Source: Lophium mytilinum | Taxonomy: Eukaryota | Assembly: GCA_010093605.1 (NCBI GenBank) | Contig: MU004199.1 | Span: 434,001 to 498,000 of the forward strand | Length of the DNA stretch: 64,000 nucleotides | Direction of reading: 5' to 3' | In this document: positions 1-64,000 of the stretch, piece by piece | Position numbering within the stretch: position 1 is the stretch's first letter | How the letters are laid out: the number at the start of each line of letters is the position of its first letter | Notes under the pieces: generated by a model | The model's input: only the letters and a program-made list of their open reading frames with translations | What the model was told of the DNA's origin: nothing | Databases searched by the model: none | Program-made: the position numbers and the translations under genes

Positions 1-241
1 TAAGGATCGCTTTGGCGTCTTCTGGTTTGAGCTCGGGAGGTAGCCAGCCCAGACCGAAGTCTTTGACTCCCACCGGTAGCCCCTTGACGCGGATGTTGCG
101 TCGCCATGAGGACTTTTCGAACCTGAAGGAAGTAATCTTCAGAGGGAAGAGTGACTTCAAGATGGCCTGCCATGCGGGTTCGAGGATGATTGTCACCATG
201 TCGGCCCAGTGGCAGCCGTCGAACTGAGAAGACGAAGACAT
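1..241 (-). CDS. Hypothetical protein, 5' part only (runs off the left edge of the window)
   Basis: The ATG at 241-239 opens a stop-free minus-strand frame to the window edge (MSSSSQFDGCHWADMVTIILEPAWQAILKSLF...). It is preceded by a CA-rich, UTR-like leader. It is absent from the ORF track because there is no stop in the window. Confidence 0.55.
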   Translation of the reverse strand, partial: MSSSSQFDGCHWADMVTIILEPAWQAILKSLFPLKITSFRFEKSSWRRNIRVKGLPVGVKDFGLGWLPPELKPEDAKAIL

Positions 242-1959
242 AAAGGTTGTTTGATTGAAGCGCGTCTAGTTTTCCTGGTGGTGGGATGGGGGTGGTGTGG
301 AGGTTGTTTCTTGAAGAATACTTCTCAGGGAGCCCGTTACCTATGGACCTTTCATGATGATCGAGCACAAGGTGAATGAGCACCATTTTCCGTACGCTAT
401 TCCATCTCATATTACATCCCTCTCATTTAGGCGCTGTAGAACGAAGCATTCGTACCCTCTAATTTGAAAGATTTCAAGGGGCCCCTTACGGCGACGACTA
501 TAGAACAAATGAATAGATTAGAGTCTGTCGCTGGCGCTTCCATATTAGCTCTTCAATAATGATGAGACTGTAAATGAGTCGCAGTTTGAAAGCAACGCTT
601 GAGACGCGCTTAATCTATATCCGCTCTGCTCCGTTTAAAGCACCGTCCGGAGGCCGATGGCTCAGGATTTCCAAGTTTGTAAGAAGCAGCCCAGTGTCCG
701 CGAGGATTGCACAGTCCCCAGCGAGCCGTTGCAAGTGCTCATCGCTATCCTTATCCAACTGCATAGCGCTTCAACTCGAAAATGGGAGTGATTGTTCGTG
801 GCGAGAACCCGCAACCTCCTGACTTACCCCCCAGCTTCCCGGCAAGCGTATATAGGTTTGTTAACAAGGAGCGATTAGGGTTCGACGTGCCATGTTCGTA
901 TGTGATGTGTGAGTGCCCCAAGCAGTAGAAATCGAGTTACCTCCTGACTGACCGGCTTCCTACCTGCTGAGCTTCTCCAAACAGTGGCAACGAGCGTGCA
1001 AGAGTGGCGCTCAAGCGGTAGGATGTATATGTGTGTGAATCTTTCTTACTCCGGAGGTGCGAGTGCTACCGCCGCAGGTATAAGGCTTCCTAATTGAATG
1101 CAGTGACGACCGCGTGTTGAGCTCCGGGTGGAGGGCTCAGGGGGAGCAATAGGAGGTGGAGGTGGATTCTTAAATCACCGTTTGAGCCCGCGCAAACAGC
1201 CGCTATGGAACCGTCGTGTGTGGATCCGACAGATATGGTGTTCTTTTCGAAGGTCTCTGCCGCTTGGGCCGGGAATCAGGAAAGGAGAACGCAAGATGAT
1301 AGGGTCGAGCCTCCCTAGCAAGGTGACGGACGCTTGCAGTACAAATGCTGCTTAGCTATGCTCCAGGAGGTATATTTAGTAAAGATGCTGGTCAGAGTCT
1401 CAAATTGCAGCCGTGATGAGGCAAACTTGCATGACGTCGTGGTGGGCAACCCTGAGGGCCCGTGCACTTCACTGAACGATGCCACAGCAACAATAGCAGT
1501 CACGTATGTTTATCGGGCTTCAGCAATTTGGCTGTATCACTGGCAGCATATTTAAACTATCTGGAATGTCGTTGGCAAGCGCATTCAAGTCCACGTCCTG
1601 GAAGATCTCAATTCTACGCGAATGTCAGCCGCAGAGGTCCCCAGACCCCATTAAAAGACCTTATGTGCACGAACTTACATAGAACACCAAACAAAGCTTG
1701 AGAAGTGGTGAGCTGTCTATAGGCTTTAATGTGCACCAGTATTACTACAATAAAAGGGCTTTAGCATGTCGCGAAAGCCTGCAACAGCCAGAGGGTCGTC
1801 AATAGTAGCATAGGGCAACAATCACAATTGAGAGACTATTTTCTAGCGCGGTTTCGCTTATCGTTGCTCAACTTGGCCATGTTCAACAAGTCTCGTCTTC
1901 TCACGAGCACCTCGTCCTTCTAGCCTTTACAGCTACTTCTCATTACTCGCACAGCGATA

Positions 1960-2880
1960 ATGCCTTCGTTTCCCCCTTTTGCTGTGCTGGATGCTTGCGG
2001 TCATGAAGGTGTATGTGACTGCCTCGATTCCCTGGATTACGCCAACGAGACCCCCGTGGAGCGAAAGCAGAGGATGTGGATCCACCACGCTGGAAAAGCT
2101 CTTCAGAGCTGGTACGCGGCGTATGCCGAAAGGGTTTACAACTTCGAGATCGAGGTTGTCGAGGCAGCCGGCGAAGTGCTACACGTACATGGAATCGTAC
2201 AGCCAATCGGCACCGCCAAGGCTCTGCCGGCATGGTTCCCAGAGCAGGAGAGGTTGCGGGTGCTGATGTTCCAGCAATGTAACTTGTCACTGGGGATAAC
2301 GCGAGGGGTCGTACGGCTGTTTGAAGGTAAGTAGGAGAGGCTCATTGACTGCCATAATGCTAATTTGCGGTTCTCAGACTCCTACGACTCTCCCCTCACG
2401 CATGTCGGTATCCTCCGCGTCCAATCTCCCGAATTCGAACGGTACGTAGCCCTCCACCCCAGTTGTGGCATGGTAATTCAGAACAGTGACACCGACCACG
2501 TTTCCTGGATAATGGTGACAAAGGATGGCACGGAATACGTACAAGACATCACCGGTGCTCAAGTTGGACTTGAGGCCGTAACGTACCTCAGGGATGATTA
2601 CTTGAGCAGCAAGTGCGTTAGCGCTTGGAAAGCACGGGAATTTCCCGCCGATGCCGAGTGTGAGGCCTTAGTAGAAGCTGCCATCAAGGGGGACGAGCTT
2701 CAGCTCTTTCACGCACACGCTGGTCAACGATTTTTCGAAATTGTGAAGGCGTTCATGCACGAGGAGCAGGGGTTTCTGCACCTTGAAAATGGCGACTTCG
2801 AAGAAGCACTCGTCAAGTCCACCACTCGAGTCTGGGACGGCATGGGCCTGTACATGGCTAGCCTCCCGACTAACGTCTGA
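1960..2880 (+). CDS. Cys-His-Asp transglutaminase/papain-like fold protein, paralog 1 (~289 aa, 2 exons)
   Basis: ORFs 1960..2334 and 2365..2880 join via a phase-1 intron at 2327-2377 (GTAAGT...GCTAAT...CAG). Motifs: MFQQC, DHVSWIM, YVQDITGAQVG. The function is inferred from the motif pattern only. Confidence 0.75.
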
Positions 2881-3142
2881 CCAAAGCCTCCTCGCACCTA
2901 TGTCTGGTTCGTTGGGGACGTCTACGCTACACAGAGCTTCGCTCGTCATTGTGGAGAAGTTTGCAGCCGTCACCTGCTTATGGCCCTTTGACTGAGCGAT
3001 TCCTTTTGGTGCAGGTTAACCAATCCCTTTCCGTCATGGTTAGGGGGCCACTAACAGTGTATCCGGTACGGCGGCTCTACCTGTTGTGGTCCATAATAGT
3101 ATGAGCCTTGTGCTGGTCTATTAAGGGCTTCTTTCTACGGAA
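2810..3142. repeat. Copy A of an inverted dispersed duplication (partner at ~58774-59096)
   Basis: The reverse complement of 3142 leftwards (ttccgtagaaagaagcccttaatagaccagcacaa...) aligns to 58774 onwards. It is near-identical for ~90 bp, then identity decays. Confidence 0.9.
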
Positions 3143-4112
3143 GCGTCTTGTCCAAGGCGCATCTGAACCACGGAACGATTCAAGCGGCTTATACGGACTT
3201 GTTTCCAGCATTCCGAAGGTACGGTAGCCCCTCACACCTATCCATTATTTCCGGCAACTAGTGTAATGTATATGAGGCATAGTTTCTAATCATAGGATTT
3301 CAATGCCCAAGTCATTGCTCAATTTTTAGTAGACCACATTTCAATGGCATTCTTCTTTCCTATTATCAACCTTTCCGTTTCTTTGAAGGCCCTCACGCCC
3401 AATTCGGAATATCAAAGGCCAATGTAAAGATCTTCGAGGTGCGTTTGAGGACCTAGACAGGAATGCTCCCTCCAGGAGGCAATATCTAGCAGTAGGCCCG
3501 AGAGTCTTCAAAACAAGGAGAAATTAGGTATGTTTCATCCACAAGTTCGAACTTTACGGCGGTGCTTATGACATCTTCCTCCATCAAAAAATAATAGGCA
3601 TGAGAGGCTTCGAATGTGCCGCACTAATGCCAGCAGGCACGGAAGATCCGCACGGATTTGCGCGCTGTGAAATATCACGTTCCAGATGAGCTCTTACGAT
3701 GCAATGACCAGGATTGTACCCTGGGTTTGTGACATCCACTTTCGCTCATTCTGCATAGGCGTGAAGGCCCATAGGTGCGCCGGACATCCTTCAAGGTGGT
3801 TGCACAGTTTGCTTAACCTGCCCCCATTAGAAAGTAGGTACGAGATGAGAGCATCCCATCACGTGCTCTGCATTGCGCTTTCATGATTATTACATGTACG
3901 TTTGATGAAGATCAATGGTTGTGGCTAGATCACAGGTGAGGATAAGAATTAAACTTAATAACCATTCGAATTAGGCTACCTCATGTTCTAGGATAATCTG
4001 CAACCTCCAGGGGTATCTCAAAGCATTTCCTGTCCCCTCAAACCGCCACTCTTGCACTCATGTATCGAAGGCCCACGCCCAAGAATCGAGTCCCCTGCTC
4101 CTTTTCTCCACC

Positions 4113-4676
4113 TCACATAAAGGGCTCACAAAAGCTGTCAAAATCGTCCTGCGAGACACCCCTCCCCACCCAGTCTTCCGCCTTTTGATTGAAGATGCTA
4201 GTCTCGCATGTTGGGCACTGATTCTTCGCACAAACCACCCAGAAGCGCAGGCACGCCTCGTGGAAAACATGCTGGCACTTCAAGATCCTCACTGCGCTTT
4301 CGTCGCCTGGCTTGCGGATTGTCGGGCCCCAGCGCTCGCAGAGGCGGCACCATTCGCCCAGACCGGCTTTGACGCGTATGACGCCGTTGTCGAAGAATTC
4401 GATCGGGGTGTCGGATGATTCGGGGGCGGTGGGCTCCTCCAGGGTCAGGATTGTTGTGCAGAGTGGGCAATTCTTGTCGGTGGCGAGCCATTTCTTGAGG
4501 CAGTCAAGGTGGTAGATATGCTTGCAAAGGATAGTGAGGACCGCACCGCCGGCGTCCTTGGCTGCCTGCGCACCGGTGCGCTTGCATAGGCTGCAGGTGG
4601 GGCCGAGATCTTCCGAGCAGGCGCGCACTCCAGACTTGGGGGCTTCGGCGGGCGCGGTCACCGTAGTGTCAGCCAT
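4113..4676 (-). CDS. Small protein with two RING-H2 fingers (putative E3 ubiquitin ligase)
   Basis: Likely start MADTT at 4676. Two C3H2C3 motifs: CSLC...CKHIYHLDC...CPLC and CRLC...CQHVFHEAC...CPTC. Intronless. Confidence 0.8.
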   Translation of the reverse strand: MADTTVTAPAEAPKSGVRACSEDLGPTCSLCKRTGAQAAKDAGGAVLTILCKHIYHLDCLKKWLATDKNCPLCTTILTLEEPTAPESSDTPIEFFDNGVIRVKAGLGEWCRLCERWGPTIRKPGDESAVRILKCQHVFHEACLRFWVVCAKNQCPTCETSIFNQKAEDWVGRGVSQDDFDSFCEPFM

Positions 4677-5059
4677 CGTGAGTTGGTCGGGAGGGTCGAG
4701 GGTGGAGAGTGGTGCCGGTTGGAACGGGTGTTGTGACACGAGAGGAGAGGGTGGTTGGTGTTCGGAGAGTGGAAGGAAGAGTGGAGTAGAAGGTCCAAGT
4801 AGTGGATTGTGAAGTAACTGTTGTATCTGGAGGGGGTGGGACGGAGTGAAGTGGTAAGGCCTGCGGTTGAAGATATGGGAAAACATCAACGCACAATGTA
4901 CCGGCGGCCGTTCGATTCGCAAATCGGCTTATCGATGACGGTAGTATACAACATAAAGTCCCGCGACATAAGTTTGGGCACTCTTATACCGCTGCGTGGG
5001 GTGTACCTATGGGCTTTCAATCTTTCAAGAGCGATGTCAAGGTCGATGCAGGGGAAAGT

Positions 5060-5700
5060 AGGCTGCCTTTTGACTGCCCATATACCTACTGACTGGGCTA
5101 ACCTCCACGGCGGTGTCTAGCAATCAGGTATAGTAGCCGGACAGTCCTATATTACGGCGCTCAGACTTGTGCCCAATACTGTACCTAGATGTGGGGGTAC
5201 CAATTCATACGTTTGGGCACTCTTTACCAATGCTAGAGGGACCGCGAACTGCTTTGGAAACTCTAAATACAAGGTAATAGTCCACCCAGTGGAAAACAAA
5301 CAAGCTTTTGATTATCTGATGCCATGTGGCCTAGGGCACCCCCTACAGTGGTGTTGAGAGAGCAAAAGTGAAGGTAGAGCCGTGGCGTATCCATGGGCCC
5401 GAATTATGACTTGAAATATAATGCAACGAGCAACGCAGTGGATATACTACAAGCTCTTGATTATTTAATTTCATGCGCCCCAGGGCAACCCTGACGGTGG
5501 TGTGAAGAAAGCAAAGGTGAAGCTAGAGCCGGGGTTTATATGCGTGCCTAAATCAATGAGTTGAAATGTAATACAAAGATCAGCCAACTGGAAATTAGGA
5601 TAGCTTTTGACCAACTAAAATTTCATTGCCTAGGACACTCCTCACGGTGGTTTCGAGAGTGCAGATGGTAACGGAGTAGCAGCAAGTTTGTGGCAGCGGT
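5060..5700 (+). repeat. Degenerate ~150-bp tandem array (3 regular units plus one displaced unit)
   Basis: Anchors tagggcacccctacagtggtg (5332), cagggcaaccctgacggtggtg (5481) and taggacactcctcacggtggtt (5631) give spacings of 149 and 150. A further copy lies at ~5066-5130. Confidence 0.8.
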
Positions 5701-6019
5701 CTTGATGTAGTCGTGAAACTCGGGGGTAAATGTCAGATAAAGCACATCACCAGTCGGAGCAGCATTACTAAGACCGCGTCAAAAAGGCAAGGAAACCAGT
5801 CACACATGAGTAATAAACAAAGTCGCTCTTGTAGAAAGTTTCATTGAATCAAGAGAACTCTAATATCTAGTTGTTCTGATACGAATCGGCCATATCAGAG
5901 CTATGGAAAGAAGAAAAGGTTATTGCAACTTGTGCTTCTTGAACCATCTAAGAACGCTATAATGTCCCAAGAAAGACCACAAAGGGCAGCCAAAAGGAAG
6001 TGGAAAGTTCAAGATAAGT

Positions 6020-7354
6020 TCACAAATTCTCGTCCTCCGCTTCTTCATCATCCTCCTCGTCAAAGAAGTAGAAGGGTTCCAGCTCTCGTAATTCATCGGC
6101 TATGCCCCCGAGAAGTTGGTGCTGAGGATTTTGCCTTGAGAAGCTTTGGTAGTGATTGTTGTAGTACTCATACTGGAAGACGGTGAAGCGGCGAGGCTGG
6201 CTGTGGGGGTCTGTGTACTCATGATGCACGGCATGGTCCCTGGATGCGGAGCCCTCATCTTCCCCTTCTTCATCATCCTCCCCCTCGGGGCCTATGTATT
6301 CATGATGCACAGTTTGACCATCATCGTCCCCTGATGCGGAGCCCTCGTCTTCAGAGGAAACCTCCACTTCTTCAAACCTGAACACCTCTTCCCGTTCTTC
6401 GCCTTCCAGTAGATACTCATCGTCTTCCCAAACAACCTCGCTCCCTAGCGTTTCGAAACGCTGGAGCCACTCAGCGTGGCCATGGGCTACTTCAACTTCG
6501 ATGCACTGTACCAAGGGAATGAAAGACAGCTTCAATGCGCACATCTGAAGCCCGAACCATGACGCAACGCAAACAATATACTTGATCCGGCGGAGCTCTT
6601 TCGCCCTAGCAGTCCGAGCCTTCCTAGCCCTACGAGTAGGACCCAGAAGATCGTTTATATGCTTATCTACCCTGTGTTCCATGTAGCGATGTAGCCATTC
6701 CCACGGGTATGACTCATACTGAAATTCTAGTAGCATGTCGCGCATCTTGCCAATGAGCGTACCAGCATCACAGTACTGGTTAGCCAAGATGGCCCGGCTG
6801 TCCGAAAAATCGGCGAACGCGAGGACGAGGTCGTAGATCTGCCCAGTGATCATCTCGATGAAGACCGGGATCTCTACTTGGAGGTAGGAGCCGATAGTGA
6901 TACCGGACAGTTCGAACAGGCTTCGGCTCTCGAAGGCCTCGCGGCGGGCGGTTATGGTGCTTTTCTTGGAATAGTAAACCCGACGGCACAGCGGGCAGGT
7001 TGTTTTACCTACGAAATGAGCTTTGGCGCACGCGATGTGGAAGGAGTGCTCGCAAGGGAGGGTAATCGGATAGCCGCCCATGATGTGGGTTGCGAAGGGG
7101 AGTTCGGGGAGGATTGCCGATTCTTCATCTTCTTCTTGCATGTTTAAGTCGTCCAGGCAGATCGCGCAGGTTGTGCCCGGAGATGCTTCTAGATTGGTCG
7201 CGGGTGGTAAGCCGTCCAAGGCCTCCAGCCATTCCTTGCGCGTCGGTAACGCAGGTGGAGTCAAGGACTGCTTGTCAATTCGGTGTAGTACGCCTTCAGA
7301 CATACCGTAGAGGCCACTGTGAACATAGTAGGTTCGGGAAGAGGTACCCTGCAT
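6020..7354 (-). CDS. RING-H2 protein, tandem paralog A (RING + unrecognised helical domain + acidic tail)
   Basis: Likely start MQGTSS at 7354. CAIC...CEHSFHIAC...CPLC, then the shared motifs ARREAFE, LSFIPL and DDEYLL, then a D/E-rich tail. Confidence 0.85.
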   Translation of the reverse strand: MQGTSSRTYYVHSGLYGMSEGVLHRIDKQSLTPPALPTRKEWLEALDGLPPATNLEASPGTTCAICLDDLNMQEEDEESAILPELPFATHIMGGYPITLPCEHSFHIACAKAHFVGKTTCPLCRRVYYSKKSTITARREAFESRSLFELSGITIGSYLQVEIPVFIEMITGQIYDLVLAFADFSDSRAILANQYCDAGTLIGKMRDMLLEFQYESYPWEWLHRYMEHRVDKHINDLLGPTRRARKARTARAKELRRIKYIVCVASWFGLQMCALKLSFIPLVQCIEVEVAHGHAEWLQRFETLGSEVVWEDDEYLLEGEEREEVFRFEEVEVSSEDEGSASGDDDGQTVHHEYIGPEGEDDEEGEDEGSASRDHAVHHEYTDPHSQPRRFTVFQYEYYNNHYQSFSRQNPQHQLLGGIADELRELEPFYFFDEEDDEEAEDENL

Positions 7355-8013
7355 GGTAGAGGTAAGTTGTGTGTCTGGAGTTTGTGGTCTGCTTGGTGTA
7401 GTGATTTCTGGAAAGTGAGTGTGTTTTCGGAGGAAATGATAGCTACGGTAGGACTCTTTATTCATCCTGGAGTGAATCAGAACTGTCAATTGTTGAATAA
7501 CAATGTATTCGGACAATAAGGCAACTCATATCCTTCCCCTTTAGCTTCCAAAGTTGCATTCTTCACTGAGTACAAAGTTTGCGTGTGTACAATGCCTGAT
7601 CTACATGCGAATTTCTTGGCTTAATGTTACCGAGATGCGTTTCTTTCCCACAACTACGCTTTCCGAACTGACTTGGTGGCTTTTTATCCGCGCTAGACCT
7701 GGAAATTGTCACAAGATGTGAAGTGAGAGAAGCGCGGAACGGGTAAGGGAGTTTTGATCACTCTTCTACTGGATTATTACACGGCGACAAGAAATAACAG
7801 GACTTACGATGCATTTTGGAGGGTTGTTTCTAGAGAATGGAACTTTGTTGAAGCTAAGAGAAAAAGGAAGGAATGAAGCAATCTAGTCTAATACTTATGA
7901 GAAAGTCAAAACGGTGGGACACACGATTGCAATTTAGTCTTCAGAGAAACATGTTAAGCGTGACCTGCTCGAGTATCCAGCGGCCACGGAAAATGGAGTT
8001 TTCGTCAGAGCTA

Positions 8014-9576
8014 TTAGTCTTCGAGGTCCATTTCATCCTCGAGATCAGTCTCATCATCGGTATCCATTTCATCTTCCACATCCGTTTTATCTTCGAGAGT
8101 TTCATCTTCGTGATTTTCATCTTCGTGATTTTCATCTGGAAAATGAACCTCGTCGAGATGAATGCCCGCTTGGGCCGCCCGGCTGCGAATCGTTTCAATT
8201 ACGCGCAATGCGTAAGCTTGTAGCTCCTGGCGATATTGTCCTGGGTTTGCAGCCGCCTGTTCAAGCAGTGCATGCCATTCCTGACGCAGTCTCCTGTATT
8301 CGGCCCTTTGCTCTTCGTCATCTCGCTCAAGGAGTACCTCGGTGGTGGGAAGATCTCCATCTTGCTCCATTCCGAGTGCGGTCAAAAGACGTCGCAGCTC
8401 ATTGCGCAGTCGCTCGAAAGCCGCCTCTTCGTACTGGCTCAAGGATCCCGGATTCATGTTCTGGCGATCCAGAAGCCCTCGGTATTGTTGGTACAGCACC
8501 TCATAGCGCCCCATCCACGTATAGCGATCTTCAATTTCGCCTTCGTCATCCTCAACCTCGTCGTCAATATCCATTAGGTCTTCGTCGTCCTCTGGCTCCA
8601 AGAGGTATTCATCGTCGAAGAGAACGGTTTCGGAGCCAAACGGTCCACCGCGATCGAAATGGGACGGCCACCCACACCCGCGTTCGAGTTGATATTCCTT
8701 GATCTTCAGATAAGGAATAAAAGTCTGCTTCAGCAGTGAGATCTTGACACCAAGCCACACCGCTTGCAGCACGATCCGTTCGACGTGTCGAATATCCTTC
8801 CTCCAAGGTGCCCATTCCGTCTTAACTCGCATGAACGGGGTTAGCCCCCGGTTGACATACTTTTGCACTACTTTGCACAAGCCGCGTGCGACCTCGCCCA
8901 TTGGTCGTCCCAGGCTGTACCGATAGTCATAGAGATGGTTGTTGATGACATGCATGATGTCAGAGATTCGATCATACTCATCAGGGTAGGTGACTAGGTT
9001 TACCCGCCCGTGGACTTCCGCCATGACTTGCACCATGTTGGAGATCTCGTGGACGATCAACGCCCGGAAACAGCGCATTGGTGCGTCATCAGGGATGGTA
9101 ATGGCGCGAATTTGCCGGAGGTTCATCCGCTCGAAGGCTTCGCGACGGGCTTGGATGGTGCCATTTCGAGCCTCCACTTCCCAGAACTCCTTCCTGCAAA
9201 GAGGACAGCATCCCTTAGAAACAAAGTGCGCTTTGATGCAGCCAATGTGGAACTTGTGGCTGCACGGGAGAGTCACTGGGTAGCCTCCTTCCATATTGGT
9301 GTTGTCTGCGAATGGGAGCTCGGCGAAGATTGTGGCTTCCGCTTGGACTTCGACTGCCGCCGTTTTGAGGTCCTCGAGGCAGACCATGCACGTCCTATCC
9401 TCGTCTGGAATCTCGTCTATGTTGACGATTGCAGGAAGCTCATCCAAGGTTTCTTGCCAGGCTTCTTGGGTTGGCAGACGCTTTAGGTCTGAAGGTTCGC
9501 TAGGAACTGCATCTCGTCTATACTTGTACAAGCCGCTGTAGGTGTAGCGCTCTCGCAACGGGATAGTTGGCACCAT
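8014..9576 (-). CDS. RING-H2 protein, tandem paralog B
   Basis: Likely start MVPTIP at 9576. CMVC...CSHKFHIGC...CPLC, then ARREAFE, LKQTFIP and DDEYLL, then an acidic/coiled-coil tail with DENHE repeats. Confidence 0.85.
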   Translation of the reverse strand: MVPTIPLRERYTYSGLYKYRRDAVPSEPSDLKRLPTQEAWQETLDELPAIVNIDEIPDEDRTCMVCLEDLKTAAVEVQAEATIFAELPFADNTNMEGGYPVTLPCSHKFHIGCIKAHFVSKGCCPLCRKEFWEVEARNGTIQARREAFERMNLRQIRAITIPDDAPMRCFRALIVHEISNMVQVMAEVHGRVNLVTYPDEYDRISDIMHVINNHLYDYRYSLGRPMGEVARGLCKVVQKYVNRGLTPFMRVKTEWAPWRKDIRHVERIVLQAVWLGVKISLLKQTFIPYLKIKEYQLERGCGWPSHFDRGGPFGSETVLFDDEYLLEPEDDEDLMDIDDEVEDDEGEIEDRYTWMGRYEVLYQQYRGLLDRQNMNPGSLSQYEEAAFERLRNELRRLLTALGMEQDGDLPTTEVLLERDDEEQRAEYRRLRQEWHALLEQAAANPGQYRQELQAYALRVIETIRSRAAQAGIHLDEVHFPDENHEDENHEDETLEDKTDVEDEMDTDDETDLEDEMDLED

Positions 9577-10204
9577 CGTTGGAAAGCCGACTTTGTGATG
9601 GGATTCCTGTATTCTGTTTGGTAAGTGCTTAGATGATAAGTGGTTTGGTTGGTTGTTGTGCGGGATGTTGATTTCGAGTCTTTCGAGCTGGACTTCAGCT
9701 CGTTTTATGTCCTCCATTTGCCTGAATTGTCACATCACTTTCCCGAATTTCGAAGTTGTACAGTCACTTTCACCTTAACTTTCTGGAATTACATGCATTT
9801 GCTCATTCATGGTGAATCAAGCGTGCAGCTTACATTGTTCATGGACAATTCACGAACCTGGACGGCTGCCCTGATTCTCCCATTTACGTATCATGACACG
9901 GGCGTTTGTACTGCAGAATGATTAGCTAGAGTAGACAGAACAAAGTTTTGAACTCCTCGTGGCCTATGTACGGAGCTCAAGATATGGAGACAATACATTC
10001 CTGTTGGGTTTCCCGGGCTGCCCTTACCTTGGCGGCTTCTCGGACAAAGGAATTAAGGGCGAGGCAAAGCTTGAACGAGTAAACATAATGGAACGGTTTT
10101 CAGTGCACGGGGATTGATGATTTTCGATTGGGGGGTAAGGGTTTCATTGCAGCTACAGCACTTACAAAAGAATGGATGCACGTTCATACGTGCTCACAGA
10201 GACT

Positions 10205-11173
10205 TCAGAGCAGATATTCCACGTCGTACATCACCGTGCTGCTGCCGATCGTCTCATTGTGTACCCATCCTTCTGGCCACGGATTGCCCATCATGATTTC
10301 GAATTCCCGAATCTCGAGCAATGGGATGAACGTCTGCTTCAAGAGGCAGACTTTAAGCCCCATCCAAGCTGCATCCAGGATAATAATTTGAAGGCGTCGG
10401 ATATCTTGTGCCCAGGCCGGTATCTTCCACCTGGGTTGGTCTGCAAGCTCGACCACATAGTCGTCGACGATTGCCGCGATTAGAGCGTACGCCTGGGTGT
10501 ATTTGCAGCCGAGCTGGTTGCCATGCTTGAAGAGTACCAAGTGGATTGTCTTGCAAAGATCCACTACGGGCATGTCATCGTTGTACATGAGGTCTGACCG
10601 GCCTTGTAGCTCTGCAAAAAGGTACATGAAGTGCCAGAGATGCATGGTGATCATTCCACAGAACGACCCAATCCATCCCGAGTCCTCGTGGTAGGCGTCA
10701 ATTGGTAGAACGCCGATCTCTTGAAGGTTGAGCTGCTCAAAGGCCTCTCGACGTGCCTCTAGGGTGCCCAGCTTGCGCTCATATAGGTAGTCTTTGCGGC
10801 ATAGTGGGCACGAGGTCTGGCTGCGAAAGTGTTCCTTAATGCAGTTAACGTGGAAGCTATGCTTGGTCTCGCAAGTTAGGCTTACCGGACGACCTCCCAT
10901 CTTGGGTTCCGCAAAAGGGAGTTCCGCGAGTAGTTCAAGGCCTTCTTCAGGCGGGCTTTCGTCTGTGTTCGCCAAATGTTCGAGGCAAATGACACAGATC
11001 CTATGCTGTGCAGGAATGTCCTCCGGGGCCACATCAGGGAAGTTATCCAAAGTCTGCAGCCAGTCATCTCGCGATGGAAGACGACCTGGAACTGCCTGCA
11101 CGGGTCTCAGAGTGGCGTCCATTGCCGTCAAGCCACCGAACATGTGGTAGTCTCGGAGGGTTGGCCTCGCCAT
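10205..11173 (-). CDS. RING-H2 protein, tandem paralog C (lacks the acidic tail)
   Basis: 322-aa ORF with CVIC...CETKHSFHVNC...CPLC, ARREAFE and LKQTFIP. It ends exactly at YDVEYLL*. Confidence 0.85.
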   Translation of the reverse strand: MARPTLRDYHMFGGLTAMDATLRPVQAVPGRLPSRDDWLQTLDNFPDVAPEDIPAQHRICVICLEHLANTDESPPEEGLELLAELPFAEPKMGGRPVSLTCETKHSFHVNCIKEHFRSQTSCPLCRKDYLYERKLGTLEARREAFEQLNLQEIGVLPIDAYHEDSGWIGSFCGMITMHLWHFMYLFAELQGRSDLMYNDDMPVVDLCKTIHLVLFKHGNQLGCKYTQAYALIAAIVDDYVVELADQPRWKIPAWAQDIRRLQIIILDAAWMGLKVCLLKQTFIPLLEIREFEIMMGNPWPEGWVHNETIGSSTVMYDVEYLL

Positions 11174-11799
11174 GTCGTGCTATTGCTGTTGTTATTGCCG
11201 ATCAAGTAAGTTCTGGGGGCCGAACGAATGGATATTTGTGCTTAAGAATTCTCTGAGGGACTTGGTGGAAAGAGCGGGGTTGCGGCTTCATCGATTGGGA
11301 CATGAGGTAGGTAGATTTATGGACCTCAGCCTACATTGGTCTACAACAATTGTCCAAGCATCCTCGACTTACACCTCGCCTTCACAGTTAACATTGCAGC
11401 TTACACTGTGTAATACATGTGCCATACACAATGAGTGGCCTGACTCAAGTCCCATAGACCCAGCAGAATATGTGGTGTAATAGTACGGGCGTAGGTACCG
11501 TCCCCACGGATGGCGACCGAAGCGCAAGTGTCGTTTGTCGACTTAACGAGATTGCTACCGAGACAGACATCGCGATGAGTCGAGTATAGACTGTATAGAG
11601 GGAGTTTAGGGGAGTTTAGGGGTGTTTATAGGATTTAGACGTGTGCGTAAAGATGAGTGAGTTGATGCAAGAACTAATGCATTGAGCCATCTTCCAGGCA
11701 ACGTAGAATTTAAACATAGATGCGATGAAACCGTAGCTTGCGAACGAAGTTACCTTGATTTGATCCCGATCCCTTGGGAGAACGTCGGAGAGTCCTCGA

Positions 11800-12971
11800 T
11801 CACAGACACTGCGAGTAGAAGTCGCTTGACTTCGTGCATGTCGAACCACTCGCACAAATCGTGCATCCGCTGTACGTACTACCTCCGCACTGGCCGAATT
11901 TCACGACTGCTGCGCACGCGGCTGCTGAGCTCGCCACTGCGGCCGCCGAACTTGACTTCACCGCCGTTGCGAGCGTTGTATGAGCTGCTGAAGAGGCGGC
12001 ACCACCTGTACCCCCAGTACCCGCACCACCGTTGCCAGCACCACTGCCCGGCCACACGGATGGTCCGGGGATAGTGTATGTAGTTGCAGTCATAGCGGAC
12101 GGGGAGTCGATGTTGAAGTCTAGACCAGGGTCGCTGGCGCTGTAGGCACCGGGGAAAGCAACAAGGTAGGAGGAGTCGGGCGAGGCGGTACCGGCGCCTG
12201 TCACGATGAGTTGAGCGCATTCGGGATAGACTATGTTGTCATTGTTAGCAGATGTAGGTATGAGGTTATGATAGGATGAGCACGGACGTTGTGGGTTGTT
12301 TGCTTGATGGACAGCGATCAGTTCATGCCGGATGAGGTATTCGCCTGGAGTAAGAGATGCGGGGACTGTCGTCGTCCAGTTCAGGGTATCTGTGATTTGG
12401 TCGCCAGCCCATATGCCAGCATTTTGGGTGCCGCTTATCAGGCCGGCTTGATCGATTTTGAACTGGGCTAGATTAGAGATCGGTTATGGCATTGGAGGGA
12501 TGCATACAAACCCAGACGGTTCCGGAGCCATCCCAAGAGTTGCAGCCCGCAGCTGGACATTTCGCTAGATAGACAAGCACGGAGGCAGGCCTATGTGTCC
12601 ACTGCGTCCAGTGCGCGAGTATTGTATCTCCTGCTTTGACGGTTGCGGAGACGCCGGTTCCAGTTAGGCCAGGGTTGTTGCATCTGAGGTTTACAGTCGT
12701 GAGGTCGGCAAGAAGAAGCGGGTTGTATCCGGGGTATTGGCGCTCGATGGATACCTGGCCGTCAGCTGAGTTGTAGGGTTGCCAACTGAAGAGATATTAG
12801 CTAGTGTTAAAGTAGAAAGGCGAGGGAGCGGAGGAACGAAGACAGAAGAACACAAGAGATGACGTACCCATCGTACTCCTTTCCCTCCATTGTGTAAACC
12901 CCAACGCCGCCATGCGCACTTGCTAGGCTCACCAGTGCCGCAATAGTCGCGAACGCAAGGCGGAGGACCAT
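11800..12971 (-). CDS. AA9 (GH61) lytic polysaccharide monooxygenase with C-terminal CBM1
   Basis: Signal peptide MVLRLAFATIAALVSLASA followed by an N-terminal His (HGGV). Motifs WTHRPA, GEYLIRHELIAVHQANNPQ and YPECAQL, then a G/A/S/T linker and CBM1 (GQCGGSTYSGCTICASGSTCTKSSDFYSQCL). Three short introns. Confidence 0.95.
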
Positions 12972-15455
12972 GATGGCAGTTTTTGAGTCGTGACTATTGT
13001 AGGTTCTACTTATTTGTTTCCTTCCTTGGTCGTTGACCTAATGAACTAAGAATTGTATGGAAAGTAAAGACTCAAAGGCAGAAGTCCAACTCGGAAGCAA
13101 ATCGTCCAAGAGCTCAGGTTCCAAGCCTGTTTATATACCTCCAAGCACCCGTTGTTCACCTCGGCTGACGTTCAAAAATTGAATCTACCCGTGATGCACC
13201 CCGGGTATTGGCGTCGCGTTTCCCAGCCTGAAACGTCCCTTGGCATCAAAGCTTCGCGCCCAACTACCGACAGGTCCCGGGTTTGATTATTCTCCAGGAA
13301 CCATCTAGTCAAGCTTTCAGCATACCACTATATGGCGGGCGACTTTCCACCAGGGGCGTCCAATAAGGTTCTCGAAGTGTGAGGCATGGAACGGCGAATC
13401 AGTCGGTCCGGCGGGCGAGGTTTCCGGCAGGGATGAGAGGCGAGATGAAGAAGCCGGGGTCACGATGTGCGGAGGTGTGATCTCCGCGTAGTTTCGGATG
13501 CGCTTGGGAGGGCGATGATGGAGAAGAGTCAGCACCAGAGGTAGTGGTGTATGGGATGTATAACAAAGTGTCTTTGGTATATTGTTTAGTATGAAGAGGA
13601 TTTGTAGTGAATTGTGCTTAAATTCGTCCATGAAGCGTGAGGAAAACCCGAAAGTAACAAACCCTTACCATGAGAGTACAAACGTCTGTGTGACTTACCT
13701 GAGCTCCAAGTTTCTCGCCAGCTACAGCAAAATTCTTGTCCTCGACAGGCGTTGAATGCAAACATGAAACAGGTGCGGGAGTAAGAATCTTGCGTCGGGA
13801 TACGGACCGTTTCTAATATAAACACCATATATTGCGGGGCACCCACCACTCAATATCCCAGACGCCTCTCAGACGACCACTTCATCTCGCGTTCATCAGT
13901 CTCCCATGCCAATAGCGGAAAATCGATATCATGAAACGTGGCAAAGGCCGGAAAAACCTGGAGACGTGTATCGGGCTCTGATAGACAAGTTGTGCGCCTA
14001 GTCCTGCGTCCATAAAGTTTGTTGGCAATTGCGAAGCAGCTCCGGTAGACTTATCACAACCCGGAGAGCCACCTCTAGGTCTTTGGCAAGTCCCTAGATC
14101 GAAACTGTCAGGTAGCCTCTCTCTAGCTCGGTGGCCGTAGACTTGTTGGCCTTAATGTAGATAGGCTGGGGGTGCAGGATGCCCATGAATCTCCGCAGCT
14201 CGCTACCGGGCCAGGTGCTCTTATAGACAATATCAATGGTGTTAAGGTTAATGCGGGTGTAGTGTGCGCATGTCTAGACCTAAAGGTGGCGGATATTCTA
14301 GTTCTTTGGGGCCGGGAAGCCTAGTTCGTCCGCTAGAAGCCAGATTTTGGCAAGAAATATGGACAGGACGTCTGGCGCGTTCTTGGTCTTCTCAAAGCGG
14401 TCGTGCTTGTAGAGCCACTTCACAAGCACTCCTAGGGTCTGTTAATCTTTGTCTAGAAGCCTAGCGTATATTGTATTCATAAGCGCGTTTTTCTGAGGTC
14501 ATCAAAGGCTGCAATGATGACGGGGACGCGGAAGGCTGCTGGCGTCGCTCGAGACGCGAAAGTCGATCGAGTCCCATCCGCAGTGGCCACTTATCGATCT
14601 CAATCGCATCTCTCAGGACTCCTTGAGATGAGGAGCAACTTATCGAAGCCTGATTGATGAAGTATCGTGGTAGATGACAGCAAGGGCTTTCGGATGTTGG
14701 TAGGCGGGACGCATAGTTTTGCGCCCTCTTAACGAGTTATTTTGAATCCCTCTTCTTTCGTCCAATCTCTTAACTCGCACTTGGAAGAGTGGCCGGGCCG
14801 AATCCTCGAATCGTGCTCTGGTGCATCGTCTTGAAAGCTTACGCATAAGGTCATGTAGGCCCCAAGGACGGCGGCGTGAATCGGATGGGATACACGTGCG
14901 GATGCATGTAGAAGTGAGTGCTCAGAAGAAGCCCTCTGATTCCTCCGGCCCCAGATAGAAGGTGGTGAATGCATAGGGTGGAGGGGTGGAGATACACTCG
15001 AAAAGGGGCGGGGGTAGTTTTCCTGCCCTAGAAAGCAGTGACGGGCTTTGAGCAGACGTCAAAAGACAATTGAGCGAAGAATAGTGGCTCAAGAGATGCG
15101 AATAAGGCCAAAATCGGTGTCAAGGTAGATGAGGATGTAGATAAGTAAGGCAGGGAGGATCGTGAGGCGCTGGTTGGTGTTGAGCTAGCCCCCCCGGGAT
15201 CGGCGGTCGGCGGAATTAATCAGTGATGATGCTGCCATCCGGGCTCGGCAAAGACGCGCGACGATAATCAGACTCGACTTCTTCGCCTCTCCAACTTCAC
15301 CACCACCACCCTCCTCTGCATTGCCCTCTCTGCACACAGCCATCTCCTGTGCAGAAGGCGTCCCCTCTTTCTTCAAGGCCAACGAGGCAGCCGAGATCCT
15401 CACGACACCGGGTTTCTCTTGCCACCCCCGGCCAGATTTCAAATCATCCTTCAGC

Positions 15456-18400
15456 ATGCTCTGCGGCCAGCGACAAACATGGCGGGCAGCTCTGCAGCAC
15501 GCATCGCGGACCTCATATAGACAGCAGCTTTCATCCTCATCACCGGTGCACTGCGCTCGTCGCCTATATAGCATTTCTCCGGCCCAGTACTCGACTCCCT
15601 TGGAGCGGTGCCGCCTCGTACCCTCGAGCCTCAACAACACACGCAACTTCTCCTCGAGCGCGACATGGCGGAAGGACAAGTCAACCAAGCCACCGCCAGA
15701 TGTCCCAGAGTCTGACGAGGTCAAGGAGGCAGAGGAAGATGGGAAGGACAACACAGAGCCAGAGGCCAGGGAGCGCAAGGACTTGGAGAAGAGCACTGAT
15801 GCCAAAAGCAAGACCCCAGATCCGATTCCTTCGTCAAAGTCTGCCGAGGGCAAGAGTGCAACAGCTGGAGGCAATGGTGCTGAGTCTGGTGCTACTGGAG
15901 AAGGCGGCGCAAAGCGGCGGAGGGCAGCAGCCGACAAAGCAGTCGCCAAACCATCACCTCCCGAAGTCTATCCACAAGTCATGGCCATTCCAATCACAAA
16001 GCGTCCCATGTTTCCGGGTTTCTACAAAGCCATCACCATCAAGAATCGCGAGGTAGCAAAGGCCTTGTCGGATATGATGAGCAGAGGACAACCATACATT
16101 GGAGCTTTCATGTTCAAGGATGACAACGCGGACAAGGACACAATCAACAGTCCGGATGAGATCTACGACGTCGGCACTTTCTGCCAAATCACCAGTCTCT
16201 TCACTGTCCCGGCGGGCCAAAACAGCGAAGCGGCGACTACAGCAGTCCTCTACCCTCACCGGCGAATCAAGATGACATCTCTGATTAAGCCGAACTACAC
16301 TGGCTCGAAGGAGGGTGATACTAGCAAGGTTGAAGTTGCCGCGATTAAGGCGACATTGGAAGAGTCGACGGAGAAGGCACAGGATGAACCGGCAGAGGAG
16401 AAGAAGCCAGAGTCAGAGGATAACAAGGGCGACGTTGTTGCAAGCTTCGAAGAGACTGCCGCAGACTCGCAGAAGTTGGAGAAGCCAGACTTCTACTACG
16501 AGCCGACAGCTTTCCTTCGAGAACGGCCAGTGACTCTCATCAATGTGGAGAACATCCCGGAGCAGCCATACGAGAGGACCAACATGCAGATCCGTGCTCT
16601 TGTCAGCGAGATTGTCAACACCTTCAAGGAGGTAGCTAACCTCAACAATCTCTTCCGCGACCAGGTGTCAGCATTCAGCAACAGTCAGAACTCGGGCAAT
16701 GTCGGAGAGGAGCCTGGAAAGCTAGCAGATTTCGCAGCATCAGTCGCACAGGCTGAATCTGCCGAGCTACAGGAGATCATGGACGAAGAAGACATGCAGA
16801 CCCGTCTCACCAAGGCTCTCACTGCATTGAAGAAGGAGCTCATGAATGCTCAGCTGCAGAAGAAGATCGTATCGGATGTCGAGAGCAAGATCCACAAGAA
16901 ACAGCGAGAATACTGGCTGATGGAGCAGATGAAGGGCATCAAGCGCGAGCTTGGTCTGGAGTCTGATGGAAAGGAGAAACTGATTCAGACTTTCCAGGAG
17001 AAGGCCAATCGACTATCCATGCCCGAGGCGGTCAAGAAGGTGTTCGACGAGGAGCTCAGCAAGCTCGCACACTTGGAACAAGCCGCATCAGAGTTCAACG
17101 TCACTCGCAATTACCTCGACTGGCTCACACAGATGCCATGGGGTCAACGTAGCGCTGAGAATTTCGGAATCAAGCATGCCATGACCGTTCTCGACGAAGA
17201 TCACTACGGACTCAAGGACGTCAAGGATCGGATTCTGGAATTCATCGCCGTCGGTAAGCTCCGTGGCACTGTCGAGGGTAAGATTCTTTGCATGGTCGGA
17301 CCTCCAGGTGTTGGCAAAACAAGTATCGGCAAGTCGATTGCGAGGGCTCTCGGCAGGCAGTACTACAGGTTCAGTGTAGGTGGCCTTGCTGATGTAGCTG
17401 AGATCAAGGGACACCGGAGAACCTATGTCGGTGCCTTGCCAGGAAGAATCATTCAAGCTCTCAAGAAGGTCCAAACTGAGAATCCACTCATTCTCATTGA
17501 TGAAGTCGACAAAATCGGCAAGGTAGCACATCCTCAACCCCTGCGCCGTCACCCTTTACTAAACATTCGTCAGGGCCACAACGGAGATCCATCATCCGCA
17601 CTGCTGGAACTCCTCGATCCCGAGCAGAACAATTCTTTCCTTGACCACTACATGGACGTCCCAGTGGATCTGTCCAAGGTACTGTTTGTGTGTACGGCTA
17701 ACATGACTGATACCATTCCTCGCCCGCTATTGGACCGCATGGAATTGATTGAGCTCTCTGGATACGTCGCCGACGAAAAGATGGCTATCGCTGACCGATA
17801 TCTTGCTCCCGCTGCCAAACAGCTCAGCGGGCTCGACGGTGTTGACGTACAGCTCGAAAACTCCGCCATCGTGGAACTGATCAACAAGTACTGCCGTGAA
17901 AGCGGTGTCCGAAACCTCAAGAAGCAAATCGAGAAGGTATACCGGAAAGCGTCGTTGAAGATCGTACAGGACATTGGCGAAGACGACGTTCTCTCAGAAG
18001 CCAAGGCCTTGACAGAGGAAGGTAAGGCCGCACAAGAGGAAGCTGCGAAAGACGAGACCGACGTGAACGAAACATCCCAAAACATCGCCAACGAGACTAC
18101 CGAGATTCCCCGCATCGCTCTGAAGGTTCCCGACTCCGTCCATGTATCCATCACCAAAGACAACCTCGCAGACTACGTCGGCCCTCCCGTCTTCACCTCG
18201 GACCGCATCTACGAGACCACCCCTCCCGGAGTCGCAATGGGTCTCGCCTGGACCCAGATGGGCGGCGCCGCTCTCTACGTCGAATCCATCATCGAGAACG
18301 CCCTCTCGTACTCCTCCCACCCGGGCCTCCAGCAAACCGGCAACCTCCGCCCCGTCATGAAGGAATCCGTCTCCATCGCCTACAGCTTCGCCAAAGGCGT

Positions 18401-18963
18401 CATCGCACGCGACTTCCCCAAGAACCGCTTCTTCGAGCACGCCCGCGTCCACCTGCACTGCCCGGAAGGCGCCGTGCCCAAAGACGGCCCGAGCGCTGGC
18501 ATCACTATGGCCACGAGCCTGCTCAGCCTCGCCATCAACGAGCCCCTCGACCCAACCATCGCCATGACCGGCGAGCTGACCGTTACGGGGAAGGTGCTGC
18601 GGATTGGTGGGCTGCGGGAGAAGACGGTCGCGGCGAGACGTGCTGGCGCTAAGATGATCATCTTCCCAGAGGATAATCTTAGCGACTGGCTGGAGTTGCC
18701 TGAGGTAAGCCTGAAGACTTTCAACCCCCTATCAGAGCCTGCAAACTAACACATAATAGAACATCAAAGCCGGCATCGCGGGCAAGCCTGTGGGCTGGTA
18801 CCGCGACGTTTTCGGCCTCGTGTTCCCGGGCCTGGATCGCGAGGCCGCGAACGCGCTGTGGAAGAAGGAGCTGAAGAAGCCCAAGGGGGCTTCTGCCCGG
18901 AAAGCGCTCCCGCAGCAGCAGGGGGAGGAGGCGGAGGTTGAGGAGGCGGAGGAGGAGGATTAG
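15456..18963 (+). CDS. PIM1: Mitochondrial Lon protease (Pim1/LonP1 homolog)
   Basis: Arg/Ser-rich presequence from the ATG at 15456. Walker A GPPGVGKTS, Walker B LIDEVDK, catalytic PKDGPSAG Ser and IGGLREK Lys. Introns at 17523-17573 and 18705-18759; stop at 18961-18963. Confidence 0.97.
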
Positions 18964-19179
18964 GTGGGTGGGTGGGTGAGGGGAGAGGGGTGTGGATGGG
19001 AGAGGAGAGCTTTGTATAATAGATAATGAGCCTAAATGGCAGCCGCTGTGGCGGCGGTTTTGACAACTGCATAGCACTGGCGTTGCCGCCCCTGGCCGGT
19101 GCGGGGGCGGTGTAGGTGGGGCTTGTATATAGCCTGGTTTGGGCCCCCCCAGGAGTGGGGGGAATAGGAATCATGCTTC

Positions 19180-20520
19180 TCTCTATTTGATTTTGATGTG
19201 TGGATGATGCTGTAAGGGATGTACGCTTGGGTCCTTAGGCTGCGAATGGCGATGTCAAAGGCTGGAGGTCTTGATTTGGGGAGGTGTATACCAGAATTTT
19301 TATTCGAGTCCTTATCACTCTCTATAGCGAGTGGCGTAGATATTATACATCTCCTGGTACACTTTTGATGTGCTGGTGACGCTGTGAGGGGTGTACATTG
19401 GGGTGTTTAGACTGTGGGCAGGATGTCAACGTTTGAAAGGCGTGATTTAGGGAAGAGTACACTAGGCTTTTGCGTTAAGAGCTAATTACTTTCCGTAGCG
19501 AGTAGCGTAGATAAGATGTATATCTGAGTACGCTTTGAACGTGCTGGTGACGCTGTAAGGGGTGGTCCTTTGGGTGGTTATGCTGTGAGGAGGATGTCAA
19601 GGGCTCGAGGACGTGAATCGTTACGGTGAAGAATGGAGTGTTGATAAAAGCCCACATTACTCTCCCGATGCTAGTGGCACAGATATAAAGAGGTTTCTAG
19701 TTGGCTTTTGATGTGCTAATGACGCTGTAAGGGGTGGTCCTTCGGGTGGTCAGGCTGCGAGGAGGATGTCAAGGGCTATATGAATTGGTACTGTGAAGGG
19801 GGGAGTCTTGATGAAAGCCTATATCCCTCTCTGTAGCAAGTAGCATAAATATTATGAGTCGGTCAAGAGGCGTTTGAGAAGCGGCTGGTGATGTTAGAGG
19901 TGCCCTAGAGTACTAAAGATCTTAAGGGGGGGATGTTAAGGGCTAGAGAACGTGATTCGGGGAGGTGTCAACTGAGATGTTGAATTAAGCTTTTATAGCT
20001 CAACACTGCGACTTCCGCAACTGTTTCCACTGTTCTGCTTCCCTCATGCCGCCGTTAGACTGGGCTCAACGTACCGTAAGTAATCAGGCAGTGATGTCAC
20101 GTTCCAAGACTTCTATACTAAGACTTGCTTGATCTTCCTTGACTTGGCCATGCATGGGCGGCCCCAGGGGCGATTAAGAGGGCCTGGGAGGACGTGAAAC
20201 GCACAGGAGCGTGATTCAAACTCTATCGCTCTCCGGAAACGAGGAGTAGAAAAGTTCTGCGTGTCTCAGTAGGCGTTTGATGTGTGGACAGTGATGTTAG
20301 AGGTACCCTGGAGTACTGAAGATTCCGAGGATAGGATGTCAAGGGCTGGAGGACGTGATTCGGGTAGTGTACGTTGGATTGCTAATTTGAGAGCTTATCA
20401 CTCTCCATAGGCGAGAGACCTAGAAATCATGCCTCTCTGAGTAGTGTTCTGATGCGGAGGTGGTGATGTTAGAGGTGCCCTCGTGCGTTTACTAACCGTA
20501 CAACGTAAAGATTTGAAGGG
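19180..20520. repeat. Degenerate ~172-bp tandem array (at least 7 units)
   Basis: The anchor ctgtRagggR recurs at 19210, 19382, 19553 and 19725 (spacings 172/171/172). The variant atgttagaggtRccc recurs at 19891, 20294 and 20466, and ggatgtcaagggct is also repeated. Confidence 0.85.
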
Positions 20521-21202
20521 TGCGATTCAGAGCGGTCACACATGAAGGTGTTGAGATCGTTGCGGAAGAGCTAACTCATTGCGTTGTATGGTATTATCTT
20601 TCTGGGTTCGGGCGTGCGTTGCTGATGTCTATAAGAGGTCAGCGGGTCAAACGTCTAGAAAAAGAGGCAGCTGAAAGATGCGATCTGTGCGGTCGCGGTC
20701 TGCCAATAAAAGGATATTAGCCGTTCCTGAATTCCTTATGGGGGTCCAGAATCATGGTGCTGGATTTCTACTTCGCTTCTAGATAAATGATGATAGGCCG
20801 GGGTAAGGCAGACGGTGGCACCTCGATAGCAAATAGATAGATCTGATCTATCCGTTTGAAGGCTGGTAGCAATGAGATGTAAATCATGAGTCCATTACTC
20901 CCACCGGAACCGTTAGCCTAGATCGGTAGTCCTGGATTATTACATCGCTTCCAGGTAAATAACGATAGGCCAGGACAAGTCAGACAGTCACACCCCAATA
21001 GCAAATAGACAAATCCACCCCCTCCGTTTGAACAGCACCAGAAACCCGATCTCCCCTCCATCTTCACCCTCGCCTCGCCACGCCACGCCGACCGCCACGC
21101 ACCCTCCAAACGCCCTCGCAAACGCCCACCCAACACCCCCCCGATCCCGCACCACCACCACCACCTCTCCAACCCACTACAAATACCCCAACAACCGCCA
21201 CA

Positions 21203-21796
21203 ATGTGTAAGTCCCCATCCCACCCCCAGCATGTCCGGCCGCCCACCCGTCCGCCCCAAGCCCATCCCACCCCACCCCATCCAACCACGTCCGCTAACGC
21301 CCAAGGGACCCAACAAGCTCAAGATTCCGCTAATGGAAACACTATCAACCAACGCGCGGCCCTCCAAGTTGGAGAAGGAGGAGCCGAAGCCCAAGCCGCC
21401 GCCGCCGCCGACGGTGCCGGGGGGGCCAAGGGCTGGGCGGGGGAGGTTGTAGATTTGCAGGGGCCGGATAGCGAGGGGGGAGAGGGGGATGAAGAGGAAG
21501 AAGAGGACGACGACGAGTTCGAGGCGAGCGACTGGGAGGGCGTTGAGGGAGAAGAAGAGGACGGAGAGGGCGGTGAAGAAGCGGAACAAGGAGGAAAAGG
21601 GGACGCAGCGGGCGAGACGGCGAGGCAGAGGTGGTACAATTGCTGTCGGTGCAGGCGGATCAAGAGCGTGCATGGCCGTGACTGGGACCTCTTCTTCAAG
21701 GCCGACGAGGAGTGTCCGAGGTGCGGGCATTTGGGCTGCTTTGAGTGCGGGGAGTCTTTCGGTGTTGAGGGGGAGGGTGAAGACAAAGAGGAGTAG
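21203..21796 (+). CDS. Small acidic protein with C-terminal CCxC...CxxCxHxxCxxC zinc-ribbon motif
   Basis: ATGT|GTAAGT...GCTAAC...AAG defines a 99-nt in-frame intron at 21207-21305 (spliced N-terminus MWTQQAQD). C-terminus WYNCCRC...CPRCGHLGCFEC. Confidence 0.65.
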   Translation: MCKSPSHPQHVRPPTRPPQAHPTPPHPTTSANAQGTQQAQDSANGNTINQRAALQVGEGGAEAQAAAAADGAGGAKGWAGEVVDLQGPDSEGGEGDEEEEEDDDEFEASDWEGVEGEEEDGEGGEEAEQGGKGDAAGETARQRWYNCCRCRRIKSVHGRDWDLFFKADEECPRCGHLGCFECGESFGVEGEGEDKEE

Positions 21797-22001
21797 ATGG
21801 GGGAGAACATGCGGATGAAGAGGGAGATGAAGGACGAATAGCTAGAGAGAGGGCGGAATGGGAGACGGAGATGGCGGTACGGACTTGTGGAACGGCAGGA
21901 TTCAACATCTGCTGCCATAGACTACCTGCAAAGTTGATTGAGATAATGGAATTAACCTCTGTTCTACCCACTGCCACTCTTGTCATCCTACTTACTCCCC
22001 C

Positions 22002-22322
22002 TTATTCACTGAAGAACACTGGCGGACCGTTTCGCCAATCTGCCTCCTCTGCACCACCTCCCATTTCCCAGCTTTCAGTATCCGCAGTCCACTCGTCTTC
22101 CATGTCGTTGTCGTGCTGATCCTCCCACTGCTCGCCGTTGTCACCTTCCTCCGCAATATCTTCAGTAGCCCCAGCGGTCCACTGCTCACACTTCCCGCAC
22201 TCGATATGCGTGCAGATGACGCATGGTCCGCCCTTGGGGCGCCAGGCAGGAGATTTCGGGCCGGCGCATTTGCAGCAGTTGAAGTGGTTGGCATAGGAGG
22301 TCGAGGAGATATAGACGGGCAT
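22002..22322 (-). CDS. Small protein with CCxC...CxxCxHxxCxxC zinc-ribbon motif and acidic tail
   Basis: 106-aa ORF with FNCCKC...CVICTHIECGKC, the same Cys/His pattern as the convergent neighbour. Confidence 0.65.
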   Translation of the reverse strand: MPVYISSTSYANHFNCCKCAGPKSPAWRPKGGPCVICTHIECGKCEQWTAGATEDIAEEGDNGEQWEDQHDNDMEDEWTADTESWEMGGGAEEADWRNGPPVFFSE

Positions 22323-22867
22323 TTTATCGATTGATAGATTCGTAGGTTCGGATTGGGGGTTTCAAGTTTGGCAGTAGTCTGAGCTTCGGAGTCGTGCAAG
22401 AGATATGAGCAATACTCGGTATAGCTGATAGATGAAATTGCCGGTGGAGTGTGCCTGTGTATGAGTCTGAGAGTTTGACCATTTGGAGAGGGCGATATAT
22501 ACCAACCTGACCCCTACCCCCTCCTCCTTCGCACACGTCGAATACACGTAGCATACGCGAGCCACCGCATACTCGACCTTCACTCCACAGCTTCGCTGTC
22601 CTCGCCCTTCACCCTCCTCCTGCATGACTCACAATCGTGAAGTAGACTCTCGCGCAGCTCACATGACTCGCCCACACCTCTGACCTTCCCGCTCCCACGA
22701 CATCTCCAACTCCCGTCGCCGCCTTGTCCTCTCTTCCCCACCAACCCCAACTCTTCAGCGGTCTTCAAGACCCGCCACGCTGTTCCAAACCTCCACACGC
22801 ACAAACATCGCAGGCCGATCCCCATCTCAGAACCACAATCCAACCGCACCCAACCCTCCACCTCACC

Positions 22868-23434
22868 ATGGCCATCAAATCCTTCCTCCTCGGCCTCCTA
22901 ACCGGCTTCCTCCTCACCCTCGCCGGGTGCATCTTCATCCTCCTCTGGCTAAAACCCTACCTCACCGCCGGCAAGTCCGGCCTCCGAGTCTTCCGCAGCG
23001 TGCGCGGGCTCTGGCGGCGCCGTCCGCGCAACCCACCCCCCGATGTCGAATCCTCTTATCCAAATCCACAAACTTACCCCGTTCAACACCCCCCCAACGT
23101 CGCATTCGCACACCCGCAACACCCCAGCGCCGCATACCAACAACAGCCAAACAGCCAGCGCGCCTGGCACACCGTCGAGCTCCAAGCCGCCTCAGCCTTC
23201 TCCCATGCGCGCTCCCTCCAGCCACCGCGCCCTGTGTTCGGACTCCCGAAGCGCGCGAAGAACGATAGCGGACCGGAGAGCGCGCAGCGTGCGCGGAAGC
23301 CCGTTGCGCCACGACTGAATACAGATGTCGCGCCGGCCGCCACGCCGCCGCCGCTGCAGCGGGTACTTAGTAATGTGGAGTATCCGCGGCGGAGTCAGGA
23401 GAGCAGTAGGGGGGGTTTGGGGAAGGTTCAGTGA
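22868..23434 (+). CDS. Hypothetical protein with N-terminal transmembrane anchor and Pro/Gln-rich tail
   Basis: Good Kozak context (CACCATGG) and a hydrophobic segment FLLGLLTGFLLTLAGCIFILLWL followed by basic residues. Confidence 0.55.
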   Translation: MAIKSFLLGLLTGFLLTLAGCIFILLWLKPYLTAGKSGLRVFRSVRGLWRRRPRNPPPDVESSYPNPQTYPVQHPPNVAFAHPQHPSAAYQQQPNSQRAWHTVELQAASAFSHARSLQPPRPVFGLPKRAKNDSGPESAQRARKPVAPRLNTDVAPAATPPPLQRVLSNVEYPRRSQESSRGGLGKVQ

Positions 23435-24542
23435 TTTTTCTGTTTTTCTATTTGAGGGGTTGGGGGGGAGGGGAGTAATGGTAGAGGGAGGGGGCGGTTG
23501 TACGAGTATGCGGGGGACTTTTGGGAGGGAGGGTTGTGGTGTAGAGCGAGATTTTCCGGTCGCGGAGGGTTGATGATACTAGACGTGGTTCGTAGAGTAT
23601 ATGGCGGCGACGAGTAATCCTACGAACCCATCAGCGAGGTCCGTAATAAGCTTGATCACAGTACCTATCTCGTACCTTCAAACCCAAGTTTGTGAACCAT
23701 CGACAGCTACCTTCCACCTGCGACAACCCTCAAATGACCAAAATAATCCCTACTCCAATCAGCAAAATCACACACACAATCACGCACATCCAAAAAGCTC
23801 TCCAACACGCACAGCAAAAGAGTCTCCCATCTATACCCTCTCGCCCCTTACTACCTCACTAAAAGCCCTCAAATACGTAAATTACAACAAAATAAGCACC
23901 TCAATGCCTCGAAAAAAATGCCCAATAAATGCTTTACCCCCTCTTAACGCTTTGCACAATCATGATAATCGTAAACCGGCTGAACTCGGGAAAAGGGCAG
24001 AATGCAAAAACAGTAACACAAAACAAATGGAAAAGCACAGGCTAGAAAACGAGAATGTGGAAGTCAAAACACCCGAAAAATGATCCCCCTCCCAGCAGCG
24101 CTAAAGTGATGAATGAAAATTTCAAATATCCAAAATGGTTTATAAGGTTTTGGTAGTTTTTATACAGGGAGGTTGAAGGAGATGAATGTATGGGGGGTTG
24201 GTGTTGAATGTGGTGGGTATGTGGTGGAGGGACCCTGGTGGGTCTTTTCGAATGGTGGCGTGGAAGGTGGTGGTATTGGGTGATGCTTCAGAGGCCGCTG
24301 GGGTCGGGGACATGCCCAGCGTCGTGAGTGTTTCCTCGAGGGCGACGCTATAAAGCTGCTCTGATATGGCGAAGTCATTGAAGGCGGTGATTACTCCATG
24401 ACGACGACGGTAGCGCTCTCCTCGCCCTCCGTCGGCCAAGCGGCGCCTTTGCGAGGAAGCACATGACCCCGCCGCCGTAGCACAGGCCATGGTATAACGT
24501 GCTGCTAACTTCTTGTGTAGCAAAGCTTTCCTCGTTCTGCTT

Positions 24543-27446
24543 TCATATCTTCTCCGTTTCGGTATGCCCATTCGCATCCACAGCTTTCGGGATTAAGTGG
24601 TGGAACTCTGGGATGATGATGGACGGCGGCCTCATTGAAGTCTTTTCTTCAACCGTCTTCTCTGAGCCTTTCTCTTTCTCTCCGCTTTTCATCTTCCGGA
24701 TATCCTTCTCTTCAGGTCCAGTCGCGTCATCAACTTTCAATCCAACAAAACCCCTCTCCGGCTCTTCCCACAGTATCCCTTCGACACATCGATCCCTCTC
24801 CCCAGCTCTTTTGACGTCCAGGCTCGCTCTTATCCTCGCCGATTCACCCAAAAATCCGTCGATGTCCGCCATTGGCTCGTTGAAACCGGAGTCCTGATGG
24901 GGTGGCGGACTGAAGGGCGTCCGAATACTAAACCCAGTTCCAGTCCTGCTCATGTCACCAAACACAGATTCCTTCCCGACCTCATCCTCCAGCTCTGCAA
25001 GCGTGCTATCCTCCTTCCGACTGAGTAGATGAACACGATCGCTGAAAGTGGGGTTGCGAAGAGGCATATCCATTGGAGGGGGCGGCGCAGAGGGTCGGTG
25101 GAGTTCGTCAGCAGTCGCAGAGGCAACTGCGGCACCAAGTTGAAGCTGGGTATCTCCGCTCTTGAGTGACGATTCGAGAGAGTTGTCAAGCTCGCCGGGT
25201 GGGGTGGAAATGCAGATGGCGGAGGATTCTTCTCTCACAAAGTCGTGAGATTCCATACCTAGGTTGTGTCGTTGGACGAGGCGCGTGTTGCCGTCGACGT
25301 AGACTTGTTCCCAGCGCGGCTCTCTGCTCTCGGGGAGACTTGCGGGTTCGTTTTCGAGTTCACTATCGTCTAGACTCATGACAGAGCGAGGGGCGGCATA
25401 TGGCGAGTTGTCGTATTGGCGGTGGCGGCTGTTTGATCGAATGGCTGGGGGGCGCCCGCGAGGGTTTGGGATAATGTAAGAGCCCGAGGAGCCGAACTGG
25501 TATTCGGTAGAGGGAGCACCGTCGGCAAAGGTTATGCCTCCAGCAGAGAACGACGAACGAGAGCGATTCGAACGTTCCCGGAGGGTAGAGAGATCCTCGA
25601 GGTTAACAGCCGTCGCTGGATCGATGTATTCCTTATCCGAACGATGGGTTGACATACTGTGGCGAGAGTTGATCAGGGGCTTGGGAGGCTCAGGGATGAC
25701 TTCGGGGAATTTTCTGAGAAGGGCCCTAGCAGTGAGTCTGTCGCGGGGATTCTCGCTGAGGCATGCGATCACGAGCTCGCGATAATATTGCGGGATGTTG
25801 TTCGGACGGGCGAAAGTCCGGATAAGCGGACGTTCTTGGCGTTCCGGTTCGTCTTGTTGTTCTGCAAGGGCCCAGAGAACCATGCCCATTTGGAAGAGGT
25901 CGGATTTGACGCCGATGTAGATGGAGATCCTTTGGCCGCTTTCGATCAGTTTGGCGAGTTCAGGAGGTTCCCATCCCACAGGACAGCCTCGACGGTTGAT
26001 ATCGATAATCTTGGCGTCGTCGTTGTCGTTGATGACGATGTTCGAAAGGGTAAAGTCGCCCTGGACGAAGCCAGCCTCGTGGATCTCTGACAGACCCTCA
26101 ACGATCTGCTTGGCCCATCTTTCCCTTCGTTCCCAGGGGAGCTTGTCGGTATTCTTCCAGTCGTATAGCAGGTCCACGAGAGCACCTTGGTCAGCATAGC
26201 TGATGAGAAGCCCTTTGATGAGTTCATCTTTGTCGTCGACGATGACTCCTTCAAACTTGATGACACTTTTGGAGTCACGGAGATTGCAAAGCGCATTGAT
26301 CTCGTAGAGAAACTCCTCCACAGCATCTGGTCCTGGAATTTCTTTTTTGATGTAGTGCTTGCCATCCACGGTAACTTTGTACACGAAGCCTGAGATGTGC
26401 GATTCGAAATTGACAGCGTTCTCTCGATATCGGTGGCAGGATAGATGGTCGACGGCGGGCGTTGCTGGATATGGAATGATTTCGTTGACGTCCTCGGTAA
26501 CGTGGACGTGGAGTCTGCCATCAGCCGTCTCAAGCTTCAGATTAGTGACTGTGTCGTAAAATTGTATGTCTGGAAGAGAGTCGCGGATAGACTCATAAAT
26601 CCTTGCACTCTTGTCTCTCTGGTAATGCAAACTCTTCAGATCCGCTTCGAGTGAGTCAGGCTGCACGTCCCGATAGTCGCAGGAAACAGTCACTCTCCTC
26701 CACTTGTTCGACTCCTCGGCGTAGGTGATGAAAAACTTTTCCCGGTCAGACAGATCCCGGAAATGCATGCTGAGGTTGAGAATCCATTTCGCCTCGAGTT
26801 CTTGCTGCAGAAGATTCTCGTCGATGCCCTCGGACTCTACATCGTGCTCGGCAAATTCTCCGTTAGTCGACAGTGGGGGTGGTGGTCCAATAGGCGCCGG
26901 CTCCTCTGCGTTCTGATCGAACCCAAAGTCGACTTGTCGGGATCCAGAAGGGATGTTGGAGTCCTCTCCTCCTCCAATGGGTCTCCCTGGGGCCTCCTGA
27001 AACGGACTTTGAATCTCAGGCATCGAACGCGATGGAATTGACACAGCCGGCGGGGTCAGTGTCTTCGGCTCACTGCCCCTCATGTCCATAGACGTTGCCC
27101 TTCGCTCCTCACTGCCCGTGTCTACCGGCAAAAGCCTGTCCCTCTTCTCAGAGTTCATCCTCTTGAACGTCAACGGCCTCGGGAGGCCCGGCACGACTCT
27201 CCTGCTAGCCCTCCTCCCCAGCAGTCCTGGGCGCCCATTCTCCTTGTTATCCTCCGAGACGCGTCCCGACTTCTCGTCCCAGCCACCAGGCGGCGGCTCC
27301 TCGTCCTCCCTCTTGAGCCAATTCCCAAATTTCTGCAAACTGAGCCTGCTCCACATGTTCCTGCGGTCGGGGCTGCGCTGCTCTGCGGGCCTCTCGGATT
27401 CGCGCTCGTCGGGCGGGAAGAAGAACTGCGGCATAGTCATAGCCAT
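24543..27446 (-). CDS. Fungal protein kinase with atypical catalytic motifs
   Basis: Intronless ORF of ~967 aa from the first in-frame ATG. Kinase subdomains: SGFVYKV, YIKKE, FLYEI, HEAGFVQGDFTLSNIV, IIDIN, GWEPPE, KSDLFQMG, PRDR. Confidence 0.9.
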   Translation of the reverse strand: MAMTMPQFFFPPDERESERPAEQRSPDRRNMWSRLSLQKFGNWLKREDEEPPPGGWDEKSGRVSEDNKENGRPGLLGRRASRRVVPGLPRPLTFKRMNSEKRDRLLPVDTGSEERRATSMDMRGSEPKTLTPPAVSIPSRSMPEIQSPFQEAPGRPIGGGEDSNIPSGSRQVDFGFDQNAEEPAPIGPPPPLSTNGEFAEHDVESEGIDENLLQQELEAKWILNLSMHFRDLSDREKFFITYAEESNKWRRVTVSCDYRDVQPDSLEADLKSLHYQRDKSARIYESIRDSLPDIQFYDTVTNLKLETADGRLHVHVTEDVNEIIPYPATPAVDHLSCHRYRENAVNFESHISGFVYKVTVDGKHYIKKEIPGPDAVEEFLYEINALCNLRDSKSVIKFEGVIVDDKDELIKGLLISYADQGALVDLLYDWKNTDKLPWERRERWAKQIVEGLSEIHEAGFVQGDFTLSNIVINDNDDAKIIDINRRGCPVGWEPPELAKLIESGQRISIYIGVKSDLFQMGMVLWALAEQQDEPERQERPLIRTFARPNNIPQYYRELVIACLSENPRDRLTARALLRKFPEVIPEPPKPLINSRHSMSTHRSDKEYIDPATAVNLEDLSTLRERSNRSRSSFSAGGITFADGAPSTEYQFGSSGSYIIPNPRGRPPAIRSNSRHRQYDNSPYAAPRSVMSLDDSELENEPASLPESREPRWEQVYVDGNTRLVQRHNLGMESHDFVREESSAICISTPPGELDNSLESSLKSGDTQLQLGAAVASATADELHRPSAPPPPMDMPLRNPTFSDRVHLLSRKEDSTLAELEDEVGKESVFGDMSRTGTGFSIRTPFSPPPHQDSGFNEPMADIDGFLGESARIRASLDVKRAGERDRCVEGILWEEPERGFVGLKVDDATGPEEKDIRKMKSGEKEKGSEKTVEEKTSMRPPSIIIPEFHHLIPKAVDANGHTETEKI

Positions 27447-30431
27447 GCAGGGGCTCGCGAGAGGAGGCAGCAGCAGCGGTCCTCGCAGCAGCAGTCCGGG
27501 CAACACGCCGAGGACTCTGGGAGCCCGATGCTTCCCCTCACCTGCCGCGGCGATGGAGGTGGTAATGGTGACAGCAGCGGTGGTGCTGGAAGTGGTGTTG
27601 TGATGGGCACGGTATGGGTGCGGAGTTCATGCCGTGGCGGGGACTGGTGTAACGTGGGCTGCGAAAGTCCATCTAGTTCATGCTTTCGTATCCGGATGCG
27701 AGTGTATGCGTGCGAGGGGCGGCCCAGCGGGGCTCTGCGTGTCTGTCGCGCGTCGAGGAGGCTGGAGTGAAGACAGTGGCCCAGGAGGAGTGGAAAATGG
27801 CAGCGGAGGCGCGGTGCTGAGTGAGGATCAGGGCCGGGGACGTGGTCTCTCAAGTCCGTCAGGATTGGGATTATTGAGGCTGGCTCGCTCCGGCTGAGAA
27901 TGGATGGAGCGCTGACTGGCACCTGCCTGCCAAGAACCTTGCTAGGACTGCGAGGTTGGGAGAAGGCTGCCGCGTGTGCTGGGAGGGATCACTTTGCAAT
28001 AACAGCGACAATAAGACGACCACGGCGTTTGCGAGGGCTCAGTGCGACAGAATGGTGTTTGGGAAGAAGACAGCAGCAGCAGTAGGCAGCTCCTGAAAAT
28101 ACTCGGTGTGCGTGCAGACTGTTTTGCTTTGCTGCACTCACCGCCACCAGCCCCCAACCCCCTCGACAACAGCCAACAGCGAACTCACCCAGCAGCAAAT
28201 CCTCCCTACGGCAAATGCACCTAGTGCAGCCCCTCTTCTCTACCCGTTCGCGCTCCCAATTCACTCTCGTCTCTCCCATTGCTCCTCGGGCCTCTCCATC
28301 CCGATCTGACCCCCCTCCAGCACGCTTCAACACCTCGTCGCACGCTTCAAACCGGGCGAGGTGCATCCACTAGCCCACGCAGCGCACAGTCACGCATGGC
28401 GCGCGAGTCTCTCATCGAGGCCCTCAGCCGGGATGCGCTGCGAGCGCGCACAGTATCACTGTAATGCTTTGGGTGTCTCGCCCGTCCACGCCCAATGGCA
28501 GCAGCAGCAGGCGCGTCAGTACGCTTCACTTTCTGCGCGAACACCCTCAGCCCTGCCTGCGACACGCTGCTGCGCTGGCCTCGAAGCGGCTGCTGGCCTG
28601 CGTGCTGCGTCATGGGCAATGGACACGTCAATGTGGCTGGGGGGTGTTGCGACGAACCTGGAGGCCTTGTATGGAGCCGCCCGTCCAACAACCGTGCTGC
28701 TTTCATGCTAAAAGTACCCTTTGCACCCTTCTGCCTTGCTCGGGCGGCTGCAGCCAGCGCTCGGGGATGCCATTGTTCGCTGCAGGGTGCGGACGGTGGT
28801 TTTGCGAGTAGACCCGCAATGTCAAATGGGAATCGCTGCCGCCCGCAATAGAATATTTTTTCTCAGCGTTGGGCGCCAAGGGGGGGTTGGAAGTCTGACC
28901 GCGACCTCCCTCACCCAAAGCCTAATGGGCCGCAGCGTGTCGCTGCTACATTAGTACCGCCTGACACTTTAAACAATACTCCGAGACAAGCAGCGTCTAG
29001 ATCTGCTGTCCTTGGAAATACAGAAATTCGCAATCCCGTTGCAAGTTGTCTGTATCTCATGCCACCACACCCACCCAACCCCTCTTCCTCCGAGAGAGCG
29101 AGCGAGCCCCTCATGCTCTGCAAGGAGGGGTCGCAAACCACCACCACGGCACACGCAGTCTGCACGCTCGCAAATCGTGCATATGCATATCGCGCGACAG
29201 CGACAAATAAAAACCTAAAAACTAACAGCCGCCAATAATCGCGAGTTGCCCGCCGACCCCACTTGCTCTCGAAGAAAAAGTCTATATTCGGCGCGGTGGG
29301 CGGGTGGGTAGGTTGGTCTAGTATCAGTTCGATGCACGTGGGTTTGATTGTTTGGGCCACGATACCCTCGAGTACCGGCATCCACAATTGATAGCAAGCT
29401 CCAGGCCAGTCCCTAGCGGTCCGGCCCGTAAGGGTATGTAGCTATGTACGCACGCGGCCTCTAGGCTGTTGGGAGAGAGGGAACGGCGACACCTGTACAC
29501 GATCGACGGCCACGACAGGATCATGCCGGCTGCGTCCCGGCGGTTTTCTGGACTCCGAACCGGCCCGGGCCTGGATTTGGGGGGTTTTGTGGAAGGTTGT
29601 TGAGGTTGTAGCAGTTAGAGAACCTGGTAGGTGTTTAGATCGGTTAACGGTTTGTGATTTGAAGAGATTGGTGTGAGTAGAGAGGATTTCTTTGCTAAAC
29701 CTCAGTTAACTATTGAATTGGACCAATGGGAAGACTCTTGAAGGTTGCTTGGTATCTTATCCCGTATGTCGTTAGCCCGTGTCGTTAGCCCGTGTCGTAT
29801 TTACATCACGTAAGCTACTAAGGCGCTACTTGTAATCGGACTCGCTTGCTTCATCACCACGCGTCTACAGATACCCCACTGATCGAATCAAGTAATGCTT
29901 TAAAGATGTTTCCACCACTATATTATCAGAAAGAAATGCGCGGCTCCCTTTCCTTTCCTTTCCCACGCGCTGGCTCCGGGATCACGTGCTGTAGGTAACC
30001 ACCACTCCAGGAGCTGCCATGATCGAAGTCTCCAAATGCACGTCCTAGCGTTGTCTCTGGAAAAAAGAAATACAAAACACAGTACGATTGTCATATCGCG
30101 CATTTTAGAATGCCCAGAGCCAATCTCACACGTTTAGGAGCCAATGTCATGGAGGCTAGGCCTGGAAGTAATCCTATCCCAGACTCAAGCTGCCTCGAAA
30201 GCAGAGAAGCAGGAGGAGCACATCTACGCATGCTTTGACACAGCCCAGCCTGTACTGCAGCCGCTGGTATCAGCTCCAGGTGGGTGAGGTTCCTCTTCTT
30301 GCCAATGGGACACGCTAGTAAGAGACATCAAGGTGCAGTTCTTTCCGTTAGTAAGGATTCATGCAAGCAGAGTCCGCAAAAAGTGGCGATCTAGCATGAC
30401 CTGTATTGAGAGACGCTCGGCTACATTACAG

Positions 30432-32212
30432 CTATCTCTCCTTGTACTGCCGCAGAGCATAGTACTGATACCTCCCAGCAAACTGTCCCCGAAACGCCTT
30501 ACCCCACCTGATGAAAACGCCGAAAAGCGATAAAATAGCACACGCGATCAACAAAATAGTAACAAAGACCCATTTCAGCCCCACTCTCGCTTCCCAGGGC
30601 GTGAGAGCAAAGATAAACGCCGTACTAAAGCTGTTCCGCACCACCGTGACGCCGACCAGCGCATCGCCAATGATCTGTCATGCTGTCAGCACAAGCTCAC
30701 ACCATAGCTCAATCTGAGCTATGCAGGGCTGGGTAAGGTAATACGTACGTCTCTGTATGAATCTGTCAGATACGTGATAATAACGCTATTAATCGGCGTA
30801 ACACCAATATTGTATAGCGCAAGCCCAACCGCGATAACCGGCCACGGCAAATGGTTATTGAGTCCGATGCTGAAAAGCAGCGCGCCCGCGGGGACAAAAA
30901 GTAGGAACGGAACGATACACCACAACCTGCTTTCTGGGTCGTAGATGCCCTTGTTCCGGCGGGAGAAGTAGATGACCGCCCAATCGCTCAAGGGGCCGAT
31001 GATGGCCGCGCCGATGGTGACGCCGATGACTCTGGGCAGGCTCATGAGGCCGACTTGGTCGGAGGCGAAGTTGTAGGGGGGCTGGACGAGGTATGTCGAC
31101 ATGGTGGTGGACATGACGTCGCCGAGGCCGACTAGGATGCCGTAGACTAGCGCGGCGTAGGCGACGGCGGGGATTGTGGTGAGGATGATTAGGGGCTGGT
31201 ACATGTGGGAGAGGAAAGCGTTGTTTTCGATGCCGGCGGATGGGGTGGTGGTGGTGAAGATGGAGAGTTTTTGTCGGTATGTTTTCAGAGGGATGCTGTG
31301 GTTGATGATCACAGTGTCGATGTTGGGTAATGCGCCATTCTCGACTGCTTCGATTGACTTTGGCGGATCGATGTCTTGGCTCGAGCCAGTTCGTGTCTGC
31401 AGATCCGGTTTCTTTCGTCCAAATTCTGCTTCCTCGTGTTTAAGGGCGGATGAGGGAGGGCTTTTCTCGGTTTCCGATACCATCCCGAAGATGGGCGGAG
31501 CATACTTGGTCTCCTCGTAGCCGAACACAACGATGAGAAGAGCGATGCCGAAGAAAATGGCGTTCCACCACCAGATCCATCGCCAGCCCTGCCCTTTGGC
31601 GACAAAGCCCGCAATGAGGGATCCGAGATAGCTTGAGAGGAGCCACACCCAGACGTAGATTGCGTTCGCCCTTCCCCGCTGGTGCACAAAGAAGATGTCA
31701 GCAATCGTCATTTGGACAATGACTTCTGCCAGACTTCCAAACAGACATTGCAAGATATTGATGAGCATAAGGTCTGCAACGGTCTCCATCTTCGCGGACC
31801 AGATGCTGAGGCCGAATTGAAGCGCCGTGCTGAAAATATAGAGCGGCCGACGACCAAACTTGAGAGCGAATGGAATGAGGATGACGGAGCCGAGTGCCAG
31901 GCAAGCGCAGCCCACAGCGTAGCTATCGTTGAGGATTTCGAAACTGTAGCCCAGTTCCTTGTTCATTGGGCCCCATGTAGGGGTTGAGGCATTGATGAAC
32001 TCGGCGACCATGGCGACGTAGAGACAGACAAGCCCGAAGTTGATGTATTTTCGAGTCGTCGACCAGTTGAAGGGGTCGTTGGGGTCTTCTGATGGTCGTG
32101 GCTCTAGGATGATGTCTTTGCCAGCTGAAGAGGTCATGTCTTCGAGGCGAACGGTTCCTGGAGGCCACAGGTGGGCGCTTTCTCCTGTGGATGTTGGAGC
32201 GGAAGCAGCCAT
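30432..32212 (-). CDS. Major facilitator superfamily transporter
   Basis: Motifs PSEDPNDPFNWS, KFGRRPLY, DIFFVHQRG, GWRWIWW and PESRL, with multiple hydrophobic helices. An intron at 30675-30748 joins the last exon, which ends at 30432. Confidence 0.93.
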
Positions 32213-32317
32213 GGTCGTTTCAAGCGAATTAACGGTGTTGGTGGTTGTGGATTGCCAAATTCAGAGGGATAGACTGCATTTAAATATCAGGTCTTGCTAG
32301 AAGTAGTATGTAACCCA

Positions 32318-32548
32318 TCGCGGAAGAATGCGAAAGTATTTACGGTTCCTAGGTTGGAGAAACAAGCGTTCTTGCTGTTCGGCGGCATCCGATAGATTGT
32401 CGGAAGAATACGACGAGTATTTGTAGTTGCGAGGTTATAGAGTTAAGCGGTCTTTCTGCTCGGCGGCATCCCATATTCGGCGCTTTACACCACCCCTGCG
32501 TAGTAGATGCTCGGAAGAATACGAGCGTCCAATCGGAGGATGCCGATC
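32318..32548. promoter_or_regulatory. Cluster of CGG-N6-CCG-like Zn2Cys6 (Ppr1/UaY-type) sites in the divergent MFS/oxidoreductase promoter
   Basis: Perfect TCGG-N6-CCGA at 32379 and 32533. Near-matches at 32320 (gcggaagaatgcga), 32400 and 32511 (tcggaagaatacga) and 32460 (tcggcggcatccca). Confidence 0.7.
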
Positions 32549-32825
32549 CCATTCCCGACAGCCGTCTCTATTGCAAAGCAGACCACCAGCCGACCCTCAA
32601 TCATAGTGATCGCCACAGAATGGAGCTTTCGAGCCCTGTGCAGGTTAGCTCTCTGAAATATGGCTCATGTCGTTTTACCGAACACGTCTGACGCTGTAGG
32701 ACCCGCAAAGTAAGGCTGATGCTCGATATATAACCATGCTTTCGACGAATACATCTGCTATTCTGTACACCTGTGCTCCACCAAACTTCTTTTACGACAA
32801 ACGATCTGTGACCTGTTGAAGCACA

Positions 32826-34559
32826 ATGTCGAACCCTACGAATCCAACACCGCCAGCCACCGTCAAGAACTCGCAACCGGAGTCGACGACTACTCCGCCG
32901 GAGCGTTTTGGGTTTCCCAAGCAGGGCAGCCGCTCGCTCTCATACTGGCTTCAAAGCGTGCAAGGCGACCCTCTCCTGAACCATCGAACGACACCCGAGT
33001 TACCCAAGTCGGCAGATATTGTTGTTATCGGCTCTGGTGTAAGTGCCCATACGAGGAGCGACAATCGAATGACTAACAGCGTCTTGTGCAGCTTTCAGGA
33101 ACATTGATAACCAAGCACTGCCTTGCAACTTGGCCAGACAAGACAGTGGTGGTACTTGAGGCCCGCGAATTCTGCTCCGGTGCTACCGGTCGCAACGCCG
33201 GCCATTGCAAGCCTGATCAATGGCGCGGGTTTGCGCGGTATGAAGAAGCTTTCGGCACACAGCATGCCCTAAAGGTGTGTCTAGGAGTCGTTGTAGCCTG
33301 GTCTGTCTAAATTGCTTTCAAGATTCTCCAAAACGAGCAGCAGACATGGTCTGATTTAGTGCAATATATCCGCGAAAACAAGGTTGCCTGCGATCTCTGG
33401 GTAGGCGATACGCTTGACGTCCCGGTGTCGCAAGAGGCAGCAAATTTCTCTAGGCATTCTTTTGAGCGGTACGAGGCAGCTGGCGGCAGAGTCGACCATA
33501 TCCAAGTTACACACGATCCGGCTGAAGCAGCAAGAGTAAGAAACTTCACCGAGTTGTTCGTGCTCCGGCTGACTGGTGCGCAGAGATCTCGCATCAAAGA
33601 CGCCCAAGCATGCTATTCCTGGCCTGCATCGACTCTGCACCCTTGGAAACTTGCCGCGCACGTTATGCGTGACAACGTGAGTAAGGGCGCCAACCTCCAA
33701 ACACATACGCCAGCTCTGTGTGTGAAAGAGTCTCCGGACACTCCGGGCAAATGGATCGTTGAATGTGAACGCGGCATAATCGAGTGCTCAAAGGTTATCC
33801 ATGCTACGAATGCATATAGTGCCGCACTCGAACCCTCTTTGCGTGGAGTCATTCGGCCTTGTCCTCACATGTGCAACCGCGTAGAGCCTCCATCGACCTT
33901 TTCAGCGCAGCGGGGCCTCCAGAACTCATACGGGGTTCTTTTGTCAAATGAAGCGCTTTTCAGTATCAACCCTCGGTGTACTGCTGATGGGGTCGTCTTG
34001 TTCGGCGGCAGCAACCCGGGGCAGAAGCAGTTCGAGGAGTGGATAGAGAGGCATCCGGACAGATGTGTAGACGACAGCCTGGTAGACTTTGGATGCATAA
34101 CGGATGCCGTCCAGACGTTTGCAGAGTCTCAACTTGTAGGCTGGAGAGATGCTTCAACAGATCCAGAAGTGTTGTATGGCAAGAGCTGGAGCGGCATTAT
34201 TGGAATGGCAAGTCAATCATTTGGTCCATGTTGTTTATATGCTAAGAATGAGCTAACAAGATGTAGAGTGCGGATGGTGTGCCGTTTGTAGGACAATTAC
34301 CTGGACTTCCAGGACAGTGGATCTGTGCCGGGCACCAAGGACAGTGAGTTTCGATCTGTCTTTGGCTTTCTTCTAGCGTGGCTGACGAATGCGTAGCGGG
34401 ATGGCGCGTATCTTTACCGCTGCCCCGGGATTGGTCAAGCTGATGAATGGAGGGTCTTGGGCCAGCACACAGTTGCCTGACGTCTACGAAATCACCGCGT
34501 CACGGATGAAAGGACTGAGACAGCGCCTTGCTAAGGATATGGCAGTTCCACGCCTCTGA
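32826..34559 (+). CDS. FAD-dependent oxidoreductase (DAO/glycine oxidase-like family)
   Basis: Motifs DIVVIGSG, VVLEAREFCSGATGRNAGH, VIHATNAY, WSGIIGM|SADGVPFVG and AGHQG|GMA. Multiple short introns, including a GC-AG intron at 34208-34266. The protein ends -PRL. Confidence 0.92.
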
Positions 34560-35022
34560 AACGCCAACTTGACGAGGTCGAAGCGACGTATAGAAGATGG
34601 CGAAGAAATTACCTCGTTAAAATTTGGCACGTGACATGTGTAAGACGTGAATGATAGTGATAGATTACATAGTGAGCTATCTATGGGCAATGCTATAGCT
34701 ATATAGAAGCGCCACACGGGACTGGGACCTAGCCTACCAGCCACGCTATTCCTTGCACCTTGTACTGAATCTTGAAGGCGCTCACGTGCCTGTATACCCC
34801 ACCCTCGCGGGCTGGAAGTCCGCCTTCGGCGCTCTACATCCGCGAAATGAATCAACCAACCGACTACTTCGTAATCGGAAACTTCCGTAGCAGTTAATAA
34901 GACGACGCGGTAGTATCCAAAGGAGTTTCACATCAACCCATGAACGACTACAACGCAATGCCTCCACACTGCAGGGCACAACTGTAAATGCATCCAAGTA
35001 CGGTATCCAACCCATCTGTATC

Positions 35023-37320
35023 ATGTATGAAAATCCCGAAATCCCCGAAAACCAACCCACCAGACCTGCCAAACGCGTGCGCACGGGAAGCAGAACACTA
35101 GTCGCCTGCATCAATTGCAAGGAGAGGAAGTTGAAGGTGAGCAATATCCCTGACGGCCTACATTCTAAACACGGTGGGATAACTACGACTAATCGTACCC
35201 AAAGTGCGATAATAAGCCACTAGGGTGTGACAATTGTCTCCGGCTCAGCTCCAGTCAGTGCATTCCTGGTTTTCCCTAATAGGCTAGTCAATTGAACTTT
35301 GCTAACCATCAAAGTGTGTCTCGTGGAGGATCCAGTGACAAAGAGACACCAACCGCGAAATTACCTAGAAACTTTGGAACAACGCGTGGCTTTTCTCGAA
35401 GATATTCTGAAATGCCATCATCCAGACTTGGCCGACGACCATCTCTTCTCGGGCGATCTCCATCAGACACATGTTCGATCTAGCCCCGCTTCGTACGACG
35501 GCCAGTGGGATATAGCGGAAGCCAGCAATGAGCGTAATGGACTCGATGACTTGGCCTCCAATGTTGGCCTACTGAGCCTCAACGCGGCTGGGGCAGAGCC
35601 TCATTACCTAGGTTCATCGTCGACTTTTGCGTTTTCGCGACTAATCAATCTGTCTCTCCGCCAAGTAGTACTCAAGGCGCCCAAAACATGTGGGTCATCT
35701 GGCCCAAGCAAGTACGAGCCCTCAATGCTGCCATCACCATGTGCATTACCAGATCACGACATAGGTATCAGGCTTAGCAACGCCTATTTCCAAAACATCC
35801 ATTTCCAGTACCCCTTCTTGCACGAGCCGACATTTCGCGAATGGGAAGCAGCAGTGGCAAAGAGGCCTAGTCCATTTGATGATCTTACCCCTGATCCAGT
35901 CGCTTTGTTTTTTGTGAATATGGTACGCTTTGGTATTGTCGGCATCGCACGACATGGCTAATACCTATAGGTCTATGCTGTTGGAGCTCTCCTTTTGCCC
36001 AATTTAGGATGTTCAGCAGAGGCAAGTCAACAGTAATGTCCACGTTAATGAGCTAACTGCCGTTCAGAAGTTATACATTTCAGCGCACGTCTACCTTGAT
36101 CACGTTCTATTCTATGAGAACCTGGAATCTATACAGGCAATCCTATGCTGTGCAGTGTATTCTGTGCGCTCTTCTATAGGCACATCACACTGGTGGGAGT
36201 GACAACGCTGAGCAAAAACTGAGCACTAACGCATACTAGGAAGTTGGCTGGGTTAGCTCTACGTCAGTGTATTGATCTTGGTTATCATCGCAGCTTGACA
36301 CGTCTTGAGTCAACCACCGATCCTCTTCGACAGGACCTGCGCAAAAGGGTGTTTTGGTGTACGTATTCAATGGAGTGCCAAGCTGCCGTTATGCTGGGGC
36401 GTTCCTTGGGTTTACCTCTTCAAGGGATCGATGCAGAGGTACTGTGATCTGCTCCTCGTTTTGAACCGGATCTAACCTCTGCGGCCGTACAGTATCCTCT
36501 AGATATCGATGACTCGTGCATTACAGCCAGCGGAATATGCGGTACGCCACGAAGCTTGTTCAGCGATCCGCCGACAAATATGACCAAAGCGATCCACACA
36601 TTTCGCATTCGACGCCTTTTAGGCTCCATCCACACATCGCTCTACTCTGATATCACACGCTCGAACCCGGGCCAGGAAGCTCATCGGGCTCAAATCGAGC
36701 GCCTTCGTGCCGAAATAGAGAATTGGCGGGCTTTGATTCCCGCTACACTATCTCATACAGGTCAAATGCTTTCGCTGTTTGCAAGCTCGCACTGGTTTGA
36801 CTTCGAGTACGACTATGCCATCTTACAGCTCTACCGAGCTCAAATCGTTGATGGACGAGGTGGTAGCTCCGACGCTATCTTCATTGATTGCCTGCGAGCC
36901 GCAGAGGACATCTGCCACGGCTACCGCCGCCAATTCTTGGGCAAACCAACAAACTACACATGGGCGGCCGTTCACGAGCTATGCCTTGCTGGTTTGACAT
37001 ACCTCCATTGCCTCTGGACGTCACCTACGGTCCGAGGTGCAAACAGCCAGAGCCAGGTATGCAGTACCTGTACTGACTGCACCATCGTGTTGGTGTTAAT
37101 GGCTGAGCGGTGGGACGCTGCCGCGCCCTTTCGAGACATTTTTGAAGCGCTCGCTGGTCGCACGATGGCTATGATGGATGACAAGGCCCAGGGCAAATGG
37201 ACTGTGTCGAGTGCTTCGACTCTGGGCGATGATACTAGCCAATGGAGAATGTCGATCGCTGATAATGGCATGTCTGAAGGGTTGCATGAGCTGCTGTCTA
37301 GCTTTATGCAGGAGTCTTAG
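35023..37320 (+). CDS. Zn(II)2Cys6 transcription factor, Ppr1/UaY-like, with fungal-specific middle domain
   Basis: ACINCKERKLK|CDNKPLGCDNC...CLVEDPVTKRHQPRNYLETLEQRVAFLE, then YPFLHEP, CIDLGYHR and RKRVFWCTY. Many short introns, one of them GC-AG (36022-36067). Confidence 0.92.
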
Positions 37321-37489
37321 ACAACGGCGTGCTACAACAGATTGTATGATAGATACAGCGCTGACTTCACATAGAAGCTGGAGGAAATAAATTAGTTGGA
37401 GGTATATGCCCATTGCTGGTTGTTCTTCTGGCGATGCATCTAATCTGCAGGTGTGGTATGGCCCAGGAATCCGACAACCAAAATCGGTG

Positions 37490-37978
37490 CAGGGCTGCCG
37501 TTCAATCAACGAGTTGACCCGTTGATTGAGTTGATTGACAAAACTGTCAATCAACTCAATCAATTGGCCCTTTGGAAAAGCTTCAATCAATTAATTTAAT
37601 AAGGTCTCGTTAATTAATAGTTAATATTCCGTTAAAGTTATCCTAATATTGCAAGTTTTAGCTACCGGAAGTTGGTAAATCTAGAATTTATATGGGCTTA
37701 CCACTACTACTAACTACCCCGCCGCCGCAATAACGCGCCTAACCTTAGTAGTGCTAAAGAGGGTAGTATAAATAGGGCAACTAAGTAAAAGATGTAAGTT
37801 AAAACCTTAGTAATACCTATATAATTTTGCTAAGGATCTCTTTTTATGCCACGTTAACTAATCAATCACCTTAATTAACGGGTTAATTAATTAATTAACT
37901 TGGAACTCTGCTGACTAAGGCGTCAACTCAATCAACGGCGAGAGGCCAAGGTGATTGATTGATTGAACGGCAGCCCTG
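37490..37978. mobile_element. Non-autonomous hAT-type DNA transposon (MITE-like, 489 bp) with RIP-like interior
   Basis: Perfect 20-bp TIRs CAGGGCTGCCGTTCAATCAA. 8-bp target-site duplication AATCGGTG at 37482-37489 and 37979-37986. Subterminal TCAA/TTGA repeats and a TpA-rich, AT-rich interior. Confidence 0.93.
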
Positions 37979-38089
37979 AATCGGTGTGCACGTCATCATG
38001 CATGCACTAGACCTGGGAACTCCTACCGCTATAGCGTCTTCACTCTGCTTTCTCATCGCTATACAACTTTATTTCCCTGATACTCGGCC

Positions 38090-40150
38090 ATGCCGACCGA
38101 CTTCATATGCGATAATTGCGTGACTTGGACACTAGTGTCATCAAACAGGGTTTCGAATCCGCAGCCGAAGGATATATCCCGCGCTCCTGTAACTCGCTGA
38201 CAAGATGGAGCTGGATGCCGTCGTCACCTTGCCAAATGTGTGAACTCTTCGACCAATGCCAACAGCTCCAATCCCCTATCGTCTCAGATGGCCACTCTTA
38301 TATCACCGCGAAGCTGAGATGGTTACGCTTCTATCAACAGAAGGTGTTCGAGTTTTCTTCTCAAAGACCTCTATTGGAATTTCTTAGCGAGCATACAGCA
38401 GGTATAGAAAAACTGGACTCCATGCATAGAATTCCCGAGCTTTTGATCGGTGTTGATCTTTCTGATTGCACCCTTTCTCGATATAATCGGTTACCAAGCC
38501 GAATAGTCGACCTCGACTACTTGAAGGCACAGCTTCATACTTGCCTGGAAACGCATGCAGAGCTACACACGACGAATATATCGCTACCTGCACCGATACG
38601 TGTATTGAATTGTCGCACGAGGCAATTAGAGTCAGCCCCAGCCGATTGCTCCTATGTGGCGCTCAGCTATGTTTGGGGACCGGATACGAGACGAGGGGAA
38701 AAGGCTCTTCCTAAGACGATCGAGGATGCTGTGAACGTCACTCTGAGTATGGGGTTCGATTACCTGTGGGTTGACGCGTTGTGTATAGAGCAGTCGGTGA
38801 AAGAAGACATGGAAAAACAGCTTCAACAAATGGACTTGGTCTACCGCCTAGCTAAACTTACCATTGTAGCAGTGGCAAGTCCTGATGCACACCATGGACT
38901 TTCCGGGATTACTGCTACACGTCCTAACCGTCAAGCACAATTTGAGATCAATGGCCTCCGTCTTACATCCATCATTTCCAGGCCCTGGGATGAGGTCGAC
39001 AGTTCTCCCTGGAATTCTCGTGGCTGGACCTTTCAGGAGGGCCTCTTCTCCACTCGGTGCCTGCTGTTCACCGAGTCTCAAGTAATCTTAGATTGTCGGC
39101 ACCAATGGCTGTGTGAGAGTATCAATGATCCACAGCCGCCCACAGTTTCTGCCGATGTGGATCACCAATATTGGCGTATACAGCATTCCTTGGATGCCTG
39201 GTCACCCAACAGTCCCGGATGACAGTCCCGGATGGCTAATCTATCATCTAATCACAGCATACACCTGCCGAAACTTGACCCATGACGAGCATATACTGAA
39301 CGCCTTTTGCGGAGTTCTGCAAGCCGCCTTACGGGTGTCGGAACATCCTGTGAACAGCCATTGTGGCATCCCAGTCTTCCCGGGTGACGGTGTTGTTTTG
39401 TCCAGCTTCCTGTTCGGCCTACAATGGGACTCTGGAACTATTTCACGTCAGACATCCAGAAAGCATCGTAGGCGTAATGGCTTCCCATCATGGTCCTGGA
39501 CTGGATTCGTCCAACCAGCTCGCTACAGATATTGGCTCAGCCCAGGGACAAGGTTCTTGCTGAGGGATGGAACAGATGTCAGTGTTGAGTGTCAGTCTGG
39601 AGCCGTCGTCTCCTTATCCGACGTTCTCGAAAGCTCTCCATGGAACAGCCTAGTCACAAGATTCATCATCTTGGAAGCGTGGTCGACGAGGGTGGAACTC
39701 TGTGTGCAACCAGTTTTACCACTCTCGCTGTTGCAAGCATCACTAGAGCCAGAATCGCTGGAGGCAGAATCCCCGGAGCAGAATCGCTGGACACCGATTC
39801 ACTCCAGTCTGAAGATTAATGGCAATAGAACTTTGGCACGACTGTTTGGACGACTCCATGCCTTTCACTTCAACGCGCTGCTGGATGGAGACCTAGATGA
39901 AATGACCATCACGGAGCCTTTGAATTGTGTAGGTGTTTGGTTGGGCTCGATGGAGAATGATGACCGTATTGGCGACAACCTACTACTACTTCGAGAGCAC
40001 GGCGACGGAGGATTTTGGGAGAGATTAGGAATAGTGAATTCGCGATCAAGATGCGGTACAGATAGCATGGACATGGGCCAATATTCAGATTCAACGGGAT
40101 GGGATTCGTATGAACTAACTTTTGAACGGCGGATATTTCGCCTGGGATAG
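38090..40150 (+). pseudogene. HET-domain (heterokaryon incompatibility) gene disrupted by frameshifts
   Basis: HET motifs YVALSYVWG, LPKTIEDA, YLWVDALCIEQ, MDLVY, WNSRGWTFQE and downstream FPSWSWTG. A 13-bp tandem duplication at 39209-39234 shifts the frame. There is also a probable 1-bp deletion near 38119. Confidence 0.85.
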
Positions 40151-40790
40151 ATCATCTTTCTTCCGGTCAAAACCATTCTTGGCACCTTCAAGAGTCCCAC
40201 AATTATAATATGGATGCCGGCTCATGGCTTGCACGTTCCGCCTGGGAAGTGAAGTAGCGTGCCCCGAGCCTGCGCGGGTTTCCTGCTCCTGCAGCCACAA
40301 GTCTCAGCCTTCCAACTCAGCTCCGCAGCGTTAGGTTTCTTCAGCCTTGTGCTTGCCACCAATCACCCGTCCCTACTGCAGATGCATGATGCAATCAAGC
40401 ATGCCCGCGGCCAACCACCATGAGATTGAGGCTGAGGGTTGGCGTTTCGCAACTCTCGCTGCCTACTTTGTTCAGCCTTCTCTCTTCTCTCCCTCATCAA
40501 CACCATTGCTCACCAGCACACTCAGTCGGCACCGTCTCTAATCCTTATCGAGTTTTCCCGATACAAGGGAACTCACGTGGGTACATCGCCCCAGACCAGA
40601 ATTGTCCTCGCTGAATCCGCCAAGGCCCCTCTTTTGCCTTGCTGAGGAACGGGCCCTTCCCGAGCGAAATTTGCGGCATCTTGTTGTGGTTCTCAAGCTC
40701 TGTGTTGATCGAACCAAAATACCTACCTGGACTAGGTTTATCGGAAACGACTCTCGTACTGGGTGCTGTGGACACAGCATTATCTGGACC

Positions 40791-42496
40791 ATGGCAGTAC
40801 CAAGCTGCCCTAGTTTCGCCGGAAATCCCGATCTTTACGGCCTCGGCATCAGACTTGGTGTCTATCTTCAGTGGGTCTCAACTTGGCTCAGCATCTCAAT
40901 CGACCCAGACTCCGCGCAGGAGACTCACGATGCCAACTCGATTTTCGTCTTCGCCATCATTATCGCCGTCATCCAAGCAGCACATCAAAAGAGTATCAAA
41001 CCGGTCGAAGCCCACCTGATGTTGCAGATCTGTTTCGGTTTCTACTTCACAGTATTGAGTATATTAGGGATCAGGCTGCAGCTTCTTGGACCCGGAAGGC
41101 TAGAACGCCTCAACAAATCCCTCAGAAAGCTTCTATCAACGATGACGAAGAAGAACCCAAAACCTGATCCAGGTCTTGACGCTACAGCTACGGCAGATGG
41201 GCCTGCAACTCTTCCGTTCGTAATTCCATACGTGAACATCTATGTTCGCCTCATCTGTGATAGGCTTATGCACTTCAAACCTATAGCGCCGGCGGATATT
41301 CTTCAATTATTACGCGAAGCGGCCGAACCAATACCCACTAGAGTATCCAGAATACCGATCGGAAACCTGTCGTCTCTAAAACACCACTCTCTATCTTGGT
41401 CCGGCGTTCTATGGAGAAGCAGCATTGCAGCCCTATTAGTAGCTTCTGACCTTTGGCTGTGGTATACCGGGATACAGACTCTACCAACTGAATCAGATGG
41501 CGCAAAGTGTATCTCTTCAGTATTCATGTTCTCCCGCCAACCACTGAGACACGCTATGCTTACGTTATATCGGGTCACAGCCATAGCGGGTGCAGCGATC
41601 GTATTCCTTCTCCTACTCTACGTTTTCTTGATCTCGATCCGGTTGTTCCTCTTCTTCATTCTGTGTGTGTACCGACAGATTGTCTTCGACAGCTTTCAAT
41701 TCTTACGCCCGGGCTTCCTAGATCGGCTGCAGCAAAGACATGAAAGCATACGCGCGGTTCTAGAAACGCTAGGACACCTTCGCAAGGTGATCCACACGAC
41801 AGCTTTCAGCTCGTCGCTCGTGAGCGTTCGCAAATTCCTCCGGTTGGACGATTGGGTTCCATTCCTAAACGTCGATTTCTGGTGGGTGCCTTACGATCAA
41901 ATCCCTCGCCTTCCAGATCTCCTCAGAGTCATGGCGTTGCTATCAACCGGCGGCGCATCTTCCGGCCTGCTAAACAAAATCACAGAATCATCACACGGAT
42001 ATAGGTAAGCGTTCTCGACCATCGAAGTACCAGGAACTGACTCTTCCTCTACGCAGACTTCCCTACCAATTGCTATCGATCGCTTGGCATTTCGGGTGGT
42101 GGGAGCGACAGTTTGGTTCATTCTCTCTATTGAGCTTACAATCCAATGGAACGGGATCCAAGGAGTGCACACCCTGCAAGGCGCCGGCCAGCTCATTCCA
42201 TTTATTATTGGCGTAGCGAGCTCCGCAAGGGCTGTCCAACGTATTTGCCTCGTCTTGATCAAAAAGGTAAGTGCCTTCGACGGGGCCGATACTTGCGCTT
42301 ACCTCGGACCTAGAAATATCCGGATTGGGCTTCGGTGGAGCTTGTCGTCCGTGTTGGAGAAGATCCCATAGATATCGATTTCGAAATTGTCAAGCGCGAA
42401 CCCGGGGAAGAAGAGGCTTCGAATAGCACTGGACCACCAACATCAATGATGCAGGGGGTTCCGATGCAAGACTTCTCGACTGGAAGGTGGGGCTAA
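40791..42496 (+). pseudogene. Fungal multi-pass membrane protein (GNPDLYGLGIR...YLQW family), apparently frameshifted
   Basis: N-terminal GNPDLYGLGIRLGVYLQW and C-terminal SIELTIQWNGIQGV...GQLIPFIIG. Introns at 42005-42056 and ~42267-42313. The spliced frame is 1 nt out of register with the conserved C-terminal frame at the G run 42094-42096. Confidence 0.6.
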
Positions 42497-43324
42497 GCAA
42501 AAGACATGGATTACTGCTATAAATCAAGATACCCATGCAATGCCTCTAGGGAAATTGCACACATTTCGAGTATCCCTTGCCGGTCACTCATATCACATTC
42601 CCGCAAGCCCTACATCCTTTCCGGGGTTTAGGAACTCCTCAGGGCATCTCATGCACAAGAAACTCGCTAGAAATACTGTTGGAGTATATAACATCGCTTA
42701 TTTTCCGGTCCCCCTAAAATTAGGCGGGGCGTGCTTTTTCATCCAACAAATACTTCTCGGGAAGGAGCCCTCCCAATCTAGGCCCTCCAGCTCACCACAT
42801 CTCCTCCCAGACCATCGGTCGCCGTCAAGAGAAGCCATGCGGTGGCAGTATCAAGATACTTCTTCATAAGACTACGTTAGTATCTGAGCTCCGTAAGATT
42901 ACAATAATTTCATAGATTTCGACAGACCGTAGATGAACCAAGCGCTGGTACGCAATCAGAACAAGAATTACCATTACGTGAAGTATAAAAGCCTCCAATG
43001 CTTATAGTTCAACCTTCAAACCATCCCAAGGCCTGACTAGGTATCTACCAATCCTCCACTCCTCACCCCCACCACACCCAATCGGGCCAACCCTCCGGCA
43101 CTTTCCACCCCCTTCTTACTGCTGCAACACCACAATATCTCTAACGTGAACCCCACCTTCCTCCAAAACCTCTCCCAAAAGACCGCCCACTCGCACCTTA
43201 GTACCGGTTCTTAGTATCCTAGGGCCTAAATCTGGTCCGAGGATTCTTGAACATGCTCCTTACCTCGTAGGGCTAAGGCTTCTATCCTTCCACACCCTTC
43301 TCTTCTCCAACCTCCTTCTTCTCC

Positions 43325-43550
43325 TTACTCTCCCGCTTGGACCCCAACTTCCCCGCCGCCGGCGCGGACACCAGTCTCGTCGCGCAGGTCAGCGACATTC
43401 ATGCCAACCTTGCCGATGATAACACCCGCTTTCTTGTAAGACACTATGGCGCGCAAATTAAGGTATGACTCGACGTATTCTTCTTCGGTCCTGGACGTTG
43501 GATCGCCGTCCTGGCCATCACCAAGGCTGATCCGGCCTCCGCAGCCATCC
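43325..43550 (-). pseudogene. Isolated fragment of a KH-domain RNA-binding protein gene (Rnc1/Pbp2-like first KH domain)
   Basis: The minus frame reads RTEEEYVESYLNLRAIVSYKKAGVIIGKVGMNVADLRDETGVRAG. It is bounded by stops and has no start codon of its own. Confidence 0.75.
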
Positions 43551-43763
43551 TAGTAACTTCTCTTGCAGTGGCCGCTTCCTGGGAGGGGGAGGGATGGCGT
43601 TGGGCCCCGACCTCCGGCGGCTGAGTCGTTGTGGCTGTTGCACCCTTCCATGCGCGGCCACTGACTGTTCTCTAGCTGGCGCTGGCGAGGCTCGCAAGAT
43701 CTGCTCGTCCGCTTTGCTTAGTTCAGACTTGTCTTCAGCATCTTGCGAGCGGGTTTTTGGCAT
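43518..43763 (-). CDS. Short basic orphan ORF (MPKTRSQ...), possibly the 5' part of a decayed chimeric gene
   Basis: Good Kozak context (GCCACCATG), 81 aa. It overlaps the KH fragment in a different frame. Confidence 0.35.
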   Translation of the reverse strand: MPKTRSQDAEDKSELSKADEQILRASPAPAREQSVAAHGRVQQPQRLSRRRSGPNAIPPPPRKRPLQEKLLGWLRRPDQPW

Positions 43764-44833
43764 GGTGGCGGGCTTGGTGGTGGTGTGGTGGGTATGCGCG
43801 GGTAGTGTTGATGGCGATGGTAGGGTGCTGAGTCTGTATGGGCGTTCGCTGAAGCGTCGTCAGGGTCTATGGCGTTTGGCTGGCGTGCGGTGGAGCTTGA
43901 GTTGAAGTTGAAGGGGGTATTGAGGTTGCTGATGTGGGGGAGCGGGCGGGAGCGGATGGGAGAAGCGACTATCTGGCTGGTGGGAGAGTCTGCTGGGTGG
44001 AAGAGTTGGGTTTAGGCGCGGTGGACGTTGGAACCTGCAAGAAGGGTGTAAAGGCCAGCGCTGTGAATGTCAAGTTGCACCTTGACCGAGCTGCCACGAA
44101 ATAGCGAGGTTACTCTTCGCTATGTTTTCGGTGGAGCGAGAGCCGCCTCATACCTCTTATCTATTCCCTTTCTCGCTACTCGGTACCGTTTACTACGCTC
44201 GCATGTATTCTTTCATTAGAAAGACTGTGCAATGCCGCCCAGTGGAGGACTGGTCCACGTGGGAGTGGTACAAGTCCCCAGAGACCTCGGAAAAATAGCC
44301 CGAACACACCTCCTATTTCATTATTAGGTAGGCTGGCTACACAAGGGACTCGAGCTGATTCTTAACGCAGGAATTGACACTTTCCTAGAGCTCTCACAAT
44401 TGCGTCATTGCTAATTGTTCTTGTGCCCTCTTCACTGGCGGTTCCTTAGCGAGAGGCCGTCCGTCGAGCCGTTGAGAATTTCGAGGAGTCCTTCTGTTAT
44501 TCTAAATCTTAACCCCAGGCAGGACTTTGAAGCCGGGTGGCAACTCTTCTATATTGAAGCTTTGCGTCTACAAATACTAAATCTATTTGACCCCGCTGCG
44601 AGGCACAAAAGGGCAACACTTGTATCGCCAGATGTCCCTAATTGTAGTTCTATCTCGAAATCTTCACCAGATGCTCAACAACCACCTTCACCATGCCTCA
44701 ACTTCACTATTCGTGACGTTTCTTCTGCTTTATATATCTCTCCGTAGCTATGATCGATAACTGACCAGCTTCCTCATTCCTCAGCGTTCATAGCGAAAGA
44801 TTCTTTACTGTCCATTTACTCATTCTCTACACA

Positions 44834-45661
44834 ATGGAAGACACCCCAGACAAGCGCGTGTTGTTGCGAGCATCCCGCGTAGTTCTTGCCTGGTTTTTGA
44901 TGATTTGCCAGAAGACTATGAACGTAGACGTTGAATTTGCCGTAGTGGACAGCGGTTTTGTCCATTCCTTCGGTCGCGAAGTCCCCCCCGGCGTTCGAAG
45001 ATTTGGAGTCCCCCTCGCCCTCGAACTGGACTGGAGATTGCACTTGGCGGTGATATGCGGCTGGAAATGCGACTTCGCGGTCTGCGTAATGGCTGGTGCG
45101 CTGATTTCGCTTCTCGGAGGTATGCAGTTATCCAAGACCATTGAAATCAAGCATAGCTAACGTTAGGTTTTAGGACACGTTCGGACCATCGAAGAGATCC
45201 ACGTCCGCCCAAACCCACGCTGGACGCCCCGCCAATGGTCCCAATTCGGCCTGAAAGACGGCTCGATCTACACCCACACGCTATTCCGCATCGAACTGCA
45301 TAACGGCGAGAAATGGGCCCTAGATCTGTCCGGTTTCCAGCACGGTTGGCGAGATGTCTTGACGCCGTGGGAGCACTTCTGTACCACCAGGATGAAGGAG
45401 GAGTGTTTCCGGCTGGCTAAGGTCGGAGACGAGCTCGCCGAGTGGACTGCCCTGGCCGCCGCATCTAAGCCGGATGCCTTCGGTGTTGAAGTAGACCGGA
45501 TTGTCCGTGAGGCCCTTCGAGCTTGTTTCGGCACCGACAACGACATCGCTAGAAACCGCGTATTTGATATGGCGCACGACGATGACTTTGATGACGTATT
45601 CAAATCGTGCCTCGAGACATTCGAGGATATTTTGGACCGCGAATTGCACCGGTGGTTTTAG
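44834..45661 (+). CDS. Cys-His-Asp transglutaminase/papain-like fold protein, paralog 2 (~257 aa, 2 exons)
   Basis: A phase-1 intron at 45120-45173 (GTATGC...GCTAAC...TAG) joins the two ORFs. Motifs GWKCDFAV, THTLFRIEL and EKWALDLSGFQHGW. Confidence 0.78.
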
Positions 45662-45799
45662 CTTCTTGATTGCGTAGAAAAGCAGTTGGGGTTGGTCAAA
45701 CGGCGTTGAAACGGAGGAGTTAGGTGTTGGACGAGGTGTTGATTTGGCGATTGTAGATGACAAGGTTCCGATTTGTAGTCCCCAAGAGTTGAAGGTTCA

Positions 45800-46550
45800 A
45801 TTGAAAAGTGTTGCTGTTGTTGTTTCCTCACATCTTGATGCCGTTTGACTGCCTTCAGTGACTCGTTAGCAATTGAACATGATGTTAGGTTCTCTAGAGT
45901 TCAGATCGGCTTCGGTGTTGTAACTGCTGTTTTCTCACATGTTGATGCCGTTTGGCTACCTTTAGTAGCGCATTAGTAATTGAAACATGATGTCAGATTT
46001 AATAGAGCTCAGATCGATTCAAAGGCTATTGCTGATGTTTTCATACGTCTTGACGCCGTTTGGCTGCCTTCAGTGGCTTATTAGCAATTGAAACACGATG
46101 TCAAGTTCTATGGAGCTCAAATCGGTTCAAGTGCTGTTGCTGATATTCTCTTATGTCTTGACGCTGTTTGACTGCCTTCATTAGCGTGGTAGCAATTTCG
46201 GCATGATGTTAAGTTTCAGAGAACTCAGATCGGGTCCACTGCTTTTGCTGCTGTCTTCTTACATCTCAACGCCGTTTGACTGCCTTTGGTAATGTCTTAG
46301 CAATCGAGACAAGATGCTAAGCTTTGTAGAGTTCAGATTAGGCCAAGTGCTAATGCTGTTGTTTTCTCCCCTCTTAACACCGTTTGATTGCCCTTGGTGA
46401 TGTGTAGGCATCGAGACATGAAGTCAAGTCTTGTAGAGCTCAGATCGACTTGGGTGCTGTTGCTAACATTTTCCTACATGTCGGCGCCGTTTGACCGCCT
46501 TCAGTGATGTCTTAGAAATCTAGGCAAGATGCAAAGTTCTTGAGAGTTTG
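45800..46550. repeat. Degenerate 108-bp tandem array, 7 units
   Basis: The anchor gccgtttg (or a 1-nt variant) occurs at 45840, 45947, 46055, 46163, 46271, 46379 and 46486 (spacings 107, 108, 108, 108, 108, 107). tagcaat and gagctcagatcg are also conserved. Confidence 0.92.
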
Positions 46551-46599
46551 AAACAGGGAGTCGAGTTTTGAAGTCTACTCCTAAACTACTTACCAACGC

Positions 46600-47270
46600 T
46601 TTGGTTCCAGGGCATGGGTATCTCTCCACTCGGCTCCACTTTTGCTAGTGCCACACCATTGTACGGGGGACCCTAGTTAGCAGGCACTCAACTAGCCAAC
46701 AGGTATTCTAGTTCCTAGGGTTTAGAATCGAGGCTCCCTTTTTATGCTTAAAATCTCAAGGTATGGGTATTTCTCTACCAGGCTCTCACTTTTGCTAGTA
46801 CGACACCACTGTACGGAGGACCCCAGCCAGCAGATAGTCCATCAGCCAAGAGGTGATCCAGTTGCCAGCGTATAGGCTTGAGGTTCATTCTTTATGCTTC
46901 GAGTGTCAAGGTGTAGGTATTAGTCTATCTTGCTCCCACTCTTGCTTGCACAACACCGCTGTACAGAGGACCCCAACCAGCAGGTGATCTAGCGGCCAAG
47001 AGGTACCTTAAACTGTACTGCATCAAGCTTGATGTTATCTATCTTGAAGTGTAATAGTCGCTACATCGATTTTGAGGGTTCCTTAACGTTTCAAGGTACC
47101 TCAAACGGCGGTATTACGCTAGAAAAGCAAAATACGGATTGGTCCAGCACTGGGCCGTTAGTCTAGGGAAAGAGATCTATCACTTCTTAGCTCCAGTCTT
47201 GCTCGCTCAATGCTACTGTGAGGAGGAGCCCAGCTAGTCGGTCGCCAGCCAGTCAGGAGGCAGTCGGATT
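46600..47270 (-). repeat. Degenerate ~150-bp tandem array (3 units plus a displaced unit), inverted relative of the 5060-5700 array
   Basis: Unit starts at 46612, 46761 and 46911 (spacings 149, 150). Core cacttttgct-N-caccactgtacggaggacccc. A fourth core lies at ~47190-47262. Confidence 0.85.
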
Positions 47271-47580
47271 TGTACTGTTCAGTTCTACGTCGCAGATAGC
47301 CACTAAGTTGGAACGTGGACAGACAAGCCGGTTGAACCTAGAGACGCGATGCGCGCAAACCAGACACCACGCGAAGTACGATTAGCTCGAATCTGGAAAC
47401 CCGACCCTACGCATCTGATCATACATGCGCTGTACGTCGCTTGAAAGGTCAGTGGCTGCTTAAATGTAATGCAGAGGCTATACGTACTTAGATGTGGCCC
47501 AGAAATTCCAGAATGCTAGAGCGTGAGGTTTCATCGAGAACCATACGTTTTTGTTATGAACTGCCGGGTTGAAAGACCCT

Positions 47581-48156
47581 TTATGTGATAGACCAATGAG
47601 CATTGAGCACCGGACTATACATCTCGCAGTGGTTGCCTATAGCCCATCGGGTACGAATTAGCGGGCGCTCAGTATGATTCCATGCACCCGCTACGATGCC
47701 TAGCCTGTCCGATTGGGGAGATATGATGACCCGAGACCGTGAATAGAATTGCGCGACGTGTTGCAGTACTGATTCGATGTTTGGACTGACGAAGTGTCCC
47801 CGGTCCCCTGGATGGTAGTAATCGGGTGCCGTGGTGTTCTTGCAGGCCAAGTCAGCTCTGCCGTATCGAACGCTGAACTCGCCCCTGGACAAATTGGCAT
47901 TGCCGGGCATTTTGTCAAGAGACTCGAACAGGGCAGTTCTCAAATCTCACCCGTGGCCGTTCCAAAGCCATTCCGATGCCTCGTGTTTGGCTGGTGGTCG
48001 GCAAACACCAACACGACAGATATCGGCGTCATCCGTTTCATCTGGAAGGAGCTCTAAGTCGACCAAGTTAGACGGATAGTAGTCATTAAGCCAAAGGTCT
48101 AAGGTGGCCCGGGAAATTATAATGCTTTTCAAAACCGTAGGTTTACAAGCTCCCAT
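47581..48156 (-). pseudogene. Possible decayed gene: two collinear ORFs split by one in-frame TGA
   Basis: ORFs 47947..48156 and 47581..47943 share a frame and are separated only by TGA GAT. No family was recognised. Confidence 0.25.
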
Positions 48157-48906
48157 GAAGGATTGAAGAAAGTCCAGGGGTGCTAAGCTATGTTATACGA
48201 GCCTAGCAGATTTTATATTCAGAGTACACCAAGCGGCAACATGAGATCCTCTGGTACAAGAGTGCCAGCTAGTCTACTTTAAGGCCAAACGCACGTGACT
48301 CGCCCAACGCAGAGATTTGGAATAGGAGCAAAGAGCGTCAAGTTCCAAGTAATATAGATCAGAGGTAGAGTAAACGGTGAGCTCGCAGTGACAAATAGCA
48401 GCGTCTTAGTGCACAACTCTCAAGCACCCAGTCACGTGGACTGGAATTGGACGACATCCGGGACCAGGAATACAGCATCGCGGCGTATAACATGTCACGC
48501 TTGCCGCCTTTTCCCATCTTTTCTACCTCCACTTCCCTTCTCATCTACTATATTAGAAGGAATTCACGTACTCTCTCTCTCCGTAAACCGCCTACCATCC
48601 GTTCGATCAAAATTATACAACGCGACTTTTGATGGAACAGATGGTCTCTGGTCCATCAACTGGGGTGTCGTCAAGTTTTCAAATGCCGGGAGGCACCGAT
48701 GACCTCCCATAGGTCGTCAGCTCACGAGGCAGAATGAGGCAAACACCAGCCTTGCGCCGCCGAGGTTGTCCTTAGAATGCACGTTGTGCGGGGTATTCTC
48801 TGGGCAGGCAGACTCGGAGCGATGAAGATGATAAAGAAGGCATACCCCGACACCAGCCCCTTCACACTAAAACACCATCACACAGCTCATCTCTTTTCCA
48901 TCCAGC

Positions 48907-51273
48907 ATGGCCGATCCGTTGTCCGCAATCGCAGGCGTTGTTGGTATCCTAGATGTGGCCGCTAGGACATCGTCGCAGGTTTGGAAGTTGATCGAGGCAT
49001 GGCGCAATGCCCCAACTCAAATACTAGATCTTTCGGAGGAGATTCACACATCGCGCCGAGTGAGCACACAGCTGCAGACGATGTGCGATGCCCTGAAGGG
49101 TGTTTCTGAATCCGACCCTTTCGTCGAGATCTTGGCGGCCCAAATCGACACCGCGAGAACGATATGCGTGAGCCTCGATGCTATCCTTCAATCAATCGGT
49201 AGCACTTCACCTGATACCCGTCGGCGCATTCGCAAAGAAAAGTGGCTCCAAGCAAAATCAAAAGTGGCTGATCTGCAGAGTCAGCTTGCGAGAGTTCGGT
49301 CTAACGTGATGCTGCTCCTGTGCATTCAATCAGCGTATGTCGCCCAAGTATTGCGATTGAATAATATATCGATCTAAAATGTTATCAGACTACGCGGAGT
49401 ACAGCTAGAAGTACTTCTTCGAACTCAACATGACGCCGTCATGAACCTACTTCGACCGAGGTCGCCTTCGACTCTGAACGCGACAGTTGCAACATCCACA
49501 ATTGCTACTTTCGAAAATAAAGAAGAATCACTTGAATTCGATTCCGCAAGTCCAGGATTGGAATCATTCCAACCCGGAACCCGTGTGATCAGCTTAGCAA
49601 CTCCGAGGCGCGTGGTTTGCAAAAGCTCATGCAAATGTACTTGCCATCTCCATCGTTCATATAATCGGTTTCATCTGGCTGGATTCAACAAACTTATCAG
49701 ATCGGTAAAAGTCGCCTATTCCACTCCAACTGATAACGCCTCTACGCACGAAGCGTCATGTCTCAGAGCGACGTTCGCCTCGTTCGAGATGTCCTACTCG
49801 TTCCCATCATGGCTTCTCAACATATCCATTCTGACAGTTGTGACCGTGTATCACGGAACTCCTACCTTCGGCCTCATTTTCCGGCGTCGAATACCATTAG
49901 ACAGTGCAACACTTGACCAGACTTTGTTCAGGCATGTTGCTAGAAGGGATTTCCTAGGAGCAAAAGCTATGCTTGCATTGCAGGGAGGGGGGGCGCAAGT
50001 ACACGACGTGAACTCATGTGATGGAGCTTCCGCTCTTCACCTTGCTATGCAACAGGGCAGTGTCGCTATGGTAAAACTCCTTCTAGCTGCTGGAGCTGAT
50101 CCACTTTTAGAGAACGATTACGGATGTACGCCGGTAAACAACGCAGCTAAATGGGTCTTTAATCAACACCATTTCCGAACCGTTGGCAAGGAATTCAAAA
50201 AGGTCCTGCCATGGTCCTAATATCTAGATGATCTGAATCTTCCGCATTTGCAAAAGGTCGTGCTTAAGCTGCGACCTATCGGCTTAAGCAATGAGCTAGC
50301 GAACGCAGTCTATCGCACCCAGATAAATGCTACGGATGATGCTGGACGCGGCCCTCTTCATTGGGCTGCATACCGAGGCGACGCTGATAATATTCGACTT
50401 CTTCTAGACTCCGGCGCGGACCCTAATCAAAGAAGCGTGAACGATGACGCTACTCCTTTGATGGAAGCTTGTTGGATAGGCTCTCTTCCTTGTGTTGAAG
50501 CTCTCCTAGAAAGGGGCGCAAAGATCCATAGCGGTGACTACGCACCAATTCATCTCGCATCGGAAAACGGTAGCATTCCTGTTGTTAGGTTATTGATCTC
50601 CGCGGGCGCGGATGTAAATGATTCCTGCAACACGTGGAGCTCCGGACCGCTAGCCTACGCAGTAAAGAGAGACCAGCATGAAATTGCGGAATTTCTCCTA
50701 TCACAAGGGGCAAATATTAATTGGAGGGATTGGGAGGGGGACACGGCACTCACCGAAGCCGATTCCCATGACGCAACACGCTGTATTAGCATGCTGCTTT
50801 CGAGAAACGCGGACTACACCTTCGTCGACGAATACGTTTTCACAATCCTTCACCAGGTAGCAAGTTGCGGGAGTGTGAGAGTGGCAAACCTGCTTGCTGA
50901 AGCAGAATTAAAAGGGCTTGATCCAAACGCGACCAATAAAAAGGGAAAAACGGCGCTTCAAGTCCTTGAATCCAGAGTTGGAGTGACGGGCGAACTTCTC
51001 GAGGCTTTCAAAAAGCTGATGGACAGTGTCTCGCGGAACAACCATACCCATCAAGAGAGCACAGAAGCATGCAACAACTATGTCGACGCTGCTGTTTCAC
51101 GAAGATGTCGTCCTCTTGCTCAACTGCTCGACGACCACACCCGATCCTTTGTCTCTGCCGTACGGAAACACAAAACACCTCTTCTTGTGGTCTTCTTGTT
51201 GCTAATCTCGCATCTGGCACGAACGATGCTTGAGGGTAAATTCTGGTCGCGCGCAAGCGCGTTCTCGAAGTAG
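48907..51273 (+). pseudogene. HeLo-like N-terminal domain + ankyrin-repeat protein with a single premature TAA
   Basis: N-terminus MADPLSAIAGVVGILDVA...WRNAP (fungal STAND/HeLo-like). Intron at 49335-49388, a CKSSCKCTCH motif, and ankyrin repeats (GASALHLA, GRGPLHWAA, TPLMEAC, APIHLAS). In-frame TAA at 50218-50220, after which the same frame continues to 51273. Confidence 0.85.
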
Positions 51274-52426
51274 TCCTAAACTCGTCTCCTGTATTAGGCC
51301 GTGGGCTTGGAAATAGGAATTCTTTCATGCTCAAATTATACTCTTGCTCTCTCGACAACACCATGAGGAAAAGCCTCCCAACAGCTAGCCAATCGGCCAA
51401 GAGGCAGCCCATCTCCCGATTAATCAGCTTTTGCATCGTGCTTCCGGTTTACAAGTTGTATAAGGCCACTCCAAGCAGACATAGATTGGTTCGCCCGGAC
51501 TTTTGGGGGAAAGCCTTGTAATTCGCATTAGAAGCAGAAGGCTCTTCGCATTCTGCGAGAGAGCTGCAATATTCTTCGATGGAAACGCGCATCAAATTCG
51601 ACATCAATTTCATTCTCGAATTCCTTCTTTCTGGAAAGTTTGGACATATCCTTTTCATCAGCCAGACAGAAGTATGTAGTAGGATATGGAAGGTTCTCAG
51701 CTCGCCATCTCATCGCTCGAGCGACTCCGTGGCGTCTAGCCTCTACTTCTATTTGTGAAGTTAGTACGAAACTACTAATCCCCCCGCGACACCGTCCGAG
51801 TCTGTTCGAAAACTGTCTATGGCGACCAAATGATAGCAGCTCGCACGAAGCCATCCCACTCGTTGGCAGCAGCTGACGCTTTGAAAAGCCTGTATCCTGG
51901 ACTACCCGAAATCTTTGGCGACGCGCAAAGTAGATGGCAGGACGCGAGAGTCCTTAACAACCCCTTCATTGAAGACTGAGTCTCCTACGCTTCCCTGGCC
52001 CCAATCCACACCAACTTGCTTAGCTGGCTCGCCGTCGTTTGAGAAGCCTTTCAACGCTCCTAGGAATCGGATAAACTCACTGGCACACCCTGGACGGTGC
52101 CAAAAGTACCAACGACAGTAACGGTACAGCTTTTAATTCTTGTTCATGGGTGGCTGCCAGTCTATTTCAACGCCGAACGCATGCGACCCGCCAAACTAAG
52201 AAATTTGAAAGGTATGAAGGAGCGGCAAGCTCTAAGAAATAAAACTCAGAGTTAGAGTACCAGAGGAGCTCATAGCAACCCAATTGATAGCAGCTCGCTA
52301 CGCAACACCCGATCATCCAAGAGTGCTTGAATGGACTAAGACCAGGACTAAGAATAAAGTTTCCCAGAGTATATCTGGTTGCGCGTCAGGGCTGGTCCTA
52401 CATGGGTTCCCAAAGGATTCGGAGGG

Positions 52427-53530
52427 TCAGCGAGGACTAACTGCAGCGCTCTTAGAGTGCTTTTTGGTCTCGTAATGTGTATCGGCGAGCAACTCGACTG
52501 GAGCTATCGGTGTGGCGGGAACTTCAATGGCATCTCTTTCTCCCAGAAGTTCAACGCGCGGTACAGCCCTACCGTCAAGCTCCGATTTACCCCATTCTTT
52601 ACCGGTTTGTCCAGTTGCTGAGTTCCTCGCTTTCTGTTTCTTTCTCCACGAGAAAAAGAGTCCGACGCAGACTAGTAAGATAATTAAGACTCCAATGGTT
52701 ATTCCAGTAATCGCGCCGACGTCGGACCTCGGCGTACTTTCTGACGTCTGACTCAGACTACTGGAGGTGCTTGCGGGAGTGCTACTTGTAGTGCTACTGG
52801 GAGCGCTAGTAGCAGTGCTGCTAGCAGTGCTACTCTGGCTACTGCTTTGGTTCAAGAAGGGATTGCTGTTCTCGCCGCCTACAGCCTCCAAGAGATTGAA
52901 GGTAGTACTCGCATGACCGTCAGGATTGTGTTGTTTGAGATTGGTACTTCTGTCTGTTTCATCGATACTATCTCCTTGAAGCGCGGCGAAGATCCAGCTG
53001 GTTTGCGAAATGCGACAGTTTCCACCTGTGGAGATCAGCGCTTAGGAACCATTTCGCAATTTCACTTCCAAACAGTGGCCAACTTACACTTGATGTTCGC
53101 CGTCCAGGAGTTAGACAACACTCCTGATCCCTCTAGTAGTGTTGCTTGGATGCTGCTATTGAAGCTAGGCTCGAAATATCCAATACTTGTGCGCGGCGAT
53201 AGAGTAAGATTCCCCTTGCCATCCGTATAAATGATGAACATGTTTGACTCTGCCATGCTATCGCCGGTCCCAAGTCCGATCCACGAGTAGCTATCATCAC
53301 TGCTAACTTGGAGATATATGTCGCCAAAGTCTAAGTTCAAAGAACTATCGGGAATGTTCCAGCTGTAGCAGACTGGCGGACTGAAAATACATTGTTTAGC
53401 TATTCTAGACGCTGCAAATATCCTGACGACTATATCATGATGCATTAGAGCTCTATTAATGATCTTATTTGGGATGGGTGGTGGATATTGTACCGAAAGA
53501 GATGAAGATTACGAGTTTCAGACTCATCAT
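52427..53530 (-). CDS. Membrane-anchored DOMON/CDH-type cytochrome domain protein
   Basis: Spliced signal peptide MMSLKLVIFISF|VVRIFAA. Motifs WIGLGTGDSMAES, LTLSPR, WIFA and LKQH (candidate Met/His heme ligands). Then an S/T-rich stalk, a single TM helix (VGAITGITIGVLIILLVCVGLFF) and a short cytosolic tail. Two introns. Confidence 0.82.
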
Positions 53531-54119
53531 GGACACGCCCAATTTCTAGTTCATCTCAATGTTAGGTGTCACGGGGCTGGTAATCCAACTCGTTGGGGGG
53601 TCCGCCTGCCTTTTGACAACAGTCGCTTGCTGCCAAGCTTTAGGCTCGAAACGACGAGATCCGCCATCGTGGTCTTATCTTGTTTCCACCGTACACAAGA
53701 CGGGATGTTTGGTTGGAACGGTTTGGGCGGCATAAGTCTGCATATCCTAGCGACGAATTAAAAGCAAGAAATAACAAGGCTGAGACACACGGCAGGATTC
53801 AGGCCTGATCAGAGTAGGGATCGCCAGCTCGGAACGACTCTAAGCGCCCTTGGCAGAGTGAAGCACTGCTATCCCGCGAAGCCACATGCACTGCGCCACC
53901 ACAGTAGGTCTGGGTGCCGACGAACACGATACCTCATTCATGGCCTGGGTCATTTCCTTCAGGATGCCGCATCACGTACGATAAACTGAAAGGATAGGCA
54001 CTTCTCAAATCCTAGGTGCTTAGGGAGCTAAAGCTTGTAGCCAAAAGCCAGTACTAAGACTTTCTATCTCGGTCAAATTTTTCTTAGTAATCGAGACCCA
54101 AATTAGAGAGTAGCCATAT

Positions 54120-54500
54120 GCCTTTTTCCACCGCCTCGACACTGTTTGACTTCCTTCAACATTATTTGAGTTACCTCAAACAACGGTACCTTGCAGCAGA
54201 GTAAAGTATACAAGACCTGATGCAGCACTACGCCATAACTGCACCCACAGATTCATCACACTACGCTTCATTCCTGCTTGGCCGACACCGCTGTGGGGAG
54301 TATTACAAGCATTAGGCGATTGGTCAAATAAAACGTCGTCTGATTTCTGCTGCATCTACGTATACGTTGTGTTGGTCCTAGGTTGCTAGATCCTGAGTTT
54401 GCGTAGATGGATATAGCACTATACTGCTATTCTTGCTCGCCCAACGCCACTGTAAGGAGTAGCCCAGATACCCGGCAGATAATCAGGCAAAAGGTAACAA
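54120..54500. repeat. Relict copies of the 108-bp and 150-bp repeat families
   Basis: cgacactgtttgacttccttca (~54137) matches the 108-bp unit. cttgctcgcccaacgccactgtaaggagtagcccag (~54432) and cctgcttggccgacaccgctgtggggag (~54273) match the 150-bp core. Confidence 0.65.
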
Positions 54501-54609
54501 TCTGATAGTACATTCTATAACTCTATGCTAAAATATACCAAAAAGCCAAACTCGCAACGATGCAGACGGAAGAACCTATATACAACCGGAATTCAACATC
54601 GTTCTTCCT

Positions 54610-55746
54610 CTAGATCGGGAGCCCACACTTTGACGCATGCACCGCACCAAAAACACCACCCAGCCCCTGCGCCACCGCACTCAAGCCTCCCGTCGAAACC
54701 GCGCCTATCGCCCCAAAGACTCCGGCAAAGACAGACGCCATCGCTCCATCCGTCTTACACTCAACCTTCCCAGCCTGCTTGCCCACCGTAATCGTCGCCC
54801 AGTCTTGCGTGATCCAGTTCTGATTCGCCTGCGCCGTAATCTGCGACTCAACCTTAATCTGCTCCGGAAACACCAGCTTGTACGTGCAGCTCGCATACTT
54901 CGCGCCCCAGCCCTGCGCGCACTTGACCAACTTCGCCGCGTCCGCAATCGCCGGCGCGAGCTTATCCACCAGCTGGTCGGCCATCCCCTTGAGCCGGTTC
55001 GGGTCGAAGTTGATATCGCCATCCTTCTCGTCGAAGCTGACCTCGAAGGCGATGGCGGAGTCGGTGTCTTTGATCTTGAAGACGGACGCGTCTTTGGAGA
55101 GGTGGTTGTCCCACGACACTTGCAGGTTCCGCAGCGCTTCCTTGACGCTGGCCAGGATGATTTTGTTGGTGGCGGGGCCCGGCGACCCGCTGGTTAGGAG
55201 CACGTCGGCGGTGGTGTTGGAGACGCCGAAAGAGGTGCGGCGGATCGTGCGCTCTTGGCGTGTGCACCAGTATCGCGCGATGCACTCGTAGTGGCGGTCC
55301 GCGGAGACGGTCTCGGTGAAGGTGGTCGGGGACTGGTAGCAGGTCATGTCGCGGCCTCCCAGTCTGCCCTCGCCGGTGATAGTCGTGTTGGCATCGCCTT
55401 TCTCGGCCAGGCCCCATACTTCGAAGAGGCGGTTGCCTAGGGTCCCGGTGATGGGCTGGGCTTGGGTGCCGACGGTGTAGTCCATGTCGCCGTAGCCTTT
55501 GCCTAAGCCATGGTCGGAGGGGTAGGCTTTGGTCGGGTGTTGTCCGGCATTGCGGGAGGTTTCGAAGTTGGGGAAGAGCCAGAGTTGATCTTTGGTGCCT
55601 GAGACGAATACGTCGTTTCCGATGTGTGCTTTGCAATTGAGGAGGTAGACGACTTCGTCGCGGTCGTCAGGTTCGCGGGGTAGGACGCGGGCAGTGGTCA
55701 GGGAGGTGCTGGCGAGGAGAAGGGATGAAAAGGTGGAAATACGCAT
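54610..55746 (-). CDS. Secreted Cys-containing effector/toxin-like protein (378 aa)
   Basis: Signal peptide and a propeptide-like ARVLPRE...DDR. N-domain EVVYLLNC...CY...C...YWC; Gly/Ala-rich hydrophobic C-terminus. Intronless, with strongly C/G-ending codons. Confidence 0.85.
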   Translation of the reverse strand: MRISTFSSLLLASTSLTTARVLPREPDDRDEVVYLLNCKAHIGNDVFVSGTKDQLWLFPNFETSRNAGQHPTKAYPSDHGLGKGYGDMDYTVGTQAQPITGTLGNRLFEVWGLAEKGDANTTITGEGRLGGRDMTCYQSPTTFTETVSADRHYECIARYWCTRQERTIRRTSFGVSNTTADVLLTSGSPGPATNKIILASVKEALRNLQVSWDNHLSKDASVFKIKDTDSAIAFEVSFDEKDGDINFDPNRLKGMADQLVDKLAPAIADAAKLVKCAQGWGAKYASCTYKLVFPEQIKVESQITAQANQNWITQDWATITVGKQAGKVECKTDGAMASVFAGVFGAIGAVSTGGLSAVAQGLGGVFGAVHASKCGLPI

Positions 55747-57123
55747 TATGAAGACGGTTGAATGAAGAGAAACGGTTCAGATATTGGAAGTCTAATGAAA
55801 TGGAAGAAGAGACGATGATTGAAGTGAAGTTGGATGATTCAAACGGATACATTTCTTCTAATGTTATATACCTCGTCGTCCAACGCTCCAAGGGGGCTTA
55901 GAAGTTTTACTCGGCTTCAGGCGATGTAGAAGCGGTAACGCACAGAGTACTGTGACACTGCTTGGTCGGCGACAGCGTCGAACATTCGATAGAACCGTAC
56001 AATACGGTTCGAACTGCAGATGCAAGCTAGAGAAGTACTTGACATGTAGCCCTACGTCTTGGCGGAGACTGCGGACAGCAGGAATAGAACTTGGCAGCTG
56101 GCATCAAGACTTTCATAAAGGCTAAGTGCCCGAAACCCGATCCGACATCGACCTTTCAAGCGTAAATCTGCTCAAATCTCAGTCTTGGAAAAGCTCCGAA
56201 CGAATCATCTTTCGGCCAAGCCTGTAAGCATCGCCGACGTTCGGGAGCAACGTCGTAGACTAGGGTTAGTTGGTCGGCGATAACTTTTCAGCCCCGCCAG
56301 CATGCAAGTGTTCAGCCTCAGGCCATGGGCATACACCGCCCGGACATGCCGGCTGGGCGCGGTCTTGGCTGTACTTCGTTCATTGCACACTGTTTCTCGG
56401 GACTGCTAAAAAGTATTGTTGTCGATGAATTGCGTGGTAAGAGTCGGGATGTAAAGACGAGAAGAAAATTCACGAGGGGAGGTCCCAGGGGTTGCACAAT
56501 AACTAAGACCTGCTGGCCAATCACAGAGAAAGTGTGCTTGGCCTAGACTCGGTCAGCACGTAACTAGGGACGGACAAAGGGTTCATCAAAGGTCACAGCA
56601 TTGATAAATCTACTTGGTAGATCCAAGTAAATTTCGATACAACAAACTGGCCGAGAAGAACTCATATTTATTAGGAGCCTGGCTGAAGCCTTGACCGCCA
56701 TCAATGTTAATAAACCTAGGGCTCTCAGATGTTTAAGAGCAAGACAAGACACATTTAGAAGGCTATATTAGCAGAGCAATGCCAGCATACGGAAGAGGCG
56801 ACGGCTAATTTAGGCCCCTTAGTATTACTTGTTTTTTCACGGATAACGTGCACCGCGATCCCAGCATGAATGGAACCAGAGTGGCTTCCACTGTGGCTGA
56901 AATCGTCAACACTTGCACCAAGCCAGAACAGGCAGATTAAGCGCTCAATCCGTAGTTATAGGTAGTTTTCGTCGCATGTCAGCGTCCGAGCACGACGTCG
57001 TGTCCAACGCATCGCGAAGAGCTTTATACACTACCTTCTTGCAATACTCCTCGTAGACAACCCTGCCGCTCGCTCTACTACGCTATAACACCTGCCACCT
57101 CAACAATTCGAGGTGTCCGAATC

Positions 57124-57998
57124 ATGTCGAAACCACTTGCAGGCAAGATCGCGATAGTAACGGGCGGGTCGCGCGGGATTGGTAAAGCGATAGCTCTGAG
57201 CTTTGCGCAAAGTGGTGCACAGGCCGTCGCAATTACATACCACTCCGACAGCACAGCAGCGGAGACTGTCGTCCAAGAGATCAAGCGTCAGGGTAGTGAT
57301 GCCTTAGCACTCAAGGTCAATTTGCTTGATCCGGAGGTAGGACGAGAGATCGTGAAGGCGGTAATAGAAGGGTTCAGCGTGGATGGAATTGATATACTAG
57401 GTATTCCCATCATGTCCCTTTTGTTCAGGCATTCCATTCAATGAGCATCGTTCTAATAGCCCTATCGTCAACAATGCCGTCCATCGCGCGCCTCATACTT
57501 CATTTGATTCAACCACCTCGGAGGATTTCAACACCCAGTTCTCTGCAAATCTCGGCGGCCCCTTTTTCGTTACGCAAGCAGTTCTCAAAGTTATCAATCC
57601 CGGTGGCCGCATCATCATGATAAGCTCCGGGGCGGTTAAGATGCCCATGCCGGCGACGATGCTGTACGGTATGGCCAAAGCCGCACTCGAGTACATGACG
57701 AAGACATTAGCAGTACAGTATGCAGCGGAGAAGAAGATCACCATAAACGCGGTCCAACCAGGGTTCACGGCTACCGGTAGGTTATTTTCAACGTTGCTTC
57801 GTGCTCGATCTAAGTGCCTCTCTAGAAACGGTTCTGCAGTACCCAGCAGACAAGTTGGCGATGATGGTGTCGAAGCCAACAGCTGAGAAGCGACTCGGGA
57901 CGGTCGCGGAGATTGCGCACGTAGTGGGATTTTTGGCGGAGGAGAAGAGCAGCTGGGTGAACGGACAGGTGATAGATGTCACGGGTGGGATATTTTGA
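57124..57998 (+). CDS. Short-chain dehydrogenase/reductase (classical SDR); first intron acceptor non-canonical, possibly pseudogenised
   Basis: Motifs TGGSRGIG, DIL|VNNA, YGMAK (YxxxK), INAVQPG and WVNGQVIDVTGG. The required intron 57401-57467 ends in CG, not AG. Confidence 0.85.
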
Positions 57999-58773
57999 TC
58001 TACCAATAGGCATCTTTGGTGCCTCCAATTCCTCACCTCGAGCGGCTCCGAAACACTAACCGATCGGAACACTCTCGAACCGCTCTGCAGGGGCAGATTC
58101 AAGTAGAACCGCACGCTATCGGCGATCTATCACGCTCTGGACTGGGAGAGCATCGTGAAACCTACTCAGTAACATTATGAAAAACAACCGCAAGAATCAA
58201 TAGTAGTAGCCAGGGGCGTTCCGTGTACAAAACGTAGCATTCCACCTTATTACAGATGCTATAGCCTGCAGTTCAGCACACTCTCCCGCTGACCTCCTAA
58301 CTGAACCTGATTTGCCCATGGCTTCTCTTTCTCTAGAGCTGACTTATACTTAGGACTTCTTCAGCCTGAGAAACTTGGACTCTGGGTTGGGCTCTCTCGC
58401 CTCTGGCATCGACGCCAGTGCGGGTGCTGATTCGGCCAGATGTGCTTCAAGGTTTTTCCCGAGTTCCAATTCCATATCGTGCTAGAGCTGATTCAGCTCT
58501 CGGAACTTACTCACAGGCCGCCGAGAAAAAGAAGACTGCAGAGGAGAAGGCGCAGTAGCAGATAAATAGATAGAGCAGGTCTAAGGACATACTAGGTCAA
58601 CCAGGTACGCCCTAAAAGGTAGATGATTCGCCTTATGTATATATGATTGGAGCACTTACTAACTAAAACGTACAAGTCCCATAAGGACGATAACGCCGTC
58701 CCGCCGCGTGCGAACACTGCTGCTGCTGTGGCTGCGTAGCCGGAGAGAAGATAGCCGTACTGCAGAAGATTGT

Positions 58774-59096
58774 TTCCGCAGAAAGAAGCCCTTAATAGAC
58801 CAGCACAAGGCTCATGCTATTATGGACCACAACAGGTAGAGCCGCCGCACCGGATACACTGTGGTCCCCCGAATCATGATGGAAAGGGATTGGTTAACCT
58901 GAACCAAGAGGAATCATTCGTTTAAAGGACCATAAGGAGATAGCGGCTGCATGTTTTTTCCACATTGAGGAGCGAAGCGGCTGCGTAACGTCGGACTAAC
59001 AAACCGATCAGACAAGAGATCTACGCGGGGCGGGTTAAGGGTTAGTCCCAGAGCAGCTGGCCACAAGTTGGGCTATACTGTGGCGGACTTGAGGAG
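58774..59096. repeat. Copy B of the inverted dispersed duplication (partner at ~2810-3142)
   Basis: ttccgcagaaagaagcccttaatagaccagcacaagggctcatgctattatggaccacaacaggtagagccgccg... is the reverse complement of 3142 leftwards, with few changes. Confidence 0.9.
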
Positions 59097-60246
59097 TTGA
59101 ATCCGAAAGAGAGTATGTAAAACGCCATTATCAAGGTACACATATTCCGGATGCTCTTCCACGTACGCATTTACAAGCGCATGAAATCAGACACCAAAGG
59201 CTGAATAAGAGGTCTGTAACGTCCATTTTGTCATAAATTCTGATGCCATATTGGAGGACCCCAGCCAGTGCGATCTCATTGGAAAATATACCTGTGATTT
59301 GATGGCTATTAACCATACTGTCATAGATCGAGTCGAATATACTTCGTCAGGAGTAATAGAGTTCAGATCTAACGGGTATTTACGAGTTTATGTGCTGCCG
59401 TTCAAGGTCACTTTGGAGTCCCACGGACAGTGCGATAAAGGTGTCAAACTGAATCGAAATATAAGAGCTTTGTTCGGTCCATAAAATTACGTGGCTTGAA
59501 TTATACTGCGAGCAAACTATACACAACTTGAAATCTATACTATGTCAAATCGCCCTCGCCAGCGATATGATGGCGATTACTCGCCTCTTGATTTAGATTG
59601 CACGCCAGTGGCAAGCTGTATAAGCCACAGATAACGTGTGAAGAGAAGAGAACCAGCAAGTTGGCAAGAGCTGGCAAACTAACGTCGCAATCATTGCTTC
59701 CTGTCCCGATCATAGAATAGTCTCAGAAACCCCTCCGATTGCTATCAAGCTACGATACTCATAATTGAGGAGCGCTTGCTATAAACATTCTAGCTATGGT
59801 ATTCACTAATATAAGCCAAAGCCCAACTCGCTAATAGTGCTCTTTTCCCGGATTTGGAGCAGCAGCTCGCCGCCGCCACCTCTAATGCCCCGCCTCGTGT
59901 CTCTACTCTTGGGGCAAGCTATCGAAGACAATGTATCCGCAATGCCAGTCCCCATACCTATATAGCGCAGTACTTAGATTTACTCCATCGCATTGTGAAA
60001 TCACCATCTGATTCACGATTCATTATTCACCTATAAGGGTACACTGTGCCACGGGGTATCCATTCAAGTCGTTCTGCTTACACTAAGAGGTGAATAAGTC
60101 TCGGTATGGTAAACCCTTCTCGAGTATATAAGACAGGCCTTCGTCCTACAATTATCACATCAAACCGACACTCACGTTACCCCCACCACCCACAAGAATA
60201 CTTCATCACTTCTCGACCTCTCAATTACCCACCCTCTGCTGCCAAA

Positions 60247-61302
60247 ATGCCCAAGCAGCAGAAACTCCCGAAAAAGGATCAGGCCTCGAAGACACCATAC
60301 TCTCGCTCGACCCGTCAGCAGACCCACGATAGGTCTGTGGGCACAGTAGCGTCTACGACAACGTCCATGTCCTCGCGGGCCGCTCCTCAAGCGAAGCGTG
60401 CCCCTGTTGAAGCAGGCTCAGGTTCGTGGGAGAAGAGCAGGCCGATGCGTGTGGGCAGAATGCAGGAGATGCGCGATCGGAGGGACAAGGCGAGGAGGCG
60501 CGAGTTGTACGAGAGCACCCTGTTGCGTCAGCGAGAAGAGAGCAAGGAGGACTCTACGTCTTCCGAGGCTGAAGAGTCGGAGGCTGAGGTGGTATATCGG
60601 CAGCCTAAGACCTCGCAGCTAAAGGAGAAAGGGGCTGTAACCCCCAACCAGACGACTGGACTTAAAGGCCTCCGCTTGTCCAAGGGAGTGATCGTCCCCC
60701 CGCCTGCTGTGACTGCACCTAGTCGCTACAGCACCTGGATGGAGCTAGGCAATGATGAAAGCATCCTTCCATTCGGCACCTCTTCCGGAGTGCGCACGAC
60801 AGCCACCGACGACGACAGTGAATCTGAGGATCAAACTGATCCAGAAGAGAGCGAGGAGAATTGTTCCCATTCGGATTCAGAAGAGTCGGAGGCCGAGGTG
60901 ACATATCAGCAGCCAAAGTCCTCACGGCCGGTCGAGCGAGGGGCAGCGAGGAGCATCCCAATCGACATTGATTCGACGGACAGCTCGGAAGAGGATGGCA
61001 TGACCTCCGACAATGACAGCGAAGGGGAGGACTCAACCGACCCAATGGACGTGGTCGACGTCGCTTCCGATTACACCCCCCCGCCTGCAGCCATCTCTCG
61101 TGGCTCTTCGAACACCGTATCCATCCACGAAGGAGCCGACGCCACAAAAGCTAGGCCCATGCCCGTTACGGAGGGGGTTGTTCCCCAACAGGTTGCCGCT
61201 GATGAGACCCGGGAAGTCCCCCCTCATCAGCAGCTCATCAACTTCCTCGAAACTCGATTCGGGCGATTTGGACAGTATCGGGGAAAAGACCGGCAGTATT
61301 AA
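60247..61302 (+). CDS. Disordered basic/acidic orphan protein (MPKQQK...), with an internal duplication
   Basis: Kozak context GCCAAAATG, preceded by TATATAA at ~60125. Internal repeat EESEAEVVYRQPKTS / EESEAEVTYQQPKSS. Confidence 0.65.
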   Translation: MPKQQKLPKKDQASKTPYSRSTRQQTHDRSVGTVASTTTSMSSRAAPQAKRAPVEAGSGSWEKSRPMRVGRMQEMRDRRDKARRRELYESTLLRQREESKEDSTSSEAEESEAEVVYRQPKTSQLKEKGAVTPNQTTGLKGLRLSKGVIVPPPAVTAPSRYSTWMELGNDESILPFGTSSGVRTTATDDDSESEDQTDPEESEENCSHSDSEESEAEVTYQQPKSSRPVERGAARSIPIDIDSTDSSEEDGMTSDNDSEGEDSTDPMDVVDVASDYTPPPAAISRGSSNTVSIHEGADATKARPMPVTEGVVPQQVAADETREVPPHQQLINFLETRFGRFGQYRGKDRQY

Positions 61303-62339
61303 GTAGCCGTTCTGGGCGTTTGAAGAGTTCAAGTCGAGGCTGATAGCCACTTATCTCCTGGCTATGACGCGGAGAAAAGGGGCTACTAGACTCAGTCCAA
61401 AACTCGCTGAGTGGAGAATATGTTAGAAGTACTTAAAACTCCTCGGCCTACATATGGAAGCAGGCCAATCTGACTTTCTTTCGTAGAGAATCAACTTTCC
61501 TTTTGCCACCAGAATACGCATGAAATGAAGTGAACACTAGTGATCTTGTCCGGTCTTACGTCCTGAATAAGTATTAGAAGCCTTCACACAGTGACGAGTA
61601 GTCCCGCGCCAAGAGCAAGCACCGCGCCGATTCAATGAGGATACTGATGAGACATTGTGCATTAGCTCCACAGAACTTGAGTACACACGTCTTCATTGAT
61701 CTCCAAACGCCTGTGAAAGGTTTTAATACCGTTAAGATTGGGGTGATGACGCTTCAACGTGTTATGATCTACACTCTATACCTCTATACAGCTTGTATTG
61801 AAACTCAAAACTCGCTTAGGATGCGCACATGATAGCGAACAAACGGCGAGTCGGGGAATGCTCGTACAAACGATCACTGTCACTTCACAATTAAAACCTG
61901 TCACAAATACATGCCTTTTACCAAACGCCACTGTGCCACAAGCTCTACTGTCGTCCATGTCATGAACAAGCTAACGCCAACAAGCTTTGATCAGCATTGT
62001 TCAACTATATAGTTCGGGGCTGTAGCTGGAGGCTTTTGTGCTTTCACTATGAGATCCGTTATATAGCAATGTATAGTATCGAGATGATTTTCGTCATCAT
62101 TCACTCACATGTAGAAGCCTGTCCCGCGACAATGCCAGCATCTCTTCCGCCAACGGTGAATCTTCCCATGAGACAAGCGCCTTTATAAACCCCCTTCTCT
62201 AACTCGTAATCTCAATCATCCACCTGCAGTTTCCAGCAACACACCACACACCACACCACCAGGAAACACTTCTTTCAGCACAGCTTCCACCCACTTCATA
62301 TTCTTCTTATTTCCCCAATCAGCACTCTAATCAGCCAAG

Positions 62340-64000
62340 ATGCCTAAGGAACTGAAGGCTACCAAGCAGAACAAGGTCACCACAACGCCGTACCCTCGCC
62401 GCCAGTATGCTTTGCGTTCCCAAACCAACCGCCGCCCCAGCTCCCCTGAGCTCGAAGAGACTTTACAGCCCAAGCAAGCCTCAAAGCCTACTCCAGCAAA
62501 GGCCAAGGCTCTTCAGCAGCGAAGCCGGGGTCTCAAGTCCTCTCGAGCCCCGGATAAAGCTCCAAATTCATCAGCAGCAGCTACGCCGTCTTCGGGTCCA
62601 ACTCGGCAGCTAAAGCCGAAGGTCGAGGGGACTCGCAAGTCATCCCGGTTGGCTGGGACGGAGGTTGTGAAGAAGAAGGCCGTCGTGGTCGAGGACACGG
62701 ATACCGAAACCAGCGACGAGGAACCCGCGTCTTCCAACGAGCAATCAGATGATGATAGCGATGGCGAGGTCAGCGACGCTATGGACGTTACTCAGGACAC
62801 TGCGTCTCTAAAAGCCCGCCGCCGCCGCAGCTCTCCTGAGCGACCAAAGCCGATGCTAGGCTGGGACCACCCAGATACCATCGAGTTGGTCCAAGCTATC
62901 GCTGAAATGTTGAAGCGGCCATCCTGCGTGCATGAGGCGAGGAATATTTATGCAAGCCCTCGGATCCTAGCGCAGCTCAATGTCGATAAGTGGAAGGGAC
63001 GGGAGAACCTTGGCCCACGCACAAGGAGAGTCTATGAGGCAGCCAAGAAGGTCGTTCTAAATGCTGCACGCGCTACAAATGTCTGGTCGTTGCTGACCTC
63101 GAAACCGGAACCCACCTCTGCCACCGGACGCCAGGACAATGCCAAGGTTAGCGCAAAGCAGGCCCCCAAGTCTTCCAGCTTCAAGCGCAAAGACGCAAAT
63201 CCACCGGCGAACACCTCTTCAGAATCTGAAGACGAGGATGGGCTGTGGCCAGAGATTGACACACCCCAACGGATGGAAGACGAGACGGGCATTTATGAAT
63301 ACGCCGAATCGTGCCTCTGGTTTCTCAAACAGGTTGTGTCTGTAGGAGAGCAGATCGATTGGACAATGCGCCGATGGGTGAATCTCAGGGACAATGCTGA
63401 GAAGTTCAAGAAAGAGATCGAGGCACAGCAGTTACCCGAATATGCAGGATCGCGGAGACTTGCGAGCTACGAGGAATGCATTAAGATTATGGGATTTGCT
63501 TATCGACAATGGAGTGATATCTCTTGGAAAACCTATCTCGAGAGCCTCAAGCTTGAAGACAAGCTCAAAAAGCATCCAGAACCTCCAGAATCAGAGAACC
63601 GCGTTAAGCTCAAGGACTTGCTCAACAAACATGAGTATGCTTCGAAAATTCGAGCAGGAGAGCCGTCCGATCGACTAAAGAGCATCATGGACCAGGCCAA
63701 GAAAGGGACTGCGAAGAGCACTCCCATCTTGATCGAGGAGTCGGAAGAGTCAGACGAGGATCCAGAGCAATTCTATCCGGATTCAGAGCAGTCCGACCAG
63801 GATGCTGCCTCTTCCCCCAAAGCCCAGGGCCATGGTTCCGATGCGGAAGGGAGTGAAGAGGCCATGGATCTTGTCGAAGACGGCAGAGCTGAGCGCGAAG
63901 AGGAACTGTCGTCTCCTACCGAGCGTCAGAGCGCGGATTCCGAAGTCGACATATACGACGACGACATGGACGATGACAACATGGACGATGTTGAAGACAT
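62340..64000 (+). CDS. Long orphan protein (MPKELK...), >550 aa, runs off the right edge
   Basis: Stop-free frame from GCCAAGATG at 62340 to the window end, so it is absent from the ORF track. Basic N-terminus, acidic tracts and two helical-looking blocks. TTTATAAA at ~62182. Confidence 0.75.
   Translation, partial: MPKELKATKQNKVTTTPYPRRQYALRSQTNRRPSSPELEETLQPKQASKPTPAKAKALQQRSRGLKSSRAPDKAPNSSAAATPSSGPTRQLKPKVEGTRKSSRLAGTEVVKKKAVVVEDTDTETSDEEPASSNEQSDDDSDGEVSDAMDVTQDTASLKARRRRSSPERPKPMLGWDHPDTIELVQAIAEMLKRPSCVHEARNIYASPRILAQLNVDKWKGRENLGPRTRRVYEAAKKVVLNAARATNVWSLLTSKPEPTSATGRQDNAKVSAKQAPKSSSFKRKDANPPANTSSESEDEDGLWPEIDTPQRMEDETGIYEYAESCLWFLKQVVSVGEQIDWTMRRWVNLRDNAEKFKKEIEAQQLPEYAGSRRLASYEECIKIMGFAYRQWSDISWKTYLESLKLEDKLKKHPEPPESENRVKLKDLLNKHEYASKIRAGEPSDRLKSIMDQAKKGTAKSTPILIEESEESDEDPEQFYPDSEQSDQDAASSPKAQGHGSDAEGSEEAMDLVEDGRAEREEELSSPTERQSADSEVDIYDDDMDDDNMDDVED

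Follow-up and report, generated by a model that had tools for sequence, protein, structure and literature searches.

Small palindromic MITEs of fungi include Guest of Neurospora and mimp of Fusarium, and foldback elements carry long inverted arms built of tandem subrepeats. Introner-like elements of Dothideomycetes are said to have been described by van der Burgt et al. in 2012. MITEs have been reported in Zymoseptoria tritici (PMC4522978). The closest described parallels are satellite-like repeats borne by transposable elements (TEs), which one review presents as arrays of fewer than ten monomers plus single monomers, often adjoining the arrays of other families (PMC10048060). Reported examples in gene-rich DNA come from the Pacific oyster (Helitron/Helentron-borne repeats), from bivalves (tandem-repeat MITEs) and from Drosophila (DINE-1) (PMC10048060, PMC8268682, PMC3411249, PMC12628747). 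Our literature search, which was not directed at that question, found no description of the pattern in filamentous ascomycetes.

The DNA analysed here is a stretch of 64,000 nucleotides (the window) from Lophium mytilinum, a wood-dwelling ascomycete of the order Mytilinidiales (Dothideomycetes). It contains a real, non-coding and dispersed family with a 70-bp core, the better conserved of the two halves of a ~150-bp monomer. The monomer occurs singly or in two three-unit arrays, so that the window holds six solitary cores and two three-unit arrays. The family is probably a lineage-restricted satellite-like repeat that was carried by a TE and is now decaying.

Identification of the repeat family

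All 11 copies named in a preliminary description of this DNA were found where it had placed them. An nhmmer profile of these copies, run over the 64-kb window, recovers all 11 at E 6e-20 to 1e-14, together with a twelfth that had been missed (51339-51408, minus strand, E 2.3e-6); the next match has E 0.33. A profile built from the five plus-strand copies alone finds all seven minus-strand copies (E 4e-12 to 4e-5), and the seven minus-strand copies alone find all five on the plus strand (E 1e-11 to 0.013), c5062 among them at E 2e-10. Copies score 50-70 bits, far above the best score (16.2 bits) in 20 composition shuffles of the window, the control that the preliminary description had proposed. 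Over 73 columns the mean pairwise identity is 56.5% (range 42-78%), compared with 25% +/- 5% (maximum 48%) for random window segments. The copies and the neighbouring repeats are as follows.

930-1020, plus strand: single monomer core (c936; nhmmer E 2e-18), sharing 74% identity with c47182 across 89 bp and flanked by a minus-strand ORF (end at 422) and a plus-strand gene (1924-2880)
4987-5044: fragment of a 172-bp family (E 0.005), adjoining c5062
5056-5145, plus strand: displaced fourth unit of the plus block (c5062; nhmmer E 2e-17)
5294-5685, plus strand: three ~150-bp monomers arrayed in tandem (nhmmer E 3e-20 to 1e-15; spacing 149/150 bp), cores at 5295-5384, 5448-5533 and 5593-5675, between the RING-H2 genes 4113-4922 and 6020-7516, both on the minus strand
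45806-46548, plus strand: array of a different, 108-bp monomer, seven units (TRF period 108, 6.5 copies; nhmmer E 1e-31 to 8e-19)
46614-47010, minus strand: three ~150-bp monomers arrayed in tandem (nhmmer E 5e-21 to 5e-19), cores at 46626-46713, 46774-46863 and 46923-47010
47093-47126: weak 108-like fragment beside c47182, similar to the one beside c54261 (profile E 6.3 at 47126-47093)
47181-47270, minus strand: displaced fourth unit of the minus block (c47182; nhmmer E 1e-19)
51328-51412, minus strand: new single copy (c51339; nhmmer E 2e-6 with the 11-copy profile, E 1e-5 with the plus-strand-only profile), 66 bp past the stop of an ankyrin gene (50248-51273, plus strand)
54124-54190, no strand assigned: weak 108-like fragment beside c54261 (108-bp profile E 0.016 at 54124-54159; also aligned by eye)
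54256-54345, minus strand: single copy (c54261; nhmmer E 6e-16)
54417-54498, minus strand: single copy (c54417; nhmmer E 4e-19), about 110 bp past the stop of a secreted-protein gene (54610-55776, minus strand)

The copy c54261 had been called partial; the profile spans positions 1-90. Of the two arrays, TRF picks up just the minus one (46614-47005, period 150, 2.6 copies, 75% matches). Cores are 70-76% identical within the plus array and 69-81% within the minus array, with spacer identities, each from the complete pair, of 71% and 69%. The 108-bp array abuts the minus block; neither the 108-bp nor the 172-bp family is related to the 150-bp monomer. The 41 kb between the two blocks hold genes for a mitochondrial Lon protease, a kinase, an MFS transporter and other ordinary genes.

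Relation to transposable elements

The likeness to TE-borne satellite-like repeats covers the ~150-bp monomer, the arrays of fewer than ten units accompanied by solitary monomers, the location between genes, the adjoining unrelated short arrays, the non-coding sequence and the low homogeneity between distant arrays. The present family differs in that a carrier with defined ends is not seen here, in the much greater divergence of its copies (45-78% identity) and in its host, a filamentous ascomycete.

With fungal MITEs the family shares a length below 200 bp, the absence of coding sequence, multiple copies, intergenic positions and inverted symmetry in the consensus. The consensus is an imperfect internal palindrome, in which 73% of cells pair; shifting the partners by 1-3 columns lowers this share to 34-50%. 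Its right arm begins TA-CAGTGG, which resembles the start of a Tc1/mariner end. In contrast to MITEs, the symmetry is internal and imperfect, the CAGTGG ends point inwards, and the units form 150-bp tandem arrays. Terminal inverted repeats (TIRs) and target-site duplications (TSDs) were not visible in individual copies at the five loci examined, which show no consistent TIRs; the copies are too decayed for their ends to be defined. The earlier statement that there is no TIR was incomplete as regards the consensus. Covariation is absent; the palindrome is read as symmetry at the DNA level, like that of transposon ends. The two inverted arrays of the same subrepeat also recall foldback elements, but here the arms lie 41 kb apart with ordinary genes between them, and each has three units plus one.

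Copies are not confined to the window. Among the DNA contigs of the source genome (run X1), 22 of 25 matching pieces come from elsewhere and are less than 95% alike; among RNA contigs (run X3) the same is true of 8 of 11. The part most often matched by other genome loci is a 37-bp centre of c54417 (54431-54467): the match of pieces from elsewhere ends at 54431 in seven cases in X1 and four in X3, and at 54467 in three cases in each. The family was not found beyond the source genome in the sequence collections searched, and it appears to be restricted to this fungal lineage.

Regarding the gene neighbourhood, the copies had been described as tracking RING and Cys-His-Asp genes. This association did not hold in the window: copies lie in the intergenic space of one of four RING genes, the other neighbours are mutually unrelated, and the position and orientation of copies relative to genes follow nothing consistent. 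Neither a transposase remnant nor an autonomous partner was found in the window (Pfam, 24 ORFs of at least 150 aa).

Among the three candidates put forward in the preliminary description, the evidence favours the internal repeats of a mobile element. A non-autonomous mobile element with short internal tandem arrays, MITE- or Helitron-like in type, would have spread the family to many intergenic sites. The composite, in which a spacer of 170-190 bp separates one single unit from three units at 150 bp, would have landed or been duplicated at two sites of the window in opposite orientation, and the copies would since have decayed to 45-78% identity. The palindrome and the sharply bounded ~37-bp centre could represent sequence that active source elements needed for movement (recognition or terminal sequence), and such a requirement would explain why the centre is shared between old subfamilies despite differing flanks. 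The copies would today be passive, some being transcribed presumably only because they are located in untranslated or intergenic parts of neighbouring transcripts.

Several observations argue for TE carriage: single copies together with short arrays, the composite layout shared by two blocks, adjacent tandem families, the palindrome, the copies elsewhere, the roughly equal decay of core and spacer within arrays, and the lack of a consistent relation to genes. The adjacency to other repeat families and the shared layout are indirect signs. Against it count the missing TIRs and TSDs, the missing transposase remnant, position-specific conservation and array spacers that cannot be aligned.

Architecture of the two blocks

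Successive units are spaced at 149/150 bp within the plus array and at 149/149 bp within the minus array, and the distance from array to displaced fourth unit is 238 bp in the plus block and about 258 bp in the minus block. A common inverted architecture had been proposed for the blocks. They do form a collinear composite, but the fourth-unit offsets are similar rather than equal. Global alignment of the spacers between fourth unit and array, plus against minus block, scores 0 compared with -22 +/- 5.8 for shuffles, and 0 of 500 shuffles score as high. Units of one array are closer to each other than to units of the other. The array spacers, of 82-83 bp, have kept their length across blocks but cannot be aligned between them (z -0.4 to 1.6), whereas the cores can.

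A period close to 150 bp holds in both arrays. At another locus of the genome, however, the units are 328 and 569 bp apart, and the period is thus not universal. These distances, the neighbouring periods of 108 and 172 bp and the presence of just three units per array speak against phased nucleosomes or protein-binding sites, another of the earlier candidates.

The mirrored blocks could alternatively reflect a 150-bp minisatellite of single origin, multiplied within this region through an ancient inverted duplication and small duplications, without transposition. The collinear fourth-unit spacers would fit such a history, as would a second inverted pair (2924-3142 and 58774-58991, 85% identical) that lies outside both blocks in nested order. 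Yet at least 22 further contig pieces elsewhere match the cores, which makes the family genome-wide rather than local. There is also no mirrored paralogy among the genes between or beside the blocks, and no duplicated flanks accompany the single copies 936, 51339 and 54261-54497. We consider purely local duplication unlikely.

Sequence conservation

Mismatches are unevenly distributed along the core. The variance per column is 4.37, compared with 2.47 +/- 0.38 under a uniform rate (0 of 2000 permutations as high), and the columns that stay conserved coincide between independent comparisons (Spearman 0.32, p 0.0045). Inside the arrays, core and spacer match at similar levels, 105 of 134 positions (78%) and 116 of 166 (70%), respectively (Fisher p 0.11), which fits neutral decay after duplication. 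The constraint suggested in the preliminary description is only weakly indicated: conservation is position-specific, but core and spacer have diverged about equally inside arrays. The former, together with alignable cores separated by unalignable spacers of equal length, could equally reflect present-day constraint on the core.

Such constraint would make the ~37-70-bp core, whatever its origin, a candidate protein-binding site (boundary, regulatory or recombination) selected at many intergenic places. The non-uniform mismatches, the agreement between comparisons, the matches from other loci that all end at 54431 and 54467, and the cores that align between arrays while their equal-length spacers do not are in line with this. 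Against a host element of this kind stand the core identity between copies of just 42-78%, the lack of a significantly better-preserved core within arrays, the lack of any consistent position or direction with respect to genes, and the failure to find the family outside the source genome in the collections searched. On balance, a host cis-element seems quite unlikely. The position-specific conservation is real but weak, and leaves a small probability of a host function. There is a slender chance that the ~37-bp centre (54431-54467 and its counterparts) is recognised by a protein in a sequence-specific manner and that selection in this fungal lineage still maintains it at dozens of intergenic loci, even as the monomer around it decays; it might serve as a boundary, as a recombination signal or as the target of a domesticated transposase. 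If so, the inverted blocks could delimit a 41-kb segment that moves or inverts as a unit, or formerly did.

Splicing, RNA structure and coding potential

Two further readings are both very improbable. One sees the copies as intergenic representatives of an introner-like element, a mobile unit with splice signals. On the opposite strand, the three most conserved positions correspond to G1, T2 and G5 of a 5' splice site (GTnnGG), namely A52 in 12 of 12 copies, C53 in 11 of 12 and C48 in 12 of 12, with a conserved AG 42 nt downstream (T13 in 12 of 12 copies, C12 in 11 of 12). The family and introner-like elements also have in common a short, multi-copy, non-coding unit and a fungal class, the Dothideomycetes, in which such elements are described (PMC4457414). 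However, none of the 12 copies lies inside an ORF of at least 150 aa. RNA contigs run without a joint through c51339 (X3 record 8, piece 49389-53023, 0 differences) and past the putative donor site of c54417 (record 9, exact over 54292-54475), and copies within RNA contigs are unspliced, although the same X3 set contains three ordinary introns of 54-64 nt. The implied intron would be 42 nt, with no CTRAY branch-point motif at a usable distance, and tandem arrays are untypical of introner-like elements. Known ones are presented as near-identical and within genes (PMC4457414), whereas the present copies are strongly diverged (42-78%), intergenic and in both orientations.

The other, a structured or processed ncRNA or small-RNA array, was the first candidate of the preliminary description and is largely refuted. 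Several copies do occur in RNA contigs, and a common hairpin appears in four or five of 12 single folds. Fold stability, however, is like that of shuffles in all 12 single copies (z -1.43 to +1.16), and the RNAalifold consensus has 0 pairs. Covariation, proposed earlier as a check, is no better than in shuffles (score 0.231, shuffled mean 0.220; 43 of 500 shuffles reach the observed paired share). No Rfam match reaches the gathering score in the 64 kb, the best falling at 20.4 bits against a gathering score of 60; E-value mode gave chance-level matches only, in both blocks, and there are no tRNAs.

There is no evidence for a coding remnant: the best frame is open in 6 of 12 cores, the lag-3 autocorrelation of mismatches is 0.10, six peptides match no Pfam family at E up to 10, and a profile search of 1.84 billion proteins gave one marginal match (E 5e-4).

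Conclusions

The repeat family is now defined with a usable profile, mainly as an aid to annotation; repeat libraries of Mytilinidiales probably list it as unclassified. The gene-rich DNA of this fungus carries several short tandem families side by side. Should related genera reveal selection on the core, it would qualify as a candidate cis-element; discovery of a carrier would put satellite-bearing transposons on record for filamentous ascomycetes.

Identification of the repeat family

The repeat family is genuine. Its core is a non-coding sequence of approximately 70 bp, the better-conserved half of a monomer of about 150 bp, for which the preliminary description had counted at least ten dispersed copies. 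All 11 copies listed there were readable at their places, and their alignment of 96 columns is nearly gap-free. A profile of these 11 recovers each of them with an E value of 1e-14 or better. The same profile adds a twelfth, minus-strand copy (51339-51408; E 2.3e-6), after which the next match has E 0.33. Because circularity was to be avoided, profiles were built from single-strand copies only: the five plus-strand copies alone recovered all seven minus-strand copies, and the seven minus-strand copies alone recovered all five on the plus strand. The copies stand well clear of shuffled controls, with scores of 50-70 bits against at most 16.2 bits after shuffling the window 20 times at constant composition. 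Pairwise identity averages 56.5% (range 42-78%), compared with 25% +/- 5% for random segments.

Organization of the monomer and of the two blocks

The similarity of the solitary copies (c936, c5062, c47182, c51339, c54261 and c54417, named by window position) runs past the core, more weakly, for ~20 bp upstream and ~55 bp downstream. The basic unit is therefore the monomer of ~150 bp, found in the window as six solitary units and two trimers:

5294-5685, plus strand: array of the plus block, with c5062 as fourth unit
46614-47010, minus strand: array of the minus block, with c47182 as fourth unit

The layout described earlier as common to both blocks holds for the three units spaced 149-150 bp and for a displaced fourth on the outer side of the array, but the offset of this fourth unit differs, being 238 bp in the plus block and ~258 bp in the minus block. 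The two fourth-unit spacers (171 and 190 bp) have a global alignment score of 0, above all 500 shuffles (-22 +/- 5.8), and share a small local match at equal offset. Units within one array resemble each other more than units across arrays. The plus and minus blocks are thus akin over their full layout.

In the consensus core, columns 11-36 and 53-77 form the arms of an imperfect palindrome: 73% of cells pair, versus 34-50% with the partners displaced by 1-3 columns. This pairing share was reached by 43 of 500 shuffles, and covariation scores 0.231, with a shuffled mean of 0.220. The symmetry belongs to the ancestral DNA and is not kept up by compensating changes. Consistent terminal inverted repeats were not found in the individual copies examined.

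Copies elsewhere in the genome and in RNA contigs

Two DNA sequencing runs contain the whole window and may be where it comes from. Contigs of a DNA sequencing run (X1) and of an RNA-like run (X3) were matched to 44500-56000 at 80% likeness. Other loci are the source of 22 of the 25 matched DNA pieces, which cluster on cores, and of eight of the 11 RNA pieces. Many of these matches end at 54431 (seven DNA and four RNA pieces) or at 54467 (three of each), and the common end points outline a centre of 37 bp, which is shared more widely than any other part of the repeat. Past both points the loose-end consensus is still similar to the window flanks (agreement 0.59-0.79). At another locus of the source genome the units lie 328 and 569 bp apart; therefore the exact 150-bp period reported earlier belongs to the two blocks and not to the family. 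At 46767-46833 (67 bp) one X1 piece from elsewhere is identical to the window, against differences of 10-20% for other copies; either copying or conversion occurred very recently here, or the identity stems from the assembly.

The RNA label of X3 is a guess in the records, and none of the listed runs containing the window is recorded as RNA. We treated X3 as RNA because three gaps in one contig, of 54, 62 and 64 nt, are bounded by GT..AG or CT..AC. The run contains 63% of sampled window words, and its exact matches and intron-like joints are as expected for RNA from the same organism. This evidence consists of contigs rather than reads and speaks for the presence of copies in RNA, not for strand, ends or level. 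The own-locus contigs leave 44500-48339, including the minus array, uncovered, which bears neither way on transcription. A single RNA contig (48557-54125) spans the plus-strand PigL_N and ankyrin genes and a convergent minus-strand cytochrome/DOMON gene. Of the introns in this contig, one is GT..AG and two are CT..AC; opposite-strand transcripts therefore overlap at their 3' ends around 51339-51408.

Gene environment

The window has a G+C content of ~52% throughout. Domains found in its ORFs are HET, fungal transcription-factor, PigL_N and ankyrin; further ORFs encode four RING-H2 proteins and a mitochondrial Lon protease. This protease is closest to proteins of Lophium mytilinum (98%) and of Mytilinidion resinicola (94%), which places the window in a Dothideomycete of the order Mytilinidiales. 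The RING-H2 finger ORFs lie in a row that looks like a local gene-family expansion:

4113-4922, minus strand: RING-H2 finger ORF
6020-7516, minus strand: RING-H2 finger ORF
8014-9717, minus strand: RING-H2 finger ORF
10205-11173, minus strand: RING-H2 finger ORF

Beside the five core loci lie two RING-H2 genes out of the four, unknown genes at 1924-2880 and 45167-45661 (the latter small), and genes for PigL_N, ankyrin, cytochrome/DOMON membrane and secreted proteins, with no kinship to one another. Both orientations occur, and copies are placed upstream or downstream of genes as well as between convergent ones. The proposal that the repeat tracks RING and Cys-His-Asp genes found no support at these five loci, too few for a statistical test: only one intergenic space of the RING cluster carries copies, and the other neighbours are unrelated.

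Other repeats in the window

Three further repeats were identified:

2924-3142 and 58774-58991: 220-221-bp inverted repeat pair, 85% identity
19164-20553, plus strand: 172-bp non-coding repeat array, ~8 units, 60-73% identity, directly after the mitochondrial Lon protease gene
45806-46548, plus strand: 108-bp repeat array, seven units, 64-76% identity, adjoining the minus-strand 150-bp array

The inverted pair lies outside the two blocks, in nested mirror order, and is far younger than the core family. The 172-bp array was missed by TRF, and a stray fragment of its family lies at 4987-5044, right beside c5062. The core profile has no match to this array or to the inverted pair at E up to 10. 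The 108-bp units are transition-rich (ts/tv 2.6); 108-like fragments occur beside c47182 and c54261, with a weak match at 54124-54159. This family shows only weak, non-significant similarity to the core. Both profiles match at 20025-20106 (108-bp E 4e-4, core ~E 0.3-1) and, weakly in each case, near 47093-47126. As a sign of RIP having caused the divergence, indices of the 150-bp arrays are mixed, with TpA/ApT of 1.61 in the minus and 0.86 in the plus array, a substrate index of 1.10-1.43 and transition/transversion ratios of 2.3 and 1.25.

Conservation of the core

The suggested constraint on the core is weakly indicated over the family. Mismatches are uneven among columns (variance 4.37 versus 2.47 +/- 0.38; none of 2,000 permutations as high), and the columns best kept in solitary copies tend to match those conserved between arrays (Spearman 0.32, p 0.0045). 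The 82-83-bp array spacers have kept their length between blocks and are not alignable (z -0.4 to 1.6). Within the arrays, however, where homology is set by period and not by similarity, divergence is nearly the same in core and spacer (105/134 versus 116/166 matches in two complete unit pairs; Fisher p 0.11). The simplest reconciliation is that the core would have been required while source elements spread, and would therefore be common to the old subfamilies, inserted copies then decaying evenly. Selection on the core could conceivably also act at present.

Alternative interpretations

An intron-like element was intriguing because the host is a Dothideomycete (order Mytilinidiales), a class in which introner-like elements have been described (PMC4457414); on the opposite strand, the core positions of highest conservation give GTnnGG, with AG 42 nt later. 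This reading was rejected: the copies lie outside ORFs and have no branch motif, and RNA contigs cross c51339 and the c54417 putative donor without a joint. The same X3 run shows three ordinary introns. The nucleosome phasing proposed earlier was set aside because periods differ (108, 150 and 172 bp, with 328 and 569 bp at another locus). A structured RNA is also rejected: for none of the 12 copies does the single fold surpass its shuffles (z -1.43 to +1.16), RNAalifold predicts no pair, Rfam has no match in the window at gathering score and chance-level ones in E-value mode over both blocks (best 20.4 bits versus a gathering score of 60), and no tRNAs were found in the window. A coding function is dismissed, in agreement with the non-coding status first assigned, as the lag-3 mismatch correlation of 0.10 amounts to no three-base periodicity, the best frame is open in just six of 12 cores, none of six translated pieces matched any Pfam family at E up to 10, and a profile of nine gave one marginal match (E 5e-4) among 1.84 billion proteins.

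Origin and distribution of the family

Most probably the repeat is what remains of a non-autonomous mobile element with internal tandem repeats, the favoured one of the candidates first put forward; its pattern is like that of dispersed satellite-like repeats, and the element itself we infer. A 29-letter degenerate pattern found no loci in metagenome contigs. The 69 loci from a looser 26-letter pattern were called chance because only the pattern part of the profile matched (at most 16.8 bits, versus 50-70 for true copies), leaving no family members in either scan. The family is apparently restricted to this lineage. A TE survey that includes L. mytilinum leaves ~17.76% of TEs unclassified in the related C. 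geophilum, and its accessible part does not mention MITEs (PMC12910237); the family might already be present in the TE libraries of published supplements.

A diverged 150-bp family with a palindromic core, whose monomers and short arrays lie in gene-rich DNA, is an ordinary kind of object. Its pattern agrees with that of the dispersed satellite-like repeats of animals and plants, as set out in a review (PMC10048060), and the family adds to such repeats in a fungal order with few repeats described.

Follow-up and report, generated by a model that had tools for sequence, protein, structure and literature searches.

Two genes in a Lophium mytilinum paralog array belong to a large Ascomycota family of predicted transglutaminase-like cysteine enzymes

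The window analyzed in this study, a 64,000-nucleotide stretch of Lophium mytilinum contig MU004199.1, carries two genes that an initial annotation had described as distantly related Cys-His-Asp enzymes, raising the question of what these proteins are and which reaction they may catalyze. The exons proposed there, with phase-1 introns 15-16 residues after the Cys, agree with public gene models P0003 (gene 1) and P0004 (gene 2), whose sequences are identical to the manually spliced ones, and the three catalytic residues lie where they had been placed in both proteins. Gene 1 (plus strand) begins with exon 1 (1960..2326), which encodes a short Cys-rich N-terminus, a long helix, a beta-hairpin and then the catalytic helix with Cys107 (codon 2278-2280); the N-terminus is possibly a relic of a MYND finger. 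A 51-nt GT-AG intron (2327..2377, phase 1) sits 15 codons past Cys107, at a position common to the whole family, and exon 2 (2378..2880) supplies His163 (2497-2499), Asp179 (2545-2547), Gln184 (2560-2562) and the C-terminal helices of the 289-aa product. Gene 2, on the same strand, is arranged alike, with Cys79 (45068-45070) in exon 1 (44834..45119), a 54-nt GT-AG phase-1 intron (45120..45173) 16 codons past that Cys, and His130 (45275-45277), Asp146 (45323-45325), Gln151 (45338-45340) and C-terminal helices in exon 2 (45174..45661); its product has 257 aa. A sequence scan of the proteins revealed no hydrophobic stretch suggestive of a membrane helix. In a single RNA run, spliced contigs between positions 1 and 20000 were recovered for Lon and AA9 and none over gene 1, whose intron had no coverage; this says nothing either way about gene 1.

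The two proteins had been aligned as distant paralogs, a relationship that profiles recovered but that direct comparison did not: the pairwise blastp match has an E-value of 1.9, and the Smith-Waterman score of 44 was equalled by 65 of 2,000 shuffles. Pairwise alignment was therefore set aside as proof of homology and replaced by profile tests, with both profiles built without genes 1 and 2. A profile from the 15 other array genes scored 28.7 bits (gene 1) and 81.9 bits (gene 2), as compared to at most 3.1 and 3.9 bits for shuffled controls, and a profile from 116 outside matches scored 92.9 and 113.4 bits. Because the pairwise alignment does not exceed chance, it is the profiles that establish the homology, and on these sequence comparisons both genes are members of one large, unnamed Ascomycota family of putative cysteine enzymes with 1,170 representatives at 50% identity.

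Rather than a lone pair, genes 1 and 2 are copies from different subfamilies of an array of 18 paralogs, all lacking a MYND finger, that spans approximately 107 kb of one chromosome region at a median identity of 17%. Gene 1 marks the end of this array, which extends upstream beyond the window. A third paralog, g433, already begins within the window (5' part at 1..241, minus strand, running from 241 to 1); it is divergent from gene 1, intronless and 266 aa long with an intact triad, is 100% identical to public model P0009, and leaves the window into the upstream array, where 15 further paralogs lie. In total, 16 of the 18 frames are open, each encoding approximately 250-300 residues, while g427 has an in-frame stop and g430 an early end or frame shift; one segment within the array (C19:424061-425167) gave no profile match. 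A matching cluster is found in the sister genus, with counterparts at 47-78% identity. Deep nodes of the tree of family copies are weak.

The conservation pattern of the family is concentrated on the proposed active site. All 18 array paralogs retain the triad, and across these and one MYND-fused copy the only invariant columns are the Cys, the His, the Asp and the start Met. Conservation in homologs, on which the catalytic proposal depended, extends to 122 of 133 further matches spanning all three columns; a triad residue is lost in the remaining 11, and P0075, which among outside relatives is closest to gene 1, has Ser-His-Glu in place of Cys-His-Asp. At Asp+5, a Gln occurs in 151/151 database rows and 17/18 array genes, and no Trp column is near-invariant, the most frequent holding Trp in 76 of 151 rows. 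Family medians for the Cys-His and His-Asp spacings are 53 and 16 (155 rows), with 56 and 16 in gene 1 and 51 and 16 in gene 2. Additionally, pN was below pS in all five paralog pairs examined, with dN/dS of approximately 0.3-0.5 in four pairs and saturated dS in the fifth.

Many relatives of these genes are annotated by a different domain. A zf-MYND finger was found in 73 of 136 scanned family matches, and fungal entries named 'MYND-type domain-containing protein' belong to the same family, with a TM-score of 0.83 between Atlas models and an intron position common to these proteins and the array genes; their annotation names the finger alone, whereas the array copies have no finger or only a few Cys. 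The suggested relationship to MYND-fused proteins of fungi was thus substantiated, as was the statement that no finger is visible here: Pfam detected no zf-MYND in gene 1, gene 2 or the other scanned array members, and a genome-wide zf-MYND search placed none on contig C19 among the matches listed. Pfam has no model for the family and assigned neither gene 1 nor gene 2 to any family at E-values up to 1 and 10, and NCBIfam has no family for the catalytic domain. Transglut_core (PF01841) did not match either protein and was absent among the 25 families listed for 130 members. Word-based homolog searches returned the proteins themselves and one ortholog, and PDB sequence searches gave MYND fingers or chance rows and nothing significant for the catalytic domain, the sole rows of the same fold being arylamine acyltransferases (E 1.5-1.8). 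Pattern scans of prokaryote genomes and of viral contigs yielded 19 candidates each, none confirmed, and a plasmid tblastn found no relative, all with limited sensitivity.

Predicted structures provided the link to a known superfamily. In AlphaFold models of the two proteins (pLDDT 88.1 and 88.6), the Cys opens a helix, a strand carries the His, and the Asp follows directly after the next strand. This agrees with the arrangement of the superfamily, in which the Cys heads a helix and the His and Asp come later, on neighboring strands. In a wide structure search with the gene 1 model, the first 11 rows are proteins of the thiol-protease fold, led by protein-glutaminase; the structural Z-scores were 6.3, 5.9 and 5.8 for protein-glutaminase, 6.3 for 2hly, 5.6 for SseI and 5.5 for NTAQ1. 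For gene 2, the scores were 7.5 for 2hly, 6.6 for protein-glutaminase and up to 7.1 for NTAQ1, in lists that also contain unrelated helical bundles, one of them ranked first. All of these values are below the level for a clear match in such searches (Z 8), and the superfamily match therefore rests on consistency across rows. True members of the transglutaminase-like group score 6.1-7.0 against one another (PMC4214742), and the core similarity of both models to several cluster III members (PMC10318531) spans Z 5.5-7.5. The AlphaFold and Foldseek check suggested with the initial annotation gave the expected placement of the triad residues on helix and strands and fold-consistent rows but no Foldseek match at E 0.001 for either model; viral structures likewise gave nothing at E 0.001, with a viral NTAQ1-like protein third at E 0.088. 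Combined, the invariant triad, the models and the structural neighbors uphold the proposed transglutaminase/papain-like domain, and membership of both predicted proteins in this superfamily is supported.

These results suggest that the products of both genes are soluble, intracellular thiol enzymes from the transglutaminase-like branch of the papain superfamily, and very probably active ones. Activated by the His and Asp of adjacent strands, the Cys at the helix start would attack an amide, and the resulting acyl-enzyme intermediate would be resolved by water or an amine; this chemistry is established for the fold, and we infer it for these proteins. The likeliest reaction would be the substrate-specific deamidation or transamidation of a protein glutamine, an assignment that falls somewhat short of even odds. 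In the common fungal form, the N-terminal MYND finger may dock the enzyme on a partner, while in this lineage an old array would have grown by local duplication of copies whose finger was lost or decayed. Since only the catalytic residues are fixed across this array, its members probably each have a separate target or context. Our best reading, to which we assign a probability of about 0.45, is therefore that the proteins deamidate or transamidate glutamines of specific protein substrates inside the cell and have diversified by birth and death. In an unlikely, more far-reaching version, Ascomycetes would possess a large, hitherto overlooked set of glutamine deamidases of the SseI/NTAQ1 type, aimed by MYND fingers, and the array would be a diversifying conflict arsenal for non-self recognition or antiviral and antimicrobial defence, with each copy switching a different target protein by converting one glutamine to glutamate.

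The thiol fold of the transglutaminase-like group also yields proteases (LapG, vasohibin) and acyltransferases. Specific proteases or isopeptidases resembling LapG, vasohibins or pseudomurein endoisopeptidases, to which the MYND finger would bring a single partner for cutting, are an unlikely alternative: the chemistry is identical as far as the leaving group, Z-scores reach 5.0-6.1 for LapG and 3.7-4.4 for both vasohibin and PeiW/PeiP, and Atlas clusters of Peptidase_C71 and C39_2 appear at TM of approximately 0.3. Glutamine deamidases nevertheless rank equal or higher with both models, by a margin over LapG that is within about 1 Z for gene 2. It is improbable that the proteins act on small molecules, as acyltransferases or amide synthases of the arylamine N-acetyltransferase (NAT) kind, with the array as the detoxification repertoire of a wood-dwelling fungus. 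The NATs in the PDB sequence search noted above and a family-profile match to an arylamine N-acyltransferase in which the His and Asp residues of both line up (E 1.7) agree with this idea, but the Z-scores for NAT and GdmF (3.6-4.4) are lower than for deamidases, the finger to which the family is usually fused binds proteins, and the neighbors of 13 long loci contain no recurrent metabolic cluster. Silent, drifting duplicates, with the triad kept by inertia and function confined to the MYND-fused genes, would account for the defects of g427 and g430 and for a decayed copy at 59 kb; this is the least probable explanation, given the intact triads in 16 open frames at such low identity, the dN/dS values and the sister-genus counterparts.

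The setting of gene 1 had also suggested a role in editing ubiquitin, or substrates that carry it, together with adjacent RING ligases, a reading to which we give very little probability. Four RING-domain ORFs do lie beside gene 1 (4116..11179, minus strand), as reported, and are probably unrelated context. Three genes with F-box-like N-termini (judged by eye) are located between two array members (C19:375-381 kb), an unrelated UQ_con gene is nearby in 2 of 13 long loci, and the E2-deamidating OspI shares the fold, at Z 3.7 to gene 1 (PMC10318531). Against these, 17 of the 18 copies are not adjacent to the RING genes, which lie approximately 5-66 kb from them; the F-boxes were not confirmed by Pfam; a RING pattern that recovered 4 of 5 known RINGs was found in none of 33 distinct metagenome loci of homologs; Pfam detected no RING in 84 neighboring ORFs; and none of the 136 homologs has a RING or ubiquitin-binding fusion. 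The neighborhood survey thus did not bear out a functional tie. A search for homologs of one of the RING ORFs gave no match. Neither protein matched a deubiquitinase family in Pfam (USP, OTU, UCH, Josephin, ULP), and no deubiquitinase was named among the fold matches listed, which does not exclude one.

Repeats are likewise probably unrelated context. They begin 145 bp past the gene 2 stop with a 108-bp array (45806..46505, 6.5 copies, no frame above 67 codons, no RIP-like dinucleotide signal), followed by a 150-bp array (46614..47005, 2.6 copies) whose unit is found again on contigs C2, C8 and C23; neither contains a long reading frame. Their reported positions by gene 2 are correct, but a general link is not supported, as long-period arrays adjoin 3 of 18 copies and none inside the 14-gene core. 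The duplication of the gene 1 3' end at 58.8 kb was confirmed for the non-coding flank (2924..3142, plus strand), which has one further copy in the genome, inverted and 85% identical (58774..58991, minus strand), but the adjoining coding tail (59000..59250, minus strand) is only a decayed remnant of a gene-1-type copy with one stop and a frame change (tblastn E 2e-4; profile E 5e-7; DNA score 122.5, with 200 shuffles reaching at most 100). Similarity continues, fainter, to approximately 59.9 kb, and the whole is a decayed inverted duplicate.

Overall, many fungal 'MYND-type' proteins carry a probable enzyme behind the finger that is listed neither in Pfam nor in the 2023 papain-like census. 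Enzymatic deamidation of protein glutamine is mostly known from bacterial effectors and NTAQ1, and a large fungal deamidase family, if true, would be a new source of it in eukaryotic cells. The array provides a test set of 16 open paralogs, each with its Cys control and divergent nearly everywhere outside the active site; if the enzymes prove to cleave peptides or transfer acyl groups instead, a model and a name for the family would still be needed.

Among known systems, Tox-PLDMTX (PF15645; SseI, 4g29; PMT C3 domain, 2ebf) matches at Z 5.6-6.0 for SseI and 4.7 for PMT. Its listed signature residues are C, W, H, D and Q, and the fungal family conserves C, H, D and a Gln at Asp+5 that may correspond to this Q. 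In 4 of 130 members, neither window gene among them, weak PF15645 matches (E 0.06-0.18) cover the His-Asp-Gln segment, and the best score among the 130 (13.8 bits) is below the curated cut-off of 26.1. A PF15645 search of the genome gave no match anywhere, with positive controls likewise unmatched. Tox-PLDMTX differs in a shorter Cys-His spacing (38-40) and as delivered bacterial proteins, whereas no export signal is seen here. The alignment that extends furthest, over 153-158 residues with the C-terminal helices covered, is to the bacterial DUF2026/APC5867 (PF09641; 2hly; Z 6.3 and 7.5), a protein of unknown function with 4-8% identity to genes 1 and 2; it has Ser where the family has Cys (PMC10318531). 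Protein-glutaminase of Chryseobacterium/Flavobacterium (Gln_deamidase_2, PF18626; 2zk9, 3a54, 8z3i) is the best or near-best neighbor of both models (Z 5.8-6.6 over 128-138 residues) with the same triad order, but it is bacterial, was solved with a pro-region, has triad spacings of 41 and 20, and is 8-12% identical. NTAQ1 (PF09764; 4w79, 3c9q) shares both the Cys-His-Asp order and the spacings of 53 and 16 (Cys28/His81/Asp97), heads the Foldseek results of gene 1 (E 0.019), and aligns at Z 5.5-7.1 over approximately 125 residues with about 10-13% identity to genes 1 and 2; Nt_Gln_amidase (PF09764) matched neither protein and nothing in the genome. Unlike NTAQ1, the fungal family has extra C-terminal helices and the MYND fusion, and it consists of many fast-changing copies where NTAQ1 is one conserved gene.

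The genome hosting the window (C19:434001-498000) is fungal (43.4 Mb), and database proteins identical to the products of the two genes under study are named as hypothetical proteins of Lophium mytilinum. Gene 1 (1960-2326 and 2378-2880, plus strand) encodes 289 residues with a candidate triad of Cys107, His163 and Asp179, and gene 2 (44834-45119 and 45174-45661, plus strand) encodes 257 residues with Cys79, His130 and Asp146. The introns are GT-AG and phase 1, lying 15 (gene 1) and 16 (gene 2) codons past the Cys; these exons, introns and triad positions, proposed in the initial annotation, were borne out by the sequence and by agreement with public gene models, the two lines of evidence for both introns. 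The accompanying proposal that the two genes align as paralogs held for homology and not for direct alignment. The pairwise comparison was at chance level (Smith-Waterman score 44, equalled by 65 of 2,000 shuffles; blastp E 1.9), whereas a profile from which both genes and gene 1's close paralog were withheld (15 other paralogs) scored 28.7 bits on gene 1 and 81.9 bits on gene 2, compared with maxima of 3.1 and 3.9 bits for their shuffled controls. Judged from this profile, the kinship is real despite the pairwise result; additionally, the Atlas lists for the two genes are topped by the same three unnamed Ascomycota clusters.

Profiles of the family were scanned over 184 kb of the contig (C19:354-538 kb; 2,683 frames), returning 18 genes without the MYND zinc finger: three at 372-385 kb, a core of 14 at 408.5-436.9 kb ending with gene 1, and gene 2 at 479 kb. 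The genes occupy both strands, with array gene g433, the neighbour of gene 1, starting at window position 241 on the minus strand. Public models match the full length of 12 array models and the first 246 residues of g382. Adding a MYND-fused copy from contig C1 to the 18 genes gave a median identity of 17% (range 12-46%) across the set, and the only invariant columns were the Cys, His and Asp and the start Met. The intron is shared by 15 array genes and the C1 copy, the other three being intronless. Further copies or pieces lie on contigs C16 and C4, genome-wide counts being lower bounds. The C16 copy (C16:498500-499700) has a decayed MYND-like N-terminus and its His and Asp in separate frames, and its public model (P0132) lacks the His. 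Within the array, a 369-codon open frame (C19:424061-425167) matched neither Pfam nor the family profiles and by eye is possibly a triad-less copy.

The array is old and shaped by birth and death. In the sister genus, Mytilinidion resinicola has nine family records on a single contig (KAF2805901-906, 909, 910 and 917) in a different order, and an ortholog of gene 2 (78% identical) on a separate contig. A FastTree tree of 142 rows, from which rows with fewer than 170 filled columns (including g429 and g430) were removed, resolved four groups with both genera in each and genes 1 and 2 in separate groups, with weak deep support. Adjacency to repeats, claimed earlier for both paralogs, did not generalize, as arrays of 107-177 bp units adjoin three of the 18 copies (g382, g384 and gene 2) and none within the 14-gene core; the two next to gene 2 are non-coding, with the 150-bp unit also present on three other contigs. 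Arrays of 171-177 bp units lie at C19:385.2-388.6 kb, and TRF missed a further array at 19191-20477, apparently non-coding, with units of about 172 bp that are 68-73% alike. A short dispersed element (about 40-90 bp, 72-85% alike) was seen near several genes (923-1011, 47189-47277, 54431-54470 and C19:413.9 kb). The duplicate of the gene 1 3' end reported at 58.8 kb is an inverted copy of the 3' flank (85% identical), whose adjoining gene-1-type coding part, also inverted, is decayed (about 59.0-59.25 kb). This flank copy (58774-58991) is far better conserved than the coding remnant, and in the one RNA run compared (X1) a low-depth contig matches it and its flank, with none over gene 1.

Across the wider family, a profile search returned 1,170 representatives at 50% identity (E <=0.001), 243 of them at E <=1e-10, and the best 150 of the 1,170 were examined. 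Among 137 rows unmatched to array gene models (including 11 from Mytilinidion resinicola, and P0132), Cys was conserved in 127, His in 134 and Asp in 134, and the triad was intact in 122 of the 133 rows spanning all three columns. Every one of 151 database rows has a Gln five residues past the Asp, as do 17 of the 18 array genes. Named members are ascomycetes, and the Atlas clusters are 97-100% eukaryotic. Pfam detected zf-MYND in 73 of 136 rows scanned and no family beyond MYND variants. Triad substitutions were noted in P0075 and 10 other matches, with Cys replaced by Ser, Ala, Gly or Asp in seven rows; since a triad residue is replaced in some members, putatively inactive or serine variants exist within the family. 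P0075 (KAF2805917), the nearest outside relative of gene 1, has Ser-His-Glu at the triad and a finger that appears decayed by eye, and a few N-terminal Cys residues are retained in gene 1, g372 and g414, suggesting that the stand-alone form probably arose through loss of the finger. Dense short MYND-finger frames were also seen at C8:2123000-2134300 (nine matches within 11 kb) and C3:16900-40500, where the fetched loci gave no match to the enzyme domain. In metagenomes, 57 loci (33 once duplicates were merged) were recovered, and a phase-1 donor-like GT lies 16 codons past the Cys column in 31 of 45 first-exon matches. Eleven of the loci carry two to four family copies; tandem growth is therefore a family trait, of which the 18 copies are the largest case among those examined.

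AlphaFold2 models from 130-row alignments (gene 1, pLDDT 88.1 and pTM 0.89; gene 2, 88.6 and 0.88) place the Cys at a helix start, the His on a strand and the Asp just past the next strand. The transglutaminase/papain-like fold suggested initially is upheld by these predictions, as both return a set of thiol enzymes including protein-glutaminase, NTAQ1 and SseI. In a wide search with gene 1, ranks 1-11 were taken by protein-glutaminase (8z3i, Z 6.3, rmsd 4.6, 138 aligned; 2zk9, 5.9; 3a54, 5.8), 2hly (Z 6.3, rmsd 4.6, 158 aligned), SseI (Z 5.6, rmsd 3.2, 117 aligned), NTAQ1 (Z 5.5, rmsd 3.7, 125 aligned), Ceg10, LapG, PMT, NAT1 and GdmF. Gene 2 returned 2hly (Z 7.5, rmsd 4.0, 153 aligned), 8z3i (6.6), 2zk9, NTAQ1 and 3a54 (6.2), LapG (6.1) and SseI (6.0), interspersed with helical bundles, the top rank among them, and a second fold search gave NTAQ1 at up to Z 7.1 (rmsd 4.1, 125 aligned). 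In Foldseek the top-ranked match to gene 1 was NTAQ1 (E 0.019), and neither model had a match at E 0.001. These scores are middling; the predicted likeness carries weight because the same neighbours emerge for two proteins that share 15% identity, and because NTAQ1 itself scores just Z 6.1-7.0 against its accepted relatives (PMC4214742). Most of these neighbours fall in cluster III, 'mostly deamidases/transglutaminases', of PMC10318531.

In enzymes of this fold an acyl-enzyme is formed on the Cys, and the Cys of the gene 1 and gene 2 proteins would do likewise if the chemistry carries over. The reading that we favour, at a probability of about 0.45, is substrate-specific deamidation or transamidation of protein glutamine inside the cell, because, where the reaction of the nearest solved relatives is known, it is mostly glutamine deamidation, because the domain usually paired with this one is protein-binding, and because the proteins show no evident export signal. 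Specific proteolysis ranks second and is unlikely, and small-molecule acyl transfer, against which the protein-binding partner domain counts, is clearly less probable again. The active site is fixed while the rest diverges, which suggests separate targets for separate copies; conflict or regulation may be the driver. SseI was inactive on generic substrates (PMC3498931), and a later study (PMC6107295) found that it deamidates a single Gln in Gi alpha subunits, illustrating by analogy how narrow such enzymes can be.

Ubiquitin editing together with RING genes is improbable. Gene 1 borders four RING ORFs (4.1-11.2 kb), and the general link to RING genes drawn from this was not supported: the remaining 17 copies are some 5-66 kb distant, and a RING pattern, which found four of four window RINGs and missed one Pfam-detected RING at 528 kb of the contig, occurred in none of the 57 metagenome loci, 33 of them distinct, whose representatives total 282 kb. 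In the 13 loci of at least 8 kb, 84 of 113 long frames were scanned with Pfam, after exclusion of family exons, their antisense frames and a single very long frame; this returned no RING and no recurring partner, with UQ_con in two unrelated genes, once each. Many loci are short; therefore only a fixed RING link is excluded and an occasional one is possible. The two ubiquitin-conjugating-enzyme genes, non-orthologous, lie within 6 kb (L082:3250-4311) and about 1.4 kb (L083:8478-8990) of family members. Three of the RING ORFs (6023-11179) seem to be mutual paralogs whose RING carries a long insertion; when one was used as query, no homologs were returned. Between g372 and g382, three tandem genes (C19:375000-381000) have F-box-like N-termini by eye, and Pfam assigned their frames to no family. 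Silent drift of the copies is the least probable explanation: it fits an in-frame stop in one array copy and an early end or frameshift in another, whereas pN was below pS in five of five paralog pairs, with dN/dS of about 0.3-0.5 in four and dS saturated in the fifth.

Combined, the results describe a real, widespread and unnamed fungal family, predicted to be enzymatic from its modelled fold and triad. The fold and triad type are known; the pairing of MYND with the enzyme domain is new, and the local expansion is striking. The family itself seems not to have been described before: the domain has no model in Pfam or NCBIfam, and the full-text literature on MYND joined to transglutaminase-like, papain-like or deamidase domains or on zf-MYND expansion, taken as listings and abstract openings with subscription papers apart, gave nothing on it. 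MYND is absent from the main text and three supplement text files of PMC10318531 (figures and further files apart), whose fungal families, DUF6540 and DUF3525, are set apart from the MYND-fused family by their descriptions. Compared with known systems, the family's median spacings (Cys-His 53, His-Asp 16; 155 rows) equal those of NTAQ1 (Cys28, His81, Asp97). PMT and SseI presumably have a Gln five residues past the Asp. The Tox-PLDMTX signature, as given in PMC3482391, comprises C, W, H, D and Q, and four family members show weak matches to this model over their His-Asp-Gln segment.
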